Part shown: in pieces, positions 1 to 64,000 of the stretch
Numbering within the stretch: position 1 is the first letter of the stretch
How the letters are laid out: each line of letters begins with the position of its first letter
Assembly: GCF_030269765.1 (NCBI RefSeq)
Contig: NZ_BSTX01000001.1
Coordinates: forward strand, 1,975,571 to 2,039,570
Source: Actinorhabdospora filicis
GTDB lineage: Bacteria; Actinomycetota; Actinomycetes; Mycobacteriales; Micromonosporaceae
Direction: 5' to 3'
Length of the DNA stretch: 64,000 bases
Made by a program: the position numbers and the translations under genes
The notes under the pieces: model-generated
Told to the model about the DNA's origin: nothing
The model's database searches: none
What the model saw: the letters and a program-made list of their open reading frames with translations, nothing else

Positions 1-391
1 CGACCGATGGCCACCACCACCGGCAAGCCCCTAGCGGCTCGCGACTCACGGCTGGCGGCTCGCGGCTCGCGGCCGACGAAAAGTGTCTCGATCGCATGGT
101 GAAGCCCTACGCGCGCGTGCAGCGGCGCAACCAACCCGGTCGGCCACGAAGCACCGTGTGCCAAAAAACAGAGCCCACCTCCGGCTCGGGAGAAATGTTG
201 TGAGCTCCCGGGGTCCAGGGGACGGAGTTCCCTGGTGGGGATCCAAGGGGCAAAGCCCCTTGGGCACCAAGCGAAGCCGCAGCCAGCCACGACCGCAAGC
301 CCCACGCACCCTCACCCCTCCCACCCGCGCTACGATTTGGTCAATCGCCCAAGGCGTCCGCCCTGGACACCCACCCAACCCAGGACACCCC

Positions 392-955
392 ATGCCTCCC
401 ACCCCCCTCTCCCCCTCCGCCGAAAAAGGCCTCGCCGCCCGCCGCAAGCTCACCTCCGCCGCCGCCGCCCTCATCGGCGAGCTCGGCTGGACCGCGGTCA
501 GCACCCGCCAGATCGCCGAGCGCGCCGGTGTCCGGCCGGGCATCGTCCACTACCACTTCCCCTCGATCAAGGCCCTGCTCGCCGAGGCCGCGCTGGCCAC
601 GATCGAGCCGATCGTGGCCGCCGCCCTCCCCGCGCTCACCGACGCCACCCCCACCGAAGCACTGGACGCCCTGGTCCAGGGCCTGGACGCCTACCGCGGC
701 ACCGATCCCGCGTCCCTGGTCTTCACCGAGATGTACCTGGCCGCCGCCCGCGATCCCGAGCTGCGCGAGCGCATGGCCGGGGTCATGCACCGCTTCAAGG
801 CCGCGCTCACCGGCTGCTTCGGTGACGAGGCGACCGCGACGGTCGTCATGGCGGTCCTGGACGGTTTCGTGCTGCAACGGACGATGGACCCGTCGCTGCG
901 CGCGGCCTCGCTCGTCCCGGTGCTGCGCCGGATACTGCCGGGCGGTGTCTCATGA
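392..955 (+). CDS. TetR family transcriptional regulator
   Basis: N-terminal HTH segment (STRQIAERAGVRPGIVHYHFPSIKALL) typical of TetR. ATG at 392 chosen over the upstream ORF extension (Pro-rich, no RBS). Stop overlaps the next gene's start (ATGA). Confidence 0.75.
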   Translation: MPPTPLSPSAEKGLAARRKLTSAAAALIGELGWTAVSTRQIAERAGVRPGIVHYHFPSIKALLAEAALATIEPIVAAALPALTDATPTEALDALVQGLDAYRGTDPASLVFTEMYLAAARDPELRERMAGVMHRFKAALTGCFGDEATATVVMAVLDGFVLQRTMDPSLRAASLVPVLRRILPGGVS

Positions 956-2127
956 GGACGGTCATCGTGGGCGCGGGCATCGCGGGCCTGACCCTGGCGG
1001 GCCGGCTGGCCGACCGGGGTGGTGAGGTGACGGTCGTGGAGCGCGCGCCGGGTCCGCGCGAGCAGGGGTACATGATCGATTTCTTCGGCCCGGGTTTCGA
1101 GGCGGCCGAGGCGATCGGGGTCCTGCCGCGGTTGCGCGAGCTGGGCTACCGGATCGAGCGTTTCGGCTATGTCGACGAGCGGGGCCGGACGCGCGCGAGC
1201 CTGGACTACCGGCGTTTCCAGCGGGTCGCCGAGGGCCGCCTGTTCAGCATCATGCGCCCGGATCTGGAGCGCGGGCTGCGCGAGTACGCCGCCGGGCGGG
1301 TGGATCTGCGGTACGCCACCACGGTGGCGGGTTTCGACAACCGGGCCGACGGGGTCACGGTGTCCCTTTCGGACGGTGACTCGATCGAGGCGGATCTCCT
1401 CGTGGGCGCCGACGGGATCCGCTCGGCCACGCGCGCGGCGGTGCTGGGCCCGGAGGAGTCGTTCGTCCGCCATCTCGGGATGCACACCGCGGCCTGGGTC
1501 TTCGCCGACGCCGGTGCGCACGAGCGGGTCCGCGACGGCTTTTACCTCACCGACACGATCGGCGCGCACATGGGCTTCTACGCGCTGCGCGAGGGGATGG
1601 TGGCGGCCTTCGCCGTCCACCGCTCCGATCCGCCGCTGCCGGTGGATCCGCGCGCCACGGTCCGGGAGACCTACGCCGGTCTCGGCTGGCTCGCGCCGAC
1701 GGCGCTGCGGCACCTGCCGCAAGAACCGGGCGCGCTCTACTACGACCAGGTCGCGCAGATCCTGCTGCCGCGCTGGTTCACCGGGCGGGTGGTGCTGATC
1801 GGCGACGCCGCGCACGCGGTGTCCCTTGTGGCCGGACAGGGGGCGTCACTGGGCATCGCGGGCGCCTACGTGCTGGCCCGGCGGCTCGAAGAGGAGCCGA
1901 GCGTGGACGCCGCCCTGGCCGCCTACCAGGCGCGCTGGCACCCGGTGGCCACCGAGCGCGCCCGGATCGGGCGGCGGGGAGCCGAATGGATCCTGCCCTC
2001 GTCACCGCTGCGGCTGCTCATGCGCCGGTGGGCGCTCAAGGCGATGCGCCTGCCGGGTCTCGACAAGCGCCTCGCGGCGGGCCTGCTGGGCAAGGACCGC
2101 ACGCCGGTGACCGCGACCGCCGGTTAG
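952..2127 (+). CDS. FAD-dependent monooxygenase/oxidoreductase
   Basis: N-terminal Rossmann GxGxxG (VIVGAGIAGLTLAGRL) plus a GD motif (LIGDAAH). Classic TetR-monooxygenase pairing. Confidence 0.85.
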   Translation: MRTVIVGAGIAGLTLAGRLADRGGEVTVVERAPGPREQGYMIDFFGPGFEAAEAIGVLPRLRELGYRIERFGYVDERGRTRASLDYRRFQRVAEGRLFSIMRPDLERGLREYAAGRVDLRYATTVAGFDNRADGVTVSLSDGDSIEADLLVGADGIRSATRAAVLGPEESFVRHLGMHTAAWVFADAGAHERVRDGFYLTDTIGAHMGFYALREGMVAAFAVHRSDPPLPVDPRATVRETYAGLGWLAPTALRHLPQEPGALYYDQVAQILLPRWFTGRVVLIGDAAHAVSLVAGQGASLGIAGAYVLARRLEEEPSVDAALAAYQARWHPVATERARIGRRGAEWILPSSPLRLLMRRWALKAMRLPGLDKRLAAGLLGKDRTPVTATAG

Positions 2128-2999
2128 CGCAGCAGCCCCTCGGCGTCGTCGAGGACGCGGTTGAGCCGCTCGCGCCAGCCGCGGATCGCCGGCTCCTCCT
2201 CGCGCACCAGCCGGTCCATCGCCTCCGACCAGGCCGCGGCGTGGATGTCGCGCCAGCCGGCCCCGTCCACGCATCGGGCGGTGGCCTTCGCCAGCAGTTT
2301 CGCGTCGGCGGCGGAGACCTTCTCGGCGGCGGCGCGCACGTCCTGGACGGTGCCGTAGCCGATGTCCTTGACCGATTCCTTCATGCACGCCCGCCACGTG
2401 GTCAGGGCGGTGACCACCTGGGGCATCGCGTAGTAGAGCTCCCAGCGGGCCCGCATCGAGAACGAGTCCGGCAGCGGGATCGGCTCGTCCCCCTCCGGGG
2501 CGTCGTTGCCGAACATCGCCGCCCGGACCGTGGCGCGGCAGCCGTCATCGCCCTCGTAGGCGCGCTTGTAGGCCCGCACGTAGCTGGACGCCTGGTCCTT
2601 CCACAGTGGATTCTCCGCCTCGGCGACCGGGGAGTAGGCCTCCTCGGGCCCGAAGCCGTCCTGCTCGGCCTCGGCGACGGTCGGCGCGAGCCTGGGCGCG
2701 TCGCGCGAGACCGGCGTCCAGCCCGAGGGACCGGCGGCCACGGTCGGGTGGACGGGGTATCCGCTCTCGTCCATGCAGCGGTGCTCCAGCTCGAAGCGGA
2801 TCTCACCGAGCCGGTCGTAGACGCGGGCGCCGTCGGCCAGCACGCGCCAGACGCCGTCGGCGGCCGAACTCTGCTCCGCGCCCGCGCCGCCCCCGGCGTC
2901 GGCGGACTGCTGCGCCTTCTTGCCGCACGCGGCCGAGGCCAGCAGCGCGCCGAGCAGGAGGGCGATGAGGGTGGTCCGCGCCGCCCTAGTCGGTCGCAA
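2124..2999 (-). CDS. hypothetical lipoprotein (paralog A)
   Basis: Signal peptide with lipobox (LLGALLASAACG). Shares conserved motifs (H-x-C-M-D/E, W-R-x-C-M-K) with the adjacent gene. Confidence 0.65.
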   Translation of the reverse strand: MRPTRAARTTLIALLLGALLASAACGKKAQQSADAGGGAGAEQSSAADGVWRVLADGARVYDRLGEIRFELEHRCMDESGYPVHPTVAAGPSGWTPVSRDAPRLAPTVAEAEQDGFGPEEAYSPVAEAENPLWKDQASSYVRAYKRAYEGDDGCRATVRAAMFGNDAPEGDEPIPLPDSFSMRARWELYYAMPQVVTALTTWRACMKESVKDIGYGTVQDVRAAAEKVSAADAKLLAKATARCVDGAGWRDIHAAAWSEAMDRLVREEEPAIRGWRERLNRVLDDAEGLLR

Positions 3000-3888
3000 G
3001 GCTCACTCCGGTGCGTCGCAGCGCGGCGGCGAGCTGCGCGCGCCACGCGAGGATGTCGGGCAGGAACTCGTGGTAGAGCTCGCGGCGGACCTTGTCGCGC
3101 GCGGCGGTGTAGGCGTCGCGCAGACCGGCGCCGCTGGCGCAGGTGGACGCGTCGACGGCGACCCGGATCTCGCGCGCGGACGCCTCGTCGTACTCGGCGT
3201 CCTCGTCGAGGTACAGCTCGGCGGCGTAGCGCTCGACGTCGTCCATGGTCTTGAAGTCGGGGTAGTCCCCTTTGGACTTCATGCAGACGCGCCAGGCGGC
3301 GTAGGCCGCGACCAGCGCGGGGTCCTCGCCGTAGATGGTCTGCTGGAGGTCGGGGTCGAAGGCCAGCGGCCGCGAGACGCCCTCCTTGGTGCCCCACACC
3401 GCGACGTTGGTCCGCCCCAGGCAGCTGTCGTCGGTCAGCGGCTGGTCGGAACCGTAGTCCCAGTCCTCGTATCCGGCCAGCGCCTTCTTGTAGGAGCGCT
3501 GGTAGGCCTCCGGGCGCGCCTCGAAGGCCACGCCGTTCCCGGAGCGCTCACCGGCGCCGAAGCCGGTGCGGTTGGCCTCGTCCACGGCCGGGACGAGGAT
3601 GTAGTCGGAGCCGCCGGAATTGTCGGGGTGCACGTCGAAGCCGCGCTGCTCCATGCACTTGTGCTCCATCGCGACCGCGACGCTGATGACCTTGTCCTCC
3701 AGCAGGAAGGCGGACTGGACCACCGCCATCGGCTGCTCGGCCTCGCCGAGCCTCCCGCCGCTGGCCAGGAGCCCGGCCGTCACCGCGATGGCGGCCACGG
3801 TGGCCACGGCCGACCACCGGAGCAGCCCCCAGTCGGGCAGGGTGAGGCGAAGCCAGTCGCTCTCGGCGGTGGCGGTCGGCGAATCCAT
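2986..3888 (-). CDS. hypothetical membrane-anchored/secreted protein (paralog B)
   Basis: N-terminal TM/signal segment. Paralogous to 2124..2999 (HKCMEQRGFDVHP vs HRCMDESGYPVHP; WRVCMKSKGD vs WRACMKESVKD). Confidence 0.6.
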   Translation of the reverse strand: MDSPTATAESDWLRLTLPDWGLLRWSAVATVAAIAVTAGLLASGGRLGEAEQPMAVVQSAFLLEDKVISVAVAMEHKCMEQRGFDVHPDNSGGSDYILVPAVDEANRTGFGAGERSGNGVAFEARPEAYQRSYKKALAGYEDWDYGSDQPLTDDSCLGRTNVAVWGTKEGVSRPLAFDPDLQQTIYGEDPALVAAYAAWRVCMKSKGDYPDFKTMDDVERYAAELYLDEDAEYDEASAREIRVAVDASTCASGAGLRDAYTAARDKVRRELYHEFLPDILAWRAQLAAALRRTGVSLATD

Positions 3889-3969
3889 GCCCTGAATACG
3901 CGCCAGGGGCGGGTAAAGGTTGCGTCCGTTCAGGCCCGATTAATGCGCCGATCGGACGAATACCCGGCA

Positions 3970-4149
3970 TCACGGGAGGTCGTCGTGCAACCCCGCCGGG
4001 TTACCGCCCGGTAGCAGATCCCGCAGATGCAGGCCGTCTTCCACGACTTTCATCGGATCCGGCTTGGCCACGCCGTCCTCGGATCCGCACAGGTAGACCA
4101 GAACGCCGAATAGCGCGAGGGCCGCGAGCAGCACCGCCGCACCGGTCAT
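3970..4149 (-). CDS. small hypothetical membrane protein
   Basis: 59-aa ORF with one hydrophobic helix (AAVLLAALALFGVLVYL). Weak support. Confidence 0.25.
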   Translation of the reverse strand: MTGAAVLLAALALFGVLVYLCGSEDGVAKPDPMKVVEDGLHLRDLLPGGNPAGLHDDLP

Positions 4150-4404
4150 GCGGCGAGCGCGCCGCGAAGCTGGAAGGGAACTCACGCCTGAAAGACGCCG
4201 GGCGGCCCGGTTCGGTTGCCGCCGGAACGTACATACTTGATATGTACGCCGGGGCTGACGTCGAGCGGACCCGGGCGGGCATTCGGTGAATGACCATCCA
4301 CAGTGGACTTGGGCGGGTTTCGCCGGTTCGCTGAGGCGGCGGGGCGGCGCGCGAAGCCACCCGGCGAGACGATGTTTCCCATCCGGCAACGAATGGAGAA
4401 GCTC

Positions 4405-4557
4405 ATGAGGAATCTCGCCGACCGCTTACTCAACCGCCTGGTGCCCAAACAGACCGCCTGGGCCTGCCGCTTGGAGATCTGCGGCTCGACGCCCACGCAC
4501 GACTGCCACGCCTGCTGCAACATCCGCACCGGTGCGTGCAGCCCCTGTTCGTGCTGA
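4405..4557 (+). CDS. small cysteine-rich peptide (50 aa), possible RiPP or metallothionein-like
   Basis: GGAGAAG RBS 5 nt upstream of the ATG. Amphipathic leader-like N-terminus, then an 8-Cys C-terminal half (CRLEICGSTPTHDCHACCNIRTGACSPCSC). Contains a rare TTA Leu codon. Confidence 0.4.
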   Translation: MRNLADRLLNRLVPKQTAWACRLEICGSTPTHDCHACCNIRTGACSPCSC

Positions 4558-4598
4558 CGTGAGGGTGGCGGAGCCCGCCGCGCGGGTTCCGCCGCCGC

Positions 4599-5447
4599 TC
4601 AGCCCAGGACGCCCAGGAAGTGCTCGACCGTGGCGGCCATGGCGGCGCGGGCGTCCTTGATGTACTTGCGGGGGTCCACGACCTTCGGGTCGGCCTCAAG
4701 GTGCGCGCGGACGGCCCCGGTGAAGGCGATGTTCAGCGCGGTGCCGATGTTGATCTTCACCATGCCGCCCTTCACCGCCCGGGCCAGCTCCTCGTCGGGG
4801 ACGCCGGAGGAGCCGTGCAGCACCAGCGGGACCGGCACCGCCGCGGCGATCCGGGCGATCAGCTCGTGGTCGAGGGCGGCGTCGCGCGAGGTCATCGCGT
4901 GCGAGGAGCCGACCGCGACGGCCAGCGCGTCCACCCCGGTCGCCGCCACGTAGGCCGCGGCCTCGCCCGGGTCGGTGCGGGCGCCGGGCGCGTGCGCCGA
5001 CAGCGGCGCCTCGCCCTCCTTGCCGCCGACCTTGCCCAGCTCGCTCTCCACGTACAGCCCCTCGGCCTGCAGGTCCTCCACCGCGCCGGTGGTCAGCCGC
5101 AGGTTCTCGTCATAGGGCAGCTTGGAGTAGTCCACCATCACCGAGCCGAAGCCCAGCCCGGCCGCCTGCCGCCACAGCGCCTCGGACTCCACGTGGTCCA
5201 GGTGCAGCGCGACGGGCACCGAGGCACCGGCGGCCACGGCCTGGGAGGCGCGCGCGATCACGTCGAGGCGCCCGTGGTGGAACTTCACCGCGTTCTCGCT
5301 GATCTGCAGGATCACCGGCCGCCCGGCGGCCTCCGCCCCGGCCACGATCGCCTCGGCGTGCTCCAGCGTGATCACGTTGAACGCGCCCAGGCCGAAGCCC
5401 TCGCGGCGCGCCTCGGTCACCAGGGCGGCGGTGTGGACGAGGGGCAT
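4599..5447 (-). CDS. class II ketose-bisphosphate aldolase (tagatose/fructose-1,6-bisphosphate aldolase, GatY/KbaY-like)
   Basis: 282 aa with HLDH metal-binding motif and GSSG near the C-terminus, both typical of class II aldolases. Confidence 0.85.
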   Translation of the reverse strand: MPLVHTAALVTEARREGFGLGAFNVITLEHAEAIVAGAEAAGRPVILQISENAVKFHHGRLDVIARASQAVAAGASVPVALHLDHVESEALWRQAAGLGFGSVMVDYSKLPYDENLRLTTGAVEDLQAEGLYVESELGKVGGKEGEAPLSAHAPGARTDPGEAAAYVAATGVDALAVAVGSSHAMTSRDAALDHELIARIAAAVPVPLVLHGSSGVPDEELARAVKGGMVKINIGTALNIAFTGAVRAHLEADPKVVDPRKYIKDARAAMAATVEHFLGVLG

Positions 5448-5456
5448 GGTGTCTCC

Positions 5457-6371
5457 TTAGATCGCGGTGACGGTCACGTCGGCGCGCAGCCGCGCGAAGT
5501 CGGCGGGGTCGACGTCCCCGGCCTCGGGCCGCAGCACGGCCGCGGCCGACAGGGCGGCGGCGTCCCGGGCGACCTCGGCGCCGTCGGGGGCGCCCTCGTG
5601 CAGGGCCCGGACGAGCGCGGCCACGCAGGCGTCCCCGGCCCCGGTGGGGTTGCCGGAGATGACCGGCGGGACGGCCTTGTGCGCGCCGTCCCCGTCGACG
5701 ACGATCAGCCCGCGCGAGCCCAGGGACGCCACGACCGAACCCGCGCCCGCCTTCCGCAGCCGGTCGGCGGCCATGCGCACGCCGGCGTCGACGGACAGGT
5801 ACAGGTCGGGGGCGTACTCGGCGAGCTCGTCCCGGTTGGGTTTGACCACGTCGGGCCCGGCGGCCAGGGCGGCGGCGAAGGCCGGGCCGGAGGCGTCCAG
5901 GACGACCGGTACCCCGGCCTCGCGGGCGGCGGTGACCAGGACGGCGTAGGCGTCGGCGGGCAGGCCGCGCGGGACGCTGCCGGACAGCGCGACGGCGGTC
6001 TTGCCGGGCAGCAGCGAGTGGTAGTGCTCGACGAACAGCTCCCACTCCCCGGGGGTGACCTCGGGTCCGGGCTCCCAGAAGCCGGTGGCGTCGCCGTCGG
6101 CGACCACGACGGTCCGGCGGGTCTCCCCGGCGATGGGCGCGAAGTCGTGCGGGACGTCGAGGAGCTCGGCCACGCGCTCGCCGGTGCGCCCGCCGAGCAG
6201 GCCGGTGGCCAGCACGGGCGCGCCGACGGCGGCCAGGACGCGGGCCACGTTCAGGCCCTTGCCCCCGGCGCGTTCGGTCACCGTCGACACCCGGTGCGAC
6301 TCGTGCCGCACCAGGGCGTCGACCGTGTACGTCAGGTCGAGCGCGGTGTTGAGGGTGACGGTGAGTATCAA
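5457..6371 (-). CDS. PfkB-family sugar kinase (1-phosphofructokinase/tagatose-6-phosphate kinase)
   Basis: PfkB signatures (GGKGLNVA near the N-terminus, GAGDA near the C-terminus). TTG start overlaps the nagA stop. Confidence 0.85.
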   Translation of the reverse strand: MILTVTLNTALDLTYTVDALVRHESHRVSTVTERAGGKGLNVARVLAAVGAPVLATGLLGGRTGERVAELLDVPHDFAPIAGETRRTVVVADGDATGFWEPGPEVTPGEWELFVEHYHSLLPGKTAVALSGSVPRGLPADAYAVLVTAAREAGVPVVLDASGPAFAAALAAGPDVVKPNRDELAEYAPDLYLSVDAGVRMAADRLRKAGAGSVVASLGSRGLIVVDGDGAHKAVPPVISGNPTGAGDACVAALVRALHEGAPDGAEVARDAAALSAAAVLRPEAGDVDPADFARLRADVTVTAI

Positions 6372-7465
6372 ACCTTGCTCCCGCCACGGACGACGCCGCG
6401 CAGGTTCATGCCGGTGTCCAGTTCCAGGACGTCGGCGCGCATGCCGACCGCCAGGACGCCCCGGTCGTCGAGCCCGAGCAGCCGCGCGGGCGTGGTGGCG
6501 GTGATCTGCACGGCCTCCGGGACGGTCAGCCCGGCGCCCAGGACCGCGTTGCGGAACGCGTCGATCATGGTGATCGTGGACCCGGCGATCGAGCCGCCCT
6601 CGACCAGGCGCGCCGCGCCCTCGGCGACGCGGACCCGCAGGCCGCCCAGGTCGTACTCGCCGTCGGCCATGCCGGTGGCCGACATGGCGTCGGTGACGGC
6701 GACGATGCGCCCGGCGCCGATGGCGTTGACCGCGAAGGCGACGGTGCCCATGTGCAGGTGCACCGGGTCGACGATGAACTCGCAGATCACCCCGGGCGCG
6801 TTGAACAGCGCCGGGATCGGGCCCGGGTCGCGGTGCCCGATGGGCCGCATCCCGTTGAACGTGTGCGTCGCGGCCCGCGCGCCCGCGCCCACACCGTCCT
6901 GGGTGACCTCGTAAGAGGCGTCGGTGTGCCCGATGGAGGCGATCACACCGCGCGAGGCGAGGTAGGAGATGGCCTCCATCGCGCCCTCGCGCTCGGGGGC
7001 GATCGTCATCATCTTGACCGCGCCCGCGCCGGCGTCCACCAGCTCGGCGAGCTCACCCAGGTCGGGATCGCGCAGCGCGGCGGGGTTCTGCGCGCCGCAG
7101 CGCGCGCCCGACAGGTACGGGCCCTCGAAGTGGATGCCGTGCAGGACGCCCTCGTCGACCAGCGGCCGGAAGGCCTCCACCGCGCGCACCATGACCTCGC
7201 GTGGCGAGCTGACCAGCGACGCCAGGGTCGTGGTGGTGCCGTGCCGCAGGTGGAACGCGGCGGCCTTGCGGGCCTGCGCGGCGTCCCCGGTGGTGTAGGT
7301 CGCGCCGTCCCCGCCGTGGCAGTGGACGTCGATGAAGCCCGGGATCAGCAACGCGTCGCCGGTGACGGAGTCGTCGGGTTCGATGGCGGCGATGCGCTCG
7401 CCCTCGGTGCGCAGGACGCCCCGGAAGATGCCGCCGGGGGTGACGATGTTGCCGGTCAGGTTCAT
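6368..7465 (-). CDS. nagA: N-acetylglucosamine-6-phosphate deacetylase
   Basis: Start trimmed to MNLTGN (ATG at 7465). Motifs GFIDVHCHGG and HFEGPYLS. Confidence 0.85.
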   Translation of the reverse strand: MNLTGNIVTPGGIFRGVLRTEGERIAAIEPDDSVTGDALLIPGFIDVHCHGGDGATYTTGDAAQARKAAAFHLRHGTTTTLASLVSSPREVMVRAVEAFRPLVDEGVLHGIHFEGPYLSGARCGAQNPAALRDPDLGELAELVDAGAGAVKMMTIAPEREGAMEAISYLASRGVIASIGHTDASYEVTQDGVGAGARAATHTFNGMRPIGHRDPGPIPALFNAPGVICEFIVDPVHLHMGTVAFAVNAIGAGRIVAVTDAMSATGMADGEYDLGGLRVRVAEGAARLVEGGSIAGSTITMIDAFRNAVLGAGLTVPEAVQITATTPARLLGLDDRGVLAVGMRADVLELDTGMNLRGVVRGGSKV

Positions 7466-8412
7466 GGCGCGGTCTCTCGCATTCTGTCCAGGCCGATCAA
7501 GGACGCACCGATACAGCCTGCCTCGTCGCCGAGTTCGGCGTGCACCAGTCGCGGGACGGTGTGGAAGGTCGCCTTCGCGCGCAGCCGCGCCTCTAGGGGC
7601 TCCAGCAGCAGCGGCCCGGCCTCGGCGAGCCCGCCGCCGAGCACGATGGTGTCCGGGTCGTAGAGGGCCATGCCGATGAGCAGGCCGTCGGCGAGGACCT
7701 CGACGGTCTCCGCCCACAGCTCACCGGCCACCGCGTCGCCCTCGGCGACCTTGTGCGCGACCTCGGCGGCGCCCAGGTTCTCCCCGGTGGCCTCCTGGTA
7801 GCGGCGGGCCAGGGACGCCGCGGAGGCGATGACCTCCACGCAGCCACGCTGCCCGCAGCCGCACTGCGGGCCGTCGGGACGCACCGAGATGTGCCCGATC
7901 TCGCAGGCCGAGCCGTGCGCGCCGTCCAGGCCCTTCCCGCCGGGGAAGTACCCGGCGGCGATGCCGGTGCCGATCGCCACGAACAGCATGTACTCGCTGC
8001 CGCGCCCGGCGCCCAGCCGCGCCTCGGCCAGCGCGCCGGTGCGCACGTCGTGCCCGAGCGCGGCGGGCAGGCCCACGCGCTCCTCGACGAGCGCGCGGAA
8101 CGGGACGTCCCGCCAGCCCAGGTTCGAGGCGAACACCGCCACGCCCTTGGTGGAGTCGACCACGCCCGGGACGGTCAGGCCCACCGCGAGCGGGTTCCCG
8201 CCGAAGCCGCGCGCCTGGGCGACCAGGTCGGCGACGGTGCCCAGGACGGCGTCCACGACCGCCTCCGGGCCGCGCTCGCGGTCGGTGGGGCGGCGCACGG
8301 AGTGCAGGACCCGGCCGTCGGTGGAGACCAGGGCGCACTTCATGAGCGTCCCGCCGACATCGACGGCGATGACGACATCGCCCATCGCGGCCTTGGGCTC
8401 CGGCGCGCTCAT
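7462..8412 (-). CDS. ROK-family sugar kinase (N-acetylhexosamine/glucokinase)
   Basis: ROK motifs: DVGGT near the N-terminus and the CGCGxxGC zinc motif (CGCGQRGCVE). Confidence 0.85.
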   Translation of the reverse strand: MSAPEPKAAMGDVVIAVDVGGTLMKCALVSTDGRVLHSVRRPTDRERGPEAVVDAVLGTVADLVAQARGFGGNPLAVGLTVPGVVDSTKGVAVFASNLGWRDVPFRALVEERVGLPAALGHDVRTGALAEARLGAGRGSEYMLFVAIGTGIAAGYFPGGKGLDGAHGSACEIGHISVRPDGPQCGCGQRGCVEVIASAASLARRYQEATGENLGAAEVAHKVAEGDAVAGELWAETVEVLADGLLIGMALYDPDTIVLGGGLAEAGPLLLEPLEARLRAKATFHTVPRLVHAELGDEAGCIGASLIGLDRMRETAP

Positions 8413-8437
8413 GCCCGGCCCTCCCGGTTCGCCTCGC

Positions 8438-9316
8438 TCACGACAGGACGACCGAGCGGGTCAGGTTCCGCGGGTTGTCGGGGTCGGCGCCCCGGGCCTG
8501 CGCGGCGGCGACTGCGACGCGCTGCGCGCGGATCAGGTCGGCGACCGGGTCCAGCCCGGAGGTGATGAACGCGCCACCGGTCTCGGCGACCTGCTCGGCC
8601 AGGCCCTCGGGGGCCTCACCGAACATCCACGCCGCGCGGTTGGGGCCGGTGATGGAGATCGGGCCGTGGCGGTACTCCATGGCCGGGTAGGACTCCGTCC
8701 AGAAGGTCGCGGCCTCGCGCATCTTCAGCCCGGCCTCGTTGGCCAGGCCGTTCGTCCAGCCGCGGCCCAGGTAGGTGACCTGCTCCAGGCTCGCCACGTC
8801 CACCGGCAGGGGCGCGGTGACGGCCGTCTCGGCGTCGGCGATGGCCTGGGTGAGGTCCTCGCCGAGGCTGGCGCGCAGCAGAGTGAGGGCCGTGGTCGCG
8901 AAGCGGGTCTGCACGACCGACTTCTCATCGGCGAAGTCCAGGATGACCGCGTCGCCCACCAGGCTCGGCAGGGGCGTGTCCGGGTCACCGATCAGCGCGG
9001 CCGTCGGGACGTCCCCGGGCAGGCGCTTGAACACGTCGATCACCTCGGTCGTGGTGCCCGAGCGGCAGATCGACAGGACCCGGTCGTACGTGCGGCCGTA
9101 GGGGAACTCCGAGGCGGCGAACGCGTCGGTCTCACCCTGCCCGGCGGCCTCGCGCAGCGCGGCGTAGGACTGTCCCATGAACCAGGAGGTGCCGCAGCCG
9201 ATGACGGCGACGCGCTCGCCCGGGCGGGGCAGCGCGGCGGCGCGCTCGGCGGCCAGCTCCACGGCGCGACGCCACGTCTTCGGCTGGCTGGCGATCTCCG
9301 CTTCGACGTACGTCAT
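8438..9316 (-). CDS. SIS-domain sugar phosphate isomerase/deaminase (AgaS-like)
   Basis: Two SIS-like segments (VIGCGTSW; later GRGWTNGLANEAGLKMRE). Confidence 0.8.
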   Translation of the reverse strand: MTYVEAEIASQPKTWRRAVELAAERAAALPRPGERVAVIGCGTSWFMGQSYAALREAAGQGETDAFAASEFPYGRTYDRVLSICRSGTTTEVIDVFKRLPGDVPTAALIGDPDTPLPSLVGDAVILDFADEKSVVQTRFATTALTLLRASLGEDLTQAIADAETAVTAPLPVDVASLEQVTYLGRGWTNGLANEAGLKMREAATFWTESYPAMEYRHGPISITGPNRAAWMFGEAPEGLAEQVAETGGAFITSGLDPVADLIRAQRVAVAAAQARGADPDNPRNLTRSVVLS

Positions 9317-9448
9317 ACATCCTCCTGTGGGGCGTTTGAGCGCTCCTGATAAAAAACGCGCAACGGGTTCGACGCTGCGGCCCGCTTTCGCGCATTATTG
9401 TGCACACCAACCCGCTCATAGTCGAGACCGGGGGGAAGAAGGGATGCC

Positions 9449-10234
9449 GTGGACCGCTACGCCCGATGGAACACTCTGCTGGAGATCCTGGCCTCGGACG
9501 GCAGGATCACCGTCGAAGAGGCCGCCGCCCGCATGCACGTGTCGCAGGCCACCATCCGCCGCGACTTCGACCAGCTGACCCAGCAGCAGATGATCACCCG
9601 CACGCGCGGAGGCGCGGTGGCCAACGGCGTGTCCTACGACCTGCCGCTGCGGTACAAGTCCGCCAAGCGCATCGACGAGAAGCACCGCATCGGCGAAGCC
9701 GCCGCGGCCCTCGTCGGGCCCGGCATGGTCGTCGGCCTCAACGGGGGCACGACCACCACCGAAGTCGCGCGCTCCCTGGCGACACGCCCGGAACTGGTCA
9801 CCCAGTCCGGGACGACGCCGCTGACCATCGTCACCAACGCCCTCAACATCGCCAACGAGATGATCGTGCGCCCGCACGTCAAGGTCGTCGTCGTCGGCGG
9901 CGTCGTGCGCCCGCAGTCCTACGAGCTCATCGGGCCGCTGGCCTCGCCGATCCTGCGCGAGATCACCCTCGACATGGTCTTCCTGGGCGTGGACGCCATC
10001 GACGTCAAGATGGGCGCCGCCGCCCACCACGAGGGCGAGGCCGCCATCAACGCCCTGATGGCCGCGCGCGCCCGGCGCATAGTCATCATCGCCGACGGCT
10101 CCAAGATCGGCGGGCACGCCTTCGCGCGCATCTGCCCGATCGAGAAGGTCCACACCCTGGTCACCGACATGTCCGTGGCCCGCGAGGTCATCGACGAGTT
10201 CGAGGCCGCCGGAGTGACCGTCGTCCGTGTTTGA
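9449..10234 (+). CDS. DeoR-family transcriptional regulator
   Basis: GTG start preceded by a GGGGGAAGAAGGG RBS. N-terminal DeoR HTH (TVEEAAARMHVSQATIRRD) and a C-terminal sugar-phosphate sensor domain. Divergent from the catabolic operon. Confidence 0.85.
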   Translation: MDRYARWNTLLEILASDGRITVEEAAARMHVSQATIRRDFDQLTQQQMITRTRGGAVANGVSYDLPLRYKSAKRIDEKHRIGEAAAALVGPGMVVGLNGGTTTTEVARSLATRPELVTQSGTTPLTIVTNALNIANEMIVRPHVKVVVVGGVVRPQSYELIGPLASPILREITLDMVFLGVDAIDVKMGAAAHHEGEAAINALMAARARRIVIIADGSKIGGHAFARICPIEKVHTLVTDMSVAREVIDEFEAAGVTVVRV

Positions 10235-10279
10235 CCGACACGACCCATACCCGTCACACGAACCTGGAACGATCACCAC

Positions 10280-11059
10280 ATGAGCGAGCGCAAGCCGATC
10301 GAATGCTGGCTGTCGGACATGGACGGCGTCCTCGTCCACGAGGGCGTGCCGGTGCCCGGGGCCAAGGAGTTCATCGACCGCCTGAAGGAGACGGGACGCC
10401 GGTTCCTCGTCCTCACGAACAACTCCATCTACACCCCGCGCGACCTGCACGTCCGGCTCCGCAACACCGGCCTGGACATCCCCGAGCAGTCGATCTACAC
10501 CTCCGCCCTGGCCACCGCCGACTTCCTGAACACCCAGCGGCCCGGCGGCTCCGCCTACGTCATCGGCGAGGCGGGACTCACCACCGCCCTGCACGAGATC
10601 GGCTACGTGCTCACCGACATCAACCCCGACTACGTGATCCTCGGCGAGACCCGCTCCTACTCGCTGGGGGCCATCACCCGCGCCATCCGCCTCGTGGACG
10701 CCGGGGCCCGCTTCATCGCCACCAACCCCGACGCCACCGGCCCGTCCCCCGAGGGCATCCAGCCCGCGTGCGGCGCGGTGGCCGCGCTCATCACCAAGGC
10801 GACCGGGGTAGAGCCGTACTTCGTGGGCAAGCCCAACCCGCTGATGATGCGCAGCGCGCTGAACAAGGTCCAAGGGCACTCGGAGTCGACGGCGATGATC
10901 GGCGACCGGATGGACACCGACATCGTGTCGGGCATGGAGGCCGGGCTGGAGACGATCCTGGTGCTCACGGGGATCACGTCGAAGGAGCAGATCGACCGGT
11001 TCCCGTTCCAGCCGAACCGGGTGGTGAACTCGGTGGCGGATCTGGTGGACGTGGTGTGA
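10280..11059 (+). CDS. HAD-IIA family hydrolase (NagD-like sugar phosphatase)
   Basis: DMDGVL motif I, and GDR.DTDI motif near the C-terminus. Confidence 0.8.
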
Positions 11060-11280
11060 GCCTCTCCCCTTTGGAGTTGTCCGTCCTGCGCTTCGAGAAG
11101 GCCTGGTGGAAGCGGCCGGGGGTCAAGGAGCAGAAGATCCGGGAGGTCTTCGGGTGGACCCTCACGCAGTACTACCAGCGGCTGAACGCGCTGGTGGAGC
11201 GGCCGGAGGCGATGGCGGCGGAGCCCAGGGTGGTGCGGCGGTTGCAGCGGATGCGGGCGCGGCGGATGTACTGGCAGTAA
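11056..11280 (+). CDS. DUF3263-like small protein
   Basis: Conserved segment [43 protein letters not shown] start overlaps the HAD stop. Only this final part of the 626-aa track ORF is credible. Confidence 0.55.
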
Positions 11281-11298
11281 CTTTTTTGGGAGGCGAGC

Positions 11299-11589
11299 AT
11301 GTCGGAGATCACGGTGCGGGACGCGCCATCAGAGAAGCGGTTCGAGGCTTATTTGGATGGAGAGCTCGCGGGGTTTTTGGATTACGCGCGGTCTGCTTCG
11401 CATTTGATGCTGGTGCATACGGAGGCGTTTCCGCAGTTTGGGGGGCGCGGGGTGGGGTCGGCGCTGGCTCGGGGGGCCATGGAGGCGGCTCGGGCTGAGG
11501 GGGTTCGGGTTTTGGCGCTGTGTTCGTTTGTGGTGGCTTGGGTGGGGAAGCATCCGGAGTTCGCGGATATTACTGATTTGAGGGGGTAG
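11299..11589 (+). CDS. GNAT-family N-acetyltransferase (small)
   Basis: 96 aa with the acetyl-CoA-binding motif QFGGRGVGSALARGA. Confidence 0.7.
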   Translation: MSEITVRDAPSEKRFEAYLDGELAGFLDYARSASHLMLVHTEAFPQFGGRGVGSALARGAMEAARAEGVRVLALCSFVVAWVGKHPEFADITDLRG

Positions 11590-12616
11590 GGGGAGGGGGG
11601 CTTTCGTCGACCGTCGCCGTCAGCCCCCGCCGTCAGCCCCCGCCGTCACCCTCCGCCGTCTTTCGGCTTGCGGGCCGTCTCCCTCACCGCCAGCCCACGG
11701 CCCGGGCCGCCGGGGCACACCAGCCCGCCTCCCGGGTCCCCCCGGGCCTTCCCCGCCTCTCGGCCTCACCCCGGCCCGCACCACCCCCGTCACGCATCCC
11801 CCTGACCTGTCCCCGCAGCCCCCGTTGGCCCTCGGCCGCATCTCTCGGCTTGCGGGCCACGCATCTCACCCCGGCCACGCCCGGCCACCGGAGCCACGCC
11901 ACCCCGCCTCCCGGAGTTCCCTCCGCCTGTCCCCACCCTCGCGGCCTCACCCCGGTCGCCGCCCGCGCCTGCACCACCCCGGCCCGCACCCGCCTCGTCG
12001 TGCCTCTCCCGCTTGGCCCGCCCTTCCATCCCCACCCTGGTCGTTCGGGTTACCGGCCGCGGATCTCCCGTCGTTCGGCCTCGCAGACGGTGAACGAGGA
12101 ACCCGGGGGTGTCAAGACGGAAGAACATGTCTTGACACCCCCAGAACCCTCGTTCCAAACACCCGTCAGGCCGCACGCCAAAAGATCCAGCTCTCTTCGG
12201 GAAAGGTTGTGCAGGGCCTCGTCTTCGGGCCAGCTCTAGTTATCGGCGGCGGCTTCGGTCAAGAGCCCTACCCTGCTACGCATCGCACCCGGCTCGACAC
12301 ATCGTCCCCGGACCTCGCCTCGGGCGAGCTTCACCCACCGCTGGCGTCCCCACCCGGCCAGGACTTCGTCCCACCCTCACTGCACCAGGCTTCGCATCAC
12401 ACCCGGCCGGTCTTACGTCTGCCACCCTCACCTCGGGCGGGCTTCACCCATCGCCGCGTGGGTGGCCCGGCTCTTGCCTTCGTCTCGCGCTTGTCCCGGC
12501 CCGTCCCAGCCCAGCCCGCCCCGGCTTGCCTTCGTCCCGCCCTTCTCCGGGCCGACCCGCCTTCTGCCTTCTCGGGTCGGCCCTTCCGTGCTTCCGCTCT
12601 TCTCCCGCTCTTCCCT
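11590..12616. repeat. ~1 kb non-coding, repeat-rich, C-rich region
   Basis: Tandem CGCCGTCAGCCCC units (11617-11660). Two ~150-bp degenerate direct repeats (approx. 11655-11800 and 11838-11990). Further ~30-bp direct repeats at 12310-12345 vs 12425-12455 and 12470-12500 vs 12523-12553. Track ORFs here are Pro-rich low-complexity with no RBS. Confidence 0.5.
12091..12154. other. 64-nt compound palindrome / stem-loop
   Basis: Core GGGGGTGTCAAGAC-ggaagaacat-GTCTTGACACCCCC (12104-12141), nested inside an outer inverted repeat GAACGAGG...CCTCGTTC. Confidence 0.6.
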
Positions 12617-13198
12617 CTACGGCTTCCACTCCGGGTCGCGGCCCAGGAATCGCAGCAGTGCGGTCACCGCGCTGTCTCCCTCCACCGGGTCGCCCGCCTG
12701 TGCGTACGCGCCCCAGGGCCTGACGCCGTCAACGACGTCCTTCACCTGGTCCAGCAGTTCGGCGGCGTCTTCTTCGGTCAGGGTGACGGGGCGTCCGGTG
12801 GCGACTTGGATGTCCCAGGCGTGGATGGCCGCGTCGAGTGCCGTGAGGGCGGCGGCAAGGCGGGCGGGGGCTTTGAAGGGGGGCATGGGGATGCCGACTT
12901 CTTCGGCGTCGTGGGCGACGGTGGCGTAGGCGGCTGCCGCTGTGGCGTTGCCGTCGGCGACGAGGTTCTCCAGGTCGGTCTGGTCGCCGGGCGGGTTGAA
13001 GGGGTCGTAGGCGGGCTTCTCTCCGCTGCCGGCTGCTCCGGCGAGGCCGATCTGGTCGCCGGCGGCGTGTTCGATGACGTGCTGGACGGACCATGCGGCG
13101 CAGGGGGTCGGCAGGGCCTTCTGCTCCTCCGTCAGGCCGGCGGTGGCGGCGGCCAGGGAGGCGTGGGCGCGGTCGATGATGGGCCAGGTGGAGGTCAT
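12617..13198 (-). CDS. DinB/maleylpyruvate-isomerase-like (TIGR03086-type) actinobacterial protein
   Basis: 193 aa with the N-terminal mycothiol-dependent-isomerase-like fold (WSVQHVIEH) seen in the TIGR03086 family. Confidence 0.6.
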   Translation of the reverse strand: MTSTWPIIDRAHASLAAATAGLTEEQKALPTPCAAWSVQHVIEHAAGDQIGLAGAAGSGEKPAYDPFNPPGDQTDLENLVADGNATAAAAYATVAHDAEEVGIPMPPFKAPARLAAALTALDAAIHAWDIQVATGRPVTLTEEDAAELLDQVKDVVDGVRPWGAYAQAGDPVEGDSAVTALLRFLGRDPEWKP

Positions 13199-13359
13199 GA
13201 CGGGGACTCCAAATTCTTCACGGGTTGGGCGGCGGTTCTTCGGTTCTCACGTACTGGATGGCGCTCTTGCTTACAGATCAAAGGTTACGCGGCCTTGAGG
13301 ACATGTTCGGTCCTCAATGGGGCGGCCGTTGGGGCCGGGTTCTCAATACACTGCCTCGC

Positions 13360-14520
13360 ATGACCCTCGACTTCGCTCGTGCACGTGCCGAGACGCCCGG
13401 GGCCGCGCGCTCCGCTCATCTGAACAACGCGGGTGCGGCGTTGCCGCCCGCGGTCGTCGTCGACGCCGTCGTCGACTATCTCCGCGAGGAGGCCCTGGCC
13501 GGCGGGTACGAGCTGGCCGATGCGCGGCGGGACCAGGTCCAGCACACGTACGACGCGCTCGCGCGGCTGGTGGGTGCCGACGCCGATGAGATCGCCGTCA
13601 TCGAGAACGCCACGCGGGCCTGGGACATGGCCTTTTACGGCTTCGCCTTCGAACCCGGCGACAAGATACTCACCGGCCGCTCGGAGTACGCCTCGAACGC
13701 GATCGCGCACTTGCAGGTGGCCGAGCGGACGGGGGCGGTCATCGAGGTCGTCGACGATGATGAGCACGGGCAGCTGGACGTCGCCGACCTGCGGCGGCGC
13801 ATCGACGAGCGGGTCAAGCTGATCTCCATCACGCACATCGGGACGCAGGGTGGGCTGATCAACCCGGTCGCCGAGGTCGGGGTGGTCGCGCGGGAGGCGG
13901 GGGTGCCGTACCTGCTGGACGCCTGCCAGTCGGCGGGGCAGGTCGACCTGGACGTGCGCGCCATCGGCTGCGACATCCTGTCGGCCACCGGGCGCAAGTT
14001 CATGCGCGGGCCGCGCGGGACGGGGTTCCTGTACGTCCGGCGGGACCTGGAGCTGCGGCCGCCGATGCTGGACCTGTACGCGGCGACCTGGACCGCGCCC
14101 GACGCCTACACCGTCCGCGAGGACGCGCGGCGCTTCGAGAACTGGGAATGCAACATCGCCACCAAGATCGGCCTGGGCGTGGCCGCCGATTACGCGTTGT
14201 CGTGGGGCATGAAGGCCATCGAGGAGCGGGTGGTCGCCCTCGGCGCGCGGCTGCGGGAGCTGCTGACCGAGCGCGGCGCGGTGGTGCACGACCTGGGCGT
14301 CCACAAGGGCGGGATCGTCACCTTCACGCTCCCGGGGTACACGCCGGACGAGGTCAAGGGGCACCTGAGCGCCGCCGGGGTCAACGTCTCCGTCTCGCGC
14401 GCGCCCTCGTCCCGCTACGACCTGCCCTCGCGGGGGCTGGAAGCGGTCGTGCGGGCCTCGGCGCACTACTACAACGACGAAGAGGACCTCGACCGCCTGA
14501 TCAGGGCCCTGCCCGCGTAG
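13360..14520 (+). CDS. class V aminotransferase-fold PLP enzyme (cysteine desulfurase/selenocysteine lyase-like)
   Basis: Start trimmed to MTLDFARAR (ATG at 13360). PLP-lysine region ILSATGRKFMRGPRGTGFLYV. Confidence 0.8.
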   Translation: MTLDFARARAETPGAARSAHLNNAGAALPPAVVVDAVVDYLREEALAGGYELADARRDQVQHTYDALARLVGADADEIAVIENATRAWDMAFYGFAFEPGDKILTGRSEYASNAIAHLQVAERTGAVIEVVDDDEHGQLDVADLRRRIDERVKLISITHIGTQGGLINPVAEVGVVAREAGVPYLLDACQSAGQVDLDVRAIGCDILSATGRKFMRGPRGTGFLYVRRDLELRPPMLDLYAATWTAPDAYTVREDARRFENWECNIATKIGLGVAADYALSWGMKAIEERVVALGARLRELLTERGAVVHDLGVHKGGIVTFTLPGYTPDEVKGHLSAAGVNVSVSRAPSSRYDLPSRGLEAVVRASAHYYNDEEDLDRLIRALPA

Positions 14521-15716
14521 ACGGCCGCGCCGAGCGCGAACAGCGCCAGCCCCGCCGCGGCGCTGCGCCACGGCAGGCTCGCCGCGACCGCGAGGCAGCC
14601 GGTGAGGCCGACGGCGGCGACGACGCGCGTCCGGGCGCCGCCGAGCGTCCACGCCGAGGCGTTGGCCACCGCGTAATAGACGAGCACCGCGAAGCTGGAG
14701 AAGCCGATGACGCCGCGCAGGTCGGCGGCCATCACCAGCGCCGCCACGACCGCCCCGACCACCAGTTCGGCCACGTGCGGGACCCGGTGGACGGGGTGGA
14801 CGGCGGCCAGCGGACGCGGCAGGTCGCCGCGCCGCGCCATCGCCAGCGCCGTCCGGCCCACCCCCGCCAGCAGCGACAGCAGCACGCCCACCACGGCCAC
14901 GCCCGCGCCGATGCGCACCACCGGCGCCAGCCACGGCCACCCGGCGGCGGTGACGACGTCCACCAGCGGCGCCTTCGAGGCCGCCAGCCGCCCGGCGCCC
15001 AGCGTCAGCAGCGCCAACGTCGCCAGGGCCGCGTACAGGGCCAGGACGACCGTCAGCGCGATCGCCACCGCGCGCGGGATCGTCCGCGCCGGATCGCGCA
15101 CCTCCTCGCCGAGCGTGGCGATCCGCGCGTAACCGGCGAACGCGAAGAACAGCAGCCCCGCCGCGCCCAGCACACCCAGCGCGCTGCCACCACCGGTGAG
15201 CGGCACCGGGTCCAACGCCACCGCGCGCACTCCCCCGGCGAGCACGCCCGCCAGGACCAGCAGCGTCACCGCGAGGAACACCCGCGCGGCCAGCGCGGTC
15301 TTGGCGACCCCGCGCAGGTTGACCGCGGTCAGCGCGATCACCGCCGCCAGCGCCACCCAGCGGGCCCGCTCCGGCCACAGGTAGGCGCCGATGGTGAGGC
15401 CCATCGCCGCGCAACTGGCGGTCTTGCCGATCACGAAACCCCACCCGGCGAGGAAACCCCAGAACGGGCCGAGCCTCTCGCGTCCGTACACATAGGTGCC
15501 GCCCGACTCCGGGTACCTCGCGGCGAGGACGGCCGAACTGGACGCGTTGCACCACGCGACCACACCCGCCACGGCGAGCGCGGCCAGCAGCGCGACGCCC
15601 CCGCCCGCGAGTGACGCGGCGGGGGCGAACGCGGCGAACACGCCCGCGCCGAGCATCGCCGAGAGTCCGATGACGACGGCGTCGCGCACGCCCAGGCGTC
15701 GGGCCAGTTTCTCCAT
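14469..15716 (-). CDS. APC-family amino acid permease
   Basis: Start trimmed to MEKLARRLG (ATG at 15716). About 12 TM helices. N-terminal GLSAMLGAGVF consensus. Confidence 0.8.
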   Translation of the reverse strand: MEKLARRLGVRDAVVIGLSAMLGAGVFAAFAPAASLAGGGVALLAALAVAGVVAWCNASSSAVLAARYPESGGTYVYGRERLGPFWGFLAGWGFVIGKTASCAAMGLTIGAYLWPERARWVALAAVIALTAVNLRGVAKTALAARVFLAVTLLVLAGVLAGGVRAVALDPVPLTGGGSALGVLGAAGLLFFAFAGYARIATLGEEVRDPARTIPRAVAIALTVVLALYAALATLALLTLGAGRLAASKAPLVDVVTAAGWPWLAPVVRIGAGVAVVGVLLSLLAGVGRTALAMARRGDLPRPLAAVHPVHRVPHVAELVVGAVVAALVMAADLRGVIGFSSFAVLVYYAVANASAWTLGGARTRVVAAVGLTGCLAVAASLPWRSAAAGLALFALGAAVYAGRALIRRSRSSSSL

Positions 15717-15760
15717 ACGCGGGAACCTACCGGCGCCGAACCGGCCCGCGCCTGATCGTT

Positions 15761-16690
15761 TTACTCGTAAGCGGGCGTCCAGATGCGCGCCTTGTAGAAC
15801 TCGGCGCCACTTCGCGTCCGGTCGGCCGAATCGGAGAACCGCAGCGTCGGGCTGCCCCACGTGCGCGCCCCGGTGTCGTCGGCGCGCACCGACAGCACCT
15901 CACCCGAGGAGTGCCGTACGAGCGCCTTCACCCTCGTCTCGGTGCTCAGCCGCGTGATGGCCTTGCTCGCGGTGTCGAACTGGTAGGTCCCGTGGGACGC
16001 GGTGAACAGCAGTTTGCCCTTGTTCTGGTAGTCGGGCTGCAGGTCGTGCCCGAGCCCCGAGAAGCTCTTGCTCCCCGCCTGCGACAAGCGCGTCGACCGG
16101 TACGACCCCGTGACCTTGTACCACCGGATCGTCCCGTCCCCGATCGCCCACAGCACCTTCATGCTCGGGTCCCACAGCACCCCGTGCGCGCCCGGCAGGC
16201 TGTAGGTCTTCACCAGGGCGAGCGTCGACGGCTTCGAGACCGCCGTCGGCGAGTACAGCGACAGGAACCCGCCGGAACTCGCCGCCACGATCGACCCGTT
16301 GCCCTCGATCCGCTCGACGGCGTGCGGATTCCCGCCCGGAGCCGCGCTCCACAGCAGGTCATTGCCCTCCGCGTCGGTCTCGCTGGTGTGATCGACGATC
16401 CCGACCCGCCCACCCGAGGCCGCGACCAGCACGACGTACCCGTGAGCAGCGGTATTGCGCAACCGCACGTCCGACAGGTTCGCCCAGGCACCACCGCCCG
16501 GACTGAAGCTCCACTGCCGGTTGGCGACCGTGAGCGCCTTGCCCTTCGGCCACACGTAAACCTTGTTCGCGACCTGCTCGGTGGCCGCGACGCTGTACTG
16601 CGCCGCCTGCGCCGTCCCTTCGAGCAGGACCGCCGCCGGAACGGCCACGGCTCCCAGAGCCAGACCGCGGAGAATGCTGCGCCGGTTCAT
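15761..16690 (-). CDS. Tat-secreted hypothetical protein (beta-rich)
   Basis: AAGGAGA RBS upstream of the ATG at 16690. Twin-arginine signal MNRRSILRGLALGAVAVPA. The upstream part of the track ORF is antisense of the tRNA. Confidence 0.7.
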   Translation of the reverse strand: MNRRSILRGLALGAVAVPAAVLLEGTAQAAQYSVAATEQVANKVYVWPKGKALTVANRQWSFSPGGGAWANLSDVRLRNTAAHGYVVLVAASGGRVGIVDHTSETDAEGNDLLWSAAPGGNPHAVERIEGNGSIVAASSGGFLSLYSPTAVSKPSTLALVKTYSLPGAHGVLWDPSMKVLWAIGDGTIRWYKVTGSYRSTRLSQAGSKSFSGLGHDLQPDYQNKGKLLFTASHGTYQFDTASKAITRLSTETRVKALVRHSSGEVLSVRADDTGARTWGSPTLRFSDSADRTRSGAEFYKARIWTPAYE

Positions 16691-16819
16691 GGTTCTCCTT
16701 TCCTGGGGGAGCAGCGAGTATCCCGAGCCCCCGCCAGCGCCGAGAGCGCTTGCCACGCGACCCTCCGCGCGGGCTCCGCCCCTGCCCACCGAGAGCGCCG
16801 GGTAGGATCGGGGAGATTC

Positions 16820-16895
16820 GCTGGTGTGGCGCAATTGGCAGCGCAACCGCCTTGTAAGCGGTAGGTTGCGGGTTCGAGTCCCGCCACCAGCTCCA
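16820..16895 (+). tRNA. tRNA-Thr (anticodon UGU)
   Basis: Cloverleaf read directly: acceptor GCTGGTG/CACCAGC, D-stem GCGC, anticodon stem ACCGC/GCGGT with loop CTTGTAA, T-arm GCGGG-TTCGAGT-CCCGC, encoded CCA. Confidence 0.8.
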
Positions 16896-16963
16896 GGTTC
16901 ACTCGTGCCCGAGTGCCTTTTGAGCAGTGCCCTTTTGTGCCCGCCCACCCCCGGGAACCGAAT

Positions 16964-19690
16964 ATGAGATCAACGCTGCGCGCGTGCGTTTCGGCGCTCG
17001 CGCTGGCCGCCGTGTCCCTCGTCGTGGTGCCGGGGTCCGCCCTGGCCGAGCCGGTTCCGGCGACGGACGTGGAGATGGCCTTCCCCGCCGGCCCTCCCGT
17101 GGATCTCGTCGTGGACGACGCCCGCGGGCTCGTCTACCACGCCTCGCCGACCGGCCTGACCGTCCTCGACTTCGACGGCACCGTCCAGCGCACCATCGCC
17201 GGGAGCCTGCCGTGGCGGACGCTGACCATGAGCGCCGACGGTTCGCGGCTCTACGCGACGGCACGCTGGAAGAACGCGATCGACGTGATCGACACCGCGA
17301 CCTGGGAGCTGAGCACCGTCCGGCTCCCGGCCACCCACTGCCTGATCTCGGCCGAGTTCACCGGCGGCCTGCTCTGGTACTCGTACTTCACCTGCGGGAA
17401 CGGCAAGATCGGCTCGCTGGCGTCCTACGATCCCGCGACCGGGACGGTCACCGAATCGGGCCTGAGCGCACCGGCGGGCAACCTCACGGCGCTTCCCGGC
17501 CGTCCGGACCGCCTGGTGCAGCGAGACTGGAACGGCGAGAAGCAGCGACTCCGGATCTTCGACGTCTCCGGCGCTCCCCGCGAGGTGGCCGTCAGCTCGT
17601 TCCTCACCTCGCACTGCGGGGACGTGGCGCTCATCGACGGCGGCGAACGGCTGGCGCTGTCCTGCAATCGCGCCTACGACCTGGAGATCTTCGATACGGC
17701 GACCCTGACGTCGACCGCCACGAAGCTCACGGAGAACCACGGGGGGACACTCGCGGTGTCCCCCGACGGCGCGTACTTCGCCGTGGGAGGCCCGCTGAAC
17801 GGGCCGGGCACGCACGTCGAGATCGTGAAGGCCGCCGACATGTCGACGGTGCGGATCTACGACTACCCCGGGGCCGCCGGCTTCTACGAGCACCCGATGG
17901 CCTGGCTCGGCGACGGGCGGCTGATGACCTTCCACGGCAGCCGTCTTCGCCTGCATCTGGAACCGGCCAAGTACATCACCGACACCTACGCGGCGGCGCT
18001 GTGGAAGGCCGTCCCCTACGGCGAGGCCGCGGTCCTGAGGGGCTACGTGCGCGGCGGCCCGGACCGGGTCCGTGAACTCACCGTCACGCGTGAAGACCGG
18101 CTCGGGCGGCACCCACTCGGGCGACTGGCCACCGGCCTCCAGGGCGGATTCGAGTTCACCGACGCGGGAGCGCCGGTGTCCGGCAAGGCCACTTACACCT
18201 TCGACTTCGCCGGGGACGCCTACGGGACCGTCGCGAGCGTGTCCGTGACCGTCGCGACTCAGGCGGTTCCCTTCGACTTCAACGGCGACGGCATCGCCGA
18301 GGCCGTCGTCGGCACGCCCGGTGAGGATGACGGATCCATTACCGACACCGGCCAGGTGCACGTGTTCCCAACGACGACGGCCGGAGTGACCGCGGGTGGC
18401 AGCCTCGCGTTCGACCAGAGCTGGGCCGGTCTCGTCGGCGACAACGCCCCTGGGGACCGGCTGGGCGCGGCCACCGCGTCCGGTGACTTCAACGGCGACG
18501 GTTTCGCCGACCTCGCCATCGGTGCGCCCGGCAAGGACGCGTTCGGCGCGGCCGACTCCGGCGCCGTGATCGTCGCGTACGGTTCGGCGTCCGGCCTGAC
18601 CTCGGCCGGTTCGGTGATGCTGACACCCGACAACGCGCCCGGAGCGCTCACCGGGCACGCCTTGGCGGCCGCCGACTTCAACACCGACGGGATCGACGAA
18701 CTCGCGGTCGGCGCGCCCGGAACGGGATCGGGCACCGTGTACCTGTACACCGGGAATCCCTCCGGTCTCTCGAACCCGCATGCGCTGTACCAGAGCAGCG
18801 ACGAGATCCCCGGACGCGGCGGGGGCGGCAACGCCTTCGGCTGGTCCCTGGCCGCCGGGCGAGTGCAGGGTCCGCACGTCAACCCGGCTCTGGCGATCGG
18901 CGCGCCACAGGACAGGGAGGACGCCGAACGGTCCACCGGCTCGGTGACCGTCCTCTACGGCCTTCCCTTCCTGCCCGGTCAGACGGTGTCGAAGGCGCAG
19001 CGCTTCACGAAGGAGACGCCCGGCGTGCCGGGTACCGCAGGTCCGCACGATCCGAAGACCGGGGACGGCGCCGACGAATTCGGGCTCAAGGTCGCCATCG
19101 GCGACTTCAACGGCGACGGCGATGACGACCTCGCCGTCTCCGCCCCCGGCACCAACGTGACCAGCGGCGGCAAGAAGCGGGCCGACGCCGGATCGGTGAC
19201 GGTCCTCTACTCCGACGGGTACGAGATCGGCACCACCGGCGCCAAGGAGGTCACCCAGGACACCGACGGCATCGTCGGTCTCCCCTACGACAACGACTTC
19301 TTCGGCGACAACCTCGCCACCGGGGACACCAACGGCGACGGCGCCGACGAACTGGCGATCTTCTCCTACGGCGACGAGTACGTGACGATCACCCCGGGCG
19401 CCACCAGTGGCCTGGCCTTCACCTCGACGACCGCCTGGACTCAGGACTCACCCGGCATCCCCGGCTCGCACGAATCCGGCGACAAGTGGGGCGCGAGCCT
19501 GCGGTTCCTCACCGGCGCCAAGCCCGCGCTCCTGGTGGGCGCGCCGGGCGAGGACGACCGGCAGGGCGCGTTCACCGTCGTCTACATCGGGCCGAAGGGA
19601 CTGACGGGGGACGGCGCGCGGTACTTCGGGGAGGGCACACCGGGCGTACCGGGCGAGCCGGAGAACGGCGACGGGTTCGGGACCTTCTAG
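16964..19690 (+). CDS. secreted YVTN-propeller / Ig-like / FG-GAP-repeat protein (paralog L1)
   Basis: Signal peptide MRSTLRACVSALALAAVSLVVVPGSALA. N-terminal YVTN-type repeats (LYATARWKNAIDVIDTAT). C-terminal FDFNGDGxADxAxGAPGxD FG-GAP repeats. Conserved C-terminus ...GDGFGTF. Confidence 0.85.
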   Translation: MRSTLRACVSALALAAVSLVVVPGSALAEPVPATDVEMAFPAGPPVDLVVDDARGLVYHASPTGLTVLDFDGTVQRTIAGSLPWRTLTMSADGSRLYATARWKNAIDVIDTATWELSTVRLPATHCLISAEFTGGLLWYSYFTCGNGKIGSLASYDPATGTVTESGLSAPAGNLTALPGRPDRLVQRDWNGEKQRLRIFDVSGAPREVAVSSFLTSHCGDVALIDGGERLALSCNRAYDLEIFDTATLTSTATKLTENHGGTLAVSPDGAYFAVGGPLNGPGTHVEIVKAADMSTVRIYDYPGAAGFYEHPMAWLGDGRLMTFHGSRLRLHLEPAKYITDTYAAALWKAVPYGEAAVLRGYVRGGPDRVRELTVTREDRLGRHPLGRLATGLQGGFEFTDAGAPVSGKATYTFDFAGDAYGTVASVSVTVATQAVPFDFNGDGIAEAVVGTPGEDDGSITDTGQVHVFPTTTAGVTAGGSLAFDQSWAGLVGDNAPGDRLGAATASGDFNGDGFADLAIGAPGKDAFGAADSGAVIVAYGSASGLTSAGSVMLTPDNAPGALTGHALAAADFNTDGIDELAVGAPGTGSGTVYLYTGNPSGLSNPHALYQSSDEIPGRGGGGNAFGWSLAAGRVQGPHVNPALAIGAPQDREDAERSTGSVTVLYGLPFLPGQTVSKAQRFTKETPGVPGTAGPHDPKTGDGADEFGLKVAIGDFNGDGDDDLAVSAPGTNVTSGGKKRADAGSVTVLYSDGYEIGTTGAKEVTQDTDGIVGLPYDNDFFGDNLATGDTNGDGADELAIFSYGDEYVTITPGATSGLAFTSTTAWTQDSPGIPGSHESGDKWGASLRFLTGAKPALLVGAPGEDDRQGAFTVVYIGPKGLTGDGARYFGEGTPGVPGEPENGDGFGTF

Positions 19691-19702
19691 GACGAGCCTC
19701 GG

Positions 19703-19733
19703 CGGCCGTGATCATCCGAGATGATCACGGCCG
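19703..19733 (+). terminator. hairpin after L1
   Basis: CGGCCGTGATCAT-ccgag-ATGATCACGGCCG, 13-bp stem directly after the TAG stop. No T-tract, as is common in actinomycetes. Confidence 0.55.
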
Positions 19734-19807
19734 CTTTCATGTCCGCCGTCCCTGCTAGATTCGTCCACCGCAGTGCCCCGTGCCCTCTTCACCCCTGTGG
19801 AACGCCC

Positions 19808-22516
19808 ATGAGAAAGCACGTGCCCTTGACCGTCCTCGCCGTCATCGCGGCGAGCCTCACGGTCCCGGCTGCGGCCTCGGCCGCCGACCGGTCGGACACC
19901 GTGACCCCGCTGCCTGCGGGCGACCATCGCGACATCGTCGTGGACGACGCCCGCGAGCGGATCTTCCTGGCCTCGGCTGATCCGGCGGCCGTGGTCATTG
20001 CCGGGTTCGACGGCGGGATCATCACGACCGTCACCGGGCTGACGTCGCCGGTGGACCTGGAACTCGCGCCGGGCGGGACGGCCGTCTACGCACTGGACGG
20101 CGGAACCCTCGCCCGGATCGACACCACGTCGTTCGCCGTCGACCACGTGACACTTCCGGCCTCACACTGCGCCGATTCGCTGGCCGTGACCGGCGGCAAG
20201 GTCTGGTACTCCTACCATCAGTGCGACGCGCCGGGCGAAGGCTCGATCGCCTCGTTCGAGCCCGGCACCGGGAAGGTCACCGAGAGCGGCCTCACGACTC
20301 GCCCCGGCCGCCTGCTCGCGCGAGCCGACCGCCCGGACCGGCTGGTGCGCTTGGACGAGGCCGGCGCCGACGTCTTCGACGTCTCCGGCGCCGCTGCGCA
20401 GAAGAAGGTGAGCAACGCCGAGCCGGGCTGCGGTGACGCGACCCTGCTCAGGCGAGGGGATCTCGTGCTCACCGCCTGCGGTGGGGACACCAGTCGCTTC
20501 CAGGTCTGGGCCACATCCGACCTGCTGTCGCGCGGCTCGACCTACCTCGGCGAGGAGACCGCCGTCGCGGCCTCCGCCGACGGCCGGTTCGCGGCCTTCG
20601 GCTTCGCCCGCTACCCGGGCGAGTTCGCCGTCCACGTGCGCGACCTGGGCGCCGACCTGTCGGGCGCGTACGTCCGCCGCTTCGAACTTCCCACCGACGC
20701 GGCCGTGACGCCCGGATCCCTCGCGTTCACCGGCGACGGCCGGCTCATCATCGTCCCGACGGCATCGGACGGGACGCGTTCCCTGCGCGTCTACGCCGAT
20801 CCCTTCACTCCGGACGCGGGCCTCACCGCCACCGGCCCCCGCAGGGTCCTTCCCGGCACGCCGATCACCATCACGGGAAAGGTCACCCCGGCACCCGGAC
20901 GCCCGGCCCTGCTGTCGCTGTCCCGGACCCGCAATGACCTCACCGAGTTCCTGCCCGGCGTGTCCACCGATGCCGACGGAAACTACTCGTTCACCGACGA
21001 CCCGCAGGGGTTCACCGGGCGTCTCCTCTACGAGGTCACCGCGTACAACGCCGACGGTTTCGGCGAGGTCAAGCGGTCGGTGCCCGTGGTCGCCCAGGTG
21101 CGTGCCTTCGACTTCAACGCCGACGGCTTCCCCGAGACCGTCACCGGCGCTCCCGGCGAGGACACCGGATCCAGCAAGGACACCGGGCAGATCACCGTCT
21201 TTCCCGGCGGCGCCAACGGCCCCGACCTGACCGCCGGGAAGATCTTCGACCAGGACACCCCCGGCGTGTCCGGCAGCAACGAGACCGGCGACCGCTTCGG
21301 TACCGCCCTCGCCTCCGGCGACTTCAACGGTGACGGCTACGCCGACCTCGCCGTCGGCTCGCCCACGGAGGACAACGACTCCTTCACCGACAGCGGCGCG
21401 ATCATCGTCCTCTACGGATCGTCCAGCGGCCTGAGCACCGAGTCGAACATGTTCGCCTCCGGCGCCCGCACCGGCTACCACCTCGGGCAGTCGCTGGTCG
21501 CACTCGACCTGGACGGCGACGGCATGGACGAGCTGGCCGCGGGCGCGCCCGGGTGGGACTCCGGCGCCGTCCTCGTCTATGAGCGACGCCACGCGTCCCG
21601 GCTACTCGACACCTGGGCCTTCCTCGACCAGGAGTACATGACGGGTGTCAACCACACCGGCGAGGGCTTCGGCTGGTCGCTGGCCACCGGCGACATCGAC
21701 GGCGACGGTCTCGCCGACCTGGCCATCGGCGCCCCTCAGGACACCGATGACAAGGGCTGGTCGACCGGCTCGGTGAGCGTTCTGTACGGCTCAAGGTCCG
21801 GCGTCAACTCACTCGGGGCGCAGCGGATCACCAAGGAGACCCCCGGTGTCCCCGGCTCCGCCGGTCCCCGCAACGCCGCCACCGGCGACGGCGCCGACGA
21901 GTTCGGGCTCAAGCTCGCCATGGGCGACTTCAACGGTGACGGCAGAGACGACCTCGCCGCCGCCGCGCCCGGCACGCACGTGAAGAACGCCGCCGGGACC
22001 GACCAGCCCGACGCCGGGTCGGTCACCGTCCTCTACTCGGACGGCGCCAAGCTCGGCACCACCGGAGCCACCGAGATCACCCAGCTGTCCGGGCCGGTCT
22101 TCGGCGCCCCCGCCGACAACGACTTCTTCGGCGACACCCTCGCCGCCGGAGACGCCAACGGCGACGGCACCGACGAACTGGCGATGTTCTCCTACGGCGA
22201 CGACCGCCTGTGGGTCACGCCGGGCTCCACCGCCGGGCTCCTGCTCGCCACGACCACCGCGTGGAACCAGGACACGCCGGGCATCCCCGGCTCGGCGGAG
22301 TCCGGCGACAAGTGGGGCTCAAGCCTGCGGTTCCTCGCCGGCACCAAGCCCGCCCTGCTCGTGGGCGCGCCGGGTGAGGACGCCCAGCAGGGCGCCTTCA
22401 CCGTCGTGTTCGGCGGTCCTTCGGGACTGACCGGGACGGGGGCGATCTACGTCGGCGAGGACACCCCCGGCGTCCCGGGCACCGCCGAGAACGGCGACAG
22501 ATTCGGGACCTTCTAG
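19808..22516 (+). CDS. secreted YVTN/Ig/FG-GAP protein (paralog L2)
   Basis: Signal peptide MRKHVPLTVLAVIAASLTVPAAASA. Same architecture as L1. Confidence 0.85.
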   Translation: MRKHVPLTVLAVIAASLTVPAAASAADRSDTVTPLPAGDHRDIVVDDARERIFLASADPAAVVIAGFDGGIITTVTGLTSPVDLELAPGGTAVYALDGGTLARIDTTSFAVDHVTLPASHCADSLAVTGGKVWYSYHQCDAPGEGSIASFEPGTGKVTESGLTTRPGRLLARADRPDRLVRLDEAGADVFDVSGAAAQKKVSNAEPGCGDATLLRRGDLVLTACGGDTSRFQVWATSDLLSRGSTYLGEETAVAASADGRFAAFGFARYPGEFAVHVRDLGADLSGAYVRRFELPTDAAVTPGSLAFTGDGRLIIVPTASDGTRSLRVYADPFTPDAGLTATGPRRVLPGTPITITGKVTPAPGRPALLSLSRTRNDLTEFLPGVSTDADGNYSFTDDPQGFTGRLLYEVTAYNADGFGEVKRSVPVVAQVRAFDFNADGFPETVTGAPGEDTGSSKDTGQITVFPGGANGPDLTAGKIFDQDTPGVSGSNETGDRFGTALASGDFNGDGYADLAVGSPTEDNDSFTDSGAIIVLYGSSSGLSTESNMFASGARTGYHLGQSLVALDLDGDGMDELAAGAPGWDSGAVLVYERRHASRLLDTWAFLDQEYMTGVNHTGEGFGWSLATGDIDGDGLADLAIGAPQDTDDKGWSTGSVSVLYGSRSGVNSLGAQRITKETPGVPGSAGPRNAATGDGADEFGLKLAMGDFNGDGRDDLAAAAPGTHVKNAAGTDQPDAGSVTVLYSDGAKLGTTGATEITQLSGPVFGAPADNDFFGDTLAAGDANGDGTDELAMFSYGDDRLWVTPGSTAGLLLATTTAWNQDTPGIPGSAESGDKWGSSLRFLAGTKPALLVGAPGEDAQQGAFTVVFGGPSGLTGTGAIYVGEDTPGVPGTAENGDRFGTF

Positions 22517-22529
22517 GCCCATTACACCC

Positions 22530-22566
22530 AACCGGCCGCGATCACCCAGAGTGATCGCGGCCGGTT
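22530..22566 (+). terminator. hairpin after L2
   Basis: AACCGGCCGCGATCAC-ccaga-GTGATCGCGGCCGGTT. Paralogous to the L1 hairpin. Confidence 0.55.
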
Positions 22567-22636
22567 CGTTGTATCGATGACCTGCTATTTTGATGATCCA
22601 CTCCGTGCCCTGCCCCACTTCACCCCTGGAACACCC

Positions 22637-25411
22637 ATGCGCAAACGCGTGCCCGCGATCCTCGCCGCCCTGACCGTGGTGGCGGCGGGTCTCATCACCA
22701 TCGTCCCGGCGAGCGCCGAGGCCGCGGAACCCGCGAACGCGGTACCGGCCGATAGAGCGGTCCGTCTGCCGGGCGGCACGTTCACCGCGCTCGGCGATGA
22801 CACCGCACACGGACGGATCTATATCGCCCTGAACAATCCGGACGCGGTGGCGGTGGCCCGGACCGATGGCACGCTGGCCACGACCATCACCGGCGTGACG
22901 CGGCCGTCCGAACTCGTCGTGGCCCCGGACGGCGCGACCGTCTACGCCATCGAGAGCGGCTCGTCCTCCTTCGCGCGGGTGGACACCGCGACGAACGCCG
23001 TCGACCGGGTGCTCCTTCCGGAAACCCACTGCCCTGAATCGGCGACGTTCACGGGCGGGCGACTCTGGTACTCCTACCGTGTATGCGGCGCCGAGACACG
23101 ATCGCTGGCCTCCTACGACCCGGCTTCCGGCGCGATCACCGAAAGCGGTGTGAACGTTGCTGCAGGCGACGTGCGCGCGCTGCCGCAGCGTCCGGAACGG
23201 TTGCTGGTCCTGAGCGCGGCGGCCGATGGTGGCATGCGGGTTTATGACGCCACGCGGGACACGCCGATTGAGGTGGCTCGCACGGACCGGGGCGGCTGCT
23301 TCGCCGCCACCTTCATCAACGGTGGCGACGCGGTCATCGCGACCTGCGCCGGCTCCAACGCGCATCCGGTGTACCTCACGGCCGACCTTACGACCGACCA
23401 GTCCATCTCCGACGACACCGCGACTTCGGCGGCGGTGTCGGCCAGCCCCGACGGGAAGAACATCGCGGTCGCTTCGAGGACCTGGAACGCCGCGAGCCAG
23501 ACGATCCGTATTCGCTCGATCGGAAACGGGCTTCCCGGCGAATCCGTCCGGAGCTACACGGCTCGCGACCTGGCGCCGGAGAGCGTCGTCCTCACCGACG
23601 GCTCGATGCTCCTCATCGTCGACGCTTCGGCCACCAATCACCCGCTCCTGCGCATCCATAAGGCCCCGTATCACCGGGTGACCTTCATCGACGCCAGATC
23701 CGCCATCGCGCCCATCGACTACCACGGCACCGCGAGGCTGTCGGGGACTCTGATGTCCTGGGACGGGAACTGGCGCAGCAGCCCGCTGGCCGCGGGCACG
23801 ATCCGCGTATGGCGCTCCGACCGCACCGGCGCCCGTGCCGTGGGAACGGCCTCCGTGGGCCCGGACGGCACCTTCGCCTTCGACGATCCGGCCGGGGCGG
23901 TGACCGGGCAGATCGTCTACACCTTCTCCTTCGACGGCGATGAACGCCACCTCAGGTCCAGCGGGAGCCAGTCCGTGATCGTCCGCCCGGTCCCCTTCGA
24001 CTTCGACGGTGACGGCCGCGCCGACGGGGTGAGCGGCGCGCCCTGGGAGGACACCGGCCGGTCCACGGACACCGGACAACTGCACGTCTTCCCCGCCGGT
24101 GCCAAGGGCCTGGATCTCGGCGCGGGCAGGATCTTCGATCAGGACACCCCGGATGTCTCCGGGAGCAACGAGACCGGCGACCGCTTCGGCTCGTCCTTCG
24201 CTTCGGGAGACTTCGACGCCGATGGCTTCGCCGACCTCGCCGTCGGTGTGCCCGGTGAGGACAATGACGCCTATCGCGACGGCGGTGCCGTAATCCTCCT
24301 CTACGGCTCCGTGTACGGGCTGACCTCGCGTTCCCGGATGCTCGCCCGGGATGTCGCCGGGGCGGAGTTCGGGCGTTCTCTCGCCGCGGGCGACTTCGAT
24401 GGTGATGGGGCGGCCGATCTCGCCGTCGGCGCACCGGGAGAAGGCTCCGGACGAACCTTCGTGTACGCCGGAAGCCGTGGCGGCGGGATGGACACGACGG
24501 CACGCGTGGCCCTGGGCCAGGGCCTCGGTCAACGGCCCGTTCCAGGGGCGAGCTACACCGGCGATCACTTCGGCTGGTCCCTCGCCACCGGCGACATCAA
24601 CGGGGACGGACGATCCGATCTCGTCGTGGGTACACCGCACGATCGCGATGACACCGATGCCCCCACCGGATCGGTGACCGTGCTCTACGGACGCGCCGAA
24701 ACGGCGTTCCTCACCTCCGACGGCGCACAGTGGATCTCGAAGGAGACGGCCGGGGTCCCGGGTGCCGCCGGACCGGCGAATCCGAAGACGGGCGACGGTT
24801 CCGACGAGTTCGGGCTCAAGGTCGCGATGGGCGACTTCAACGGTGACGGTAAGGACGACCTGGCCGTCGCCGCGCCCGGCGCACATGTGAAGAACGCGGC
24901 CGGGAAAGACCAGCCGGACGCTGGAACCGTGACCGTCCTCTACTCGGACGGCGCCAAGCTCGGCACCACCGGAGCCACCGAGATCACCCAGCTGTCCGGG
25001 CCGGTCTTCGGCGCCCCCGCCGACAACGACTTCTTCGGCGACACCCTCGCCGCCGGAGACGCCAACGGCGACGGCACCGACGAACTGGCGATGTTCTCCT
25101 ACGGCGACGACCGCCTCTGGATCGCCCCGGGCTCACCCAAGGGCCTCGACATCGGCGCGACGGCCATGTGGAGCCAGGACACACCGGGCGTCCCGGGTTC
25201 GGCGGAATCCGGCGATAAGTGGGGATCCAGCCTGCGTTTCCTCTCCGGGGACACGCCCCTTCTGCTGGTCGGCGCACCCGGCGAGGACGACCGGCAGGGC
25301 GCGTTCACCGTCATCCGGGGCCTTTCGGGCACGGGCGCGGTGTTCGTCGGCGAGGACTCGCCGGGGGTTCCGGGCACCGCCGAGAAGGGCGATGGGTTCG
25401 GGACGTTCTGA
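22637..25411 (+). CDS. secreted YVTN/Ig/FG-GAP protein (paralog L3)
   Basis: Signal peptide MRKRVPAILAALTVVAAGLITIVPASAEA. Upstream region similar to the L2 promoter region. Confidence 0.85.
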   Translation: MRKRVPAILAALTVVAAGLITIVPASAEAAEPANAVPADRAVRLPGGTFTALGDDTAHGRIYIALNNPDAVAVARTDGTLATTITGVTRPSELVVAPDGATVYAIESGSSSFARVDTATNAVDRVLLPETHCPESATFTGGRLWYSYRVCGAETRSLASYDPASGAITESGVNVAAGDVRALPQRPERLLVLSAAADGGMRVYDATRDTPIEVARTDRGGCFAATFINGGDAVIATCAGSNAHPVYLTADLTTDQSISDDTATSAAVSASPDGKNIAVASRTWNAASQTIRIRSIGNGLPGESVRSYTARDLAPESVVLTDGSMLLIVDASATNHPLLRIHKAPYHRVTFIDARSAIAPIDYHGTARLSGTLMSWDGNWRSSPLAAGTIRVWRSDRTGARAVGTASVGPDGTFAFDDPAGAVTGQIVYTFSFDGDERHLRSSGSQSVIVRPVPFDFDGDGRADGVSGAPWEDTGRSTDTGQLHVFPAGAKGLDLGAGRIFDQDTPDVSGSNETGDRFGSSFASGDFDADGFADLAVGVPGEDNDAYRDGGAVILLYGSVYGLTSRSRMLARDVAGAEFGRSLAAGDFDGDGAADLAVGAPGEGSGRTFVYAGSRGGGMDTTARVALGQGLGQRPVPGASYTGDHFGWSLATGDINGDGRSDLVVGTPHDRDDTDAPTGSVTVLYGRAETAFLTSDGAQWISKETAGVPGAAGPANPKTGDGSDEFGLKVAMGDFNGDGKDDLAVAAPGAHVKNAAGKDQPDAGTVTVLYSDGAKLGTTGATEITQLSGPVFGAPADNDFFGDTLAAGDANGDGTDELAMFSYGDDRLWIAPGSPKGLDIGATAMWSQDTPGVPGSAESGDKWGSSLRFLSGDTPLLLVGAPGEDDRQGAFTVIRGLSGTGAVFVGEDSPGVPGTAEKGDGFGTF

Positions 25412-25422
25412 ACGTCACGCCG

Positions 25423-25458
25423 AAACGGCCGCGACCACGCTTGTGGTCGCGGCCGTTT
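25423..25458 (+). terminator. hairpin after L3
   Basis: AAACGGCCGCGACCAC-gctt-GTGGTCGCGGCCGTTT, 16-bp stem. Confidence 0.6.
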
Positions 25459-25526
25459 CGCGTACTCTCCAGATCGCCCACCGTCCGCGTTCCACCCGAC
25501 GCGTCGTTCAATTGGAGGAGTCACCC

Positions 25527-25850
25527 GTGACCGATTCCGCGCCCCGTACCGCCGCGCTCGCCGACGTCCGTGCCGAGCGTGCCCGGCAGGACGAGCTGTG
25601 GGGCGAGCAGAACCACGTGGACGGGACGGGGATGAAGCGGCACCAGGAGGCCCTGGAGGCCACCCGGGACATCACCGACCGCTCGGCGGAGGTGGGGACG
25701 CTGACGTGGGCGGAGATCCTGAGCGAGGAGGTCGCCGAGGCGCTCGCCGAGCACGACCCGGTGAAGCTGCGCGCGGAACTCATCCAGGTCGCGGCGGTGG
25801 CGGTGGCGTGGGTCGAGGCGATCGACCGGCGGACCAACGGCCGCCGGTGA
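25527..25850 (+). CDS. hypothetical protein (possible MazG-like helical NTP-pyrophosphohydrolase fold)
   Basis: GTG start with GGAGGAG RBS 6 nt upstream. Acidic helical motifs EEVAEALAEHD. Convergent with the giant ATPase. Confidence 0.45.
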   Translation: MTDSAPRTAALADVRAERARQDELWGEQNHVDGTGMKRHQEALEATRDITDRSAEVGTLTWAEILSEEVAEALAEHDPVKLRAELIQVAAVAVAWVEAIDRRTNGRR

Positions 25851-25859
25851 CACCGCCTC

Positions 25860-28800
25860 TCACCGCTCCCGGATCGCCCGCTCCACCGCGCTGACCTGGT
25901 CGGCGAGCAGCCCGACCGCGCCCACGGCGCGGGCGAGCGGGTCGTCACCGCTGCCGCCGAGGGCGCGGGCGCGCAGGTAGCCCTGGCGGACCTCGTCCCA
26001 GCGGCGGGACTGCTCCTCGGAGAGGCGCCCGCGCAGGGCGGCCAGCTTCAGCAGGTTCGACTCGGCGCCGCTGGTGAGGGTCTGGGCCTCACCGGCGTAG
26101 TGGTCGTCGATGACGGCTTCCAGCTCCTCGTCGTTCATGGCGGGCACGATCCGCTCGGCGAGCTTGTTCATGTTGCGGTAGCTGCCCTGGAGCTGGAACG
26201 GGGGTTCCACGCGGGTGTCGTCGGACTGGGCCGCGGAGGCGATGTAGGCCTGGTTGTTGGCCAGGACGACGCGCTGGACGCGGCGGAGCTTACGCAGGAC
26301 GGACAGGATCCGCTCCAGCTCGGTGGCGGTGTAGGGGTGGGACAGGGCGTCGGGTGAGGCGGTGGAGTCGCCGTCGGCAAGGCGTACCAGAAGTTCCACG
26401 TCGCCGCGCTCGCGAGTGGACAGTGGCGCCAGCACGGGGTTCGAGGTGAGCGAGTTCTCCACATAGGACAGTGCGAACAGCTCCTCGCGGCCGGACAGCA
26501 CGTCGCCCAGGTTCCACACGTCGGCGCGGTTGGCGAGCATGTCGGGGATGCGGAAGCGCTGGCCGCTCTCGGTGTAGGGGTTGCCGGCCATGCACACCGC
26601 GAACCGCTTGCCGCGCAGGTCGTAGGTGCGGGTGCGGCCCTCCCAGACGCCCTCCATGCGGCGCTGGCCGTCGCAGAGGGAGATGAACTTCTGCAGCAGT
26701 TCCGGCGAGGTGTGCTGGATGTCGTCCAGGTACAGCAGGACGTTACTGCCCGCCTCCAGCGCGAAGTTGATCTTCTCCACCTCCTGGCGGGACGTCGCGT
26801 CGGGCGCCTCGGCGGGGTCGAGGGAGGTGACGTGATGGCCGAGGGAGGGCCCGTTCACCTTCACGAACACCAGACCGAGGCGGGAGGCGACGTACTCCAT
26901 GAGGGTCGTCTTGCCGTAGCCGGGCGGGGAGATCAGCAGCAGCATCCCGGACTGGTCGGTGCGCTTGTCGTCGCCGGCCGCGCCGATCTGCTTGGCGAGG
27001 TTGGCGCCGATCAGCGGCAGGTACACCTCGTCCAGGAGGCGGTTGCGGACGAAGGAGGTGAGCACCTTCGGCTTGTACTCCTCCAGCCGCAGGCGATCGC
27101 GTTCGGCGCCCAGCAGGACGTTGCGGGCGCGCTGGTAGTCGCGGAAGCCGGGCACGCGCTCGCGGCGGAAGCGGGCGGTGCGGGCCAGGACCTCGTCCAG
27201 CCGGAAGGACAGGCGGCGGCCCTCGACGCGGGCGTGCGTCCCCAGTAGACCGTCCACGGTGGCGGTGAGGGTGGCCGAGGAGTCGCGGCGGGCGACGTCC
27301 TTGCCGAGCGCCTCGATCGCCACCGCCTCGGGCAGGTCGGCCGCGTCCCCTTCGGCGCCGGACGCCAGGAACGCGCCCAGCCACGCCGAGGTGAGCTGGT
27401 GGCGGGCGGCCAGGTCGTCCCCGAGGGAGCGCAGGTCGTCCTCGTAGGCGGCCAGGCGGGCGCCCAGGGCGGTCCGGAAGCGCTGCGTCAGCTGCTTGGC
27501 CGCGGCGGAGGTGACGAAGCCGTTGCGGGAGCCGGCGAGTTCCTCGAAGAGGTACTCGGCGGCCAGCGGGGCGTCGTCCACAGTGGGCAGGCCGCGCGAC
27601 TCGGTGAAGGCGGCGATCGCGGCGGCCAGTTCGGCGCGCAGGTCGGCGATGGCGCCGGGCTCGCCGAAGAGCTCCCGGACGCGCGACAGCGAGCCGATGC
27701 GGGTGACCAGGGCGGCGCGCTCGTCCTCGGCGGGCCCGTGGGCCCAGTAGAACTGGGCGGCGGCGCGGGCGGCGGGCGGGTAGCGCAGCAGCCCGGCGCT
27801 CTCGTAGAGGCGCAGGACCACGCGCAGGATCTCGGTGGCGTCGTGGTCGTGGACGCCGCGCTCGTAGCCCTCGTCGTAGCGGGACTCGGCGGTGGCGCGG
27901 ACCAGGTCCGGCAGGCCGTCGCCGACGGCGGCCTCGTGCAGCTGGAGCAGGCGCCCGGCGGCGCGCTCGGCGTCCAGAATGGACGCCGCCAGGTACTCGG
28001 CGCGGTAGACATCGGCGGTCTCCGAGACCAGCACCTGGCCCCAGTAGTCGCGGGTGGCGGCGAAGGCGGGATCGCCGACCACGCGCCGGTAGTCGGTGCC
28101 GGTGAGGGAGAAGGCCAGCTCGCCGTCGGAGGGCACCAGCGTCAGGTCGAGGGGCTGGGTGTTGACCGGGAGGCGGTGGCGGCCCAGCTTGATGGTGTCG
28201 CCGTCGTAGAGGTCCTGCCGGTCGCGCAGGGAGCGCCCGGCCTCCTGGCGGGCGGCCTTGATGCGCCCGGCCAGTTCCTCGGCGCGGACGCCGTCGCCCA
28301 GCGCGCGCAGCTCATCGGCGACCGAGCGGAGCTTGGCCACCATCGGGTCGGTGGCGAAGTAGGTGTTGACCGCGTCCAGCGAGTCCAGAGTGGACACCCG
28401 GCGGTTGACGGAGTCCAGGATGCGCTCGGCGGAGTCGGCCAGCCGCTCGGCGCGGCGGGCGCGCTCGTCGAGCAGGTTCTGCTTGCGGGAGGAGAAGGCC
28501 TCGTAGACGTCGGTGCGCTTGGCGGCCAGCTCGCCGAGGAAGTCGTCGAACTCGCCGAAGCGCGACTCCAGGTTCTCCAGCTGGAGCATCAGGCGGCCGA
28601 GCTGCTCGTCGCAGGACTCGGGCGTGGACGCCGCGGCCAGCGCGCCGGTGACGGCCTGGCCCAGCAGCGCGAACTCGGCGGCGAACTCCGCGCGTCCCTC
28701 CGAGGACAGCAGCTCGCGGCGGCGGGCGTCGAGGGTGGCGCGGGCCCGGTTGACCCCGGCCAGCACCTCGCCGATGCGCTCCAGGATCCCGGTGCGCACG

Positions 28801-30776
28801 GTGGCGTCGGCGATGTCGAGTGTGGACACCACCTCGGTGAGGACCTCCAGCCCGGCGCTCTGCTCGGCCAGCCGCTCGGTCAGCGGTTTGGCCTGCGCGA
28901 CCGAGCCGATGGCCTCGGCCTCGGCGGTGAGGCGGGCGATGGACTCGTGGTAGCCGGCGAAGGCGTCGGCGGCCCGCAGGAAGTCCACCGCGCGCCCGGC
29001 GGCCGAGGCGAGCTCGGCGGCCACCGCGTCGTCCAGTGTGGACAGGCGGGCCAGGTCGAGGTAGCGGCGGTCCCGCAGGGTCACCAGGTGCCCCTGCGCG
29101 CCGCGGAGTTCGGCGAGCTGGGCGACCCAGGCGTCGGCGGTCTTGGGCGCCTCGCCGCTGGAGCGGCGGATCATCGAGCGCGTGTCGCTCTCGGCCCGGT
29201 CGAGGTCGGCGGCGGCCTGGTCGGTGAGCTCGCGGACGGTCTCGTACTCGTCGAGGACCTGCTCGGCGGTGGCGCGGACGCCGCCGAGCGGCTCGTCCAG
29301 GCCGCCCAGTTCGTCGTCCCCGAGCCAGTAGTAGGCGTCGGCGGCGCGGACGCAGGCGGCGATCAGCGCCTCGTAGACCTCGATGGAGGGCGCCATCTCG
29401 GCGACCATGCGGGCGATCGACAGGCAGTCGGACACCCCGCGGACCAGCTCGGCGTTGCCGATCCGCTCCAGCGGGCCGGTGCCGACGGGCCGCTCGGCGG
29501 CGAAGGTGTCGGACACGAAGGCGGTCTGCCACACCTGCATCGGGTGGACCCGGGAGGGTTCTTCGCCGTTGGCCCGGAACGCCACCATGGTGCCGTCCTC
29601 GAACAGCGAGTACCCGTGGCAGCTCAGGGGTGTGCTGACTTCCTTGCGGATCAGGTTGTAGGGCAGCAGGAGCGTGCGGCCCTCGGCGCGCTGGTAGAAG
29701 ACGAACAGCACGTCCTCGCCGTTGGGTGAGCGCACGACGCGCTCGAACTCCAGCTCGGCGGGGTCGGTGTCGAAGGTCTTGGCCACGCCGGTGGCGAGGT
29801 AGTAGCCGCCGGGGAAGATGAGGCCCTGGTCCTCGGGCAGGACCCGGCAGGCCTGGCCGATGCCGTCGAGCCGGTCGACGGTCTTGGTGCGGGTATTGAA
29901 GACCAGGTGCCGCACGACGGTCTCGTTGTACGGGCGGATCCGCAGCAGGATCAGCGCACCGACGCGGGCGTAGGAGATGTCGGCGTCGGCGAGGCTCTGC
30001 AGCTTCTCGTCGACGGCCTCGCGGTAGACGCCCTCGCCGGTCTCGGTGTTGTTCTCGATCTTGATGGTCAGGTCGCCGCCGACGGTCTCCACGAAGACCT
30101 CGCCGCCGATGGAGACGTGCGGGTGGCGGCCCAGGACGTGGTCGTCGCGGGTGGTGGGCGTCCACTCGAAGTCGTGCGAGGGCGGGAAGACGTGGTCGCG
30201 GTCGCCACGGGCGTCCATGTAGGACACATCACCGGCGGCGGTGACGTTCCAGCGCAGGACGCGGATGTCGTCGATCTTCTCGCCGATCTGGAACACCGCG
30301 AGCAGCCGGCCCTCGACCCGGCGCAGCTGGAGCAGGTGCGCCTGCCGGTAGTAGCGGTACAGCTCGGCGAAGTCGCGCTGGAACTGGGCGTCGTCCAGCA
30401 GCCCCGGCAGGTCGCCGGGTTCGGCGGGGGTGAAGGTGAAGGAGTCGCCGTCGCGCTCGAAGCGGTGCAGGGAGAACACGTCGGAGACGGTGGTCTCCGG
30501 GCGCAGCCCGATGAACACGTTGTACCCGAACAGCATCAGCCCGCCGACCTCGACGATGTCGCGGGGGACGCAGTTGTTGGCGGTGCGGACGCGTTCGGTG
30601 CCCAGCAGGGACAGCTCGGTGCCGCCGAAGACCTCCAGGCGGCGCGCGTTCAGGTCCTCGGCCCGCCGCGCCAGCTTCTGCGACTGTTCGGCCAGCCGCG
30701 CGCGCAGGACCTCGTAGGTCCCGGCGTCGAGCTCGGCCGCGGGGGCGGGGGTGATGGTCTCGGTGGGCTGGCTCAT
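25860..30776 (-). CDS. giant (~1638 aa) AAA+ ATPase of unknown function (MoxR/dynein-like C-terminal domain, long helical N-terminus)
   Basis: GAGGAG RBS upstream of the ATG at 30776. Walker A ISPPGYGKTTL (approx. nt 26905-26935), Walker B NVLLYLDD, sensor NRADVW. Long coiled-coil-rich N-terminal 1200 aa. Lies 43 nt downstream of the flotillin gene on the same strand. Confidence 0.8.
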   Translation of the reverse strand: MSQPTETITPAPAAELDAGTYEVLRARLAEQSQKLARRAEDLNARRLEVFGGTELSLLGTERVRTANNCVPRDIVEVGGLMLFGYNVFIGLRPETTVSDVFSLHRFERDGDSFTFTPAEPGDLPGLLDDAQFQRDFAELYRYYRQAHLLQLRRVEGRLLAVFQIGEKIDDIRVLRWNVTAAGDVSYMDARGDRDHVFPPSHDFEWTPTTRDDHVLGRHPHVSIGGEVFVETVGGDLTIKIENNTETGEGVYREAVDEKLQSLADADISYARVGALILLRIRPYNETVVRHLVFNTRTKTVDRLDGIGQACRVLPEDQGLIFPGGYYLATGVAKTFDTDPAELEFERVVRSPNGEDVLFVFYQRAEGRTLLLPYNLIRKEVSTPLSCHGYSLFEDGTMVAFRANGEEPSRVHPMQVWQTAFVSDTFAAERPVGTGPLERIGNAELVRGVSDCLSIARMVAEMAPSIEVYEALIAACVRAADAYYWLGDDELGGLDEPLGGVRATAEQVLDEYETVRELTDQAAADLDRAESDTRSMIRRSSGEAPKTADAWVAQLAELRGAQGHLVTLRDRRYLDLARLSTLDDAVAAELASAAGRAVDFLRAADAFAGYHESIARLTAEAEAIGSVAQAKPLTERLAEQSAGLEVLTEVVSTLDIADATVRTGILERIGEVLAGVNRARATLDARRRELLSSEGRAEFAAEFALLGQAVTGALAAASTPESCDEQLGRLMLQLENLESRFGEFDDFLGELAAKRTDVYEAFSSRKQNLLDERARRAERLADSAERILDSVNRRVSTLDSLDAVNTYFATDPMVAKLRSVADELRALGDGVRAEELAGRIKAARQEAGRSLRDRQDLYDGDTIKLGRHRLPVNTQPLDLTLVPSDGELAFSLTGTDYRRVVGDPAFAATRDYWGQVLVSETADVYRAEYLAASILDAERAAGRLLQLHEAAVGDGLPDLVRATAESRYDEGYERGVHDHDATEILRVVLRLYESAGLLRYPPAARAAAQFYWAHGPAEDERAALVTRIGSLSRVRELFGEPGAIADLRAELAAAIAAFTESRGLPTVDDAPLAAEYLFEELAGSRNGFVTSAAAKQLTQRFRTALGARLAAYEDDLRSLGDDLAARHQLTSAWLGAFLASGAEGDAADLPEAVAIEALGKDVARRDSSATLTATVDGLLGTHARVEGRRLSFRLDEVLARTARFRRERVPGFRDYQRARNVLLGAERDRLRLEEYKPKVLTSFVRNRLLDEVYLPLIGANLAKQIGAAGDDKRTDQSGMLLLISPPGYGKTTLMEYVASRLGLVFVKVNGPSLGHHVTSLDPAEAPDATSRQEVEKINFALEAGSNVLLYLDDIQHTSPELLQKFISLCDGQRRMEGVWEGRTRTYDLRGKRFAVCMAGNPYTESGQRFRIPDMLANRADVWNLGDVLSGREELFALSYVENSLTSNPVLAPLSTRERGDVELLVRLADGDSTASPDALSHPYTATELERILSVLRKLRRVQRVVLANNQAYIASAAQSDDTRVEPPFQLQGSYRNMNKLAERIVPAMNDEELEAVIDDHYAGEAQTLTSGAESNLLKLAALRGRLSEEQSRRWDEVRQGYLRARALGGSGDDPLARAVGAVGLLADQVSAVERAIRER

Positions 30777-30863
30777 GTCGGCTCCTCGCCAGGGCAATGA
30801 CGAATAGGCGGGCGGGCACAAAGGAGTGGGACGGACGCCTCCCGGCGTCCGTCCCCAGTGGAC

Positions 30864-32942
30864 CTACTTGGCGGCCGCGGTCAGCGCCGCCACCGGCGCG
30901 TCGGCCAGCCCCAGGCTGCGGGCCACGCCCAGCAGCTCGGTGAGCTTGTCGGCGTGCGGGCCGCCGTTGCCGATGAGCTTGACCAGCAGCGCCGAGATGG
31001 TGAGGTTCTTGACGTCCTCGGTGGACACCGACGACAGCAGGCGGGTGATGTCCTGCGTGAAGTCGCTGGACCCGTTCAGCCAGCTCGCGCCGAGCGTGGA
31101 GACCACATCGGACTGCTGGACGAAGCCGTCCACGGCCTTGCCCATGCCGATCGCGCCGGTGACGCGGTCGAAGAACGCCCCGTCGCCGCCGACGATGCTG
31201 ATGTCGGCCTTCTCCAGGCCGGTGGCCAGGACCCGGGCCTGCGCCTCGGCGACCTCGCGGTGCACGTTGATGCCGGCCAGGCGCACGTCCTTCTCCGCCT
31301 CCAGGCGCAGCCGGAACTCCTCGTGCTCGCGGGACGCCTCGTCCAGCGCCGCCATCGCGGCCGCCTTCTGCGTGAGCCCCTCGGCCTCGCCGAGCAGCCG
31401 GTCCTTCAGGGCCTGCGCCTCGGCGCGGCCCTTCGCCTCCAGCGCGGCGGCCTCGGACGCGCCGGTCTCGCGCAGCACCTCGGCGCGCGCCTTGCCCTTC
31501 GCGGCCTCCGCGGCCGCCTCGGCCAGACCCGACTTCTCGATGACGTCGGCCTCCTGCTCGCGGACCTGGACCTCGGCGAGACCGGTCGCGGCCATCTCGG
31601 CCTGGACGCCCTCGGCCAGGCGGATCTTGGCCCGCGCGTCCAGCTCGGCGGCCTGCTGGCGCGCCTCGGCCAGGATCAGGTTCTCGCGCGCCTTGTGCTT
31701 GGCCGCGGCCTCGGCGGCCTCGGCGGCCTTGATGTCCTTGACCAGGCCCTCCTGCGCCTCGGCCTCGGCCTGGATGATGATGGCCTGGCGGGTGCGCTCG
31801 GCCTCCTCGACGGTGCGCAGGCGCTTGATGTTCTCCTCCTGCTCGGCCACCGTCTTCTCCACCGCGATGCGTTCGCGGATGACCTCGGCGATCGAGCGCT
31901 TCTCGCCCTCGACCTCCTTGTCCTTGGAGATCGTGGACAGCTGGACCTCGCGCTCACGCGCGACGACCTCAAGCAGCCGGTCCTTCTCGATGCGCTCGGT
32001 CTCGATGGCGATGACGCGCTCGCGGTTCTTCTCGGCCACCGCGATCTCGCGGGCCTGGTTCTCCTTCTGGATGCCCAGCTGCTCCTCGGTGCGGATGTCG
32101 GCGGTGGACGACTTCAGCCGCTCCTCGGCGCGGACCTTCTCGATCTCGGCCTCCTCGCGGGCCCGCATCGTCTCGATCTCGCGCCGCTGCTTGATCTCGG
32201 CCTCCGACTGGCGCCGCTCCAGCTCCAGGATCGCCTCCTTGGCGTCCACGTCCTGGCGCTTGAGCTCCTTCTCCTGGTTGCGGCGGTAGTCGTTGGTGCG
32301 GACCGACTCGATCGCGGTCAGCTCGGTGATCTTGCGGATGCCCTGCGCGTCCAGGATGTTCTGCGGGTCGAGCTGCCCCATCGGGGTCTGCTCCAGGTAG
32401 TCGATCGCGGCGTCTTCGAGGCTGTACCCGTTCAGATCGGTGCCGATGACGCGGATGATCTGGTCGCGGAACTCGTCGCGCTTGGTGTACAGGTCGACGA
32501 AGTCGAGCTGCTTGCCGACGGTCTTGAGGGCCTCGGAGAACTTCGCGTTGAACAGCTCCTGGAGCGTGTGCTCATCGGAGGCGCGGGCGGTGCCGATCGC
32601 CTGCGCGACCTTGACGACGTCCTCGACGGTCTTGTTGACCCGCACGAAGAACGAGATGCGGATGTCGGCGCGGATGTTGTCCTGGCAGATCAGGCCCTCG
32701 GTGCCGGTCCGCTTGATCTCGATGGTCTTCACCGAGATGTCCATCAGCTCGGCCTTGTGCAGCACCGGGAGCACCACGGCGCCGGTGAACGTGACGTCCA
32801 CTTTGCGCAGTTTGGAGATGATGAGGGCCTTGCCCTGCTCGACCTTGCGGAACAACCGCGAGACGGCGAACAGGATCACCAGCAGGATCACCAGGAGCAC
32901 GGCGGCGACGACTACCGCCGTCGACGAGAAGAACTCAGTCAT
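30864..32942 (-). CDS. flotillin (SPFH/band-7 domain, FloT/YqiK-like)
   Basis: N-terminal TM helix, SPFH domain, then a long Glu/Ala/Arg-rich coiled-coil region (EAEIEKVRAEERLK...) and a C-terminal domain. Confidence 0.9.
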   Translation of the reverse strand: MTEFFSSTAVVVAAVLLVILLVILFAVSRLFRKVEQGKALIISKLRKVDVTFTGAVVLPVLHKAELMDISVKTIEIKRTGTEGLICQDNIRADIRISFFVRVNKTVEDVVKVAQAIGTARASDEHTLQELFNAKFSEALKTVGKQLDFVDLYTKRDEFRDQIIRVIGTDLNGYSLEDAAIDYLEQTPMGQLDPQNILDAQGIRKITELTAIESVRTNDYRRNQEKELKRQDVDAKEAILELERRQSEAEIKQRREIETMRAREEAEIEKVRAEERLKSSTADIRTEEQLGIQKENQAREIAVAEKNRERVIAIETERIEKDRLLEVVAREREVQLSTISKDKEVEGEKRSIAEVIRERIAVEKTVAEQEENIKRLRTVEEAERTRQAIIIQAEAEAQEGLVKDIKAAEAAEAAAKHKARENLILAEARQQAAELDARAKIRLAEGVQAEMAATGLAEVQVREQEADVIEKSGLAEAAAEAAKGKARAEVLRETGASEAAALEAKGRAEAQALKDRLLGEAEGLTQKAAAMAALDEASREHEEFRLRLEAEKDVRLAGINVHREVAEAQARVLATGLEKADISIVGGDGAFFDRVTGAIGMGKAVDGFVQQSDVVSTLGASWLNGSSDFTQDITRLLSSVSTEDVKNLTISALLVKLIGNGGPHADKLTELLGVARSLGLADAPVAALTAAAK

Positions 32943-32980
32943 GTGTTCGACCTCGGTGTGAAGGGCAATTGGGCAATGTC

Positions 32981-33604
32981 TTACAGAGAAGTCGTGGGCA
33001 GTCCGTCGGCGCCGACCGGCGTCACGAAGAACACCTCGCGGATTTCGTCGTAGTCGAAGATCAGCGCGGTGTCACCGATCTTGAGCACGGCGTCCCCGTG
33101 GACGCGGACCTGCACGATCGAGGTCCCGCCACCGGGCGAGGAAACCTCCGCCTGACCGAAATCGCCGGTCACCCGTCCCGTTTTGATGAGACAAGGACGG
33201 CCGACCAGATCGGCGCGGGAAATGTTGGGTTCGGGCGCGAAAACCCGGCGCAACGGGGCGATGAACGCCCGCGTGAGCGCCCACGCCACGACCAGGGCGA
33301 TGAGCAGCACGACGACGCCGAGGCCGATGCGCACGGCGAGAGGCGAATCCAGCAGCAATGCGGTCCCGATGAGACTGACCGTCCAGGAGAACAGGGTCAT
33401 GAAGCTGATGACGATGGTGACGGGCACATGTCCCAGCCCAAGCCCCGCGAGGGCGCCACCGGTGTCCGCCGCGCCGGCGCCGTCCAGCACCTCGGAGTCG
33501 GCCAGCCCGATCAGGGTGAACAGCCAGAAACCGATGACCACCAGAAGCAGCACGGTGAACGGGACGGCCGGGAAAGCGAGACTGGCCTTGATGAGGGTGC
33601 TCAC
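32981..33604 (-). CDS. NfeD-like membrane protein (flotillin-associated)
   Basis: Polytopic N-terminus plus a C-terminal soluble OB-like segment (GRVTGDFGQAEVSS...IVQVRVHGD). Directly upstream of the flotillin gene, the classic nfeD-floT arrangement. Confidence 0.75.
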   Translation of the reverse strand: MSTLIKASLAFPAVPFTVLLLVVIGFWLFTLIGLADSEVLDGAGAADTGGALAGLGLGHVPVTIVISFMTLFSWTVSLIGTALLLDSPLAVRIGLGVVVLLIALVVAWALTRAFIAPLRRVFAPEPNISRADLVGRPCLIKTGRVTGDFGQAEVSSPGGGTSIVQVRVHGDAVLKIGDTALIFDYDEIREVFFVTPVGADGLPTTSL

Positions 33605-33657
33605 TCACACGCTCGCATTGCTGCGCCTCATACAGCCGATCCGCTCCTCACGTGGGT

Positions 33658-33669
33658 CTTGAATTCAAG
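33658..33669. promoter_or_regulatory. AT-rich 12-bp perfect palindrome upstream of nfeD
   Basis: CTTGAATTCAAG in the nfeD 5' region. The rc strand has TTGACA nearby. Candidate operator. Confidence 0.25.
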
Positions 33670-33784
33670 GTAGCGGGTCGTGTCAAGAAAGCGGGCTGGC
33701 GGAATGGGGCGAAGTGAGTGGAGGAATGGGGGATGCGCGGGCCGAAAGGGGCGGATCAGCGTGATGGGGATCTCGGGCGGGCAC

Positions 33785-33818
33785 GAAAAAACGGCCCGGA
33801 GCCCACGCCCCGGGCCGT
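33785..33818 (-). terminator. rho-independent terminator of msiK
   Basis: On the minus strand: ACGGCCCGGGGCGTGGGCTCCGGGCCGT followed by TTTTTT, immediately downstream of the msiK stop. Confidence 0.7.
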
Positions 33819-33830
33819 CCACACACCAGA

Positions 33831-34922
<1,092 letters not shown>

Positions 34923-35057
34923 GGTGGCTCCATTCACCGGCAGGAACGTGCCGGACGATCCGAGTAAAGGGAGACGGCCCGTGAGGGCCGGTCCAGGTAG
35001 CGGCCATTTAAGCCGGTGATCACCGCCGCGGCAAGTGTCCGGAGGTGGTTCGTCCGG

Positions 35058-35522
35058 TTAGCGGCCGGTTTGGGTGGGGGGTTGTGGCCGGGGCGTGACC
35101 TGTCCCCGCGAGCGCAACTCGCCCGCCAGCAGCTCCAGCCCGCCCAGCACCTCCGCCACCGCGTCGGCGTCGAGGTCGCCGACGGTCTCCTCGGCGAGCC
35201 GGACCCAGGTCCGCCGCAGCGGCCCCATCAGGTCGCGGCCCTTCTCGGTGAGGGTGACGGCGTCCTCGGCGCCGGGGGCGCGGGTGATGAGGCCGCCGGT
35301 CTGGAGTTTGCGGACCATGACGGTGACGTTCGGGGGTTCGCAGCCGGTCTTGTCGGCGAGCTGCTTCAGGGCGAGCGGGCCGTGTTCCTGGAGGGCGAGC
35401 AGGAGGGTCTCGTGGCCGGGGTGGAGGCCGAGTTCGGCGAGGAGGGCGGTGGCGATGGCCTTGTGCCGGACGGCGATGGTGCGGATGGCGGTGTTGAGCG
35501 CGTCGGCCCTGGTGAAGTCCAT
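35058..35522 (-). CDS. MarR-family transcriptional regulator
   Basis: Winged-helix MarR core (LKQLADKTGCEPPNVTVMVRKLQTGGLITR). Last gene of the wrbA-MFS-marR operon. Confidence 0.8.
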   Translation of the reverse strand: MDFTRADALNTAIRTIAVRHKAIATALLAELGLHPGHETLLLALQEHGPLALKQLADKTGCEPPNVTVMVRKLQTGGLITRAPGAEDAVTLTEKGRDLMGPLRRTWVRLAEETVGDLDADAVAEVLGGLELLAGELRSRGQVTPRPQPPTQTGR

Positions 35523-35554
35523 CGTCGCCTCCTCGGCGTCACCGTTTCCGCAGT

Positions 35555-36883
35555 TCACACCCTACTCGGCCGCAGCAGGAGACCGACGATGGCGATGGCC
35601 ACGGCGAGTCCGGCGGCGATGAGGAACTCGTGCCCGGCGGCGGTCAGCGCGGCCAGCCCGAGCGAGCTGCCGACCTGCCCGGCGGTGTTGGCGAGGCCGC
35701 CGACGGTGCCCGCGTCGCCGTCGGGGGCCTCGGCGGTGGCGGCGGCCATGAGCGTGGGGAACGTCAGGCCGATGCCGACGGCGATGATGAGCGTCGGGCC
35801 GAGGACGGCGGTGAGGTAGGCGCTGCCGCCGTCGGCGCGGGAGAGCCACACGAAGCCGATGACGAAGGCCGCCGCCCCGGCCAGGATGAGCGGCCGGACG
35901 CCCAGGCGCGGCAGCAGACCGGCGGCCACGCGCGCGACCAGCACGAACATCACCGCGGCGGGCGTCTGCCCGAGTCCCGCTTGCAGCGCGGTGTAGCCGA
36001 GCGCGTTCTGCAGGAGCATCGAGGAGAAGTACCACATCGCGATCGTGACGCCCCCGAACAGCAGCAGCATCAGGGTCCCGACGGCGATGCCGCGGGTGGC
36101 GAACAGCCGCAGCGGCATCATCGGCCGCGCCACCCGGGCCTGGACCGCCACGAACACCACCAGCAGGACCACGCCGCCGGCGATGGGCGCGAGGACCCAC
36201 GGCGAGGTCCAGCCGTGCTCGCCGCCGCCCATGACGCCGTAGATCAGCGCGGCCAGGCCCGCGGTGCCGGTGACCGCGCCGGTCACGTCGAGGGACTCGC
36301 GGCGGCGGGTGGCGGCGGTCAGCGAGGCCAGCGCGAGGGCGATGAGCGCGGCCCCGATGGGCACGTTGATCAGGAACACCCACCGCCACGACAGGCCGCT
36401 GGTGAGGGCGCCGCCCGCGATGGCCCCGGCCATGCCGCCGACGCCGCCGGACGCCGACCACGCCCCGAAGGCCCGGGCCCGCGCGCCCGGCTCGGTGAAG
36501 GTCGTGTTGATGACCGCGAGGGTCGCGGGGGCGAGCAGGGCCGCGCCGACGCCCTGGGCGACGCGGGCGCCGACGAGGACGCCGGGTGTCTGCGCGAGCC
36601 CGGCGACCAGGCTGGCGGCGGAGAAGAGCAGGAGCCCGCCGGTGAGCATCCGGCGGTGCCCGAAGACGTCGGCGGCGCGTCCGCCCAGGAGCATGAACCC
36701 GGCGAAGGTGAGCAGGTAGCCGTTGACCACCCAGGCCAGGCCGGTGCCGAAGCCGAGTTCGTGGTCGACGGCGGGCAGGGCGACGTTCACGATGGACGCG
36801 TCGAGGATGACCATGAACTGGGCGGCGCAGACGAGCGCGAGGACGGGCCCGGTGGAGCGGGTCCGGGGCAGGACGGCGGTCAC
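35555..36883 (-). CDS. MFS transporter (drug:H+ antiporter-like)
   Basis: GTG start with GAAGGAG RBS. Many TM helices. MFS motif region ...GGRAADVFGHRRM. Confidence 0.8.
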   Translation of the reverse strand: MTAVLPRTRSTGPVLALVCAAQFMVILDASIVNVALPAVDHELGFGTGLAWVVNGYLLTFAGFMLLGGRAADVFGHRRMLTGGLLLFSAASLVAGLAQTPGVLVGARVAQGVGAALLAPATLAVINTTFTEPGARARAFGAWSASGGVGGMAGAIAGGALTSGLSWRWVFLINVPIGAALIALALASLTAATRRRESLDVTGAVTGTAGLAALIYGVMGGGEHGWTSPWVLAPIAGGVVLLVVFVAVQARVARPMMPLRLFATRGIAVGTLMLLLFGGVTIAMWYFSSMLLQNALGYTALQAGLGQTPAAVMFVLVARVAAGLLPRLGVRPLILAGAAAFVIGFVWLSRADGGSAYLTAVLGPTLIIAVGIGLTFPTLMAAATAEAPDGDAGTVGGLANTAGQVGSSLGLAALTAAGHEFLIAAGLAVAIAIVGLLLRPSRV

Positions 36884-37494
36884 GCGAGGACTCCTTCGCG
36901 CAGGCGCAGGGCGACGCGGGTGAGGCGGCGGCCCTGGTGGGCGGCGGCTTCGAGGGTCGCGGCGGCGGGGCCCTCGGGGCTGGCGGAGCCGACGTGGGAG
37001 GTGCCGTAGGGGTTGCCGCCGGCGGCGTAGACGGAGGCGTCGGTGTAGCCGGGCGGGACGATGAGCGCGCCCCAGTGGTAGAAGACGTTGCTCAGCGACA
37101 GCAGGGTCGCCTCGGCGCCGCCGTGCCGGTTGTAGGCCGAGGTGAAGGCGGTGACGGGCTTGTCGACCATGACCCGGTCGCTCCACAGCCCGGCGGCCCG
37201 GTCGATGAAGCGCTTGAGCTGCGCGGCGGGCGTCCCGAAGCGGGTGGGGGTGCCGAAGGCGTAGGCGTCGGCCCAGGCGAGGTCGTCGAGCGCGGCCTCG
37301 GGGACGGCGGCGGTGGACGCGAGGTGCTCGCGCCAGCCCGGGGTGGCGTCGATCTCGGCGTCGGTGGCCAGTTCGGCGGCCCTGCGCAGGCGGACCTCGG
37401 CCCCTTCCTCGATGGCCCCGGCGGCGAGGGCCTCGGCGAGGGCGTGGACGGCGCCGGTGGCGCTGTAGTAGATGACGGCGACCTTGACGGTCAT
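36880..37494 (-). CDS. wrbA: NAD(P)H:quinone oxidoreductase, WrbA/flavodoxin-like
   Basis: MTVKVAVIYYSATG flavodoxin-like N-terminus. Stop overlaps the MFS start (GTGA). Confidence 0.85.
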   Translation of the reverse strand: MTVKVAVIYYSATGAVHALAEALAAGAIEEGAEVRLRRAAELATDAEIDATPGWREHLASTAAVPEAALDDLAWADAYAFGTPTRFGTPAAQLKRFIDRAAGLWSDRVMVDKPVTAFTSAYNRHGGAEATLLSLSNVFYHWGALIVPPGYTDASVYAAGGNPYGTSHVGSASPEGPAAATLEAAAHQGRRLTRVALRLREGVLA

Positions 37495-37517
37495 GGCGGT
37501 ACTCCTCGGCTAGGATT

Positions 37518-37547
37518 TAGTTATCCGCATAATAGTTATGCGCATAA
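37518..37547. promoter_or_regulatory. candidate MarR operator (two 15-bp direct repeats)
   Basis: TAGTTATCCGCATAA followed directly by TAGTTATGCGCATAA. The second half contains the self-palindrome TTATGCGCATAA. Sits in an AT-rich divergent intergenic region between wrbA and the second marR. Confidence 0.55.
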
Positions 37548-37569
37548 CCATCCTGTCAAGGAGGACCCC

Positions 37570-38016
37570 GTGGACTTCGACCGCGCCGACGCCGTCAACC
37601 AGGCGATCCGCCTGCTCAGCCTGCGTCACCGCGCCCGCGCGGCGACCTTGCTCACCCCGCTCGGGCTGCACACCGGGCAGGAGGCGCTGCTGCTCGAACT
37701 CGACCGCAGCGGCCCCTCCATCCAGGCGCAGCTGAGCGAGGCCCTGGGCAGCGAGCCGCCGAGCGTGACGCTCATGGTCCGCAAGCTGGAGGGCGCCGGA
37801 CTCGTCCGCCGCGCGCCGTCCGCGGCCGACCGGCGGGCGAGCGTCGTCGAGCTCACCGAGGACGGGAAGGCGCTGGTCGGGCGGGTCAAGGAGCTGTGGT
37901 GCGCGCTGGCCGAGGAGACCGTGGCCGGGCTCTCCGAGGAGACCGTGGCGGGCCTGCCGGAGCTGCTGCGGACGATGACGGCCAACGTCGACGGGCGACG
38001 GTCCGGCCACCGGTAG
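37570..38016 (+). CDS. MarR-family transcriptional regulator (paralog of 35058..35522)
   Basis: GTG start with AGGAGGA RBS. About 45% identical to the other MarR over the HTH (DFDRADAVNQAIRLLSLRH vs DFTRADALNTAIRTIAVRH). Confidence 0.8.
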   Translation: MDFDRADAVNQAIRLLSLRHRARAATLLTPLGLHTGQEALLLELDRSGPSIQAQLSEALGSEPPSVTLMVRKLEGAGLVRRAPSAADRRASVVELTEDGKALVGRVKELWCALAEETVAGLSEETVAGLPELLRTMTANVDGRRSGHR

Positions 38017-38081
38017 GGCCCGGCGTCACCCTCCGCGCCCGCGCGTGATCGACCCCGCCGGGGATCGGGTTCAATGACCCC

Positions 38082-39539
38082 ATGGCCAAAGGCTTCCCGT
38101 ACGCAGACCTGCCCGAGTTCCTCGCCGCGCTCGAACGCGACGGGGACCTGCGCAGGGTCACCGCGTCCGTAGACCCGACCCTGGAGATCAGCGAGATCAC
38201 CCAGCGCGTCGTCCGCGCCGGTGGACCCGCCCTGCTGTTCGAGAACCCCACCCGGGGCGCGATGCCCGTGGCGATGAACCTGTTCGGGACCATCGAGCGC
38301 ACCGCCAAGGCCCTCGGCGTGGCGAACCTGGACGAGATCGGCGCGCGCATCGGCGACCTGATCAAGCCGGAGCTGCCGGTGGGCTGGTCGGGCATCCGCG
38401 AGGGCCTGGGCAAGGTCATGCAGCTGAAGTCGCTGCCGCCGAAGAAGCTCAAGTCGGCGCCCTGCCAGGAGATCGTGTACAAGGGCGACAAGGTCGACCT
38501 GAACCGGCTGCCGGGGCTGATGACCTGGCCCGGGGACGGCGGGATCTTCCACAACTACGGCCTCACCCACACCAAGCACCCCGAGACCGGCAAGCGCAAC
38601 CTGGGCCTCTACCGGCTCCAGCAGCACGACCACAAGACCCTCGGGATGCACTGGCAGATCCACAAGGACTCCACCGCCCACCACGCCGTCGCCGAGCGGC
38701 GCGGTGAGCGGCTGCCGGTGGCCATCGCCTTCGGCTGCGATCCGGTGGTGTCCTACTCGGCCTCGGCGCCGCTGCCCGGGGACATCGACGAGTACCTCTT
38801 CGCGGGCTTCCTGCGGGGCGCGCGCGTGGAGATGGTGGACTGCCTGACCGTCCCGCTCCAGGTCCCGGCCAACGCGCAGGTCGTGCTGGAGGGCTACGTC
38901 GAGCCGGGCGAGCGCCTGCCGGAGGGCCCCTTCGGGGACCACACCGGCTATTACACGCCGGTCGAGCCGTTCCCGGTGTTCCACGTCGAGGCGATGACGA
39001 CGCAGAAGAACCCGGTCTACCACTCGATCGTGACCTCGCGCCCGCCGCAGGAGGACCTCGGGCTGGGCAAGGCCACCGAGCGGATCTTCCTGCCGCTGAT
39101 CAAGCTGATGATCCCCGACATCGTGGACATGAACATGCCCGAGCCGGGCGTCTTCCACAACGCGCTGGTGGTGTCGATCCGCAAGCGCTACCCCAAGCAC
39201 GCGCAGAAGGTCATGAACGCGGTGTGGGGTCTGCACCTGCTGTCGCTGACCAAGCTGATCGTGGTGGTGGACGAGGACTGCGACGTCCAGGACCTGCGCG
39301 AGGTCGCCTTCCGCGCGTTCGGGAACGTCGACTACAAGCACGACCTCCTGCTCACCGAGGGCCCGGTCGATCACCTCGACCACGCGTCCTACCAGCAGTT
39401 CTGGGGCGGCAAGGCCGGGGTGGACGCCACCGCGAAGCTCCCGACCGAGGGCTACACGCGCGGCTGGCCGGACCTGACGGTGATGTCGCCGGACATGGTC
39501 GCCCAGGTCGACCGCCGGTGGAAGGAGTTCGGGCTGTGA
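38082..39539 (+). CDS. UbiD-family (prenylated-FMN) decarboxylase, likely menaquinone-pathway (futalosine-type) decarboxylase
   Basis: 485 aa with UbiD N-terminal consensus (MAKGFPYADLPEFLAALERDGDL...GPALLFENP). Confidence 0.85.
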   Translation: MAKGFPYADLPEFLAALERDGDLRRVTASVDPTLEISEITQRVVRAGGPALLFENPTRGAMPVAMNLFGTIERTAKALGVANLDEIGARIGDLIKPELPVGWSGIREGLGKVMQLKSLPPKKLKSAPCQEIVYKGDKVDLNRLPGLMTWPGDGGIFHNYGLTHTKHPETGKRNLGLYRLQQHDHKTLGMHWQIHKDSTAHHAVAERRGERLPVAIAFGCDPVVSYSASAPLPGDIDEYLFAGFLRGARVEMVDCLTVPLQVPANAQVVLEGYVEPGERLPEGPFGDHTGYYTPVEPFPVFHVEAMTTQKNPVYHSIVTSRPPQEDLGLGKATERIFLPLIKLMIPDIVDMNMPEPGVFHNALVVSIRKRYPKHAQKVMNAVWGLHLLSLTKLIVVVDEDCDVQDLREVAFRAFGNVDYKHDLLLTEGPVDHLDHASYQQFWGGKAGVDATAKLPTEGYTRGWPDLTVMSPDMVAQVDRRWKEFGL

Positions 39540-39564
39540 CCGCTTCTCTACCGGAGGTCCGTCG

Positions 39565-40470
39565 ATGAACGCCGCCGCGCCCGCCGCACGCGTCAACCCC
39601 GTCCGCGCGTTCACGCGCCTGGTGGTGATCGAGCACTCGGTGTTCGCGCTGCCCTTCGCCTACATCGGCGCGCTCACCGCCATGCGCCTGAACCCGCCGG
39701 CCTCCGGCGGGTGGGTGCGGTGGGTGGACCTGCTGCTGGTGACCGTGGCGATGGTGGCGGGGCGGACCTTCGCGATGGCCGCCAACCGCATCATCGACCG
39801 GCACATCGACGCGGGCAACCCGCGCACCGCCAAGCGTGAGCTGGTGACGGGCGCGGTGAGCCTGAAGACCGCCTACGCGGGCTCGGCGGTGGCGCTGGTG
39901 GTGTTCTTCGCGGCGGCGGCCCTGCTGAACCCGCTGTGCCTGTACCTGTCGCCGCTGGCCATCGCCCCGATGGTGCTGTACCCGTACGGGAAGCGGTTCA
40001 CCAACTACCCGCACCTGATCCTGGCGATCGCGCAGGCCGTGGCGCCGGTCGGCGCGTGGCTGGCCGTCACCGGGACCTTCGACGGGGCGTCCCCGGCGAT
40101 CATCCTGGGCGCGGCGGTCGGGCTGTGGATCGGCGGCTTCGACCTCATGTACGCCTGCCAGGACGTGGCCGCCGACCGCACCAACGGCGTGAAGTCCTTC
40201 CCCGCGAAGTGGGGCATCAAGGCCTCGCTGTGGACGTCGAGCGTCGTCCACGTGGTGACCTTCGCGCTGTTCGTGTGGTTCGGGATGAAGGCGGAGTTCT
40301 CGTGGCCGTGGTGGATCGGGCTGGGGCTGACGGCGGCGTCCTTCGTCTACCAGCACTCGATCGTGAAGACCGATGACCTGTCGAAGGTGAACCGGGCGTT
40401 CTTCACCTCGAACGGCTTCGTCGGCATCGCGCTGTTCCTGTTCGCGCTGCTGGACCTGGTCCTGCGCTAG
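39565..40470 (+). CDS. UbiA-family aromatic prenyltransferase (menaquinone/DHNA-type)
   Basis: NRIIDRHID Asp-rich motif, second motif DVAADRTNG, 8-9 TM helices. Confidence 0.85.
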   Translation: MNAAAPAARVNPVRAFTRLVVIEHSVFALPFAYIGALTAMRLNPPASGGWVRWVDLLLVTVAMVAGRTFAMAANRIIDRHIDAGNPRTAKRELVTGAVSLKTAYAGSAVALVVFFAAAALLNPLCLYLSPLAIAPMVLYPYGKRFTNYPHLILAIAQAVAPVGAWLAVTGTFDGASPAIILGAAVGLWIGGFDLMYACQDVAADRTNGVKSFPAKWGIKASLWTSSVVHVVTFALFVWFGMKAEFSWPWWIGLGLTAASFVYQHSIVKTDDLSKVNRAFFTSNGFVGIALFLFALLDLVLR

Positions 40471-40480
40471 CTCTCCGGCG

Positions 40481-40513
40481 AAAGGGGCCGCTCCCGGTGG
40501 GAGCGGCCCCTTT
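40481..40513. terminator. bidirectional hairpin between ubiA-like and R1
   Basis: AAAGGGGCCGCTCCC-ggt-GGGAGCGGCCCCTTT, 15-bp stem. Confidence 0.6.
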
Positions 40514-40517
40514 CGCT

Positions 40518-43190
40518 TTAGAACGTGCCGAAGAGATCGCCGTTCTCGGCGGCTCCGGGCACGCCCGGGGAGTCCTCGCCGAAGTAGGTCGCGCCGGTGC
40601 CGGTGAGCCCGCCGGATCCGATGTAGACGACGGTGAACGCGCCCTGCCGGTCGTCCTCGCCCGGCGCGCCCACCAGGAGGGCGGGCTTGGCGCCGGACAG
40701 GAAGCGCAGGCTCGCGCCCCACTTGTCCCCGGCCTCCTGCGAGCCCGGGATCCCGGCCGTCTCCTGGCTCCACCACACGCTCGCGCCGGAACTGAGGCCC
40801 GTGGCGGTACCGGGGATCACCGAGAGGTACTCGTCGCCGTAGGAGAACACCGCCAGGTCGGCGCGACCGTCCCCATTGGAGTCACCGGCGGCGAGGTTGT
40901 CGCCGAAGAAGTCGTTGTCGCCGGGCAGCCCGACGATGCCGGGGGTGTCCTGGGAGATCTCGGCGGCCCCGGCGGTGCCCAGCTTGGACCCGTCGGAGTA
41001 GAGGATCGTGACCGTCCCGGCGTCGGTGACACCACTGACCAGGCTGCCGGGCGCGGAGGCGGCCAGGTCGTCGCGTCCATCGCCGTTGAAGTCGGCCAGC
41101 GCCACTTCCAGGCCGAACTCGTCGGCACCGTCCCCTGTGGACGGCTCGTACTTCCCGGCCGTACCGGGGACGCCCGGTGTCTCCTTGGAGATCCGCTGCC
41201 TGGGATCGACCGGCAGCCCGTTGCGGCCACCCTTGTAGACCAGCACCGCACCGGTCGACCAGCCCTTGTCGCCGGTGTCGCCGGGCGCGCCCACCGCCAG
41301 GTCGTCGAAGTGATCACCGTCGATGTCACCGGTGGCCAGGGACCAGCCGAAGCGCTCCCCGGCGACCGGGTCGCCCACCGGCCGCAGCCACGTCTTCCAC
41401 ACCGGACCAGTCGGCGTGCCCGAGTAGACCTCGACCCCGCCGCCGGACGTGCCGGGCGCACCCAGGGCGATGTCGTCGCGCCCGTCGCCGTCGAAGTCAC
41501 CGGCCGCCAGGGACCAGCCCAGCGTCAGCCGGGCCGCGGCCCGCGACCAGATCGAGGTGGAGCCCATGGTGGCCAGTCCGTTCGCCGAGCCGTAGAGGAT
41601 CTCGGCCATCCCCGACTCCGCCGCGCCGTCGCTCTCACCGGGCGCGGCCACCGCCAGGTCGGCGTAACCGTCGCCGTTGAAGTCGCCGGAGGCCAGCGCC
41701 CGCCCGAGCATGTCACCGTCCTCATTGGACCCGTCGAGGCCCGGCGTGTTCTGGTCCAGCGCCCGCGAACCCGTCACGGTCACCCCCGAGGCCGTCCCCG
41801 CGAACACGTGGAACTGGCCGGTGTCGGTGGCGTCCCCGGTGTCCTCATCCGGCGTGCCCACCGCCACGTCGGCGTAGCCGTCGGCATTGAAGTCCCACGG
41901 CACCGGCCGCACCGTCACCGTCGCCGTCCACGTCGCCGGGCGGTGCCCGGCGTCCCCGGCGTAGTCGAGGGTGAAGCGGATCGGGCCGGTCAGGCGTCCC
42001 GGGTCGTGCCGGAACGCGAAGGTCCCGTCGGCGGCGGTGGTCACCGTGCTCCGGTAGGTGCCCGAGCCGTCGACGCGGGTCAGCGCCAGCGGGACCGCCC
42101 CGCCCGGGCCGCGCTTCAGCGTCCCGCTCACGTCGAAGGCGCTCTTGTACTCCACCGCCGCCGGTGCCGTGACCTCGATGGACGGCAGGTACGTCCCGGC
42201 GTCGCCCAGCACGAACAGCTTCACCTCGGCCGTCGCCGGATCGCCGCCCAGCGCCAGGATCCGGCCGTCGCCGGTGAAGGCGATCCGGGCCGGCTCCACC
42301 GCGTCCGGCATCGCGTACCGCCGGTTCTCGGCACCCGGCAGCCCGCCGGACACGTCGACCACCGACAGCGCCGCCCGCTCACCGCTCCCGTCGTAGACCG
42401 CCAGGTGCCGCCCGTCCGGGCTCACCGCCACGTCCCACGGCTCGACCACAGTGGACAGCGGCGCGGGATCGCTCAAACCCGGCGCGCGGTACACCGTCAG
42501 CGAACCCGCCGCGCCCGAGCGGACCGCGACCTGGCCGGTGAGCGGCAGGTAGGCCGCGCCGTCGCAGCAGTCCTCACCGGTGAGCTCACCCTTCTGCACC
42601 GGCGTTCCGCCGGTCACGTCGTACAGCGCGACCTTTTCGTAGGGCGCGAGCACGAGCAGCCGCCCCGGCCCCGCCGGGGACAGGCTCACGCCGGTGGGCA
42701 GCGAGAGTCCACTGTCGACGAACGCGCCGGTGGCGGGATCCAGCGAGCCCAGCCCGCCCGCGTAGCTCTGGCAGTCGTGGAAGCCGAACCAGAACCGGCC
42801 CCCGCTGAACGCGCCCGCGTCCGGGCACACCGACTCCGGCAACCCCACCTGCCGGATCGCCAGGGAGGCGGCGTCGATGACCTGCACCCGCGCCTGATCG
42901 CTCTCGATGACGTACACAGTGGACCCGTCGCCGCCGAGGGCGAGCGAGCGCGGCCAGGCCAGCTCGGCGAACGAGCGCTGCACAACGCCGTCCAGGCCCA
43001 CGACGGCGACGGAGTTCCCCGCCGCCACGAAGACCCGCTGCCGGGCGGCGTCCAGCACGAAGTCCGAGCTGTCGGCGGGCAGCGCCACGGCCGTGTAGCC
43101 GGGATCCTCGGCCACGGCGGCGGGCGGGGCGATCAAGAGAGCGGTGGCCAAGGCCAGCGCGGAGACTGTGGCATGGGTGCGCGGTGACAT
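40518..43190 (-). CDS. secreted YVTN/Ig/FG-GAP protein (paralog R1)
   Basis: Start trimmed to MSPRTHATVSALALATALLIAPPAAVA (GGGAG RBS). Same architecture and C-terminus ...GDLFGTF. Confidence 0.8.
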   Translation of the reverse strand: MSPRTHATVSALALATALLIAPPAAVAEDPGYTAVALPADSSDFVLDAARQRVFVAAGNSVAVVGLDGVVQRSFAELAWPRSLALGGDGSTVYVIESDQARVQVIDAASLAIRQVGLPESVCPDAGAFSGGRFWFGFHDCQSYAGGLGSLDPATGAFVDSGLSLPTGVSLSPAGPGRLLVLAPYEKVALYDVTGGTPVQKGELTGEDCCDGAAYLPLTGQVAVRSGAAGSLTVYRAPGLSDPAPLSTVVEPWDVAVSPDGRHLAVYDGSGERAALSVVDVSGGLPGAENRRYAMPDAVEPARIAFTGDGRILALGGDPATAEVKLFVLGDAGTYLPSIEVTAPAAVEYKSAFDVSGTLKRGPGGAVPLALTRVDGSGTYRSTVTTAADGTFAFRHDPGRLTGPIRFTLDYAGDAGHRPATWTATVTVRPVPWDFNADGYADVAVGTPDEDTGDATDTGQFHVFAGTASGVTVTGSRALDQNTPGLDGSNEDGDMLGRALASGDFNGDGYADLAVAAPGESDGAAESGMAEILYGSANGLATMGSTSIWSRAAARLTLGWSLAAGDFDGDGRDDIALGAPGTSGGGVEVYSGTPTGPVWKTWLRPVGDPVAGERFGWSLATGDIDGDHFDDLAVGAPGDTGDKGWSTGAVLVYKGGRNGLPVDPRQRISKETPGVPGTAGKYEPSTGDGADEFGLEVALADFNGDGRDDLAASAPGSLVSGVTDAGTVTILYSDGSKLGTAGAAEISQDTPGIVGLPGDNDFFGDNLAAGDSNGDGRADLAVFSYGDEYLSVIPGTATGLSSGASVWWSQETAGIPGSQEAGDKWGASLRFLSGAKPALLVGAPGEDDRQGAFTVVYIGSGGLTGTGATYFGEDSPGVPGAAENGDLFGTF

Positions 43191-43328
43191 GGCTTCTCCC
43201 TCAGGCCTGCCGGTGACCGTAGGTGCACTACGGGCACAGCGAAGCTCGCCCATGTGAATGGACGTGCGCCACGCCGTGAAAAAGGGCCGCCCCTGAGGAG
43301 ACGGCCCTTTCACTATCGGTATTCGAGG

Positions 43329-46037
43329 TCAGAAGGTGCCGAAACGGTCACCGTTCTCCGGCTCGCCCGGAACACCCGGCGTCCCCTCGCCGAAGTACTG
43401 CGCACCCTCGCCGGTGAGCCCGTTCCGTCCGATGTAGACGACGGTGAACGCGCCCTGCCGGTCGTCCTCGCCCGGCGCGCCGACCAGAAGAGCAGGTTTG
43501 GCGCCACCGAGGAAGCGCAGGCTCGCGCCCCACTTGTCCCCGGACTCCTGCGAACCCGGGACGCCCGGCGAATCCTGGCTCCACCACACGCTCTTGCCGA
43601 AGGCGAGGCCGTCGACCGAGCCCGGGATGACGGAGAGGTAGTCGTCGCCGTAGGAGAAGAGCGCCAGATCGGCGATCCCGTCGCCATTGGAGTCACCGGC
43701 GGCGAGGTTGTCGCCGAAGAAGTCGTTCTCGCCGGGAAGGCCGACGATGCCGGGGGTGTCCTGGCTCATCTCGAAAGCCCAGTCGGTACCGATGCGCGAG
43801 CCGTCGGAGTACAGGACGGTCACCGTCCCGGCATCGGTCACACCGTTCACCGCGCTGCCGGGGGCGGACGCGGCGAGATCGGCCTTGCCGTCACCGTTGA
43901 AGTCGGCGAGGACGACCTTCAGGCCGAACTCGTCGGCGCCGTCACCGGTGCGGGGTTCGTACTTGCCAGGTGAGCCGGGGACGCCGGGGGTGTTCTTGGT
44001 GATGCGCTGGACGTCGTCGCCGAGCCCGCCAGCATCGCCTTGGAACAAGTAGACCGCACCCGTCGACCAGCCCTTGTCCTGTGCATCGCCGGGCACGCCC
44101 ACCGCGAGGTCGTCGCGGCCATCCTGATCAACGTCTCCGGTTGCCAGCGACCAGCCGAATCTGTCACCGAGGGCCTGCTCTCCGCCGGTGTCGTACTCCG
44201 ACAGCTGCATGCGCCAGGCCAGGCCCGTGGGGGTGCCGTGGTACACGCGGACGCGTCCGCCGAAGTCGCCCGGCAAGCCGACGGCGAGGTCGGAGACGCC
44301 GTCGCCGTCGAAGTCCCCGGCGGCCAGCGACGAGCCCAGCCAGTCGTGGGTGTACTTCCCTTCCGGCCACAAGGAACCGGAGCCGCTCGTGGTGAGCCCG
44401 GCGGCCGATCCGTACAAGATCTCCACCATGCCGGAGTCGGCGGTGGTGTCGTCTTCGCCCGGCGCGCCGACGGCGAGGTCGGCGTAGCCATCGTCATTGA
44501 AATCCCCGGACGCGGTGGCCTGCCCGAGCCGGTCGTCGGCCTCGTTGGTGCCGTCCACGCCGGGCGTGTTCTGGTCCATCGCACGAGAACCGGACGCGGT
44601 GACGCCCGAGGCGGTGCCGTAGAGGACGTGGAACTGCCCGGTGTCGGTGGTGCGCCCGTCGTCTTCGCCGGGGGTGCCCACGACGACGTCGGTGTACCCG
44701 TCGCCGTTGAAGTCCCAGGCGGTGGGCCGGACGGTGACCTTGCCGGTCCACCTGGCCGCCGCGTGCTCGGCGTCGCCCGCGTAGGTGATCCTGTACTCGG
44801 CCGAGCCGGTCACGTCGGCCTTCTCGGCGAAGGTGAAGGAACCGTCCGGCGCGGTGGTGACCGTGCTCTGCCGCGTCCCGGCACGGGTGACACGGGTGAC
44901 CGTCACGGTCGCGCTCACGTCGATCCCCTTCACCACACCGGTCAGCGTCACGCTCTCCCGGTGCCCGACCCGGGCGGGTGCGGTGGCGGTGATGGACGTG
45001 GCGGCCTTCGTGGCGTCGCGCATGACGAAGATCGTCGGGGTCCGGGTGTTCCATTCGGTGCCCGCGGCCAGGACGGTGCCGTCGGCGCCGGCGATGACCC
45101 GCCGCGCGTCCATCACCGGGCCGGGCAGGACGTATTCGCGCAGCAGCTCACCGGGCGTGCCGGAGGTCAGGTCGCGCACGCCGACGGCGGCGGAGATGCC
45201 CTCCGTGCGCAGGACCGCCAGGAACCGGTGGTCCGGGCTGACGTCCACGCCCAACGCGCGGTCGTGCTCCGCCATCCGGCGCGGCGCGGCGGTCAGGTCG
45301 TTCGCCGAGTACAGCGCGAGGGCCGTTCCGTCCCCGGGCACCACGGCCACCTCGTCGGTCTTCGGCAGCGCGATCGAGGTTCCGCGCCAGGAACCGCCCG
45401 CGATGGTGCCGAGCACGACGGGAGCCGTTCCCGAGACGTCGATCAGCTCCTGGCCATAAGGCAGGGAGGCGTGGACGAACACCAGCCGGTCCGGCCGGTC
45501 GGGCAGCGCGCGCAGCTCGGTGGCCAGCCCGAGTGAGAGCCCGCCGTCGGTGACCGTACCGGTGGCGGGATCGTAGGACGCGAATCCCGTCCCGGCCCGC
45601 CCGCACTTCTGGTAGTCGAACCAGAGGCGCCCACCGGTGAACACGCTCCGGTTCGGGCAGATCGAGGGGTCGAGAGCCACGCTGCTCTTGGCGTAGGTGA
45701 CGGTGTCGATCACGTTGAGGCGGGGCTTGCCCTCATCGAGGGTGTAGAGGGTGTTCCCGTCGGCGCTCAGACTGAGGCTGCTCGGGAACCCGAGGCCGCC
45801 GGTGATCTCCTTGACCTTCGTACCGTCGAGATCGCGGATGAACACCCAGCCCGCCTCCGCGGTGAGGATGTGCTGCCGTGCCGCGTCATAGGCGAAGTCG
45901 GCGTAGCCGAGAGGGAACGGGATGGAGGTGATCCCGGCATCGGGTACCTCCGCCACCGCCTGCGGTGCGCCGATGAGCACACCGGCGAGAACGGCGAGCG
46001 CCGCCAGGAGGGCGCGCACGCGCGTGCGTCTGTTCAT
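43329..46037 (-). CDS. secreted YVTN/Ig/FG-GAP protein (paralog R2)
   Basis: Signal peptide MNRRTRVRALLAALAVLAGVLIGAPQAVA. C-terminal half very similar to R1. Confidence 0.85.
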   Translation of the reverse strand: MNRRTRVRALLAALAVLAGVLIGAPQAVAEVPDAGITSIPFPLGYADFAYDAARQHILTAEAGWVFIRDLDGTKVKEITGGLGFPSSLSLSADGNTLYTLDEGKPRLNVIDTVTYAKSSVALDPSICPNRSVFTGGRLWFDYQKCGRAGTGFASYDPATGTVTDGGLSLGLATELRALPDRPDRLVFVHASLPYGQELIDVSGTAPVVLGTIAGGSWRGTSIALPKTDEVAVVPGDGTALALYSANDLTAAPRRMAEHDRALGVDVSPDHRFLAVLRTEGISAAVGVRDLTSGTPGELLREYVLPGPVMDARRVIAGADGTVLAAGTEWNTRTPTIFVMRDATKAATSITATAPARVGHRESVTLTGVVKGIDVSATVTVTRVTRAGTRQSTVTTAPDGSFTFAEKADVTGSAEYRITYAGDAEHAAARWTGKVTVRPTAWDFNGDGYTDVVVGTPGEDDGRTTDTGQFHVLYGTASGVTASGSRAMDQNTPGVDGTNEADDRLGQATASGDFNDDGYADLAVGAPGEDDTTADSGMVEILYGSAAGLTTSGSGSLWPEGKYTHDWLGSSLAAGDFDGDGVSDLAVGLPGDFGGRVRVYHGTPTGLAWRMQLSEYDTGGEQALGDRFGWSLATGDVDQDGRDDLAVGVPGDAQDKGWSTGAVYLFQGDAGGLGDDVQRITKNTPGVPGSPGKYEPRTGDGADEFGLKVVLADFNGDGKADLAASAPGSAVNGVTDAGTVTVLYSDGSRIGTDWAFEMSQDTPGIVGLPGENDFFGDNLAAGDSNGDGIADLALFSYGDDYLSVIPGSVDGLAFGKSVWWSQDSPGVPGSQESGDKWGASLRFLGGAKPALLVGAPGEDDRQGAFTVVYIGRNGLTGEGAQYFGEGTPGVPGEPENGDRFGTF

Positions 46038-46110
46038 GTGTCTTCCGGGGGTGTGGGCATCAAGAAGGGCGAGCCCGATCTTATCCCCGGTCGATCTTGC
46101 CCGGCACGGC

Positions 46111-46140
46111 GAAGGCCGCCCGCCGAAGCGGGCGGCCTTC
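46111..46140 (-). terminator. hairpin after R3
   Basis: GAAGGCCGCCCGC-cgaa-GCGGGCGGCCTTC, 13-bp GC stem just downstream of the R3 stop. Confidence 0.6.
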
Positions 46141-46152
46141 GTCCATCACCTG

Positions 46153-48891
46153 CTAAAACGTCCCGAACCGGTCCCCGTTCTCCGGCTCGCCCGGCACGCC
46201 CGGCGTCCCTTCACCGAAGTACTGCGCGCCGTCCCCGGTCAACCCGTTCGGCCCGACCCACACCACGGTGAACGCACCCTGCCGGGAGTCCTCCCCCGGC
46301 GCGCCCACCAGCAGCGCCGGCCTCGCACCCCCGAGGAAGCGCATGCTCGCGCCCCACTTGTCGCCGCTCTCATGCGAGCCGGGGATGCCGGGTGAGTCCT
46401 GGGTCCAGGCCGTGGTCGAGGTCAGTGCGAGGCCGCCGGGGGCGCCGGGGGTCACGGTCACGTATTCGTCGCCGTAGCTGAAGATGGCCAGGTCGGACAC
46501 GCCGTCGCCGTTGGAGTCACCGGCGGCGAGGTTGTCGCCGAAGAAGTCGTTGTCGTAGGGCAGGCCGATGATGCCGTCGGTGTCCTGGGTGATCTGGATG
46601 GAGCCGTCGGCGCTCAGTTCGGTGCCGTTGGAGTACAAGACGGTCACCGAGCCGGCGTCGGCCTGGTCGCCGAGGCGGGTTCCGGGCGCGGACGCGGCGA
46701 GGTCGGCCAGGCCGTCGCCGTTGAAGTCGCCCATCGCGACCTTGAGCCCGAACTCGTCGGCGCCGTCGCCGGTGCGGGGCTCGTACTTGCCGGGGGCGCC
46801 GGGGACGCCGGGGGTGTCCTTCGAGACGCGCTTGACGCGGTCGGTCCACAGGCCCCACTGGTCGGCGTGGACGATGACGACGGCGCCGGTGGACCAGCCC
46901 TTGTCCTCGTTGTCTCCGGGGATGCCGATGGCGAGGTCGGCGTAGCCGTCGGCGTCGATGTCACCGGTGGCCAGGGACCAGCCGAAGCGTTCGCCGGCGT
47001 CATCGGTCGTGGTGGGGAAGCCCTGGCCGCCCTGCCACATGACGCGGTCGAGGCGGAAGCCGGTGGGCGTGGAGAGGTAGGCGAAGACGGCGCCGCCGAT
47101 GCCTGCCTGGGGCGCGCCGACGGCGAGGTCGTCGAGTCCGTCGCCGTTGAAGTCGCCGGAGGCGAGGGCGCGGCCGTAGGCGCCGTGGAAGTACCACTCC
47201 TGCCACAGGGACGTCGAGGCGGTCGTGGTGAGCCCGGCGGCGGAGCCGTAGAGGACCTCGACCATGCCCGCGTCGGTCCAGTCGCCGTCGTCCTCGCCGG
47301 GCGCGCCGACGGCGAGGTCGGCGTAACCGTCGCCGTTGAAGTCGCCGGAGGCGGTGGCCTGCCCGAGCATGTCGCCGGGCTCGTTGGCCCCGTCGACGCC
47401 GGGCGTGTTCTGGTCCATGGCGCGGGATCCGGACGCGGTCACGCCCGTGGCGGTGCCGTAGAGGACGTGGAACTGGCCGGTGTCGGTGGTGCCGCCGTCG
47501 TCCTCGCCGGGGGTGCCCACGACCGCGTCGGTGTAGCCGTCGCCGTTGAAGTCCCAGGGCAGGGTGCGCAGCTGCGTCGAGCCGGTCCAGGTGGAGGGCT
47601 CATGGGCGGCGTCCCCGGCGTAGGACACCGTGAAGGTGACTCGCCCGGCCAGCCCGGTGCCGTCGAAGGGGAACGCGAAGGTGCCGTCGGCGGCGGTGGT
47701 GATGGTGCTCAGGTGGGTTCCGGCGCGGTCGGTGCGGGTGACCGACAGGACCGTTCCGGCGCCGGGGCCGCGGTCGAGGCCGCCGGTGACCTCGAAGGAC
47801 GCGCCGTGCTTCGCCACGGTGGGCACGGTGGCCTTGATGCGCGTGTCGTAGACGGTCGCGTTGTTCAGCACGAACATCGACGCGTCGGAGGTGTCGTAGT
47901 TGTAGCCGCTGACCACGATCCGGCCGTCACCGGTGAACAGCAGCCGGTAGCTCGGGGAGAAGTCCTCGGGCAGCTGGTACACGCGCAGCAGCTCACCGGG
48001 CGTCCCGGCGAGCAGGTCGCGGACGGCGACCGTCGCCGACCGGCCGTGCCACTCCAGCACCGCCAGGTAGCGGCGGTCGGGGCTGATCTCGACCGTCACG
48101 GGGTCGGCGTGCTCGGCGACGCGGACCGGCTCGGCCGACAGGTCACCGGCCGGGTAGATCGCCAGGGGCGAGGAGTCCCACAGGACGACGGCGAGCTCAT
48201 CGGTGGCCGGGAGCGGGATCGCCGTGCCGCAGCAGTTCACGTCGGGGATGGAGTCGAGTTCGACCGGCGTTCCGGAGGTCACGTCGAAGAGCATCGGCCC
48301 GTACGGCGCGTAGCCGCGGATGAAGACGAGCCGGCCGGGGCTCTCCGGGAGAGCCCGGATGTCCAGGGCCAGGCCGACTTTCGCGTGGCCGTCGGTGAAC
48401 TGCCCGGTGGCGGGGTCGAGGGAGCCGAGTCCGACGCCCTCGCCGTAGCAGCGGATGAAGGCGAACCAGAGCCTGCCGCCGGTGAACGTCGCCTCATAGG
48501 GGCACACGTTCGGGATGGGGAAGAACTTCACCGCGAAGGTGGTGGTGTCGAGGGTTCCCACGCGTTCGCGGTACTGCTCCAGGACGTAGAGGGTCTTCCC
48601 GTCGGGGCTGAGGGTCAGCGACCGCGGGTCGTCGAAGGCGGTGACGGTCCTCTGTACGGACCCGTCGAGCCTGACGACGCTGATCACATCGTGCGCGGCC
48701 ACGAAGATCCGCTGGTGGAGGGTGTCGTAGGCCGCGTCGCGCACTTCGGTCGGGAAGGGCGCCTCGGTGTAGGGCGGCGGTTCCTCGGCGGCGGCAGACG
48801 GGTCGGCCGTCGCGGCGGCCGGGGCGAGCACGAGGGCGACGGTGGACAGTAAAGCGGCGACGGCGAAGCGCACGCCAAAGCGTCGGTTCAT
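46153..48891 (-). CDS. secreted YVTN/Ig/FG-GAP protein (paralog R3)
   Basis: Start trimmed to MNRRFGVRFAVAALLSTVALVLAPAAATA. C-terminal third nearly identical to L1 (TTAWTQDSPGIPGSHESGDKWGAS). Confidence 0.85.
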   Translation of the reverse strand: MNRRFGVRFAVAALLSTVALVLAPAAATADPSAAAEEPPPYTEAPFPTEVRDAAYDTLHQRIFVAAHDVISVVRLDGSVQRTVTAFDDPRSLTLSPDGKTLYVLEQYRERVGTLDTTTFAVKFFPIPNVCPYEATFTGGRLWFAFIRCYGEGVGLGSLDPATGQFTDGHAKVGLALDIRALPESPGRLVFIRGYAPYGPMLFDVTSGTPVELDSIPDVNCCGTAIPLPATDELAVVLWDSSPLAIYPAGDLSAEPVRVAEHADPVTVEISPDRRYLAVLEWHGRSATVAVRDLLAGTPGELLRVYQLPEDFSPSYRLLFTGDGRIVVSGYNYDTSDASMFVLNNATVYDTRIKATVPTVAKHGASFEVTGGLDRGPGAGTVLSVTRTDRAGTHLSTITTAADGTFAFPFDGTGLAGRVTFTVSYAGDAAHEPSTWTGSTQLRTLPWDFNGDGYTDAVVGTPGEDDGGTTDTGQFHVLYGTATGVTASGSRAMDQNTPGVDGANEPGDMLGQATASGDFNGDGYADLAVGAPGEDDGDWTDAGMVEVLYGSAAGLTTTASTSLWQEWYFHGAYGRALASGDFNGDGLDDLAVGAPQAGIGGAVFAYLSTPTGFRLDRVMWQGGQGFPTTTDDAGERFGWSLATGDIDADGYADLAIGIPGDNEDKGWSTGAVVIVHADQWGLWTDRVKRVSKDTPGVPGAPGKYEPRTGDGADEFGLKVAMGDFNGDGLADLAASAPGTRLGDQADAGSVTVLYSNGTELSADGSIQITQDTDGIIGLPYDNDFFGDNLAAGDSNGDGVSDLAIFSYGDEYVTVTPGAPGGLALTSTTAWTQDSPGIPGSHESGDKWGASMRFLGGARPALLVGAPGEDSRQGAFTVVWVGPNGLTGDGAQYFGEGTPGVPGEPENGDRFGTF

Positions 48892-48963
48892 GAAATCCCC
48901 GTTGAGGATGGGCAATGGGCAAGGGCGAACGCCATGTTAATCCCGCCCGTCCACCGGGGGAAC

Positions 48964-49605
48964 TCACCGTTCGCCCGGTACCACCACGCCGTTCTCATAG
49001 GCGAAGACCACCGCCTGCGTGCGGTTGTCGGCGCCCAGCTTCATCAGCACGTTGCCCACGTGCGTCTTGACCGTCTCCACCGTCACGTACAGCCGGGCCG
49101 CGATGTCCCCATTGGACAGTCCGGCGGCCATCAGCCGCAGGACGTCGGTCTCGCGCGCGGTCAGCGGCGGGCCGTCGGCGCGGACGGCGACGGGACGCGC
49201 GGCGGCCAGCCGGCGGACCGCGTCGGGGAACAGGAGGGTGTCGCCGCTGGCCACCAGCCGCAGGGCGTGGGCGATCTCGGCGGAGCGGGATCGCTTGAGC
49301 AGGAACCCCGACGCCCCGGCCAGCAGCGCGTCGTAGACGTACTCGTCGTTCTCGAAGGTGGTGATGACCACGACCTTCGGCGCGTCCGGCGTGCCGCGCA
49401 GGCGGCGGGTGGCCTCGATGCCGTCGACCTCGGGCATCCGCACGTCCATCAGCACCAGGTCGGGCTTCAGCTCGGCGGCCATGACGAGGACCTCGGCCCC
49501 ATCGGCGGCCCCGCCGACCACGTCGATGTCGGGTTCGCGGGACAGCAGGGCGTGCAGCCCGGTGCGGGTGAGCTCCTCGTCGTCGGCGATCAGGACGCGC
49601 ATCAT
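48964..49605 (-). CDS. NarL/LuxR-family response regulator
   Basis: MMRVLIADDEELTR...DLVLMDVRMPEVDG receiver domain plus C-terminal LuxR HTH (TARETDVLRLMAAGLSNGDIAARLYVTVETVKTHV). Confidence 0.9.
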   Translation of the reverse strand: MMRVLIADDEELTRTGLHALLSREPDIDVVGGAADGAEVLVMAAELKPDLVLMDVRMPEVDGIEATRRLRGTPDAPKVVVITTFENDEYVYDALLAGASGFLLKRSRSAEIAHALRLVASGDTLLFPDAVRRLAAARPVAVRADGPPLTARETDVLRLMAAGLSNGDIAARLYVTVETVKTHVGNVLMKLGADNRTQAVVFAYENGVVVPGER

Positions 49606-50828
49606 GCTCCGGACCGTATCGGCAGCCGCGCGAACAGCCGCCAGCGCTCCCCTTCGGCTGTGACCACCGGCGCGAAGGCGACCTCGCCGCGCAGGAGCCG
49701 GACGCGGTCGACGATGCCGACCAGGCCGCTGCCGCCGTGGCGGGAGGAACCGGCGGAGGTCATGGGGTTGGTGAGCTCGACGGTCAGCCAGCGCGGCCCG
49801 GCGTCCACCTTCAGCTTCACCGGCGCCTTGGGCGCGTGCCGCAGGGCGTTGGTGAGGCCCTCGCGGATGATGCGGTAGGCCTCGCGGGAGACCGTGGCGG
49901 GCACCTTCGGCAGTACACCCTCCACTGTGGAGGTCACCTCGGTGCCGGTGCGGCGGACGTGTTCCAGCAGCGCGTCCAGGTCGGCCAGCGTCCGATGTGG
50001 AGCGCGCGGCGCTTTCCCTTCGCGCAGCAGGCCGAGGACGTGGTCGAGGTCCTCCAGGGCGGTGCGGGAGGACTCCTCGATGCTGGCCAGCGCCTTGCGC
50101 GCCAGCTCGGGGTCGTCGTCCATGAGCTGCCCGGCGACCTGCGCCTGGATGGTGGACGCGGTGAGGGTGTGGCCGATGGAGTCGTGCAGCTCCTGGGCGA
50201 GCCGGTCGCGCTGGGTCAGCACGGCGGTGCGCTCCTCCAGGACGGCGACGCGCTCGGCGGCCCGGGGCGCCAGGAACAGCGGCGCGAAGCGGCGGTAGAC
50301 GGCGATCAGCGCGGCGGCGAACAGGCCCAGCAGCGCGATCTCGGCGAAGGCCAGCGGCAGCGTCCACAGCCCGGAGCGGTCGCCGGGGACCTCCATGGTG
50401 AAGAAGTAGTAGTCGATGCTGTTGCCGCCGTCGAGCCAGAACAGCACCGGCGAGATCGCCGACAGCCACACCGCGAAGGTCAGCCCGGCCAGCAGCGCGC
50501 CACCGGCGCAGTGCGCGACCACCCACACCGAGGCGCGCACCCGGTCGGGCCAGGTGTGCGTCCGGGGCTGCGGGACGCGTACGCCCAGCAGGACGCTCGC
50601 GAAGTGCGCGTGGGCGTCGCGGATGAAGCGCGGCCAGGCCATCAGGGTGGCGAAGAAGGCGGTGAACAGCGCGAGCGTCCACGGGCGGGCGGCGGGCGGC
50701 GTCCAGGCGACGGCGGAGACGCCCGCCGGGATCATCGGGATCAGGGCGAGCAGCGCGCCCGACAGGACGTAGAGCCAGCCCTTGAGGACGCGCGGACCGG
50801 GCAGGACGGTGGCGGCGAGCTTGTGCAT
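49602..50828 (-). CDS. sensor histidine kinase (HisKA_3/NarX-type)
   Basis: Start trimmed to MHKLAATV. Several N-terminal TM helices. H-box ELHDSIGHTLT. HATPase region with GSGLVGI. Stop overlaps the RR start. Confidence 0.85.
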   Translation of the reverse strand: MHKLAATVLPGPRVLKGWLYVLSGALLALIPMIPAGVSAVAWTPPAARPWTLALFTAFFATLMAWPRFIRDAHAHFASVLLGVRVPQPRTHTWPDRVRASVWVVAHCAGGALLAGLTFAVWLSAISPVLFWLDGGNSIDYYFFTMEVPGDRSGLWTLPLAFAEIALLGLFAAALIAVYRRFAPLFLAPRAAERVAVLEERTAVLTQRDRLAQELHDSIGHTLTASTIQAQVAGQLMDDDPELARKALASIEESSRTALEDLDHVLGLLREGKAPRAPHRTLADLDALLEHVRRTGTEVTSTVEGVLPKVPATVSREAYRIIREGLTNALRHAPKAPVKLKVDAGPRWLTVELTNPMTSAGSSRHGGSGLVGIVDRVRLLRGEVAFAPVVTAEGERWRLFARLPIRSGA

Positions 50829-50860
50829 GGCACGAGTCTGCCCAATGGCACCGGCGGTGA

Positions 50861-50880
50861 CCTCCCTCCCGGGAGGGAGG
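50861..50880. other. 20-bp perfect palindrome
   Basis: CCTCCCTCCCGGGAGGGAGG, in the divergent region between the kinase and the CPBP protease. Confidence 0.5.
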
Positions 50881-50988
50881 GGCGGTCTCCCCCGAAAGTA
50901 CGGCCGCCGGACCGCTCCCGCTCGGGAGGTGCGAAACGGCGTGCGCGGAGAGGCTGTGCCCACAGATTCCCCCGTTCGAAGGAGACCG

Positions 50989-51837
50989 ATGAAGAACGGT
51001 CGCGGACTGGCCTGGTTCCTGGGCCTGTCGTTCATCCCGACCTGGGTGTACTTCGGTGTCGCGCCCCTGTACGGCATCGACATGGTCAACCCGCTGGCGC
51101 AGCTGCCCTTCGCGTTCATGCCGGCGATCGCGGCGGTGCTGGTGCGGGCCTTCATCACCCGCGAGGGCTTCGCCGACGCCGGACTCCGGTTGCGCCTCAA
51201 GGCATCCTGGCCCTACTACCTGCTGGCCTGGTTCGTCCCGGCCGCGATAGCCGCCGCCACGATCGGCACGGCCTGGGCCTTCGGCCTGGTGGATCCGGGA
51301 CAGTTCGTGCCGGACGGCGGCCTGCCCCTGATCGCCGGGCTGCACCTGCTGGTCGTGGTCCTCATGCCGGTGTTCTGGGGCGAGGAGTTCGGCTGGACCA
51401 GCTACCTGCGGCTGCGGCTGTTCCCGGACCGCCCGGTGCTGTCCACATTGGGCACCGGGCTGATCTGGGCGGTGTGGCACTGGCCCCTGGCGTTCAACGG
51501 GTACATGGTCTTCGACAGCTGGCTGATCGGCCTGGCGGTGTGGACGCCGCTGATGATGACGCAGGAGGTCATGCTCGCCTGGCTGCGGATGCGCTCGGGC
51601 TCGATCTGGCCGACCAGCCTCGCCCACGCCGGGAACAACATGATCCTGTCCTGGCTGACCGCCTCGGTCCTGGAGGACGCCGCGGGGCTGGACAACGTCA
51701 CCGTCATGCTGGTGATGCTGGTGCCGATGACGCTGCTGTCGGGCTGGATCATCCTCAGTGGACGGCTACGGGACGCCTTGACGGCTCGGGGTTCGTCAGT
51801 GTCATCGCGCCCGGAATCAGCAGCACCGCGTAGGTAG
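50989..51837 (+). CDS. CPBP-family intramembrane metalloprotease (CAAX protease-like)
   Basis: AAGGAGA RBS. EExxxR motif (GEEFGWTSYLRLRL), FxxxH (AVWHWP) and a second His (SLAHAGNN). Confidence 0.8.
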   Translation: MKNGRGLAWFLGLSFIPTWVYFGVAPLYGIDMVNPLAQLPFAFMPAIAAVLVRAFITREGFADAGLRLRLKASWPYYLLAWFVPAAIAAATIGTAWAFGLVDPGQFVPDGGLPLIAGLHLLVVVLMPVFWGEEFGWTSYLRLRLFPDRPVLSTLGTGLIWAVWHWPLAFNGYMVFDSWLIGLAVWTPLMMTQEVMLAWLRMRSGSIWPTSLAHAGNNMILSWLTASVLEDAAGLDNVTVMLVMLVPMTLLSGWIILSGRLRDALTARGSSVSSRPESAAPRR

Positions 51838-52978
51838 AGATCAGCAGCACCAGCGCGGCCACGATCCCGAACAGCCCCATGCCCAGCGAGATGGCCAGGG
51901 CCGGGACGACGGCCTTGGCCACCGGGTCCAGGCAGAAGGTCAGCAGGTGCTCCAGGCCGTAGACGCGGCCGTGGGTCTCGGCCGGGAACGCCCGGCTGAG
52001 ACCCGACAGCCACAGCACGAAGAACAGGCTGATGCCGACCCACACCACGAACGAGATCGCGCACCACAGCCACAGCGGCACGTCCCACACCAGGCAGACC
52101 GGCAGCAGCGCACACGGCGCCAGGGCGTTCATCGCGAACAGGCCCGGCCGCTTCGGCTTGACCCGCCCGGCGATCAGCGAGCCCACCAGCGCACCGGCGA
52201 AGCCGACCGCGGTGATCCAGCCGTAGGCGCCCTTGGCGTAGCGGTCGTTGGCCACGATCGCGCTGAGCACGGCGTTGGGGGCGAACAGGAAGAACACCTG
52301 GACGGTGCCCTGGAGCATGATCGCGGTCGCCCACTTGTTGCGCCACACGATCCGGAAGCCGTCGGCGGCCTCGGAGAACATCGACCACAGGCCCGCGCCG
52401 GAGCCGCCGCCGACGGCCGGGAGCCGCAGGAACAGCAGGGTCGCCAGGCTCACCGCGTAGGTGCCGACGTTGACCCACAGGGCCGCCTCGGCGCTCACCG
52501 AGGCGATGAACACCCCGCCCAGGGCCGCGCCCGCCGCGAGGCCCACGCGCTTGGTGGCCGCGTCCAGCGCGTTGGCGCGCTCCAGCAGCGACTCGTCCAC
52601 GATCTGCGGCATCGAGGCCCGGTGCGCCGGCTGGTAGAGGCCGACGCCGATCCCCTCGACCACCGCCACCCCGATCAGCGCCCACAGTGGACCGTCCTCG
52701 GCCAGCGCCAGGTAACCCGCCAGGCCGCCCAGGGCCAGCAGGTCCGACACGACCATGACCAGGCTGCGCGAGTAGCGGTCGGACAGCACGCCGCCCAGCA
52801 GCGTGAAGAACGCGCCCGCGCCGGCCTGCGCGGCCATGACGTAGGCCAGGAACACCCCGTCGTGATGGTTCAGCAGGAGACCCGGCAGGGCGACGAAGGT
52901 CAGCCCGTTACCGGTGACGGCCGTGGCCTGGCCCAGCCAGAACGCCACGAAGCGCTTGTCGCGCAGCAATACGGACAC
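51755..52978 (-). CDS. MFS transporter
   Basis: 407 aa, 12 predicted TM helices, MFS-like loop motifs. Convergent 3' overlap with the CPBP gene. Confidence 0.75.
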   Translation of the reverse strand: MSVLLRDKRFVAFWLGQATAVTGNGLTFVALPGLLLNHHDGVFLAYVMAAQAGAGAFFTLLGGVLSDRYSRSLVMVVSDLLALGGLAGYLALAEDGPLWALIGVAVVEGIGVGLYQPAHRASMPQIVDESLLERANALDAATKRVGLAAGAALGGVFIASVSAEAALWVNVGTYAVSLATLLFLRLPAVGGGSGAGLWSMFSEAADGFRIVWRNKWATAIMLQGTVQVFFLFAPNAVLSAIVANDRYAKGAYGWITAVGFAGALVGSLIAGRVKPKRPGLFAMNALAPCALLPVCLVWDVPLWLWCAISFVVWVGISLFFVLWLSGLSRAFPAETHGRVYGLEHLLTFCLDPVAKAVVPALAISLGMGLFGIVAALVLLISTYAVLLIPGAMTLTNPEPSRRPVAVH

Positions 52979-53140
52979 CGGGGCTCCCTCGTCAGGGTGG
53001 TGGTGCTGGGGTGGTGGGGAAGATCAATCCGATCCAACGCCGATACCGGGACCGGCGCAAGCGAGTTTGCGACGGCTCGTCACGGGTGACCACCCGGAAG
53101 CCGGTGGGGCGAGAGGCGTCCCCGCCCGGCTACCCCGCCG

Positions 53141-53170
53141 TTGACAGTACTTCGCATTGCGGAGTAGCGT
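53141..53170 (+). promoter_or_regulatory. sigma70-like promoter with embedded near-palindromic operator for padR
   Basis: TTGACA-18 nt-TAGCGT, with the GTG start 7 nt downstream (leaderless-like). The spacer TACTTCGCATTGCGGAGTA is a 19-bp imperfect palindrome. Confidence 0.5.
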
Positions 53171-53176
53171 GACGGT

Positions 53177-53494
53177 GTGGACCGCACCCAGCTGCTCAAA
53201 GGCGTCCTCGACATCGCCGTACTCGCCACCCTCCGCGATGAGGACGGCTACGGCTACGACATCCTGCGCCGCCTGCGCGCCGCCGGCTTCGACGACGTCG
53301 GCGACGCATCGGTCTACGGCACCCTGCGCCGCCTGTTCCAGGCCGGTCACCTGGTCACCTACGTCGTGGCCAGCGACTCCGGCCCACACCGCAAGTACTA
53401 CTCGCTGAACCAATCCGGGCGGCTGCAGCTCAAACTCGCCGCCGAGACCTGGCGGGACTTCTCCGCCACCATGGACCGCCTGCTCGCCGACTAG
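53177..53494 (+). CDS. PadR-family transcriptional regulator
   Basis: PadR winged-helix consensus (LKGVLDIAVLATLRDEDGYGYDILRRL...YYSLNQSGR). Confidence 0.85.
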   Translation: MDRTQLLKGVLDIAVLATLRDEDGYGYDILRRLRAAGFDDVGDASVYGTLRRLFQAGHLVTYVVASDSGPHRKYYSLNQSGRLQLKLAAETWRDFSATMDRLLAD

Positions 53495-53503
53495 GAGAGG
53501 CCC

Positions 53504-54112
53504 GTGCACGCCATCGGCACCCGGGACGACGAGGTCGCCCACTACATCGCCGCCGTCGAGGACGCCCTCGCCGACATGCCCGAGAACCTGCGCGAGGAGC
53601 TGCTCGCCGACCTCGTCGGCCATCTCACCGAGATCGCCGGGGAGATCACCGCGGCCGTGCCACTCGCCGTCCGCCTCGGCCCGCCGCGCGCCTACGCCGC
53701 CGAGCTGCGCGCCACCATCAACCCCGCCTACCGCCAGGTCGTCCCGCCCCCGCCGCCACCCAGGACCTGGCGCGACCTGGCCCTGGACGCCGACCGGCGC
53801 GGCGGGCGGTACCTGGGCTACGCCCGCGTCACCGACTTCCTGTTCGCGCTGCGCCCGGCGTGGTGGGTCCTGCGCGTCTACGCCGTGACCGGTCTCGGCG
53901 TGCTGTGGGTGGCCCTGGCCGGACAGTACGCCTTCTACGAGCTCGGCTTCGTCCTGCTGCTCCTGGCCGTGATCGGCGGGACGAGCCTGCTGCCGCTGTC
54001 GGTGCGGCTGGGCCGCGACCGCGACCGCGAGGGCCTGGACCAGGCCGCCTCCATCGTCGGGCTGATCGCGGTGATCCTGTGGCCGACGTCGGTGCTCTTC
54101 ATACTGTTCTGA
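53504..54112 (+). CDS. membrane protein downstream of padR (paralog 1)
   Basis: GGAGAGG RBS. N-terminal helical sensor-like segment (HYIAAVEDALADMPENLREELLADL), then 3-4 TM helices. Typical PadR-partner arrangement. Confidence 0.6.
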   Translation: MHAIGTRDDEVAHYIAAVEDALADMPENLREELLADLVGHLTEIAGEITAAVPLAVRLGPPRAYAAELRATINPAYRQVVPPPPPPRTWRDLALDADRRGGRYLGYARVTDFLFALRPAWWVLRVYAVTGLGVLWVALAGQYAFYELGFVLLLLAVIGGTSLLPLSVRLGRDRDREGLDQAASIVGLIAVILWPTSVLFILF

Positions 54113-54128
54113 ACGGGCGGGGTTCAGT

Positions 54129-54653
54129 GTGAGCCCCGCCCAGCGGCATCACCCCTGGAGCCCGCCCGTGCCCACCCGTGACGACCTGATCGCCCACCGC
54201 ATGGCCGCCGTCGAGGACGCCCTGCGCGACGTGCCGCCGATCGCGCGCGAGCGCCTGCTCGCGCGCCTCGCCGAGGACCTCACCGTCGAGCCGCCCGCCC
54301 CGCCGCGACCGCCGCGACCCGGCGTCCGCCCCGGACGGGCGCGCGGCCTCGACGAGCGGATCGGGACGGTCCTGGGCTTCCGGACCGGCACCGACTACCT
54401 CTACGCCCTGCGCCCGGCCCTGTGGCTGCTGCGCGCCCTCGTCGCCGGAATGGGGCTGTTCCTGCTGCTGGGCGCGGCCATGAACGCGCCGGACGAGGCG
54501 TGGCCGACCGTCCTCGCCCTCGGCGGCCTGGCCGGGCTCGCGCTGCTGGTGCCGTCCGTCCGCATCGGACGCGCCGGGCGGCCCCTCGCCGAGCACCTCG
54601 GCACGCTCGCCGCGGCCGTGATCCTGGCGCTCGCGCTGTTCGCGACCGGCTAG
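54129..54653 (+). CDS. membrane protein (paralog 2 of the PadR partner)
   Basis: N-terminus HRMAAVEDALRDVPPIARERLLARL is paralogous to the previous gene, followed by TM helices. Confidence 0.55.
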   Translation: MSPAQRHHPWSPPVPTRDDLIAHRMAAVEDALRDVPPIARERLLARLAEDLTVEPPAPPRPPRPGVRPGRARGLDERIGTVLGFRTGTDYLYALRPALWLLRALVAGMGLFLLLGAAMNAPDEAWPTVLALGGLAGLALLVPSVRIGRAGRPLAEHLGTLAAAVILALALFATG

Positions 54654-55216
54654 CGCGCCCGCATCCCGTCCAGCAGGAAGCGCGTGCGCCGGTCGTAGTC
54701 CTCGCGCGGGGGCTTCGGCCAGTGCCGCAGCGCCAGGCAGCCCTCGATGAACGCGTGGTACAGGTCGCCGACGGTGAAGTCGGGGCGGACCACGCCCGCC
54801 GCGTGCGCCTGGCGCATGAACTCCTCACCGGCGTCGGTGGCCGCCACGCACAGGCGCATCAGCTCCGGGGAGTCCGGGAAGCGCATCATCACCACGTCAC
54901 CGGCGACCGGCTCGCGGTAGTGCAGGTCGCGGCAGTCGGTCACGTAGGCGGCCACGCGCTCCCACGGGTCGGCCACCTTCGCGGCGCGCTCCATGGCGCC
55001 GGTCATCTCGACGGCGACGAGTTCGCCGATGACGGCGTCGATGAGGCCCTGCCGCCCGCCGAAGCGGTTGTAGATGGTGGCCTTGCTGACCCCGGCGGCC
55101 TTGGCGACCTCGTCGAGGGGGGTGTCCAGGCCGCGTCCCCGGAAGGCGGCGATCGCGGCGGCGCGCAGCTGCTCGACGTTGCGGGCGGCGTCGGCCCGCA
55201 GGGCTCGCTGTTCCAC
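54650..55216 (-). CDS. TetR-family transcriptional regulator
   Basis: TetR HTH (LDEVAKAAGVSKATIYNRFGGRQGL). Confidence 0.85.
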   Translation of the reverse strand: MEQRALRADAARNVEQLRAAAIAAFRGRGLDTPLDEVAKAAGVSKATIYNRFGGRQGLIDAVIGELVAVEMTGAMERAAKVADPWERVAAYVTDCRDLHYREPVAGDVVMMRFPDSPELMRLCVAATDAGEEFMRQAHAAGVVRPDFTVGDLYHAFIEGCLALRHWPKPPREDYDRRTRFLLDGMRAR

Positions 55217-55297
55217 GTTCCGCCTCCTAACTTGACAGGTGAGTTAAGTTGACCCTAGGGTCAAGTTGACTGTCGCGTCAACTACAAGGAGTATCCC

Positions 55298-55996
55298 TTG
55301 TCCAAGGCAATCGCCGTCTTCGGAGCCGGTCCCGGCCTCGGTCAGGCCGTCGCACACCACTACGCGAAGGAGGGCCACGACGTCGCCCTCGTCGCCCGCC
55401 GCCGCGAGCCCCTCGACGCCCTCGCCGCCGAACTCGCCGGATACGGCACCACGATCGCCGTGGTCACCGCCGACCTGGCCGACACCGACGGCGTCCCGGC
55501 GCTGGCCGCGCGCGTCCGCGAGGCCGTGGGCGAGCCGGAGGTCCTGTACTACGCCCCGTCCTCGGCCGACGCGGGCTTCGTCGCCGCGGCCGAGCTGACC
55601 GCGGAGAAGCTGCGGGAACTGGCGCCGCTGACGCTGTACACGCCGGTGGCGCTGGTCGGGGAGTTCCTGCCCGGCCTGCGGCAGATCCTGGTCGCGCAGG
55701 GCTTCAGCGCCCTCAACGGCCTGCCCGGCATGAGCGGCCCGGCGGTGCTGCTGGCCGGTCAGCGCAACTGGCTCCAGTCGCTGCGGGCCGAACTGGCCGG
55801 GCGGGACGTGCGGGTCTCGGCGCTCTACGTCGGCGCGGCGATCGCCGGGAGCGCGGTGCACACCGCGATCGAGGAGGCGCGGGCGGCGGGCGCGCCCGTC
55901 CCGGACTGGCCGGTGGCGACCCCGGCCGAGCTCCTGGAACTACTGCTGGGCGCGCACGAGAACGGCGGCGAGGCGATCCACGCGCCCGGGTTCTGA
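55298..55996 (+). CDS. SDR-family oxidoreductase
   Basis: Rossmann motif VFGAGPGLGQAV. Divergent from the TetR gene. The intergenic region carries GTTGAC-n6-GTCAAC palindromes. Confidence 0.8.
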   Translation: MSKAIAVFGAGPGLGQAVAHHYAKEGHDVALVARRREPLDALAAELAGYGTTIAVVTADLADTDGVPALAARVREAVGEPEVLYYAPSSADAGFVAAAELTAEKLRELAPLTLYTPVALVGEFLPGLRQILVAQGFSALNGLPGMSGPAVLLAGQRNWLQSLRAELAGRDVRVSALYVGAAIAGSAVHTAIEEARAAGAPVPDWPVATPAELLELLLGAHENGGEAIHAPGF

Positions 55997-56051
55997 AGAA
56001 CGCGACGGCCCGCGCCTGTTGAGGCGCGGGCCGTTCGTGCGCGGGAGGGAA

Positions 56052-57053
56052 CTACACGCCCGCGTAGGAGTGCAGTCCGGTGACCACCAGGTTGATCCCG
56101 AAGAGGTTGACGATCATCGTCAGCCAGCCCAGGATCACGATCCACGGGGCGAGCCGGCGTCCGCCGGGGCCGGTCGCGCGCGCGTGCAGGTAGCCCGCGT
56201 AGACCACCCACGCGATGAAGGACCAGACCTCCTTGGGGTCCCAGCCCCAGTAGCGGCCCCAGGCGCGCTCGGCCCACACCGCGCCCGCGATGACGCCGAA
56301 GGTCCACAGCGGGAACGCGAAGACGTGCAGCTTGAAGACCAGCCGCTCCAGATTGGCCACCTCGGGCAGGCGCGCGCCCAGGGTGATCGGGAAGCGCAGC
56401 CGCCCGCCCTTCGCGGTCACCGTGTCGTAGCGGCGGCGGATGAGCTGGAGGGCGGCCGGGACGAAGCCGACCATGAAGATGCCGGAGGCGATGACGGCCG
56501 CCGTCACGTGGATGGCGATCCAGTACGAGTTGAGCGCCGGGACCAGCGGCTGCGCCTCGGTGTAGAGCCGCGTCGCGGTGCCCAGCAGCAGGATCGCCAC
56601 CAGCGTCACGAACAGCCCGATGCGGCGGGCGGCGTGCCCGGCGGTGACCACGTACAGCCAGGTGCACACCCCGACGAGCACCACCGCGATGATGAACTCG
56701 TACATGTTGCCCCACGGCACGCGTCCCACCGAGACCGCGCGCAGCACCAGGCAGGCGGCGTGCAGGACCGCGCCGATCCAGGTCAGCACGAGGGCGACCT
56801 GCCCGGCCCGGTTGGCCTGGTTCATGGTGATGCCGAGGCGCTCGGCGCGCTCGTTGACGTGACCGCCGGCGGTCTCCTCCTCGGTCACGTCGGGGCCACC
56901 GGCGCCGGCCAGGACCTTCGCCTCCGCCTTCACCGCCCGGCGACCGAACGCGTACTCCAGTGCGTAGCCGAGCATCGCCACGGCGTACAGCACGATCGTG
57001 GCGATGAACAGCTTGTCCGACAGTGAGGCGTAGGTCGCGTTCACGTCGCCCAT
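56052..57053 (-). CDS. ccsA: cytochrome c-type biogenesis protein CcsA/ResC
   Basis: Start trimmed to MGDVNATY (GAAGGAG RBS). WGxxWxWD tryptophan-rich heme-handling motif (WGRYWGWDPKEVW). Conserved His residues. Confidence 0.85.
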   Translation of the reverse strand: MGDVNATYASLSDKLFIATIVLYAVAMLGYALEYAFGRRAVKAEAKVLAGAGGPDVTEEETAGGHVNERAERLGITMNQANRAGQVALVLTWIGAVLHAACLVLRAVSVGRVPWGNMYEFIIAVVLVGVCTWLYVVTAGHAARRIGLFVTLVAILLLGTATRLYTEAQPLVPALNSYWIAIHVTAAVIASGIFMVGFVPAALQLIRRRYDTVTAKGGRLRFPITLGARLPEVANLERLVFKLHVFAFPLWTFGVIAGAVWAERAWGRYWGWDPKEVWSFIAWVVYAGYLHARATGPGGRRLAPWIVILGWLTMIVNLFGINLVVTGLHSYAGV

Positions 57054-58600
57054 CAGGTCTCCTTCGCGCTGGCGACGATGTCGCCGAACTCGGTGGCGAA
57101 GCCGGGATTCTCGGTGCGGGCGAGACCGCCCGCGGTGACGTTGTCGCCGCGGACGCGGAACCACACGCGGCGGCGTTTGACGGTCAGCGACGGCAGGAGC
57201 CCGGCCAGCACGGCGATCGCCGACCACAGCACCACCGGCTCGCCCGGGTCGGAGCGGGCCTGGACGGTGATCCAGCGCTCCAGCCCGGTGAAGGTGACGG
57301 TCGAGCCGTCCTCCAGGGTCTTCGACTCGCCCTGCTTGAGGAAGAAGCCCACCTGCATGGGCTTGAGCTGGCCGGTGGCGACCTGCCGCCGGTCCAGGGC
57401 GTAGACCGAGCCGGGCTTGCCGTTGTCCAGGCCGAGGTCGCCGACGTAGGGGAAGAGCATGACGCCGGGGTTGCGGGAGTCGGGGAACAGCGAGGTCGTG
57501 TAGGGCGCCTGCTCGGGGGCGGTGGGCAGGAACATGCCCTCGAAGGCCATCTGCCGCGTCCGGTCGCGCTGCCCGGTCGCCGAGAGGTTGGCGTCGGGGA
57601 ACGTCGCCACGCCCTCGGAGAGCATGGAGGCGTTCATCGGCAGGAACGGCGTCCGCGAGACCTGCGTGTTGCCCTGCGCGTCGGTGTAGGTGAGGACGGG
57701 GGTGTAGCCCTGCCCGAGGAGGTAGAGGTTGGCCGCGCCCATCCGCAGCGGCTCGTTCACCTCCAGGTGGAACTTCTCCGTGGGGGCCTCGCCGCCCTCG
57801 CCGTAGAGCACGTCGGCGGCGTAGGTGACCGGCTGCCCGTTGTCCAGGTACTCGGCCTTGAATCCGTCGAGCTGGACGCAGAACTTCGGCAGGTCCGCCG
57901 CCGAGATGTTGGGGCCGAGCCCGTAGTCGTCGTACTGCTGGAGGTTGTTGCAGAAGGCGGCGTCGGCACCGGCGCCCAGGATGCGGTTGCCGTGCCAGCC
58001 GTACAGGGCGCCGACGGCCACGCCCACCAGCAGCCCGAGCAGGGCGAAGTGGAAGATCAGGTTCCCGGTCTCGCGCAGGTAGCCCTTCTCGCCGGACACG
58101 GTGACCGAGCCGTCGGCGTGCTCACGGGTCTCCACCCGGAAGCGGCGCGCCTTGAGGACCCCGGCCAGTTTCGCCGCGCCGGCCCCGGACTCCCACTCGT
58201 CGTGCTGCGGCATCAGCGACAGCCGCGCCGGGGCGTCCGGCGGGCGGCGGCGGATGGCGTCGACGTGCTCGCGCAGGCGCGGGATGAGGCAGCCGACGAG
58301 GGAGACGAACAGCAGCCCGTAGATCGCGGCGAACCAGGGCGCGGAGTACACGTCGAACAGCCACAGCCGGTCCATGATCGGCGCGGCCTGCGGGTGGTCG
58401 GTGAAGTACTTGCCGACGTTCTCCACGTTCACCGAGCGCTGCGGCAGGATCGAGCCGGGCACGGCGGCCACGGCCAGCGCGAACAGCAGGATCAGCGCGG
58501 TGCGCATCGAGGTGAGCTGGCCCCACCACTTGCGGGCCAGCGAGACCGCCCTCGGCGACTTCTTGCCCTTCGCGGGACGCGGGGGCGCATCCACGGTCAT
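57053..58600 (-). CDS. ccsB: cytochrome c biogenesis protein CcsB/ResB
   Basis: Start trimmed to MTVDAPPRP (ATGA overlap with the ccdA stop). N-terminal TMs, large periplasmic domain and a C-terminal TM. Exact start inferred from the ORF-track frame. Confidence 0.8.
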   Translation of the reverse strand: MTVDAPPRPAKGKKSPRAVSLARKWWGQLTSMRTALILLFALAVAAVPGSILPQRSVNVENVGKYFTDHPQAAPIMDRLWLFDVYSAPWFAAIYGLLFVSLVGCLIPRLREHVDAIRRRPPDAPARLSLMPQHDEWESGAGAAKLAGVLKARRFRVETREHADGSVTVSGEKGYLRETGNLIFHFALLGLLVGVAVGALYGWHGNRILGAGADAAFCNNLQQYDDYGLGPNISAADLPKFCVQLDGFKAEYLDNGQPVTYAADVLYGEGGEAPTEKFHLEVNEPLRMGAANLYLLGQGYTPVLTYTDAQGNTQVSRTPFLPMNASMLSEGVATFPDANLSATGQRDRTRQMAFEGMFLPTAPEQAPYTTSLFPDSRNPGVMLFPYVGDLGLDNGKPGSVYALDRRQVATGQLKPMQVGFFLKQGESKTLEDGSTVTFTGLERWITVQARSDPGEPVVLWSAIAVLAGLLPSLTVKRRRVWFRVRGDNVTAGGLARTENPGFATEFGDIVASAKET

Positions 58601-59388
58601 ATCCCGACCTCCCCGGGCCCGATCTCGGCGCGCAGCCAGTTGTTGAAGTCGGCCCACACGCCGGTGACGAGGGCCAGGCCGACCAGGATCAGCAGGACAC
58701 CGCCGACGGCGGTCACCCAGCGGCTGTGGCGGCGGATGAAGGAGAACACGCCCAGGAGCTTGCGGAAGCCCAGGCCGAAGGCCAGGAACGGCAGGCCCAG
58801 CCCGAGGCAGTAGGCGACGGCGAGGACGACACCGCGCCCGGCCTGTCCCGAGACCGCCGACATGCCCAGCACCGCGCCCAGCGTCGGCGACAGGCACGGC
58901 GTCCACGACAGCGCGAAGACCGCGCCCAGCACGGGCGCGCCGATCAGCCCGGCGTCGGGCAGTTTGCGCTGCGAGCGCCACATGCCCTGCGTCCCCGGGA
59001 TGATCCCGAGGAAGATCACGCCGAGGACGATGATCCCGACGCCGATGACGCGCTCGACGACGGCCTGGTTGACCAGGAGCGTCCGGCCGATCTGGGCGAA
59101 GGCGAAGCTCAGGATCGTGAAGACGACGGTGAACCCGGCGATGAACAGCGCGCAGCCGGCCAGGATGCGGCCGCGGCGGCGTCCGGAGTCGAGGTCGCTG
59201 CCCGCCAGGCCGGTCACGTAGGAGAGGTAACCGGGCACGAGCGGGAGGATGCACGGCGAGGCGAAGCTGACCAGCCCGGCCAGCGCGGCCACGCCGATGG
59301 CGAGGAGGAGGGGACCCGACGAGGCGACGTCGGAGAAGCCGTTCACGGCGCGGCCTCCTCTCCTTTGGGCGGCAAGAAAGTTCGACAC
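58597..59388 (-). CDS. ccdA: cytochrome c-type biogenesis thiol-disulfide transporter CcdA (DsbD family)
   Basis: GTG start. Conserved Cys in TM1 (SFASPCILPLVPGY) and a second Cys (WTPCLSP). Confidence 0.8.
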   Translation of the reverse strand: MSNFLAAQRRGGRAVNGFSDVASSGPLLLAIGVAALAGLVSFASPCILPLVPGYLSYVTGLAGSDLDSGRRRGRILAGCALFIAGFTVVFTILSFAFAQIGRTLLVNQAVVERVIGVGIIVLGVIFLGIIPGTQGMWRSQRKLPDAGLIGAPVLGAVFALSWTPCLSPTLGAVLGMSAVSGQAGRGVVLAVAYCLGLGLPFLAFGLGFRKLLGVFSFIRRHSRWVTAVGGVLLILVGLALVTGVWADFNNWLRAEIGPGEVGI

Positions 59389-59419
59389 ATCGTAGAACCA
59401 GAGCGGGAGTGATCGACTT

Positions 59420-59986
59420 TCAGGTCTCGGCCACGATCTCGGCGAGGACGGGCTGGAGCTCGGAGCCGATCAGGCCCTTGCGGAAGATGGCGGCCACGCC
59501 GCCCTCGCGGTCGATGATGATCGTCGCGGGGATCGTGGTCGGCGGGACGTCCTCGAAGCCGAGCGCGATGCGCCCGGAGGGGTCCCAGAAGCTGGGGTAG
59601 GTGACGCCGAGGCCCTTCTCGAAGGCCTCCGCCTTGTCCCGCTCGTCGCGGATGTTGATGCCCAGGAACTGCGCCTCGGGGACGGCCGCGGCGACCGTGA
59701 CCAGCTCGGGGCCCTCCAGCCGGCAGGGCGGGCACCAGGACGCCCAGAAGTTGATGACGAGGACCTTGCCCGCGTGCGAGGCGGCGTCCAGCGGGCTGCC
59801 CGCGACGTCCTCGCCCTTCATGGCGGGCGCCTGCGGCCGCTCGCCCTTGGGGTAGCGGGTGGTCTGCCCGTCCTGGGAGACGAAGCGCTGCTGGTTGGTG
59901 GCGGCCGCGCCACCGGAGCCGCACGCGGTCAGGACCAGCGCCAGGCCGCCGAGGGCGGCCGACGAGAGGAGTGCCCGTCGCCGCAT
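59420..59986 (-). CDS. resA: thioredoxin-like lipoprotein ResA/TlpA family
   Basis: Start trimmed to MRRRALLSS with lipobox LTACGS. WCPPC active site (FWASWCPPCRLE). Confidence 0.85.
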   Translation of the reverse strand: MRRRALLSSAALGGLALVLTACGSGGAAATNQQRFVSQDGQTTRYPKGERPQAPAMKGEDVAGSPLDAASHAGKVLVINFWASWCPPCRLEGPELVTVAAAVPEAQFLGINIRDERDKAEAFEKGLGVTYPSFWDPSGRIALGFEDVPPTTIPATIIIDREGGVAAIFRKGLIGSELQPVLAEIVAET

Positions 59987-60648
59987 CAGGCGCCCTTGGC
60001 CTTGGCGGCGGTCTTGGAGGTGGCGATGAGCGCGGCGGCGGGTTCGGAGTAGTCGATGCCGACGAGTTTGGAGCCCTCGAAGCGGAAGGACGTCAGGCTG
60101 GCGAGGGCGCACTGCCGCCGCCGCGGGTCGTGCCACAGCTTCTTGCCCTCGGCGAAGCGCCGCAGCGTCCAGATCGGCAGCTGGTGGGAGACGGCGACCG
60201 CCTCGTGTCCCTGCGCCTTGACGCGCGCGGCGTGCAGCGCGGTGAACATGCGCTTGGCGATGACGCGGTACGGCTCGCCCCAGGACGGGGTGAACGGGTC
60301 GCGCAGCCGCCACCAGTTGCGCGGGTCGCGCAGCGCGCCGTCCCCGACGGAGACGACCTTGCCCTCGAAGAAGTTCTCCGATTCGATGAGGTCCTCGTCG
60401 GCGGCGGTCTGCACGCCGAAACGCCGCGCGAACGGCTCGGCGGTCTGCTGCGCGCGCTCCAGCGGCGAGGCGACGACATAGGTCACGTCATGACCGTCGA
60501 GGGCCTTGGACGCGGCCTCGGCCATCTGCTCGCCGAGGGTGGAGAGGCGGTAGCCCGGGATGCGCCCGTAGAGGATGCGCTCCGGGTTGTGCACCTCCCC
60601 GTGGCGCAGCACGTGCACCACGGTGGTCTCGGTACCGTCGGTTCTCAC
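59986..60648 (-). CDS. histidine phosphatase (phosphoglycerate mutase-like) family protein
   Basis: RHGE catalytic motif (VLRHGEVHN) at the N-terminus. Conserved position between hemL and resA in actinobacteria. Confidence 0.8.
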
Positions 60649-61958
60649 TTTGCGACCTTAGCCGCAGCACGTGCCGCGTGCGGGAGGGCGTCGGCGATGA
60701 GCCCCAGGGCGTCGTCGTCGAGCGCGCCGGAGACGAACCACGCCTCGTAGGCGCTCGGCGGCAGGTACACGCCCCGGTCGAGCATCGCGTGGAAGAACGC
60801 CCGGTAGGCCGCCGCGTCCTGCGTCTGCGCGGCTTCGAGGTTGGGCACGTCGGCGTCGGTGAAGAACACGCTGAACATGTTCCCGGCCGTCGACACCCGG
60901 TGCGGCACACCCGCCTCGGCGAGCGCCTTGGTGGCCAGCCCCTGGAGGGTGACGGACGTCGCGTCGAGCTTCGCGTACAGCTCGTCGGTGCACAGTTCGA
61001 GCGTGGCGAGGCCCGCCGCGCAGGCGAGCGGGTTGCCGGACAGCGTCCCCGCCTGGTAGACGGGTCCTTCGGGCGCCATCCGGCTCATGAGCTCATCGCG
61101 TCCACCGAACGCGGCGGCGGGCAGTCCCCCGCCCATGACCTTGCCGTAGGTGTAGAGGTCGGCGGTGTCGCCGGAGTAGCCCGACCAGCCGTTCTTCGAG
61201 ACCCGGAAGCCGGTCATGACCTCGTCGAGGATCACCAGCGCGCCGTCGGCGTGGGCGATCGCGGCGAGCTCGCGGTTGAAGCCGTCCCTGGGCGCGACGA
61301 CGCCCATGTTCCCCGCGGCGGCCTCGGTGATGACGCACGCGATCTGCCCGGGGTTCTCCGCGAACGCCCGCTTCACCGCGTCCACGTCGTTATAAGGAAG
61401 GACGATCGTCTCGTCGGTCCCGACGACACCCGGCGAGTCGGGCAGCGCCAGCGTCAGCACACCCGATCCCGCGCTGGCCAGCAGCGGGTCGACGTGCCCG
61501 TGGTAGCACCCGGCGAACTTGACGATCTTCGTCCGCCCGGTGGCGGCGCGCGCCAGGCGCAGCGCGCTCATCGTCGCCTCCGTCCCGGAGTTCACCAGGC
61601 GGATCTTGTCGACGCCCGTCCGCGCGGTCAGCTCCTCGGCCAGCGCCACCTCGCCCGGCGTCGGCGTCCCGAAAGAGGTGCCCTTCGCCGCGGCCCTGCC
61701 CACGGCGTCGATGACGTGCGGATGCGCGTGCCCCACGATCAGCGGCCCCCACGAGCACACCAGGTCCACGTACGTGTTGCCGTCGGCGTCGGTCATCCGG
61801 CAGCCCGCACCGGAGACCATGAAGCGCGGCGTCCCCCCGACCGAGCGGAACGCCCGGACCGGCGAGTTCACGCCACCGGGGACGATGCGCGAGGCGCGCT
61901 CGAAGAGCTCGCGCGAGTTCTCTGTCCTGGAGTTCGGAGCACCACTGGAGTCGGCCAC
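60645..61958 (-). CDS. hemL: glutamate-1-semialdehyde 2,1-aminomutase
   Basis: Class III aminotransferase fold. PLP-lysine region ([15 protein letters not shown]). Typical HemL N-terminus ([19 protein letters not shown]). Confidence 0.9.
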
Positions 61959-62006
61959 GGCCGGATTATCACAGCCGGTCGGTGAGGCGTTCCTGAGAGG
62001 TGCCCG

Positions 62007-62351
62007 TCAGGTGACCGGGTCCGTGGACGTGACCCCGCTCTCGCGAATCGGGAACCGCTCGGCGTTCCTGGCCATCTTCTTGCGAGCGGCGTCGATGAGG
62101 TCGATGTCCAGCACGTCGGCCAGCCGCGCGAGGTAGTGCAGCACATCGGCCATCTCCCCGGCGACGAGCTCCCGCTTTTCGGGGGTGAGCGCCTCGGCCT
62201 CCTCGGGGGTGAGCCACTGGAACTCGGCGGCGAGCTCACCGGCCTCGCCGGCGAGCGCCATCGCGAGGTTCTTGGGGCGGTGGTACCGCTGCCAGCCGCG
62301 AGCGGCGGCGAAGGCGCGGAGATCGGCGGTGAGGGAGGCGAGATCCGGCAT
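62007..62351 (-). CDS. MazG-like nucleotide pyrophosphohydrolase (small)
   Basis: 114 aa with EAGELAAEF...EEAE...ELVAGEMADVLHYLARLA MazG EExxE/ExxD motifs. Confidence 0.65.
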   Translation of the reverse strand: MPDLASLTADLRAFAAARGWQRYHRPKNLAMALAGEAGELAAEFQWLTPEEAEALTPEKRELVAGEMADVLHYLARLADVLDIDLIDAARKKMARNAERFPIRESGVTSTDPVT

Positions 62352-62419
62352 GCGGCGAGGGTAGCGAAGGGGTGGCCGAGGGTTGTTAGGGTGCCGGAAG
62401 TGCCCGTACGTGAAAGGTA

Positions 62420-62779
62420 GTGCCCGAAATGACCTTGAGCGCGGATTTGAAAGCGATACACGAGGCGGGGGCGGTGCTCTTGCCCGAGATCGCCGACGCC
62501 TACCAGGCGATGGAGAACACCACGGCCAGGCTCATGAGCCTGCACGGCGGTCTGACCAGGGCGGGCACCGCGACCGCCTGGCCTGACGCGATGGGTGCCC
62601 TGCTCCTGGTCCTGCGGTCGTCGAAACAGAACATCACCGACGCCGGAGACGTCCTCCGGCTGATCGCGTACGCCTACGCCACCACCGACAAGGAAGCCGC
62701 GGCCAACCTGGTCAAGGCCGCATCCCTGCAGGACGGCATCCCCACCCACATCGAGCGGCGCGAGGAGAGCGACCGGTGA
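62420..62779 (+). CDS. hypothetical protein
   Basis: 119-aa helical ORF. GTG/ATG start preceded by GAAAGG. Confidence 0.45.
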   Translation: MPEMTLSADLKAIHEAGAVLLPEIADAYQAMENTTARLMSLHGGLTRAGTATAWPDAMGALLLVLRSSKQNITDAGDVLRLIAYAYATTDKEAAANLVKAASLQDGIPTHIERREESDR

Positions 62780-63732
62780 CCGACGTGGATGTGATGGGAG
62801 CTGACTTTCCCGGCCGGCTGTCGGCGGAGATCGATCGCGTCTTCGCACGCATGAAGGTCGCCCGTGGAATGGGCGTCCTGACGGAGATCAAGCCCCGGTT
62901 GATGGCCATGGCCGGACCGGATCCGGACGCCTTCGAGGAGGCCTTCCAGGCTTATGCCTCCCTCGCGGCCATGACCGGGGCCGAGAAGAGCACCATCGCG
63001 CCTTCCGACCCCGGCTTCACGGGCGTCCCGAAGGGAGTCGTCACCATCACGGCGGAGGACGTCGCCGCGAAGGTCGAACCATGGACCGGTACCGCGGCGA
63101 CCGCCTTCAACGCGTTCATCAAGCACTTCAGGCCCGGCGGGAACACCATCGCGTCCCAGCGGCTGCTCTTCGACTACCTGAATCTGGCCGCCGGGGCCCA
63201 CCAGCAGGTCTACATCAACTCCCGGCGGGACCTGTGGGATCTCGTGGCCGGCCTGGACGCCGGTATCGACACCTCGGAGGACATCAGCTCACCCGGGATC
63301 GCGGTGTTCCTGACGGTTGTCGCGGCCATCGCCTCCGGTGGTGCGACCGCCCTGGCGCCCGGACTGTCGGTGGCGGCGCTCGGGGCCACCGCGATAGCCG
63401 CGGCCGGGTCCTCGGGCGCGGCGCTCATCAGCGGCCACGCGGCCGACAATCGGGAGGTCGCTCTCGACCCGCACGACAAGTGGACGCTTCGGGACAGCCT
63501 CGTCGACGTCATCGGCACGATGGAGACCGATCTCCTCGACGCCGAAGAGAAGGTTCGCTTGTCGATTCAGGCCTTCACCGAGCAGATGAACCCCGGCGGC
63601 GAGATCGGCCGCCAGCTGATCGGCCCATCGGTCGGCGGTGGCACGACACCGATCGAGTGGGCACCTGACGGCTCGGGGTCACTGCCGAAGTCCTACCTGG
63701 ACGACTTCGTCCCGCCCTCGGAAACGGAGTGA
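62776..63732 (+). CDS. hypothetical protein
   Basis: 318 aa. GTG start overlaps the previous stop (translational coupling). Gly/Ala-rich central region. Confidence 0.45.
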   Translation: MTDVDVMGADFPGRLSAEIDRVFARMKVARGMGVLTEIKPRLMAMAGPDPDAFEEAFQAYASLAAMTGAEKSTIAPSDPGFTGVPKGVVTITAEDVAAKVEPWTGTAATAFNAFIKHFRPGGNTIASQRLLFDYLNLAAGAHQQVYINSRRDLWDLVAGLDAGIDTSEDISSPGIAVFLTVVAAIASGGATALAPGLSVAALGATAIAAAGSSGAALISGHAADNREVALDPHDKWTLRDSLVDVIGTMETDLLDAEEKVRLSIQAFTEQMNPGGEIGRQLIGPSVGGGTTPIEWAPDGSGSLPKSYLDDFVPPSETE

Positions 63733-63736
63733 CCTG

Positions 63737-64000
63737 ATGACCGACATCGAGGAATCACCCGAAAAGCCCGAAACCCCTCGCTCGCGCTGGATCGGCCTGG
63801 CCCTGGCCGGGATGGTACTGCTGGCCATCGTGCCCATCGTCATCAGCTGGAACGACGATTCCGGCGAGAAACCCGCAGCGACCCCGTCCGCGACGGCCAG
63901 CCCGGTCCCACCACCGGCGGGGCAGCCCCTCTCTGTGACGGAGTTCGGCCGCACGACCATCGAGACGGACGACTACGGTCTGATCAGCTACGGCCTCGTC
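63737..64000 (+). CDS. hypothetical membrane-anchored protein (3' truncated by window end)
   Basis: ATG at 63737. N-terminal TM anchor (WIGLALAGMVLLAIVPIVISW), then a Pro/Ala-rich linker. Confidence 0.4.
   Translation, partial: MTDIEESPEKPETPRSRWIGLALAGMVLLAIVPIVISWNDDSGEKPAATPSATASPVPPPAGQPLSVTEFGRTTIETDDYGLISYGLV

Follow-up and report, generated by a model that had tools for sequence, protein, structure and literature searches.

FG-GAP propellers have been placed in a VCBS/FG-GAP supercluster of propellers (PMC8023676), and the integrin alpha head is the described form closest to the C-terminal half of the six proteins reported here. As in integrin alpha, the C-terminal ~460 residues are predicted to fold into a propeller of seven blades that bear DxDxDG-type calcium motifs, and both sequence and fold match the head domains of alphaV, alpha4, and alpha5. 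Unlike integrin alpha, the proteins are bacterial and secreted, have no thigh/calf, transmembrane segment, or beta-subunit partner, and carry in addition a YVTN propeller at the N-terminus plus an Ig-like domain. The N-terminal ~440 residues resemble the Methanosarcina mazei surface-layer fragment 1L0Q (tandem YVTN beta-propeller plus PKD) and Escherichia coli YncE, since a YVTN-type propeller is followed by an Ig/PKD-like domain; however, identity is low (~14%), the likeness is one of profile and fold, and the propeller is fused here to an FG-GAP propeller. The genes recall bacterial multigene families in which lineage-specific tandem arrays of paralogs undergo interlocus gene conversion, in that they are monophyletic, head-to-tail cassettes with a leader and a hairpin, have a phylogeny that is mosaic along the gene, and include neighbors (L2 and L3) with 185 nt of perfect identity. 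They differ from such arrays in being divided between two intergenic sites, with both halves converging on essential-looking core genes, and in being very divergent (45-57% identity) with exchange limited to the conserved 3' end. With tRNA-associated islands the locus has in common a left block that adjoins the 3' side of a tRNA-Thr and is absent there in relatives, whereas its centre is backbone, no tRNA adjoins its second block, and it has no integrase, att repeat, or composition shift.

The locus was analyzed in a window of 64,000 nt (the whole stretch of DNA considered) from Actinorhabdospora filicis, a genus represented by one genome only. Its six ~900-aa FG-GAP paralogs are arranged as two triplets that converge, L1-L3 lying on the forward strand and R1-R3 on the reverse strand (Table 1). 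The two blocks (16896 to ~25526 and 40471 to 48963, ~8.5 kb each) lie within a conserved chromosome segment and are probably the product of an old, lineage-specific, local family expansion rather than one unit. The probable ATG of L1 is located 68 nt 3' of the tRNA-Thr, R3 starts 72 nt downstream of the stop of the LuxR-type response regulator on the same strand, and the inner ends of the arrays (L3 to R1) are 15 kb apart with conserved genes between. The GC content (0.70-0.74) and GC3 (0.85-0.95) are inside the range of adjacent genes. This layout is essentially that described in an earlier note made from the window alone, which had the region begin 69 nt after tRNA-Thr(UGU) and end before a two-component system (the regulator and kinase directly after R3) and had both triplets transcribed toward the centre, as their strands confirm. 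The mirror symmetry that it reported holds for gene number and orientation but not for a palindromic pairing of L2 with R2 and L3 with R1.

Table 1. Coordinates of the paralogs, repeats, and neighboring genes in the window
Feature	Position	Strand	Remark
tRNA-Thr(UGU), left edge of L block	16820-16895	+	ARAGORN, window
L1, FG-GAP/YVTN double-propeller, 908 aa, signal peptide	16964-19690	+	identical to Afil01_18990
Longest inverted repeat of region, left arm (L1 3' end)	19180-19690	+	pairs with 46153-46663, 511 nt, 83%
L2 paralog, 902 aa	19808-22516	+	Pfam, profile search
185-nt tract in L2	22025-22209	+	100% identical to L3 24932-25116
L3 paralog, 924 aa	22637-25411	+	Pfam, profile search
L3 copy of 185-nt identical tract	24932-25116	+	matches L2 22025-22209
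Small conserved gene, ~107 aa, right edge of L block	25527-25850	+	76-78% nt identity to Phytomonospora
DUF3686/DUF7902/AAA	25860-30821	-	conserved backbone
Flotillin	30864-32942	-	conserved backbone
207-aa gene	32981-33604	-	conserved backbone
MsiK	33831-34937	-	conserved backbone
MarR	35058-35558	-	conserved backbone
MFS	~35555-37009	-	conserved backbone
FMN reductase	36880-37494	-	conserved backbone
MarR-like	37510-38010	-	conserved backbone
UbiD	38082-39539	+	conserved backbone
UbiA/MqnP	39565-40470	+	conserved backbone
R1 paralog, 890 aa	40518-43190	-	stop 47 nt from UbiA stop
R2 paralog, 902 aa	43329-46037	-	identical to Afil01_19140; protein used for AF2 model
R3 paralog, 912 aa	46153-48891	-	Pfam
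Longest inverted repeat of region, right arm (R3 3' end)	46153-46663	-	pairs with 19180-19690
LuxR-type response regulator, right edge of R block	~48964-49620	-	conserved backbone
HisKA_3 kinase	~49602-51200	-	conserved backbone

The proteins consist of a signal peptide, a YVTN/YncE-type beta-propeller, an Ig-like domain, and an FG-GAP (integrin-alpha-like) propeller. Pfam FG-GAP (PF01839) was detected in all six at 123-167 bits (cut-off 22.1; E = 1e-36 to 1e-50), with the matches falling in 4-6 stretches per paralog, and the scores of the Pfam propeller models for the YVTN part stayed under their cut-offs. Six repeat units of ~66 nt were seen in the DNA of each R gene, and the seventh FG-GAP blade is predicted from the model described below. 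A profile search of the PDB matched integrin alpha (E = 1e-28), 1L0Q (YVTN plus PKD, 8.8e-25), and YncE (3vgz, 4.9e-14). The AF2 model of R2 (pLDDT 89.4) was aligned by Foldseek with the integrin alpha structures 8xek, 6om2, and 3v4p (E = 1e-14 to 1e-12, rmsd 4.6-5.7 A, 454-486 columns) and with 1l0q (E = 5e-14 over 441 columns). DxDxDG-like calcium motifs (e.g. DFNGDGYAD) are kept in the paralogs, and calcium or ligand binding is putative. NCBIfam yielded nothing above threshold for the FG-GAP proteins or the central trio (207-aa gene, flotillin, and DUF3686), and PADLOC had no match for either. Judging from their folds, the proteins are likely to form an extracellular ligand- or surface-binding repertoire in which the N-terminal head varies and the C-terminal propeller is conserved.

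Each paralog is a cassette made up of a common ~50-nt leader, the CDS, and its own 3' hairpin. A consensus promoter/terminator scan of this high-GC DNA gave nothing useful, and the hairpins emerged by folding instead. A GC-rich, perfect, terminator-like hairpin (19701-19735, forward strand) comes right after the L1 stop, and comparable hairpins were located for L2 (~22530-22566), L3 (~25422-25459), R3 (~46110-46141), R2 (~43276-43313), and R1/UbiA (~40477-40517), the last being one bidirectional hairpin that R1 and UbiA have in common. Five of these six hairpins had z values of -5.4 to -7, and the one after R2 was weaker (-2.9). An 11-nt string, CCGAAACGGCC, is common to the L3 3' hairpin and, in Phytomonospora sp., the spacer that follows the tRNA; it is too short for interpretation.

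When compared with 20 outside family members, the six paralogs were monophyletic (92-100%). Residues 1-760, which make up 84% of the length, gave an R clade at 100% and an L clade at 81% (100% without outgroups), the placement of L1 with L2/L3 being moderate only (61-81%) after outgroups were added. Paralog identity is 45-57% overall, 31-57% in the gene bodies, and 31-45% in the N-terminal propellers. According to the earlier note, L1 and R3 were the most similar pair, with L2/L3 and R1/R2 as inner pairs. These pairings were recovered in the last ~150 residues, but L1 at full length is closer to R2 (47.6%) than to R3 (46.5%), L1+R3 had 0% support over residues 1-760, and the closest right-hand pair over the whole length is R2/R3 (57.1% identity, 93-95% bootstrap) rather than R1/R2. 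A palindromic segmental duplication was rejected on the same trees, in which neither L2-R2 nor L3-R1 was ever recovered. Paralog dS in the gene body was 0.5-1.2, versus 0.3-0.7 for backbone orthologues between genera (a range that leaves out the DUF6528 and amino-acid permease rows, which are frame artefacts). The L and R clades lie almost as far from each other as from the Phytomonospora members of the family.

With outgroups in the tree, residues 761-908 grouped L1 with R3 (99%), L2 with L3 (100%), R1 with R2 (82%), and L1 with the R genes (77%). The topology therefore shifts along the gene, L1+R3 going from 0% (1-760) to 99% (761-908), and a six-gene analysis concurs; L1 is a mosaic with its body in the L clade and a 3' end of ~450 nt that is R-type. 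A peptide quoted in the earlier note, TTAWTQDSPGIPGSHESGDKWGAS, is indeed present in both L1 and R3. Ten residues are exclusive to these two proteins, six of them derived (D768, Y775, T820, S821, H836, and D883) and 4/10 also common in outgroups. The identical-codon fraction of L1/R3 was 0.71 (0.63-0.77 for the other pairs), and since a synonymous-site signal is absent, the L1-R3 link is ancient. The pairing of L1 with R3 is a local trait of the last ~16% of the genes and does not count as evidence for the outer genes being the oldest pair. Conversion between them would rest on phylogenetic incongruence together with derived residues in common, rather than on a preserved tract. The identical tract of 185 nt in L2 and L3, judged from its sequence, is a recent tandem gene conversion and the only recent case among the six; the permutation test used for conversion tracts takes no account of rate variation along the gene.

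In each of two Phytomonospora genomes, the left flank, the tRNA-Thr, the whole central segment (14.6 kb in the window), and the right flank follow one another with the order and orientation that they have in the window, blastn showing the collinearity, and ARAGORN located the tRNA-Thr at the same position in both. A metagenomic relative, of which the contig spans msiK to ccsB only, agrees at the R site and the right flank. No FG-GAP gene was found at either paralog site in the two Phytomonospora genomes or at the R site in the metagenomic relative. In the three relatives, the R site is occupied by HSP70 and a 134-aa gene after the two-component system, replacing R3-R1; genes of 147 and 172 aa occur near the L site in relatives, and the Phytomonospora orthologue of the ~107-aa gene sits ~130-250 bp 3' of the tRNA-Thr. 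In a DUF3686 contig scan, the 207-aa/flotillin/DUF3686 trio was kept in 76-80 of the best 80 actinomycete loci, which took in neither the source genome nor Phytomonospora, and the trio had no FG-GAP neighbor among these 80. The backbone runs from a sugar operon to the two-component system and takes in, between them, the tRNA-Thr, the DUF3686-flotillin operon, msiK, and UbiD/UbiA, which are menaquinone genes. The gene set listed in the earlier note as central cargo (flotillin operon, msiK, wrbA/MFS/MarR, and mqn genes) is present, but it is conserved backbone in relatives and not cargo. A tRNA-Thr adjoining DUF3686 was sought in other Micromonosporaceae and other actinomycetes and none was found; as no syntenic outgroup turned up, the difference is not formally polarized between a gain on the A. 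filicis branch and a loss on the Phytomonospora branch.

The earlier note suggested that the whole 32 kb could be an old island, genomic or of the fitness kind, that entered at the tRNA-Thr, with inverted paralogs bounding it and the central genes as cargo; this reading is hardly credible now. It would account for an L block that starts directly at the tRNA 3' side where relatives have ~130-250 bp only before the next gene, and for outer genes that carry the longest inverted repeat of the region; yet the relatives keep everything at the same tRNA except the two triplets, which for all but those triplets is the outcome that the note itself had named as refuting its reading, and the DUF3686-flotillin trio is near-universal in actinomycetes. 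Neither an integrase nor an att direct repeat had been seen in the note, and both searches were again empty: no integrase, recombinase, or mobility gene was identified with Pfam in any substantial ORF from 16.8 to 49 kb, and the 25-mer and 18-mer of the tRNA 3' end, allowing <=3 mismatches, had no match near 25.5 kb or near 48.9 kb, where the note had proposed looking for one. A junction k-mer comparison revealed no IS or TIR remnant and no repeat, and GC and GC3 are native. In a rather unlikely history, the common ancestor of the Actinorhabdospora/Phytomonospora group already had both triplets, and the Phytomonospora lineage lost them by deletion at each site. Paralog dS is no smaller than orthologue dS between the genera, for which reason the copies may predate the genus split, and the nearly equal L-R and Phytomonospora distances point the same way. 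Two separate clean deletions would be required, however, at slots that other conserved genes (134 aa and HSP70; 147 and 172 aa) now fill; none of five Phytomonospora members falls inside the six-gene clade; and the family evolves very fast, so that dS from poorly alignable codons is probably inflated.

The order of events within the family has been weighed in the same way. If the 3'-end tree were the true history, L1/R3 would be the oldest pair, followed by L2/L3 and R1/R2, and neighbors would have homogenized their bodies; alternatively, the L1/R3 likeness could reflect ancestral retention or parallel selection. The missing synonymous-site excess, the L1/R3-exclusive residues that are common in outgroups, and the fact that neighbor conversion does happen here (L2/L3) are compatible with this, but it is unlikely: homogenizing 760 codons on both sides needs far more than one exchange of ~150 codons, the divergent bodies show no visible recent homogenization, six of the exclusive residues are derived, the L1+R3 node stays at 99% with outgroups, and conversion is expected where identity is highest, which is the 3' end. 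A six-gene tandem array split by an inversion with its breakpoint in the array, by which three copies were moved inverted past the centre, would naturally leave opposite-facing arrays. It is extremely improbable, as the centre keeps the Phytomonospora orientation relative to both flanks and a second, exactly reverting inversion would be required; moreover, a single L1/R3 crossover predicts the L1 body with R1/R2 and the R3 body with L2/L3, the opposite of what was seen. An old copying event to an ectopic, inverted position, with later tandem duplications on each side, is consistent with the L and R clades. In the most probable course of this old local expansion, one founder copy would have given an ectopic inverted copy 15-24 kb away, each copy would have been triplicated in place, and the copies would then have diverged strongly, most of all in the N-terminal propeller. 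Occasional exchange of the well-conserved 3' ends by gene conversion would have occurred long ago between the arrays, with an R3-like gene as donor and L1 as recipient, and recently between L2 and L3 of the left array. The ancient inverted duplication with subsequent tandem duplications put forward in the earlier note is supported in part, by the single founder, the L and R clades, and a dS that makes the duplications old; L1-R3 as the oldest pair is not supported.

The mirror-like layout beside a tRNA is hence corrected to an old family expansion at two sites and not a mobile island; tRNA adjacency and inverted paralogs fail to establish an island unless relatives are compared. It is a speculation, and quite improbable, that the arrays are a maintained diversity repertoire in which selection would keep the six N-terminal propellers different (31-45% identity), 3' modules would be exchanged between inverted arrays without risking deletion of the essential genes between them, and the right array would be read through from, and controlled by, the LuxR-type two-component system. 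Under the same speculation, the arrays may also have a functional tie to the flotillin/DUF3686 membrane operon that they enclose.

Members of the family in other genomes were collected by an exhaustive HMMER profile search, the word-indexed search with L1 having been saturated by FG-GAP low-complexity words; the word-indexed search yielded only L1, R2, and five propeller-only proteins. A metagenome scan with the family alignment and the generic motif GDFNxDG[YF][AP] gave matches in the FG-GAP half only (30-43% identity) and was uninformative on arrays. Independent arrays of 6 and 2 genes were detected in uncultured Micromonosporaceae (Ga0497539_000010 and DASUSI010000046). They have the same domain architecture and length and likewise consist of divergent copies (47-60% identity) long kept adjacent, but they run in one direction only, have an RNase T-like gene next to them, and make up a clade of their own (92%). 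By this phylogeny, the A. filicis expansion is independent of those arrays and is split in two facing halves. An uncharacterized secreted family of Micromonosporaceae thus repeatedly builds long-lived arrays of very divergent copies across lineages, which suggests selection for varied extracellular binding proteins. The family perhaps merits functional study, although this is a fairly ordinary case that opens no long-standing question. In Phytomonospora, the family occurs as dispersed single copies (0/5 nested within the six-gene clade), and putative orthologues share only about 45-50% identity between the two species of that genus.

Six paralogous FG-GAP genes, L1 to L3 on the left and R1 to R3 on the right, were identified in the high-GC, actinomycete DNA of the window, which exact protein matches assign to Actinorhabdospora filicis (Micromonosporaceae). 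ORF positions and Pfam matches agreed with the physical layout described in the earlier note, that is, two triplets around a centre, and FG-GAP repeats were strong in all six paralogs (Pfam E = 1e-36 to 1e-50). Only one tRNA gene is present; the likely ATG of L1 lies 68 nt beyond its 3' end, and at the far end the ATG of R3 lies 72 nt downstream from the stop codon of a LuxR-type response regulator, both on the same strand. The centre encodes a 1653-aa DUF3686/DUF7902/AAA protein, a 692-aa flotillin and a 207-aa protein (the trio), together with MsiK, MarR, an MFS transporter, an FMN reductase, a MarR-like gene, and the menaquinone genes UbiD and UbiA/MqnP.

Positions of the features discussed, counted from the start of the window
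Feature	Position	Strand	Description
Skewed segment	11000-13200		AT skew -0.18 to -0.24
512-aa ORF	11825-13363	+	no Pfam match
tRNA-Thr(UGU)	16820-16895
L1	16964-19690	+	~900-aa FG-GAP ORF
L2	19808-22516	+	~900-aa FG-GAP ORF
L3	22637-25411	+	~900-aa FG-GAP ORF
Inverted repeat, L1 arm	19180-19690		3' end of L1
Inverted repeat, R3 arm	46153-46663		3' end of R3
Identical stretch in L2	22025-22209		185 nt
Identical stretch in L3	24932-25116		185 nt
~100-aa gene	25557-25832		homologue of Phytomonospora gene
Trio	25860-33604	-	207-aa gene, flotillin, DUF3686/DUF7902/AAA gene
Remodelled segment	33831-38010		contains inverted msiK
MarR-MFS-FMN reductase module	35058-37494
R1	40518-43190	-	~900-aa FG-GAP ORF
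R2	43329-46037	-	~900-aa FG-GAP ORF
R3	46153-48891	-	~900-aa FG-GAP ORF
Regulator-R3 spacer	48892-48963		unstructured
Additional genes	~54100-56000		between HAAS-domain gene and ccsB

An AlphaFold2 model of R2, built from a 26-sequence family alignment, was confident (mean pLDDT 89.4, pTM 0.78) and predicted to be all-beta except for the signal-peptide helix. In profile searches against PDB sequences, the C-terminal half matched integrin alpha head domains (E ~ 1e-28), and the N-terminal part matched the Methanosarcina S-layer fragment 1L0Q, a YVTN propeller plus PKD (E = 9e-25), and YncE (E = 5e-14). The likeness to integrins and to 1L0Q was also found at the level of fold using Foldseek (integrin alphaV and alpha4, rmsd 4.6-5.7 Å over about 450-490 columns; 1L0Q across 441 columns). 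The DNA repeats show 6/7 blades, DxDxDG-type motifs are conserved in the paralogs, and the genes terminate in a conserved GDxFGTF; the C-terminus carries neither a transmembrane nor a sortase signal. Variation is concentrated in the N-terminal propeller (31-45% identity), conservation in the last third (65-84%). Judging by their folds alone, the proteins likely bind a surface or polymer ligand extracellularly in a calcium-dependent manner, and the paralogs would likely differ in their N-terminal heads.

The ~32 kb between the tRNA gene and the two-component system had been proposed to be an island carrying the centre as cargo. In Phytomonospora endophytica and Phytomonospora sp. NPDC050363, cluster lookups gave orthologues at 90% identity or above for UbiD, for flotillin, and for a DeoR regulator located on the upstream side of the tRNA, and tblastx and blastn maps of both loci showed gene order and orientation as in the window. 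The shared order runs from a sugar operon, DeoR, HAD, further genes, an aminotransferase, an amino-acid permease, and DUF6528 through tRNA-Thr(UGU), at the same position in both genomes, and the ~100-aa gene to two small genes, DUF3686, flotillin, the 207-aa gene, msiK, MarR, UbiD, and UbiA; it resumes with the response regulator, kinase, Rce1-like, MFS, PadR, HAAS, and ccsB/ResB genes. Because the ~100-aa gene lies 130-250 bp past the tRNA in Phytomonospora and its homologue (76-78% nt identity) lies at 25557-25832 in the window, the left triplet fills exactly this gap. The right triplet occupies the interval between UbiA and the response regulator, which holds a 134-aa gene and an HSP70 gene in both Phytomonospora genomes and in a third, metagenomic relative. 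No FG-GAP gene was found in the ~60 kb stretches of the relatives compared, and no FG-GAP neighbours accompanied the trio, whose conservation extends to 76-80 of 80 actinomycete loci. Searches for a repeat of the tRNA 3' end, an integrase, shared repeats at the block junctions, and a compositional anomaly were all negative. The island reading is refuted: the centre is core backbone, collinear in relatives that lack the triplets, and shows no mobility signature. For the centre, the relatives show the conservation at this tRNA that the earlier note had named as refuting an island. Division of a single array by an inversion was rejected as well, since the centre is oriented as it is in the relatives.

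The backbone is collinear overall and locally remodelled, with msiK inverted relative to Phytomonospora and the MarR-MFS-FMN reductase module at a position that is taken there by genes for inositol monophosphatase, MarR, and an NmrA-like protein. The ~2 kb of additional genes next to ccsB have no counterpart there in Phytomonospora, and around the position of the skewed segment, where AT skew is strongly negative, Phytomonospora carries DUF3263, acetyltransferase, and epimerase genes.

Whole-length identity is 54-57% among R1, R2, and R3, 51% between L2 and L3, and 45-48% between L1 and any other copy, R2 (47.6%) being nearer to L1 than R3 (46.5%). In segment trees of the six genes, codon-alignment columns 0-800 separated the L from the R genes with 100% bootstrap, and L1 grouped with R3 (93%) in columns 800-953 only. 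An exhaustive HMMER search supplied 20 full-length family members as outgroups, and the trees that include them are summarized below.

Bootstrap support in trees of the six genes with outgroups
Grouping	All columns	Residues 1-760	Residues 761-908
Six monophyletic	100%	92%	100%
R clade	100%	100%	0%
L clade	61%	81%	0%
R2+R3	93%	95%	0%
L1+R3	0%	0%	99%
L2+L3	100%	98%	100%
R1+R2	6%	3%	82%
L1 with all three R genes	35%	7%	77%

The outer pairing of L1 with R3 claimed earlier therefore holds for the last ~16% of the genes but not for the remainder, given this shift in support and the fact that the two 3' ends form the longest inverted repeat within 16-50 kb (511 nt, 83%). A history of one old inverted copy and then tandem duplications broadly fits the trees, whereas the argument drawn for it from the outer pair does not, and the palindrome-type pairs L2-R2 and L3-R1 were recovered in none of the trees.

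The identical stretches of L2 and L3 sit within a 326-nt tract of 93% identity that bears the unmistakable signature of recent conversion between tandem neighbours. Several conversion tracts were backed by a permutation test, which ignores rate heterogeneity along the gene and thus yields optimistic p-values. Ten residues are exclusive to L1 and R3 among the six, and six of these (D768, Y775, T820, S821, H836, and D883) are derived relative to the outgroups; of such exclusive residues, non-partner pairs have 0-2 that are derived and 0-1 that look ancestral. Identical-codon use at same-amino-acid sites shows no excess for L1/R3 (0.71; other pairs 0.63-0.77), and the dS of this pair in the 3' segment is an unremarkable 0.43. 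In our reading, the 3' likeness goes back to an ancient exchange that covered about 150 codons, with a putative R-type donor because the 3' end of L1 clusters with the R genes; synonymous sites of the segment would have been re-randomized afterwards. Part of the likeness may instead be retained ancestral sequence, or the 3'-end tree may be the true duplication history of the six genes.

A GC-rich hairpin of 11-19 bp lies directly 3' of the stop codon in all six paralogs (z against shuffles -5.4 to -7 for five, -2.9 after R2), and every copy, L1 next to the tRNA included, has a common leader motif ahead of its ATG. Since both are present at every copy, the duplicated unit was the entire gene with leader and terminator. 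Paralog dS (0.54-1.2 in the gene body, 0.38-0.62 at the 3' end) is comparable to or above that of orthologous backbone genes of A. filicis and Phytomonospora (0.29-0.69, excluding two rows with frame artefacts), so the duplications appear as old as the genus split or older, with paralog values probably inflated by diverged, poorly alignable codons. The family is fast-evolving; its putative orthologues share only about 45-50% identity between the two species of Phytomonospora. An outgroup with conserved synteny was looked for and not found. Gain in the A. filicis lineage is favoured because both slots carry other conserved genes in the relatives and because the copies in Phytomonospora are scattered single genes, none of which nests inside the six-gene clade; ancestral triplets lost in Phytomonospora are considered unlikely.

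FG-GAP proteins from both Phytomonospora species and from Micromonosporaceae MAGs are the closest relatives. Family genes of uncultured Micromonosporaceae form same-strand arrays, six in tandem on a metagenomic contig (locus L172, 5969-22739) and two in a related MAG (locus L173, 4410-10169), both adjoining an RNase T-like gene. These form their own clade (92%) apart from the A. filicis copies, with cross-contig orthologue pairs at 72-76% identity and paralogs at 47-60%. Durable arrays of divergent copies thus recur in this propeller family; that of A. filicis arose independently and stands out only by its split into two facing halves. Overall, the genes are lineage-specific paralog arrays with gene conversion, an already known kind of system.

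The regulator-R3 spacer is unstructured (z = -0.5). Transcription may read through from the two-component operon into R3, and the R array may be under control of the two-component system; in the relatives, the slot downstream of the response regulator holds the HSP70 and 134-aa genes.

In P. endophytica, the single family gene P0040 is followed, 2.3 kb downstream, by two short FG-GAP ORFs of 86 and 161 aa (locus L087, 15021-15808), which may be what is left of another copy that decayed. The trio shares 65-77% identity with actinomycete genomes of many families and received no assignment from PADLOC or NCBIfam. Its DUF3686-flotillin operon, contiguous in the 79 other actinomycete loci having both genes, is split on P. 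endophytica contig JACHGT010000021 (loci L174, 1-11400, and L081, 1-1600) by a ~22 kb prophage-like block with portal, S78 protease, capsid protein, tail, DUF5047, and 'minor tail protein' genes.

Follow-up and report, generated by a model that had tools for sequence, protein, structure and literature searches.

What do six paralogous, apparently secreted proteins do for Actinorhabdospora filicis, and are they binding proteins or enzymes? The question is raised by a stretch of 64,000 nucleotides of contig NZ_BSTX01000001.1 (hereafter the window), the sequence of which is that of A. filicis (Afil01_18990, Afil01_19130–19150). The explanation that we consider best, with a probability of roughly 45%, is that the products of the genes are two-headed binding proteins, non-enzymatic and Sec-exported, following a plan in which a variable head is combined with a constant base. 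That binding rather than catalysis is involved, and which end would bind what, we infer from the features described below. The family is real, if rather ordinary, and its members are probably secreted binding proteins.

Six Intact Genes in Two Convergent Triplets

Six intact open reading frames, coding for 890–924 amino acids, are arranged as two convergent triplets. The original prediction, made from the sequence alone, had given this arrangement, and both its coordinates and its count of paralogs are borne out by the ORF calls, the full-length pairwise protein identities (43–57%), and tblastn. With R2 as the query against the window, tblastn recovers the other five copies at E = 0 to 7e-179, which excludes chance similarity among the six. 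The left triplet is on the + strand and consists of L1 (16964–19690, 908 aa, Afil01_18990, a 100% match to P0091), L2 (19808–22516, 902 aa in the form of P0092, with an alternative upstream ATG at 19721), and L3 (22637–25411, 924 aa in the form of P0089, with an alternative ATG at 22577). The right triplet, on the − strand, comprises R1 (40518–43190, 890 aa, P0003, Afil01_19130, alternative start at 43313), R2 (43329–46037, 902 aa, Afil01_19140, a 100% match to P0001 and the copy used for the AlphaFold2 model), and R3 (46153–48891, Afil01_19150, 912 aa from its ATG and 906 aa according to NCBI). Every gene begins with ATG and is free of internal stops, and together they occupy 16.4 kb, in agreement with the earlier estimate of about 16 kb. 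Their codon-position GC content (~0.68/0.55/0.85–0.95) fits the expectation for real genes of a 71% GC genome.

Immediately past the stop codon of each gene lies a GC-rich, terminator-like hairpin, located by reading and folding the intergenic DNA. On the + strand, the hairpins are found 3′ of L1 (19701–19735, 16-bp stem, −36.9 kcal/mol, z = −6.6), L2 (22530–22566, 16-bp stem, −36.2 kcal/mol, z = −7.4), and L3 (25422–25459, 17-bp stem, −42.8 kcal/mol, z = −7.8). Those on the − strand are 3′ of R3 (46110–46141, 14-bp stem, −45.1 kcal/mol for the whole stretch, z = −4.4), R2 (43280–43311, 14-bp stem with a T run after it, −29.9 kcal/mol, z = −2.8), and R1 (40478–40516, 18-bp stem, −41.9 kcal/mol, z = −6.0). 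Judging from the sequence, each gene would constitute its own transcription unit. Consensus promoter and terminator scans of the region gave nothing useful, and the upstream leaders of the six genes have only a loose TGCCC...CACCCC..GGAAC motif in common.

Export and Anchoring

All six proteins start with a charged N-region, a hydrophobic core of about 15–20 residues, and an AxA site, as read from the sequence, and they are likely exported by the Sec pathway, as had been predicted. The putative signal peptide of R2 (45951–46037, − strand) comprises aa 1–29, MNRRTRVRALLAALAVLAGVLIGAPQAVA, followed by E, with a positive N-region, a hydrophobic core, and AxA. In the model of R2, residues 1–31 have pLDDT < 50, the N-terminus being disordered or helical. 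Tat export was considered and rejected: an RR pair is present in R2 and R3 only, outside an S/T-R-R-x-F-L-K consensus, and the other four proteins have no RR. The Sec route appears the more likely of the two. The cysteines of the six proteins are even in number (2 or 4) and confined to the N-terminal propeller, and two of them are invariant across nine family members; the even number and the invariant pair would fit disulfides.

Inspection of the six sequences reveals no lipobox, no Cys following the signal-peptide core, and no transmembrane segment, and Pfam detects no SLH or other wall-binding domain in them. LPXTG, PEP-CTERM, and GlyGly-CTERM signals are likewise absent, all six proteins ending in ...GD.FGTF directly before the stop codon, without a hydrophobic tail. 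The shared C-terminus ending in FGTF had been noted from the start, as had its lack of sortase, PEP-CTERM, or GlyGly-CTERM character, and the alignment shows it in all six. Having no wall anchor, the proteins may simply end up free in the medium.

N-Terminal Propeller and Ig-like Domain

The AlphaFold2 model of R2 has a pLDDT of 90.4 and a pTM of 0.77, and the domain order is the one first read from the sequence. The signal peptide is followed by a 7-bladed YVTN/WD40-like propeller, the variable module (aa 32–340; 45018–45944, − strand), which is composed of 28 strands, i.e., seven blades. The propeller proposed earlier is thus present, but it spans about 305–315 aa rather than ~350 aa. By structure and profile, the N-terminal half matches propellers that act as scaffolds for interaction: WD40 proteins, YncE, BtuG2 (a surface protein that binds B12), and 1L0Q, a YVTN fragment from an archaeal S-layer. 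The YVTN repeat model cited in the original prediction (TIGR02276) is absent among the NCBIfam matches at E ≤ 0.01; one or two repeats resemble classic YVTN repeats, e.g., SLSADGNTLYTLDEGKPRLNVIDTVT in R2.

The Ig-like β-sandwich of R2 (aa 345–438; 44724–45005, − strand) has eight strands (aa 348–437) at pLDDT > 90. The expected fold is therefore seen in the model, but the match to Pfam Big_3_5 (PF16640) stays below the cut-off, with 17.6–17.9 bits against a gathering threshold of 35.5 and in R2 and R3 only. A 7-bladed propeller directly followed by an Ig-like sandwich is also found in Methanosarcina mazei 1L0Q (tandem YVTN propeller and PKD; profile E = 1.5e-18). Compared to 1L0Q, E. coli YncE, and Bacteroides BtuG2, the A. 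filicis family is bacterial and has a conserved Cys pair, and its Ig domain is nearer to Big_3_5 (sub-cut-off) than to PKD. The Streptomyces "Ig-like domain repeat proteins" (P0059, P0064–P0066, about 1,100 representatives) have the N-terminal propeller-plus-Ig module in common with the six, at E = 1e-41 to 1e-63 and 25–28% identity. However, they lack the FG-GAP propeller, and either have more Ig repeats and a W.YF.FT-type C-terminus or end at about 445 aa.

FG-GAP Propeller and Its Closure

The remainder of R2 is an integrin-α-type FG-GAP propeller (aa 441–902; 43332–44717, − strand) of seven repeats, six of them with Dx[DN]xDG, and with DRFGTF as the closing strand. All six proteins match PF01839 with 122–167 bits against a cut-off of 22.1, five to six stretches being scored in each. 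The E-values range from 5e-36 to 7e-50 (5.5e-36 for L1, 8.6e-49 for L2, 1.4e-48 for both L3 and R3, and 6.8e-50 for R1). Manual parsing gives seven repeats, as had been estimated, and these form a closed 7-bladed propeller, which places the domain in the FG-GAP/integrin-type propeller family (PF01839). A motif search locates Dx[DN]xDGxx[DE] loops between strands 1 and 2, five in L1 and R1 and six in L2, L3, R2, and R3; these 5–6 loops per protein are probable Ca2+ sites.

Repeat 1 begins with WDFNGDG and has no DxFGxxLAxG strand, and in the R2 model residues 899 and 901 take part in β-bridges at a pLDDT of about 90. The terminal DRFGTF provides the strand missing from blade 1, and the earlier proposal that FGTF closes the last blade of the propeller therefore holds. 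The best 150 representatives comprise 19 full-length members, and 18 of these, Phytomonospora and MAG proteins included, have the ending GDxFG[TSAV]F with no more than two residues after it. The sole exception is a 730-aa protein that is cut short inside the FG-GAP domain.

The integrin α propeller (PF01839; profile E about 4e-21) likewise consists of seven FG-GAP blades, its DxDxDG-type Ca2+ loops joining strand 1 to strand 2. The A. filicis proteins have 5–6 calcium loops rather than 3–4, and their propeller is C-terminal, ends exactly at the closing strand, and is joined to another propeller that is unrelated to it. They have no thigh/calf domains, transmembrane helix, or β-subunit, the protein stopping at the propeller, and are thus not true integrin α chains. 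Bacterial propellers of the integrin type have been on record for more than ten years, and no function has been assigned to them; Chouhan et al. (2011) reported the motif in 562 bacterial sequences, 149 of them actinobacterial, and stated their function to be unknown (PMC3192720).

The closest FG-GAP relatives outside the family are Streptomyces N-acetylmuramoyl-L-alanine amidases (P0009–P0014) and galactose-oxidase-like proteins (P0017 and others), with 30–34% identity over the C-terminal half. They have the same QxxPGVPG...GDxFG inter-blade loops and their propeller is also C-terminal, whereas the N-terminal partner is an enzyme instead of a second propeller.

Constant and Variable Modules

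The identity among the six paralogs is 27–44% in the N-terminal propeller, 14–48% in the Ig domain, and 54–73% in the FG-GAP propeller, reaching 60–80% in the last 250 aa. Neighbor-joining trees were calculated on these divergent sequences, most deep nodes being without resolution. In the FG-GAP tree the sequences group by genome, the six of A. filicis with 100% bootstrap and the three of P. endophytica with 81%, whereas the N-terminal-domain tree has no such grouping and only R1–R3 form a clade. Moreover, a tract of 185 nt in L2 (22025–22209, + strand) is exactly identical to one in L3 (24932–25116, + strand), the average nucleotide identity of the two genes being about 63%. The genome-wise clustering and the exact tract indicate gene conversion of the constant C-terminal module, which would make this module similar across the copies of one genome and leave the heads different. 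The higher conservation of the FG-GAP propeller could also stem from the constraint of the Ca2+-blade fold and from conversion favored by similarity, with no shared partner needed.

Distribution of the Family

Phytomonospora and Micromonosporaceae MAGs likewise have the complete architecture, in several copies that are dispersed, with at least three copies in Phytomonospora endophytica and at least two in Phytomonospora sp. NPDC050363. Single-copy orthologs in relatives, which had been named as an argument against a lineage-specific expansion, are thus not what is seen. The multi-copy state is typical of the whole small family, and only the count of six and the two inverted triplets are special to A. 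filicis, which makes the "extreme expansion" first claimed a relative one. An exhaustive profile search with local domain scoring detects the full architecture in about 19 of the best 150 representatives. The N-terminal module is found at E < 1e-30 in 1,140 representatives and is widespread in actinomycetes. We had also considered a near-orphan family, because word-index searches gave only 3–4 full-length relatives and missed L2 and L3; the exhaustive profile search overturned this idea. New in the present results are the contrast in divergence between the N-terminal and FG-GAP propellers, the genome-wise grouping of the latter, and the dispersed copies in Phytomonospora and the MAGs.

Proposed Function and Alternatives

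According to our proposal, the protein would be exported and its signal peptide removed. The C-terminal propeller, which its final strand closes and to which five or six structural Ca2+ ions lend rigidity, would be the constant module. It would dock to a target common to all paralogs, most likely a repetitive polymer such as the wall glycan of the producer, or to another shared partner. The docking role is assigned to the FG-GAP propeller because its nearest relatives sit C-terminal on extracellular enzymes, which is the usual place of targeting modules. The N-terminal propeller, mounted on the Ig-like spacer, would be the diversified module, with its own ligand in each paralog. Such a scheme would make the six proteins the binding array that had been considered plausible. 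If the constant propeller is indeed a wall- or glycan-docking module, this would account for the Streptomyces amidases and oxidases that are fused to it; if it is not, the six genes would be an unremarkable cluster of paralogs for secreted proteins. The A. filicis family offers a tractable case, with six intact separate units in one cultured strain, a confident model, and a constant, gene-converted calcium propeller set clearly against divergent heads.

It is possible that the proteins are secreted multivalent lectins, the FG-GAP propeller binding GlcNAc-containing glycans (chitin, peptidoglycan, plant or fungal wall) between its blades and the N-terminal propeller providing a second specificity or oligomerization. 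The FG-GAP domain falls in the VCBS/integrin/tachylectin supercluster, and two members of this group, PVL and tachylectin-2, bind GlcNAc in this manner (PMC8023676). Related propellers of the FG-GAP type occur joined to a peptidoglycan amidase, and the conserved loop Q[DN]TPGVPG...E.GDxFG is repeated between the blades. A lectin function overlaps with our proposal and does not exclude it. Psathyrella velutina lectin, tachylectin-2, and the bacterial 7-bladed lectins PLL, CV39L, and BP39L are single-propeller proteins, whereas those of A. filicis have two.

More doubtful is a recognition repertoire, in which a genome-specific docking propeller, homogenized by gene conversion, presents old and divergent YVTN heads, each for a different environmental or host ligand (plant or fungal surface), the inverted triplets serving as recombination substrate for the shuffling of heads and bases. 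If true, the array would correspond, in an actinomycete, to the families of diversified adhesins or receptors that pathogens have.

We regard it as similarly unlikely that the six are secreted enzymes with a catalytic N-terminal propeller of the lactonase, lyase, or cyclase type, the paralogs differing in substrate and the FG-GAP propeller being a carbohydrate- or substrate-binding module. Sub-threshold Pfam matches to SGL and Lactonase-type propellers and the joining of the nearest FG-GAP relatives to enzymes would be in line with this. However, Pfam and NCBIfam return only FG-GAP and FG-GAP_3 above their curated cut-offs and no enzyme family, such as the PL11 lyases envisaged in the original prediction as contrary evidence. 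In a set of 135 N-terminal modules, an identity of at least 85% is reached only at G, Y, W, L, and P positions and at two Asp, with no conserved set of His, Glu, Lys, Ser, or Cys that could be catalytic. The other fusion partners of this module are all non-catalytic and extracellular (Big_3_5 repeats, RCC1, fn3, PPC, PASTA), and the best structural matches of the N-terminal domain by itself are WD40 scaffolds and YncE.

Least probable is a structural role in the envelope or on the spore surface (an S-layer-like or sheath lattice, with paralogs co-assembling via the FG-GAP propeller): the structural matches include BT1954 and BtuG2, both surface proteins of Bacteroides, and concerted evolution of the C-terminal domain would suit a shared assembly interface, but the anchors and wall-binding domains considered above (LPXTG, lipobox, transmembrane, SLH or other) are absent, a lattice protein would not usually be encoded by six genes that each have a terminator and differ so much in their heads, and S-layers are not known from Micromonosporaceae.

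Genomic Surroundings

A conserved operon or partner genes were considered and rejected, since tblastn of 36 window proteins against three Phytomonospora loci shows no synteny; the neighbors there are unrelated (DNA ligase, GNAT, ECF sigma factor, nitroreductase, oxidoreductase). A functional link to the genes between the triplets was likewise discarded, these being of housekeeping type. A LuxR/HisKA_3 two-component system is adjacent to the array. A genomic island at a tRNA gene is not supported, as the GC content is flat at 0.66–0.75 over the window and msiK, UbiD, and UbiA genes are located between the triplets. A tRNA-Thr gene lies 69 nt upstream of L1.

Architecture and Fold of the Paralogs

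The ORF list and the translations give six long ORFs exactly where the original prediction had placed six paralogous genes, in two convergent triplets: L1 (16964–19690), L2 (19808–22516), and L3 (22637–25411) on the + strand, and R1 (40518–43190), R2 (43329–46037), and R3 (46153–48891) on the − strand. All six start with ATG and have an uninterrupted frame, the GC content at the three codon positions being ca. 0.68, 0.55, and 0.85–0.95, in a window whose GC stays at 66–75% along its entire length. L1 and R2 are 100% identical to Afil01_18990 and Afil01_19140, respectively, of the Micromonosporaceae member Actinorhabdospora filicis. The full-length identity among the paralogs is 43–57%, and tblastn with R2 retrieves the other five with E = 0 to 7e-179.

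The N-terminus of each protein consists of a charged segment (N-region), a hydrophobic core (ca. 15–20 residues), and an AxA site (in R2, ...APQAVA followed by E), and all six lack a lipobox. The cysteines are even in number and confined to the N-terminal propeller, two of them being invariant among nine family members. Above the Pfam cut-off, only FG-GAP (122–167 bits) and FG-GAP_3 are matched, the first ca. 430 residues giving sub-threshold matches (SGL, WD40, Big_3_5), and the NCBIfam search of the paralogs adds nothing further. In the AlphaFold2 model of R2, which is confident (pLDDT 90.4, pTM 0.77), residues 36–339 form 28 strands, i.e., seven four-stranded blades, followed by an eight-strand sandwich (348–437) and a second propeller (441–902). 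The N-terminal half modeled by itself adopts the same fold (pLDDT 91.3).

The FG-GAP half parses into seven repeats. The Dx[DN]xDGxx[DE] motif occurs in six of them (five in L1 and R1), and the seventh is without a calcium motif. In repeat 1, which begins with WDFNGDG, the DxFGxxLAxG strand is absent; according to the repeat parsing, the terminal DRFGTF is precisely this missing strand. Residues 899 and 901 of the R2 model participate in β-bridges (pLDDT ca. 90). Within the best 150 profile matches there are 19 full-length members, of which 18 terminate in GDxFG[TSAV]F with no more than two residues after it. The repeat register, the modeled bridges, and the conserved ending thus argue that the C-terminus is a propeller closure and not a sorting signal, in agreement with the earlier assignment of FGTF.

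Distribution and Evolution

Word-index protein searches were misleading, as their output was limited to the R copies, L1, and a single Phytomonospora protein. A genome scan located full-length copies in Phytomonospora only, two in P. endophytica, ca. 75 kb apart on a single contig, and one in P. sp. NPDC050363, the remaining matches being to the FG-GAP half alone. No neighbor genes common to the window and the Phytomonospora copies were found. Downstream of a full-length copy in P. endophytica, frame-shifted FG-GAP fragments (L001, 14940–15808) probably represent a decayed FG-GAP gene.

When the N-terminal module was used for an exhaustive profile search, 1,140 representatives were obtained at E < 1e-30, and the copies per genome rose to at least three in P. 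endophytica and at least two in NPDC050363. The full architecture, scored with an HMM of the FG-GAP half, is present in ca. 19 of the best 150, among them proteins of Phytomonospora, of Micromonosporaceae MAGs, and of unnamed metagenome origin. The other matches contain the module alone (ca. 445 aa) or continue beyond it into additional extracellular domains of non-catalytic type (Big_3_5 repeats, RCC1, fn3, PPC, PASTA), many being Streptomyces "Ig-like domain repeat proteins". In many actinomycete proteins with this module (among P0095–P0237), the C-terminus bears a conserved W.YF.FT-type motif, part of an uncharacterized C-terminal domain. Outside the family, the FG-GAP halves closest to those of the paralogs are C-terminal in three kinds of protein from Streptomyces: MurNAc-L-Ala amidases, proteins resembling galactose oxidase, and P-domain proteins.

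The identity among the paralogs climbs from the N- to the C-terminus, from 27–44% in the first propeller and 14–48% in the Ig-like domain to 54–73% in the FG-GAP propeller and 60–80% in the last 250 aa. L2 (22025–22209) and L3 (24932–25116) have an exact tract of 185 nt in common, their average nucleotide identity being ca. 63%, and L1 and R1 have 62 exact nt in common across the inverted triplets. Neighbor-joining trees (100 bootstraps) were calculated for the two halves separately. The FG-GAP tree groups by genome (the six A. filicis copies 100%, the three of P. endophytica 81%). The N-terminal tree does not: only R1–R3 form a clade (100%), L1, L2, and L3 are scattered among the copies from Phytomonospora and the MAGs, and one head of P. 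endophytica has its partner in the other Phytomonospora species (69%). Taken with the exact tract, the incongruence of the trees suggests that gene conversion homogenizes the C-terminal module, whereas the heads are old and have stayed distinct. The R triplet expanded in tandem more recently. L1 and R3 are linked at their 3′ ends (19180–19690 and 46153–46663) by an inverted repeat of 511 nt with 83% complementarity, and recombination between the triplets could, in principle, invert the 15-kb central segment.

Proposed Function

The architecture, the export signals, the calcium loops, the fusion partners, and the pattern of constant and variable parts fit secreted two-headed binding proteins, and the interpretation in the original prediction is supported, with caveats. 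In the arrangement that we propose, with a probability of roughly 45%, the integrin-like propeller, stiffened by calcium, would serve as the constant part, for docking, and the diversified head for ligand binding would be the YVTN-like propeller, borne on the Ig stalk. The 1L0Q-like character of the N-terminal module would suit proteins of an envelope lattice, an assignment that we consider improbable. No feature of the sequences points to catalysis: no enzyme model passes the cut-off in Pfam or NCBIfam, and the positions of the N-terminal module conserved in at least 85% of its 135 members are G, Y, W, L, P, and two Asp located in SxDG-type turns.

For the YVTN-plus-Ig unit, an archaeal S-layer protein is a known precedent. 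Integrin-type propellers of bacteria in which every blade carries a calcium motif have already been described, with their function stated as unknown (PMC3192720), and their placement in the VCBS supercluster is established (PMC8023676). What is new here is the YVTN-Ig/FG-GAP fusion, confined to the Actinorhabdospora/Phytomonospora-type lineage, the inverted array of six copies, and the concerted evolution specific to one domain.

Gene Organization and Neighborhood

A perfect GC-rich hairpin of 14–18 bp is located no more than ca. 10–20 nt past the stop codon of all six genes, these stretches folding at −30 to −45 kcal/mol (z = −2.8 to −7.8). As each gene has its own hairpin and the upstream leaders have only a loose motif in common, the six genes look like separate transcription units. 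Directly upstream of R3, on its strand, are the genes of a LuxR-type response regulator and a HisKA_3 histidine kinase (48964–51200, −). The gap is 72 nt and has no strong hairpin, such that transcripts of this system could extend into R3, or the system could control R3.

The triplets are separated by 15 kb of unrelated genes. The gene of a 1653-aa protein (DUF3686, DUF7902, and an AAA ATPase domain) lies between ORFs of 692 and 207 aa with its own orientation, neither of which has a match in Pfam or NCBIfam, and the three may constitute a putative unit (25860–33604, −). The gene of an MsiK-like ABC ATPase (33831–34937, −) has an msiK RNA motif (Rfam RF01747, 53.8 bits; 34922–34979, −) directly upstream. 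The segment also contains a MarR regulator, an MFS transporter, and an FMN reductase/flavodoxin-like gene (within 36880–40470, −), UbiD (38082–39539, +), and UbiA (39565–40470, +), the last three of which resemble genes for quinone biosynthesis and seem to have no relation to the paralogs.

A tRNA-Thr (anticodon TGT; 16820–16895, +) precedes the start codon of L1 by 69 nt. It is overlapped by a 395-aa ORF (15761–16948, −) with a weak DUF6528 match, the true start of which must therefore be further in. The HisKA_3 kinase ORF as listed overlaps the divergent gene of a CPBP/Rce1-like protease (50782–51837, +), such that one of the two starts is miscalled.

What the first reader, a model, noticed from the sequence alone, without database searches (positions are those of the whole stretch)
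22025..25116. 185-bp perfectly identical tract shared by L2 and L3: recent gene conversion
L2 22025-22209 and L3 24932-25116 are identical. The tract reads accgtcctctactcggacggcgccaagctcggcacc...ctcctacggcgacgaccgcct and encodes LYSDGAKLGTTGATEITQLSGPVFGAPADNDFFGDTLAAGDANGDGTDELAMFSYGDDRL.

The flanking sequence is only about 75-80% identical. Shorter identical runs also link R1 and R2, e.g. gatgtagacgacggtgaacgcgccctgccggtcgtcctcgcccggcgcgcc near 40620 and 43430. This implies ongoing concerted evolution within the array, as seen in contingency or antigen-variation loci and in tandem surface-protein families.
Basis: seen in the sequence. Interest (0 to 1): 0.6.

Follow-up and report, generated by a model that had tools for sequence, protein, structure and literature searches.

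The report
Gene-conversion tract between two tandem paralogs
Two neighbouring copies of a secreted FG-GAP (integrin-alpha-like repeat) protein gene in the actinomycete Actinorhabdospora filicis share a perfect 185-base stretch although they have otherwise diverged to about 64% identity, which is a clear but ordinary case of one gene copy recently overwriting part of the other.

Summary
Window 22025-22209 (gene L2) and 24932-25116 (gene L3) are identical over exactly 185 nt. The match is in frame, colinear and bounded by a mismatch on each side.

It is not chance, and amino-acid conservation with codon bias does not explain it:
- The next-longest exact L2/L3 run is 26 nt.
- 73 consecutive family-polymorphic sites agree, against a permutation maximum of 24-26.
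- None of about 48 synonymous sites differ in the tract, while flank pS is 0.40-0.43.
- The other four paralogs differ from L2/L3 in the same columns.

The best explanation is one recent, short, non-reciprocal homologous-recombination event between direct-repeat paralogs 2.9 kb apart. The donor was probably L2, because tract GC3 matches L2 and not L3.

The wider claim of ongoing concerted evolution, or an antigenic-variation-like array, is not supported:
- The six paralogs are 57-67% identical, with near-saturated synonymous sites.
- All six are full-length genes with their own start, signal peptide and terminator-like hairpin.
- The tract lies in the most conserved part of the gene, not a variable part.

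The 51-nt identical run is also real and occurs in three genes (L1, R1, R2). The statistics for conversion there are mixed. Gene conversion between bacterial paralogs is a well-known process, so interest is low.

The parts
22025..22209 (+). Identical 185-nt tract, copy in L2 (probable donor). It covers codons 769-830 of ORF 19721-22516.
   Evidence: Exact, maximal identity. The alignment shows L2 = L3 and both differ from the other four paralogs. Tract GC3 is 0.95, matching L2's local GC3 of 0.94-0.96.
24932..25116 (+). Identical 185-nt tract, copy in L3 (probable recipient).
   Evidence: Exact identity. L3's local GC3 is 0.79-0.87 against 0.95 in the tract; binomial p is about 0.01, and the likelihood ratio is about 24 for L2-type composition.
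16964..19690 (+). L1, a secreted FG-GAP double-propeller paralog. The ORF runs from 16913; the likely start is MRSTLRAC at 16964.
   Evidence: ORF list, translation, Pfam FG-GAP 2.7e-36. It equals database protein P0016, 908 aa.
19808..22516 (+). L2, a secreted FG-GAP double-propeller paralog. It is the same as NCBI Afil01_19000 of Actinorhabdospora filicis, 902 aa.
   Evidence: 100% match to P0001. Pfam FG-GAP 8.6e-49. The structure model has pLDDT 77 and shows an N-terminal propeller, an Ig-like domain and an FG-GAP propeller.
22637..25411 (+). L3, a secreted FG-GAP double-propeller paralog, 924 aa.
   Evidence: Equals P0017. Pfam FG-GAP 1.4e-48. Its GC3 of 0.847 is the lowest of the six.
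40518..43190 (-). R1, a paralog in the right-hand array, which is inverted relative to the L array.
   Evidence: ORF, Pfam FG-GAP 6.8e-50, alignment A1.
43329..46037 (-). R2, a paralog in the right-hand array.
   Evidence: Equals P0015, 902 aa. Pfam FG-GAP 5.4e-47.
46153..48891 (-). R3, a paralog in the right-hand array.
   Evidence: ORF, Pfam FG-GAP 1.4e-48.
19529..19590 (+). Short identical block in L1. It is 62 nt identical to R1 and 53 nt identical to R2, reverse-complemented. It encodes GAPGEDDRQGAFTVVYI.
   Evidence: Codon-aware permutation gives L1-R1 p < 3e-4 and L1-R2 p = 7e-4. The GENECONV-type global p is 0.27-0.47.
40617..40679 (-). The same short identical block in R1.
43428..43481 (-). 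The same short identical block in R2.
19701..19735 (+). GC-rich terminator-like hairpin directly after the L1 stop codon. Analogous hairpins follow L2 (about 22531-22566), L3 (about 25421-25460), R1, R2 and R3.
   Evidence: strand folding gives -33 to -46 kcal/mol with z-scores of -2.8 to -7.0 for all six downstream regions. The intergenic alignment shows the hairpins are not alike in sequence.

Best explanation
A single, recent, short ectopic gene conversion, that is a non-reciprocal homologous-recombination event, between two old tandem paralogs.

Setting. L2 and L3 are direct repeats 2,907 bp apart. They belong to a six-member, lineage-specific family of secreted proteins in Actinorhabdospora filicis. 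Each protein has a signal peptide, an N-terminal beta-propeller, an Ig-like domain and a C-terminal FG-GAP propeller.

Inferred mechanism. A break or gap in one copy, most likely L3, was repaired using the other copy as template, either on the same chromosome or on the sister chromosome. [quoted passage not shown] At most 185 nt were copied.

Location in the protein. The tract spans the last strand of one FG-GAP blade and the first strands of the next, including its DxNxDGxxD calcium-loop motif. This is the most nucleotide-conserved part of the family. For example, AACGACTTCTTCGGCGACA is invariant in all six genes. Such a stretch is where diverged paralogs still offer enough contiguous homology to pair.

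What is shown and what is inferred.
- Shown: the identity, its sharp edges, its statistical excess, the absence of synonymous differences, and the divergence of the other paralogs in the same columns.
- Inferred: the recombination pathway, the L2-to-L3 direction, and that the event is a neutral or nearly neutral by-product of repair rather than a programmed process.
For: - The identity is exact, 185 nt long and maximal.
- The next-longest exact L2/L3 run is 26 nt.
- 73 consecutive concordant polymorphic sites against a null maximum of 24-26; global p < 1e-4.
- 0 synonymous differences in about 48 synonymous sites within the 185 nt; the single difference counted lies in the boundary codon at 22210. 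Flank pS is 0.40 on the 5' side and 0.43 on the 3' side.
- P(all 61 degenerate codons identical, given identical amino acids) = 6e-16.
- In the same columns L1, R1, R2 and R3 differ from L2/L3 at both synonymous and non-synonymous sites, for example LSGPVFGAPA against DT(D/P)GI(V/I)GLP(Y/G). Family-wide purifying selection therefore cannot explain the identity.
- The tract is colinear and in frame, has no indel, and has no third copy in the window.
- No Rfam RNA family overlaps it.
- Zero differences give a 95% upper bound of 1.6% divergence over all sites, or about 6% at synonymous sites. The flanks have dS of about 0.6, so the event falls within roughly the last tenth of the paralogs' divergence time.
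- Direction: tract GC3 is 59/62 = 0.95. This fits L2's background and not L3's (p about 0.01; likelihood ratio about 24).
- Scale fits precedent: in another actinobacterium, M. tuberculosis, detected conversion tracts between paralogs have a median length of 101 bp (PMC13061034).
Against: - There is only one genome, so no read-level data were available to exclude an assembly or polishing artefact.
- No close orthologs exist (the best outside homologs are at most 44% identical). The tract-versus-flank phylogenetic incongruence test and a rigorous polarity test therefore cannot be done.
- Present-day flanking homology is thin. The 5' side has exact runs of 20 and 23 nt about 80-130 nt upstream, and the 3' side has runs of at most 9 nt for the first 240 nt or so. 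Classical RecA-dependent exchange between such diverged sequences should therefore be rare.
- A third donor elsewhere in the genome cannot be excluded. Only the 64-kb window was available, and the peptide search that might have shown such a donor returned nothing interpretable.
Confidence: 0.88

Rival explanations
1. Assembly or polishing artefact. Reads from one paralog were used to 'correct' the other, or a graph bubble was resolved wrongly, creating a false identical stretch.
For: Nothing positive was found. Read support could not be inspected, and the source is a single draft assembly (protein P0001 comes from a 2.7-Mb contig of A. filicis).
Against: The flanks are only 78-88% identical, and the four other paralogs are 72-80% identical to L2/L3 in these columns. 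Reads would therefore not cross-map to a diverged original. The tract is in frame and preserves every invariant family residue in both genes. Both ORFs stay intact. There is no contig break or run of N.
Confidence: 0.04
2. No conversion at all. The identity reflects strong purifying selection on the peptide together with the extreme GC3 codon bias of this genome.
For: The tract lies in the most conserved part of the family, where invariant residues are dense. GC3 is 0.85-0.95, which inflates synonymous identity: P(same codon given same amino acid) is 0.56-0.61.
Against: Conditional on identical amino acids, the probability of 61 identical codons is 6e-16. The codon-aware permutation gives a null maximum of 22 codons against 61 observed. 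The other paralogs are not conserved to this degree in the same columns (pS 0.19-0.31, pN 0.20 against L2/L3).
Confidence: 0.01
3. Both L2 and L3 were converted by a third donor, either another paralog elsewhere in the A. filicis chromosome or incoming foreign DNA. In that case L2 did not convert L3 directly.
For: The shared sequence (LSGPVFGAPA...) differs from all four other paralogs in the window. The rest of the genome was not available. The family has further members in related genera.
Against: It needs two events with identical end points at both edges, which is unlikely. No third copy exists in the window. The profile search of 1.84 billion representatives returned only four sequences identical to window genes (L1, L2, L3, R2), with the next hit at most 44% identical. 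However, paralogs more than 50% identical to these four would be hidden by the clustering.
Confidence: 0.05
4. The arrays form a programmed diversification system: segmental conversion among six cassettes varies a surface or secreted protein, as in pilE/pilS, vlsE or opa-type loci.
For: - There are six paralogs in two inverted arrays.
- There is one clear tract, plus a short L1/R1/R2 identical block that is significant in a codon-aware test.
- The N-terminal halves are very divergent, with pN about equal to pS.
- The six paralogs are monophyletic relative to the Phytomonospora homologs.
Against: - All six are complete genes, each with its own signal peptide, start codon and terminator-like hairpin. 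None is truncated or promoterless.
- The exchanged segment is the conserved one, and the variable N-terminal halves show no shared tracts.
- Synonymous sites between paralogs are near saturation, so exchange is rare.
- There are no simple-sequence repeats.
- The organism is an environmental actinomycete, and no known host immune pressure applies (background knowledge).
Confidence: 0.03

Closest known systems
Ectopic gene conversion between bacterial paralogs. Examples are tufA/tufB in Salmonella and the PE/PPE and ESX paralogs of Mycobacterium tuberculosis (the latter in PMC13061034; the former from general knowledge).
   Same: A short, non-reciprocal, homology-dependent copy of a segment from one paralog into another within one chromosome. 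The tract is about 100-200 bp (Mtb median 101 bp). It is detected as a run of identity with no synonymous differences inside diverged flanks.
   Different: The paralogs here are far more diverged (63.5% overall, 78-88% locally) than typical converting pairs. The Mtb study reports that conversion frequency falls as divergence rises. Only one clear event is visible, so the genes are not kept homogeneous as tufA/tufB are. No population data were available.
Concerted evolution of tandem gene arrays, such as rRNA operons and tandem surface-protein families.
   Same: Tandem direct repeats of homologous genes. There is evidence of at least one homogenising exchange. Paralogs cluster by genome in the family tree.
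   Different: The array is not homogenised. Nucleotide identity is 57-67%, and pS is 0.4-0.6 outside the tract. Lineage-specific duplication explains the tree equally well. No syntenic orthologs exist to separate the two explanations.
Cassette-based antigenic variation loci, such as Neisseria pilE/pilS and Borrelia vlsE (general knowledge).
   Same: Segmental, non-reciprocal transfer between related coding sequences that lie close together.
   Different: There is no architecture of one expression site plus silent cassettes, because all six genes are complete. The transferred segment is conserved rather than variable. No sign of high frequency was found.
FG-GAP (PF01839) beta-propeller proteins, meaning bacterial proteins with the integrin-alpha-like repeat.
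   Same: There are 4-6 significant FG-GAP repeats per protein, with Pfam E-values from 1e-36 to 1e-50. DxNxDGxxD loops are present. The predicted C-terminal domain is all-beta and propeller-like.
   Different: The full architecture is signal peptide, N-terminal propeller, Ig-like domain and FG-GAP propeller, about 900 aa in all. The best full-length hits whose sources were looked up come from Phytomonospora and Micromonosporaceae MAGs, and all outside homologs are at most 44% identical. No NCBIfam family covers it. Its function is unknown.

Membership tests
Interparalog (ectopic) gene-conversion tract | A run of identity between paralogs significantly longer than their divergence predicts | tested here: met
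   185 nt against a next-longest run of 26 nt. 73 concordant polymorphic sites against a null maximum of 24-26; global p < 1e-4.
Interparalog (ectopic) gene-conversion tract | Synonymous sites are homogenised inside the tract but not in the flanks, which excludes selection on the protein | tested here: met
   0 synonymous differences in about 48 sites within the exact 185 nt against pS 0.40 and 0.43 in the flanks. The codon-aware null maximum is 22 codons against 61 observed. P = 6e-16.
Interparalog (ectopic) gene-conversion tract | Colinear and in frame, with no indels or mobile-element ends. Other family members are not equally conserved there. | tested here: met
   Codon alignment of the six genes. 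Only two copies are present in the window.
Interparalog (ectopic) gene-conversion tract | Phylogenetic incongruence of the tract against the flanks, relative to orthologs in related strains or species (this also gives polarity) | not testable with these tools
   No homolog above 44% identity exists in the searched collections. The Phytomonospora loci share no synteny with the window. The only polarity hint is GC3.
Interparalog (ectopic) gene-conversion tract | Read-level support that both copies really carry the sequence | not testable with these tools
   No reads were available.
Concerted evolution of the whole array | Low synonymous divergence among paralogs across most of their length | tested here: not met
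   pS is 0.4-0.6 in all segments and pairs outside the tract. Nucleotide identity is 57-67%.
Concerted evolution of the whole array | Multiple independent significant exchange tracts among members | tested here: inconclusive
   The GENECONV-type test supports only L2-L3 decisively, with R2-R3 at global p = 0.004. The R2-R3 block is mostly amino-acid conservation. The codon-aware test supports the L1/R1/R2 short block, 17-20 codons, at p <= 7e-4.
Concerted evolution of the whole array | Paralogs within a genome are closer to each other than to orthologs in other taxa | tested here: inconclusive
   The six are monophyletic in an NJ tree. Without syntenic orthologs, lineage-specific duplication explains this equally well.
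Cassette-type antigenic or contingency variation locus | One expressed copy plus silent, truncated or promoterless donor cassettes | tested here: not met
   There are six complete ORFs of about 900 aa. Each has an N-terminal signal-peptide-like sequence, its own 115-140-nt upstream spacer and a downstream hairpin.
Cassette-type antigenic or contingency variation locus | Exchange targets the variable, exposed segments | tested here: not met
   The tract lies in the region with the highest density of invariant residues. The divergent N-terminal halves show no shared tracts.
Cassette-type antigenic or contingency variation locus | Simple-sequence repeats or other hypermutable switches in or upstream of the genes | tested here: not met
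   Tandem Repeats Finder reports only weak 2-3-copy repeats with periods of 9-21 nt, and none at the gene starts.
FG-GAP repeat protein (Pfam PF01839) | Pfam FG-GAP score above the gathering threshold, with multiple repeats | tested here: met
   123-167 bits against a cut-off of 22.1, with 4-6 stretches in each of the six proteins.
FG-GAP repeat protein (Pfam PF01839) | Beta-propeller fold of the repeat region | tested here: met
   The AlphaFold2 model has pLDDT 77 and is all-beta from residue 435 to 902. Foldseek hits are beta-propeller proteins only. The blade count was not verified residue by residue.

The most novel reading that the evidence does not exclude
The two inverted three-gene arrays could act as a reservoir for recurrent segmental exchange, both within an array and between the inverted arrays. 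The 51-62-nt block shared by L1 on one strand and R1/R2 on the other hints at this. Such exchange would shuffle blades of a secreted FG-GAP propeller and so diversify ligand specificity in a free-living or plant-associated actinomycete. That would be a low-rate, cassette-like diversification system outside pathogens. It might be helped by the absence of MutS/MutL-type anti-recombination in Actinobacteria.
Probability: 0.05. Interest if true: 0.55.

Novelty: new member of a known kind. Interest (0 to 1): 0.2.

Why it matters
The finding is a clean, single-genome textbook example that ectopic gene conversion still happens between bacterial paralogs that have diverged to about 64% identity overall and about 80% locally. 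The event was seeded in the most conserved repeat blade.

It has practical consequences for this family. The tract will distort trees, dN/dS estimates and read mapping. It also marks L2/L3 as a place where short-read variant calls would be unreliable.

It does not reveal a new mechanism or system. The gene family itself is uncharacterised. It encodes secreted double-propeller FG-GAP proteins, and its closest full-length relatives are in Phytomonospora and other Micromonosporaceae. The conversion tract says nothing about what these proteins do.

Tried and rejected
1. Ortholog-based polarity and timing.
- The look-up of encoding contigs found no record for L2 with either start codon.
- The first genome-contig scan with L2 found nothing.
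- The second scan, with the six-paralog alignment, returned 79 loci. Only three were full-length relatives (Phytomonospora; 40-42% identity). All three are single copies without tandem partners and share no synteny with the window. Neither polarity nor an ortholog-based test of concerted evolution was therefore possible.

2. Third-donor search. The search for homologous proteins with the 102-aa tract region returned no hit at all, not even the identical L2 protein known to be in the database. The full-length L2 search likewise missed the other five paralogs. This is presumably because the word index is saturated by FG-GAP repeats. I treat both results as uninformative, not as evidence of absence.

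3. R2-R3 91%-identical block (R2 about 44455-44720, R3 about 47294-47559). I considered it as a second, older tract. I rejected it as clear evidence because pN is 0.05 and pS is 0.31, only slightly below the neighbouring 0.36-0.42.

4. The 5' 'shoulder' (21878-22022, 88% identical). I considered it as part of a longer or older tract. I rejected this because pS there is 0.40, the same as elsewhere, so the high identity comes from low pN.

5. Embedded RNA element. No Rfam family overlaps the tract.

6. Function from structure. Foldseek against the PDB gave only generic WD40 or other beta-propeller matches, and NCBIfam gave no family.

7. The sigma-70 promoter and T-tract terminator scan found nothing useful in this high-GC DNA. 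The hairpins were found by folding instead.
Full report
**Observation**

Window positions 22025-22209 and 24932-25116 are identical over exactly 185 nt, and the match cannot be extended in either direction. The bounding mismatches are at 22024/24931 and 22210/25117. A 42-nt probe from the middle of the tract, searched with up to 3 mismatches, occurs only at these two places in the window.

A 51-nt exact string lies at 40620 and 43431. It occurs a third time, reverse-complemented, in L1 at 19538-19588. The maximal pairwise runs are 62 nt (L1-R1), 54 nt (R1-R2) and 53 nt (L1-R2).

**What the genes are**

The window has 71.5% G+C. L2 is 100% identical to a protein that NCBI names 'hypothetical protein Afil01_19000 [Actinorhabdospora filicis]'.

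Six paralogous ORFs of about 900 aa form two inverted arrays:
- L1 (16964-19690), L2 (19808-22516) and L3 (22637-25411) lie on the + strand.
- R1 (40518-43190), R2 (43329-46037) and R3 (46153-48891) lie on the - strand.

Each begins with a signal-peptide-like sequence (judged by eye). Each has 4-6 significant Pfam FG-GAP repeats in its C-terminal half.

An AlphaFold2 model of L2, built with the six paralogs as the alignment, has mean pLDDT 77. It is all-beta, and I read its strand pattern as three domains: an N-terminal propeller (about residues 30-330), an Ig-like domain (about 340-430) and the FG-GAP propeller (about 435-902). Foldseek against the PDB gives only generic propeller matches. 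NCBIfam has no family for these proteins.

Every gene is followed directly by its own strong GC-rich hairpin (-33 to -46 kcal/mol; z-scores -2.8 to -7.0). The spacers between genes are 115-140 nt and are not alike in sequence. I therefore read these as six separate, complete genes.

Between the arrays lie unrelated genes:
- a DUF3686/AAA ATPase of 1653 aa;
- an MsiK-like ABC ATPase with its msiK RNA leader;
- MarR, MFS, UbiD and UbiA.

**Family distribution**

A profile search of 1.84 billion representative proteins found about 25 full-length relatives. The ones I looked up come from Phytomonospora species and Micromonosporaceae MAGs. All are at most 44% identical to any of the six window genes.

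In a neighbour-joining tree the six A. filicis genes form one clade.

The three full-length loci recovered from genomes are all from Phytomonospora. They are single copies without tandem partners, and their flanks share no genes with this window. The tandem expansion is thus specific to this lineage. No ortholog is close enough to polarise or date events.

**Is the tract more than chance or selection?**

Whole-gene nucleotide identity between L2 and L3 is 63.5%. The other pairs are 57-67% identical. The next-longest exact L2/L3 run anywhere is 26 nt.

I ran a GENECONV-style test that permutes the 1,768 ungapped polymorphic columns of the six-gene codon alignment. L2-L3 has 73 consecutive concordant polymorphic sites. 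The largest value for any pair in 10,000 permutations was 24. Restricting the null to the conserved C-terminal part gave a maximum of 26.

Synonymous sites settle the question:
- The tract has no synonymous difference in about 48 synonymous sites.
- The 145 nt upstream have pS 0.40 and pN 0.09.
- The 300 nt downstream have pS 0.43 and pN 0.16.

The upstream 88% nucleotide identity is therefore due to amino-acid conservation. It is not part of the tract, and the tract has sharp edges.

Even given identical amino acids, all 61 degenerate codons would be identical with probability 0.563^61 = 6e-16. A codon-aware permutation that keeps the protein alignment fixed gives at most 22 identical codons in a row, against 61 observed.

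In the same columns the other four paralogs differ from L2/L3 at many synonymous and non-synonymous sites, for example LSGPVFGAPA against DT(D/P)GI(V/I)GLP(Y/G) (pS 0.19-0.31 and pN 0.20). Family-wide constraint therefore cannot explain the identity. No Rfam RNA family overlaps the tract.

**Timing and direction**

Zero differences in 185 sites bound the divergence at about 1.6% over all sites, or about 6% at synonymous sites (95% bounds). Flank dS is about 0.6. The event therefore falls within roughly the last tenth of the time since the flanks shared an ancestor.

L3 has the lowest GC3 of the six genes: 0.847 overall, and 0.79-0.87 around the tract. L2 has 0.94-0.96 locally. Tract GC3 is 59/62 = 0.95. 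That is improbable on L3's background (p about 0.01) and gives a likelihood ratio of about 24 for L2-type composition. This is a moderate hint that L2 was the donor. It is not proof.

**Mechanism (inferred)**

The anatomy fits ordinary ectopic gene conversion between direct repeats 2,907 bp apart. A break or gap in one copy would be repaired from the other by homologous recombination, copying at most 185 nt.

The tract covers the end of one FG-GAP blade and the start of the next, including its DxNxDGxxD loop. This is the region with the densest invariant residues in the family. It contains nucleotide strings that are invariant in all six genes, such as AACGACTTCTTCGGCGACA. It is the place where paralogs this diverged still offer contiguous homology for pairing.

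Outside the tract, present-day L2/L3 homology is thin. There are runs of 20 and 23 nt upstream, and runs of at most 9 nt for the first 240 nt or so downstream. Such events should therefore be rare.

The size fits precedent. A long-read study of 151 M. tuberculosis genomes reports a median tract of 101 bp, with conversion frequency falling as paralog divergence rises (PMC13061034).

Almost all Actinobacteria lack MutS/MutL and rely on NucS/EndoMS for mismatch repair (abstract of PMC5290159, listed). That NucS also limits homeologous recombination is general knowledge that I did not check in the paper. I did not test whether this bears on the event here.

**The wider interpretation**

The claim of 'ongoing concerted evolution within the array' is not borne out.
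- Outside the one tract, every pair in every segment has pS 0.4-0.6, which is near saturation for this codon bias.
- The R2-R3 block of about 91% identity (alignment columns 1545-1812) reaches global p = 0.004 in the polymorphic-site test. It has pN 0.05 and pS 0.31 against 0.36-0.42 beside it, so it is mostly amino-acid conservation.
- The short block shared by L1, R1 and R2 is not globally significant in the polymorphic-site test (p 0.27-0.73). It is significant in the codon-aware test (20, 18 and 17 identical codons; p <= 7e-4). It may record small exchanges, including between the inverted arrays, but the evidence is mixed.

The comparison with contingency or antigenic-variation loci fails on the defining features I could test:
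- There is no expressed copy with silent cassettes.
- The exchanged segment is conserved rather than variable.
- There are no simple-sequence switches.

**Rivals**

- An assembly or polishing artefact cannot be excluded without reads. It is unlikely, because sequences 78-88% identical do not cross-map, and both ORFs keep every invariant family residue.
- A third donor elsewhere in the genome cannot be excluded from a 64-kb window. It would need two events with identical end points.
- Selection plus codon bias is excluded.

**Verdict**

This is a real, statistically overwhelming, recent gene-conversion tract between two old tandem paralogs, and it is an instance of a well-known process. It matters for anyone building trees, computing dN/dS or calling variants in this family. 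It does not point to a new mechanism.

- Interest: 0.2.
- Novelty: new member of a known kind.

Noticed in passing
window 16820-16895 (+): A tRNA-Thr(TGT) gene lies about 70 nt upstream of the likely L1 start (ARAGORN; Rfam). The long ORF 15761-16948 on the minus strand (weak DUF6528 match) overlaps it, so that ORF's true start must lie further in. A tRNA at the edge of the left array could mark an old integration site. I did not test this.
   Followed up: no
window 19701-19735, ~22531-22566, ~25421-25460 (+); ~43275-43313, ~46105-46142, ~40475-40516 (-): Each of the six paralogs is followed directly by a different, strong GC-rich hairpin with a 14-18 bp stem (-33 to -46 kcal/mol; z down to -7). 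The hairpin after R1 sits between the convergent R1 and UbiA genes.
   Followed up: partly
window 22637-25411 (L3): L3 has clearly lower third-position G+C (0.847; 0.79 in its middle part) than its five paralogs (0.90-0.95), although it is an intact ORF. This may reflect relaxed codon selection or lower expression. I used it only as a polarity hint.
   Followed up: partly
window 19808-21200 and the matching parts of all six genes: In the N-terminal propeller and Ig-like halves, non-synonymous and synonymous differences are about equal (pN 0.39-0.50 against pS 0.44-0.52). In the FG-GAP half pN is 0.09-0.28. The N-terminal domain is diverging very fast. Synonymous saturation prevents a clean dN/dS reading.
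   Followed up: partly
window 19180-19690 (L1 3' end) vs 46153-46663 (R3 3' end): The last ~510 nt of L1 are 83% complementary to the last ~510 nt of R3. From alignment column ~2475 onward L1 is closest to R1, R2 or R3 rather than to L2/L3, although the full genes are only ~60% identical. This is a mosaic relationship across the two inverted arrays.
   Followed up: partly
window 34922-34979 (-): An Rfam msiK RNA leader (53.8 bits; gathering threshold 33) lies directly upstream of the MalK/MsiK-like ABC ATPase gene at 33831-34937.
   Followed up: no
window 25860-30821 (-) and 30864-32942 (-): A 1653-aa protein carries DUF3686 ('ATPase involved in DNA repair', 732 bits), DUF7902 and a C-terminal AAA domain. 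It is followed by a 692-aa ORF with no Pfam match. These lie directly between the two arrays.
   Followed up: no
L001 and L002 (Phytomonospora endophytica contig NZ_JACHGT010000008.1, 198471-221233 and 273485-296175): P. endophytica carries two full-length family members about 75 kb apart on one contig in convergent orientation, echoing the convergent L/R arrangement here. Both are single copies, and their flanks share no genes with this window.
   Followed up: partly
window 48964-51200 (-): A NarL/LuxR-type response regulator and a HisKA_3 histidine kinase lie directly beyond R3. The long ORF 48964-51627 is a read-through artefact of overlapping frames. The regulator domains are at its C-terminal end.
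   Followed up: no
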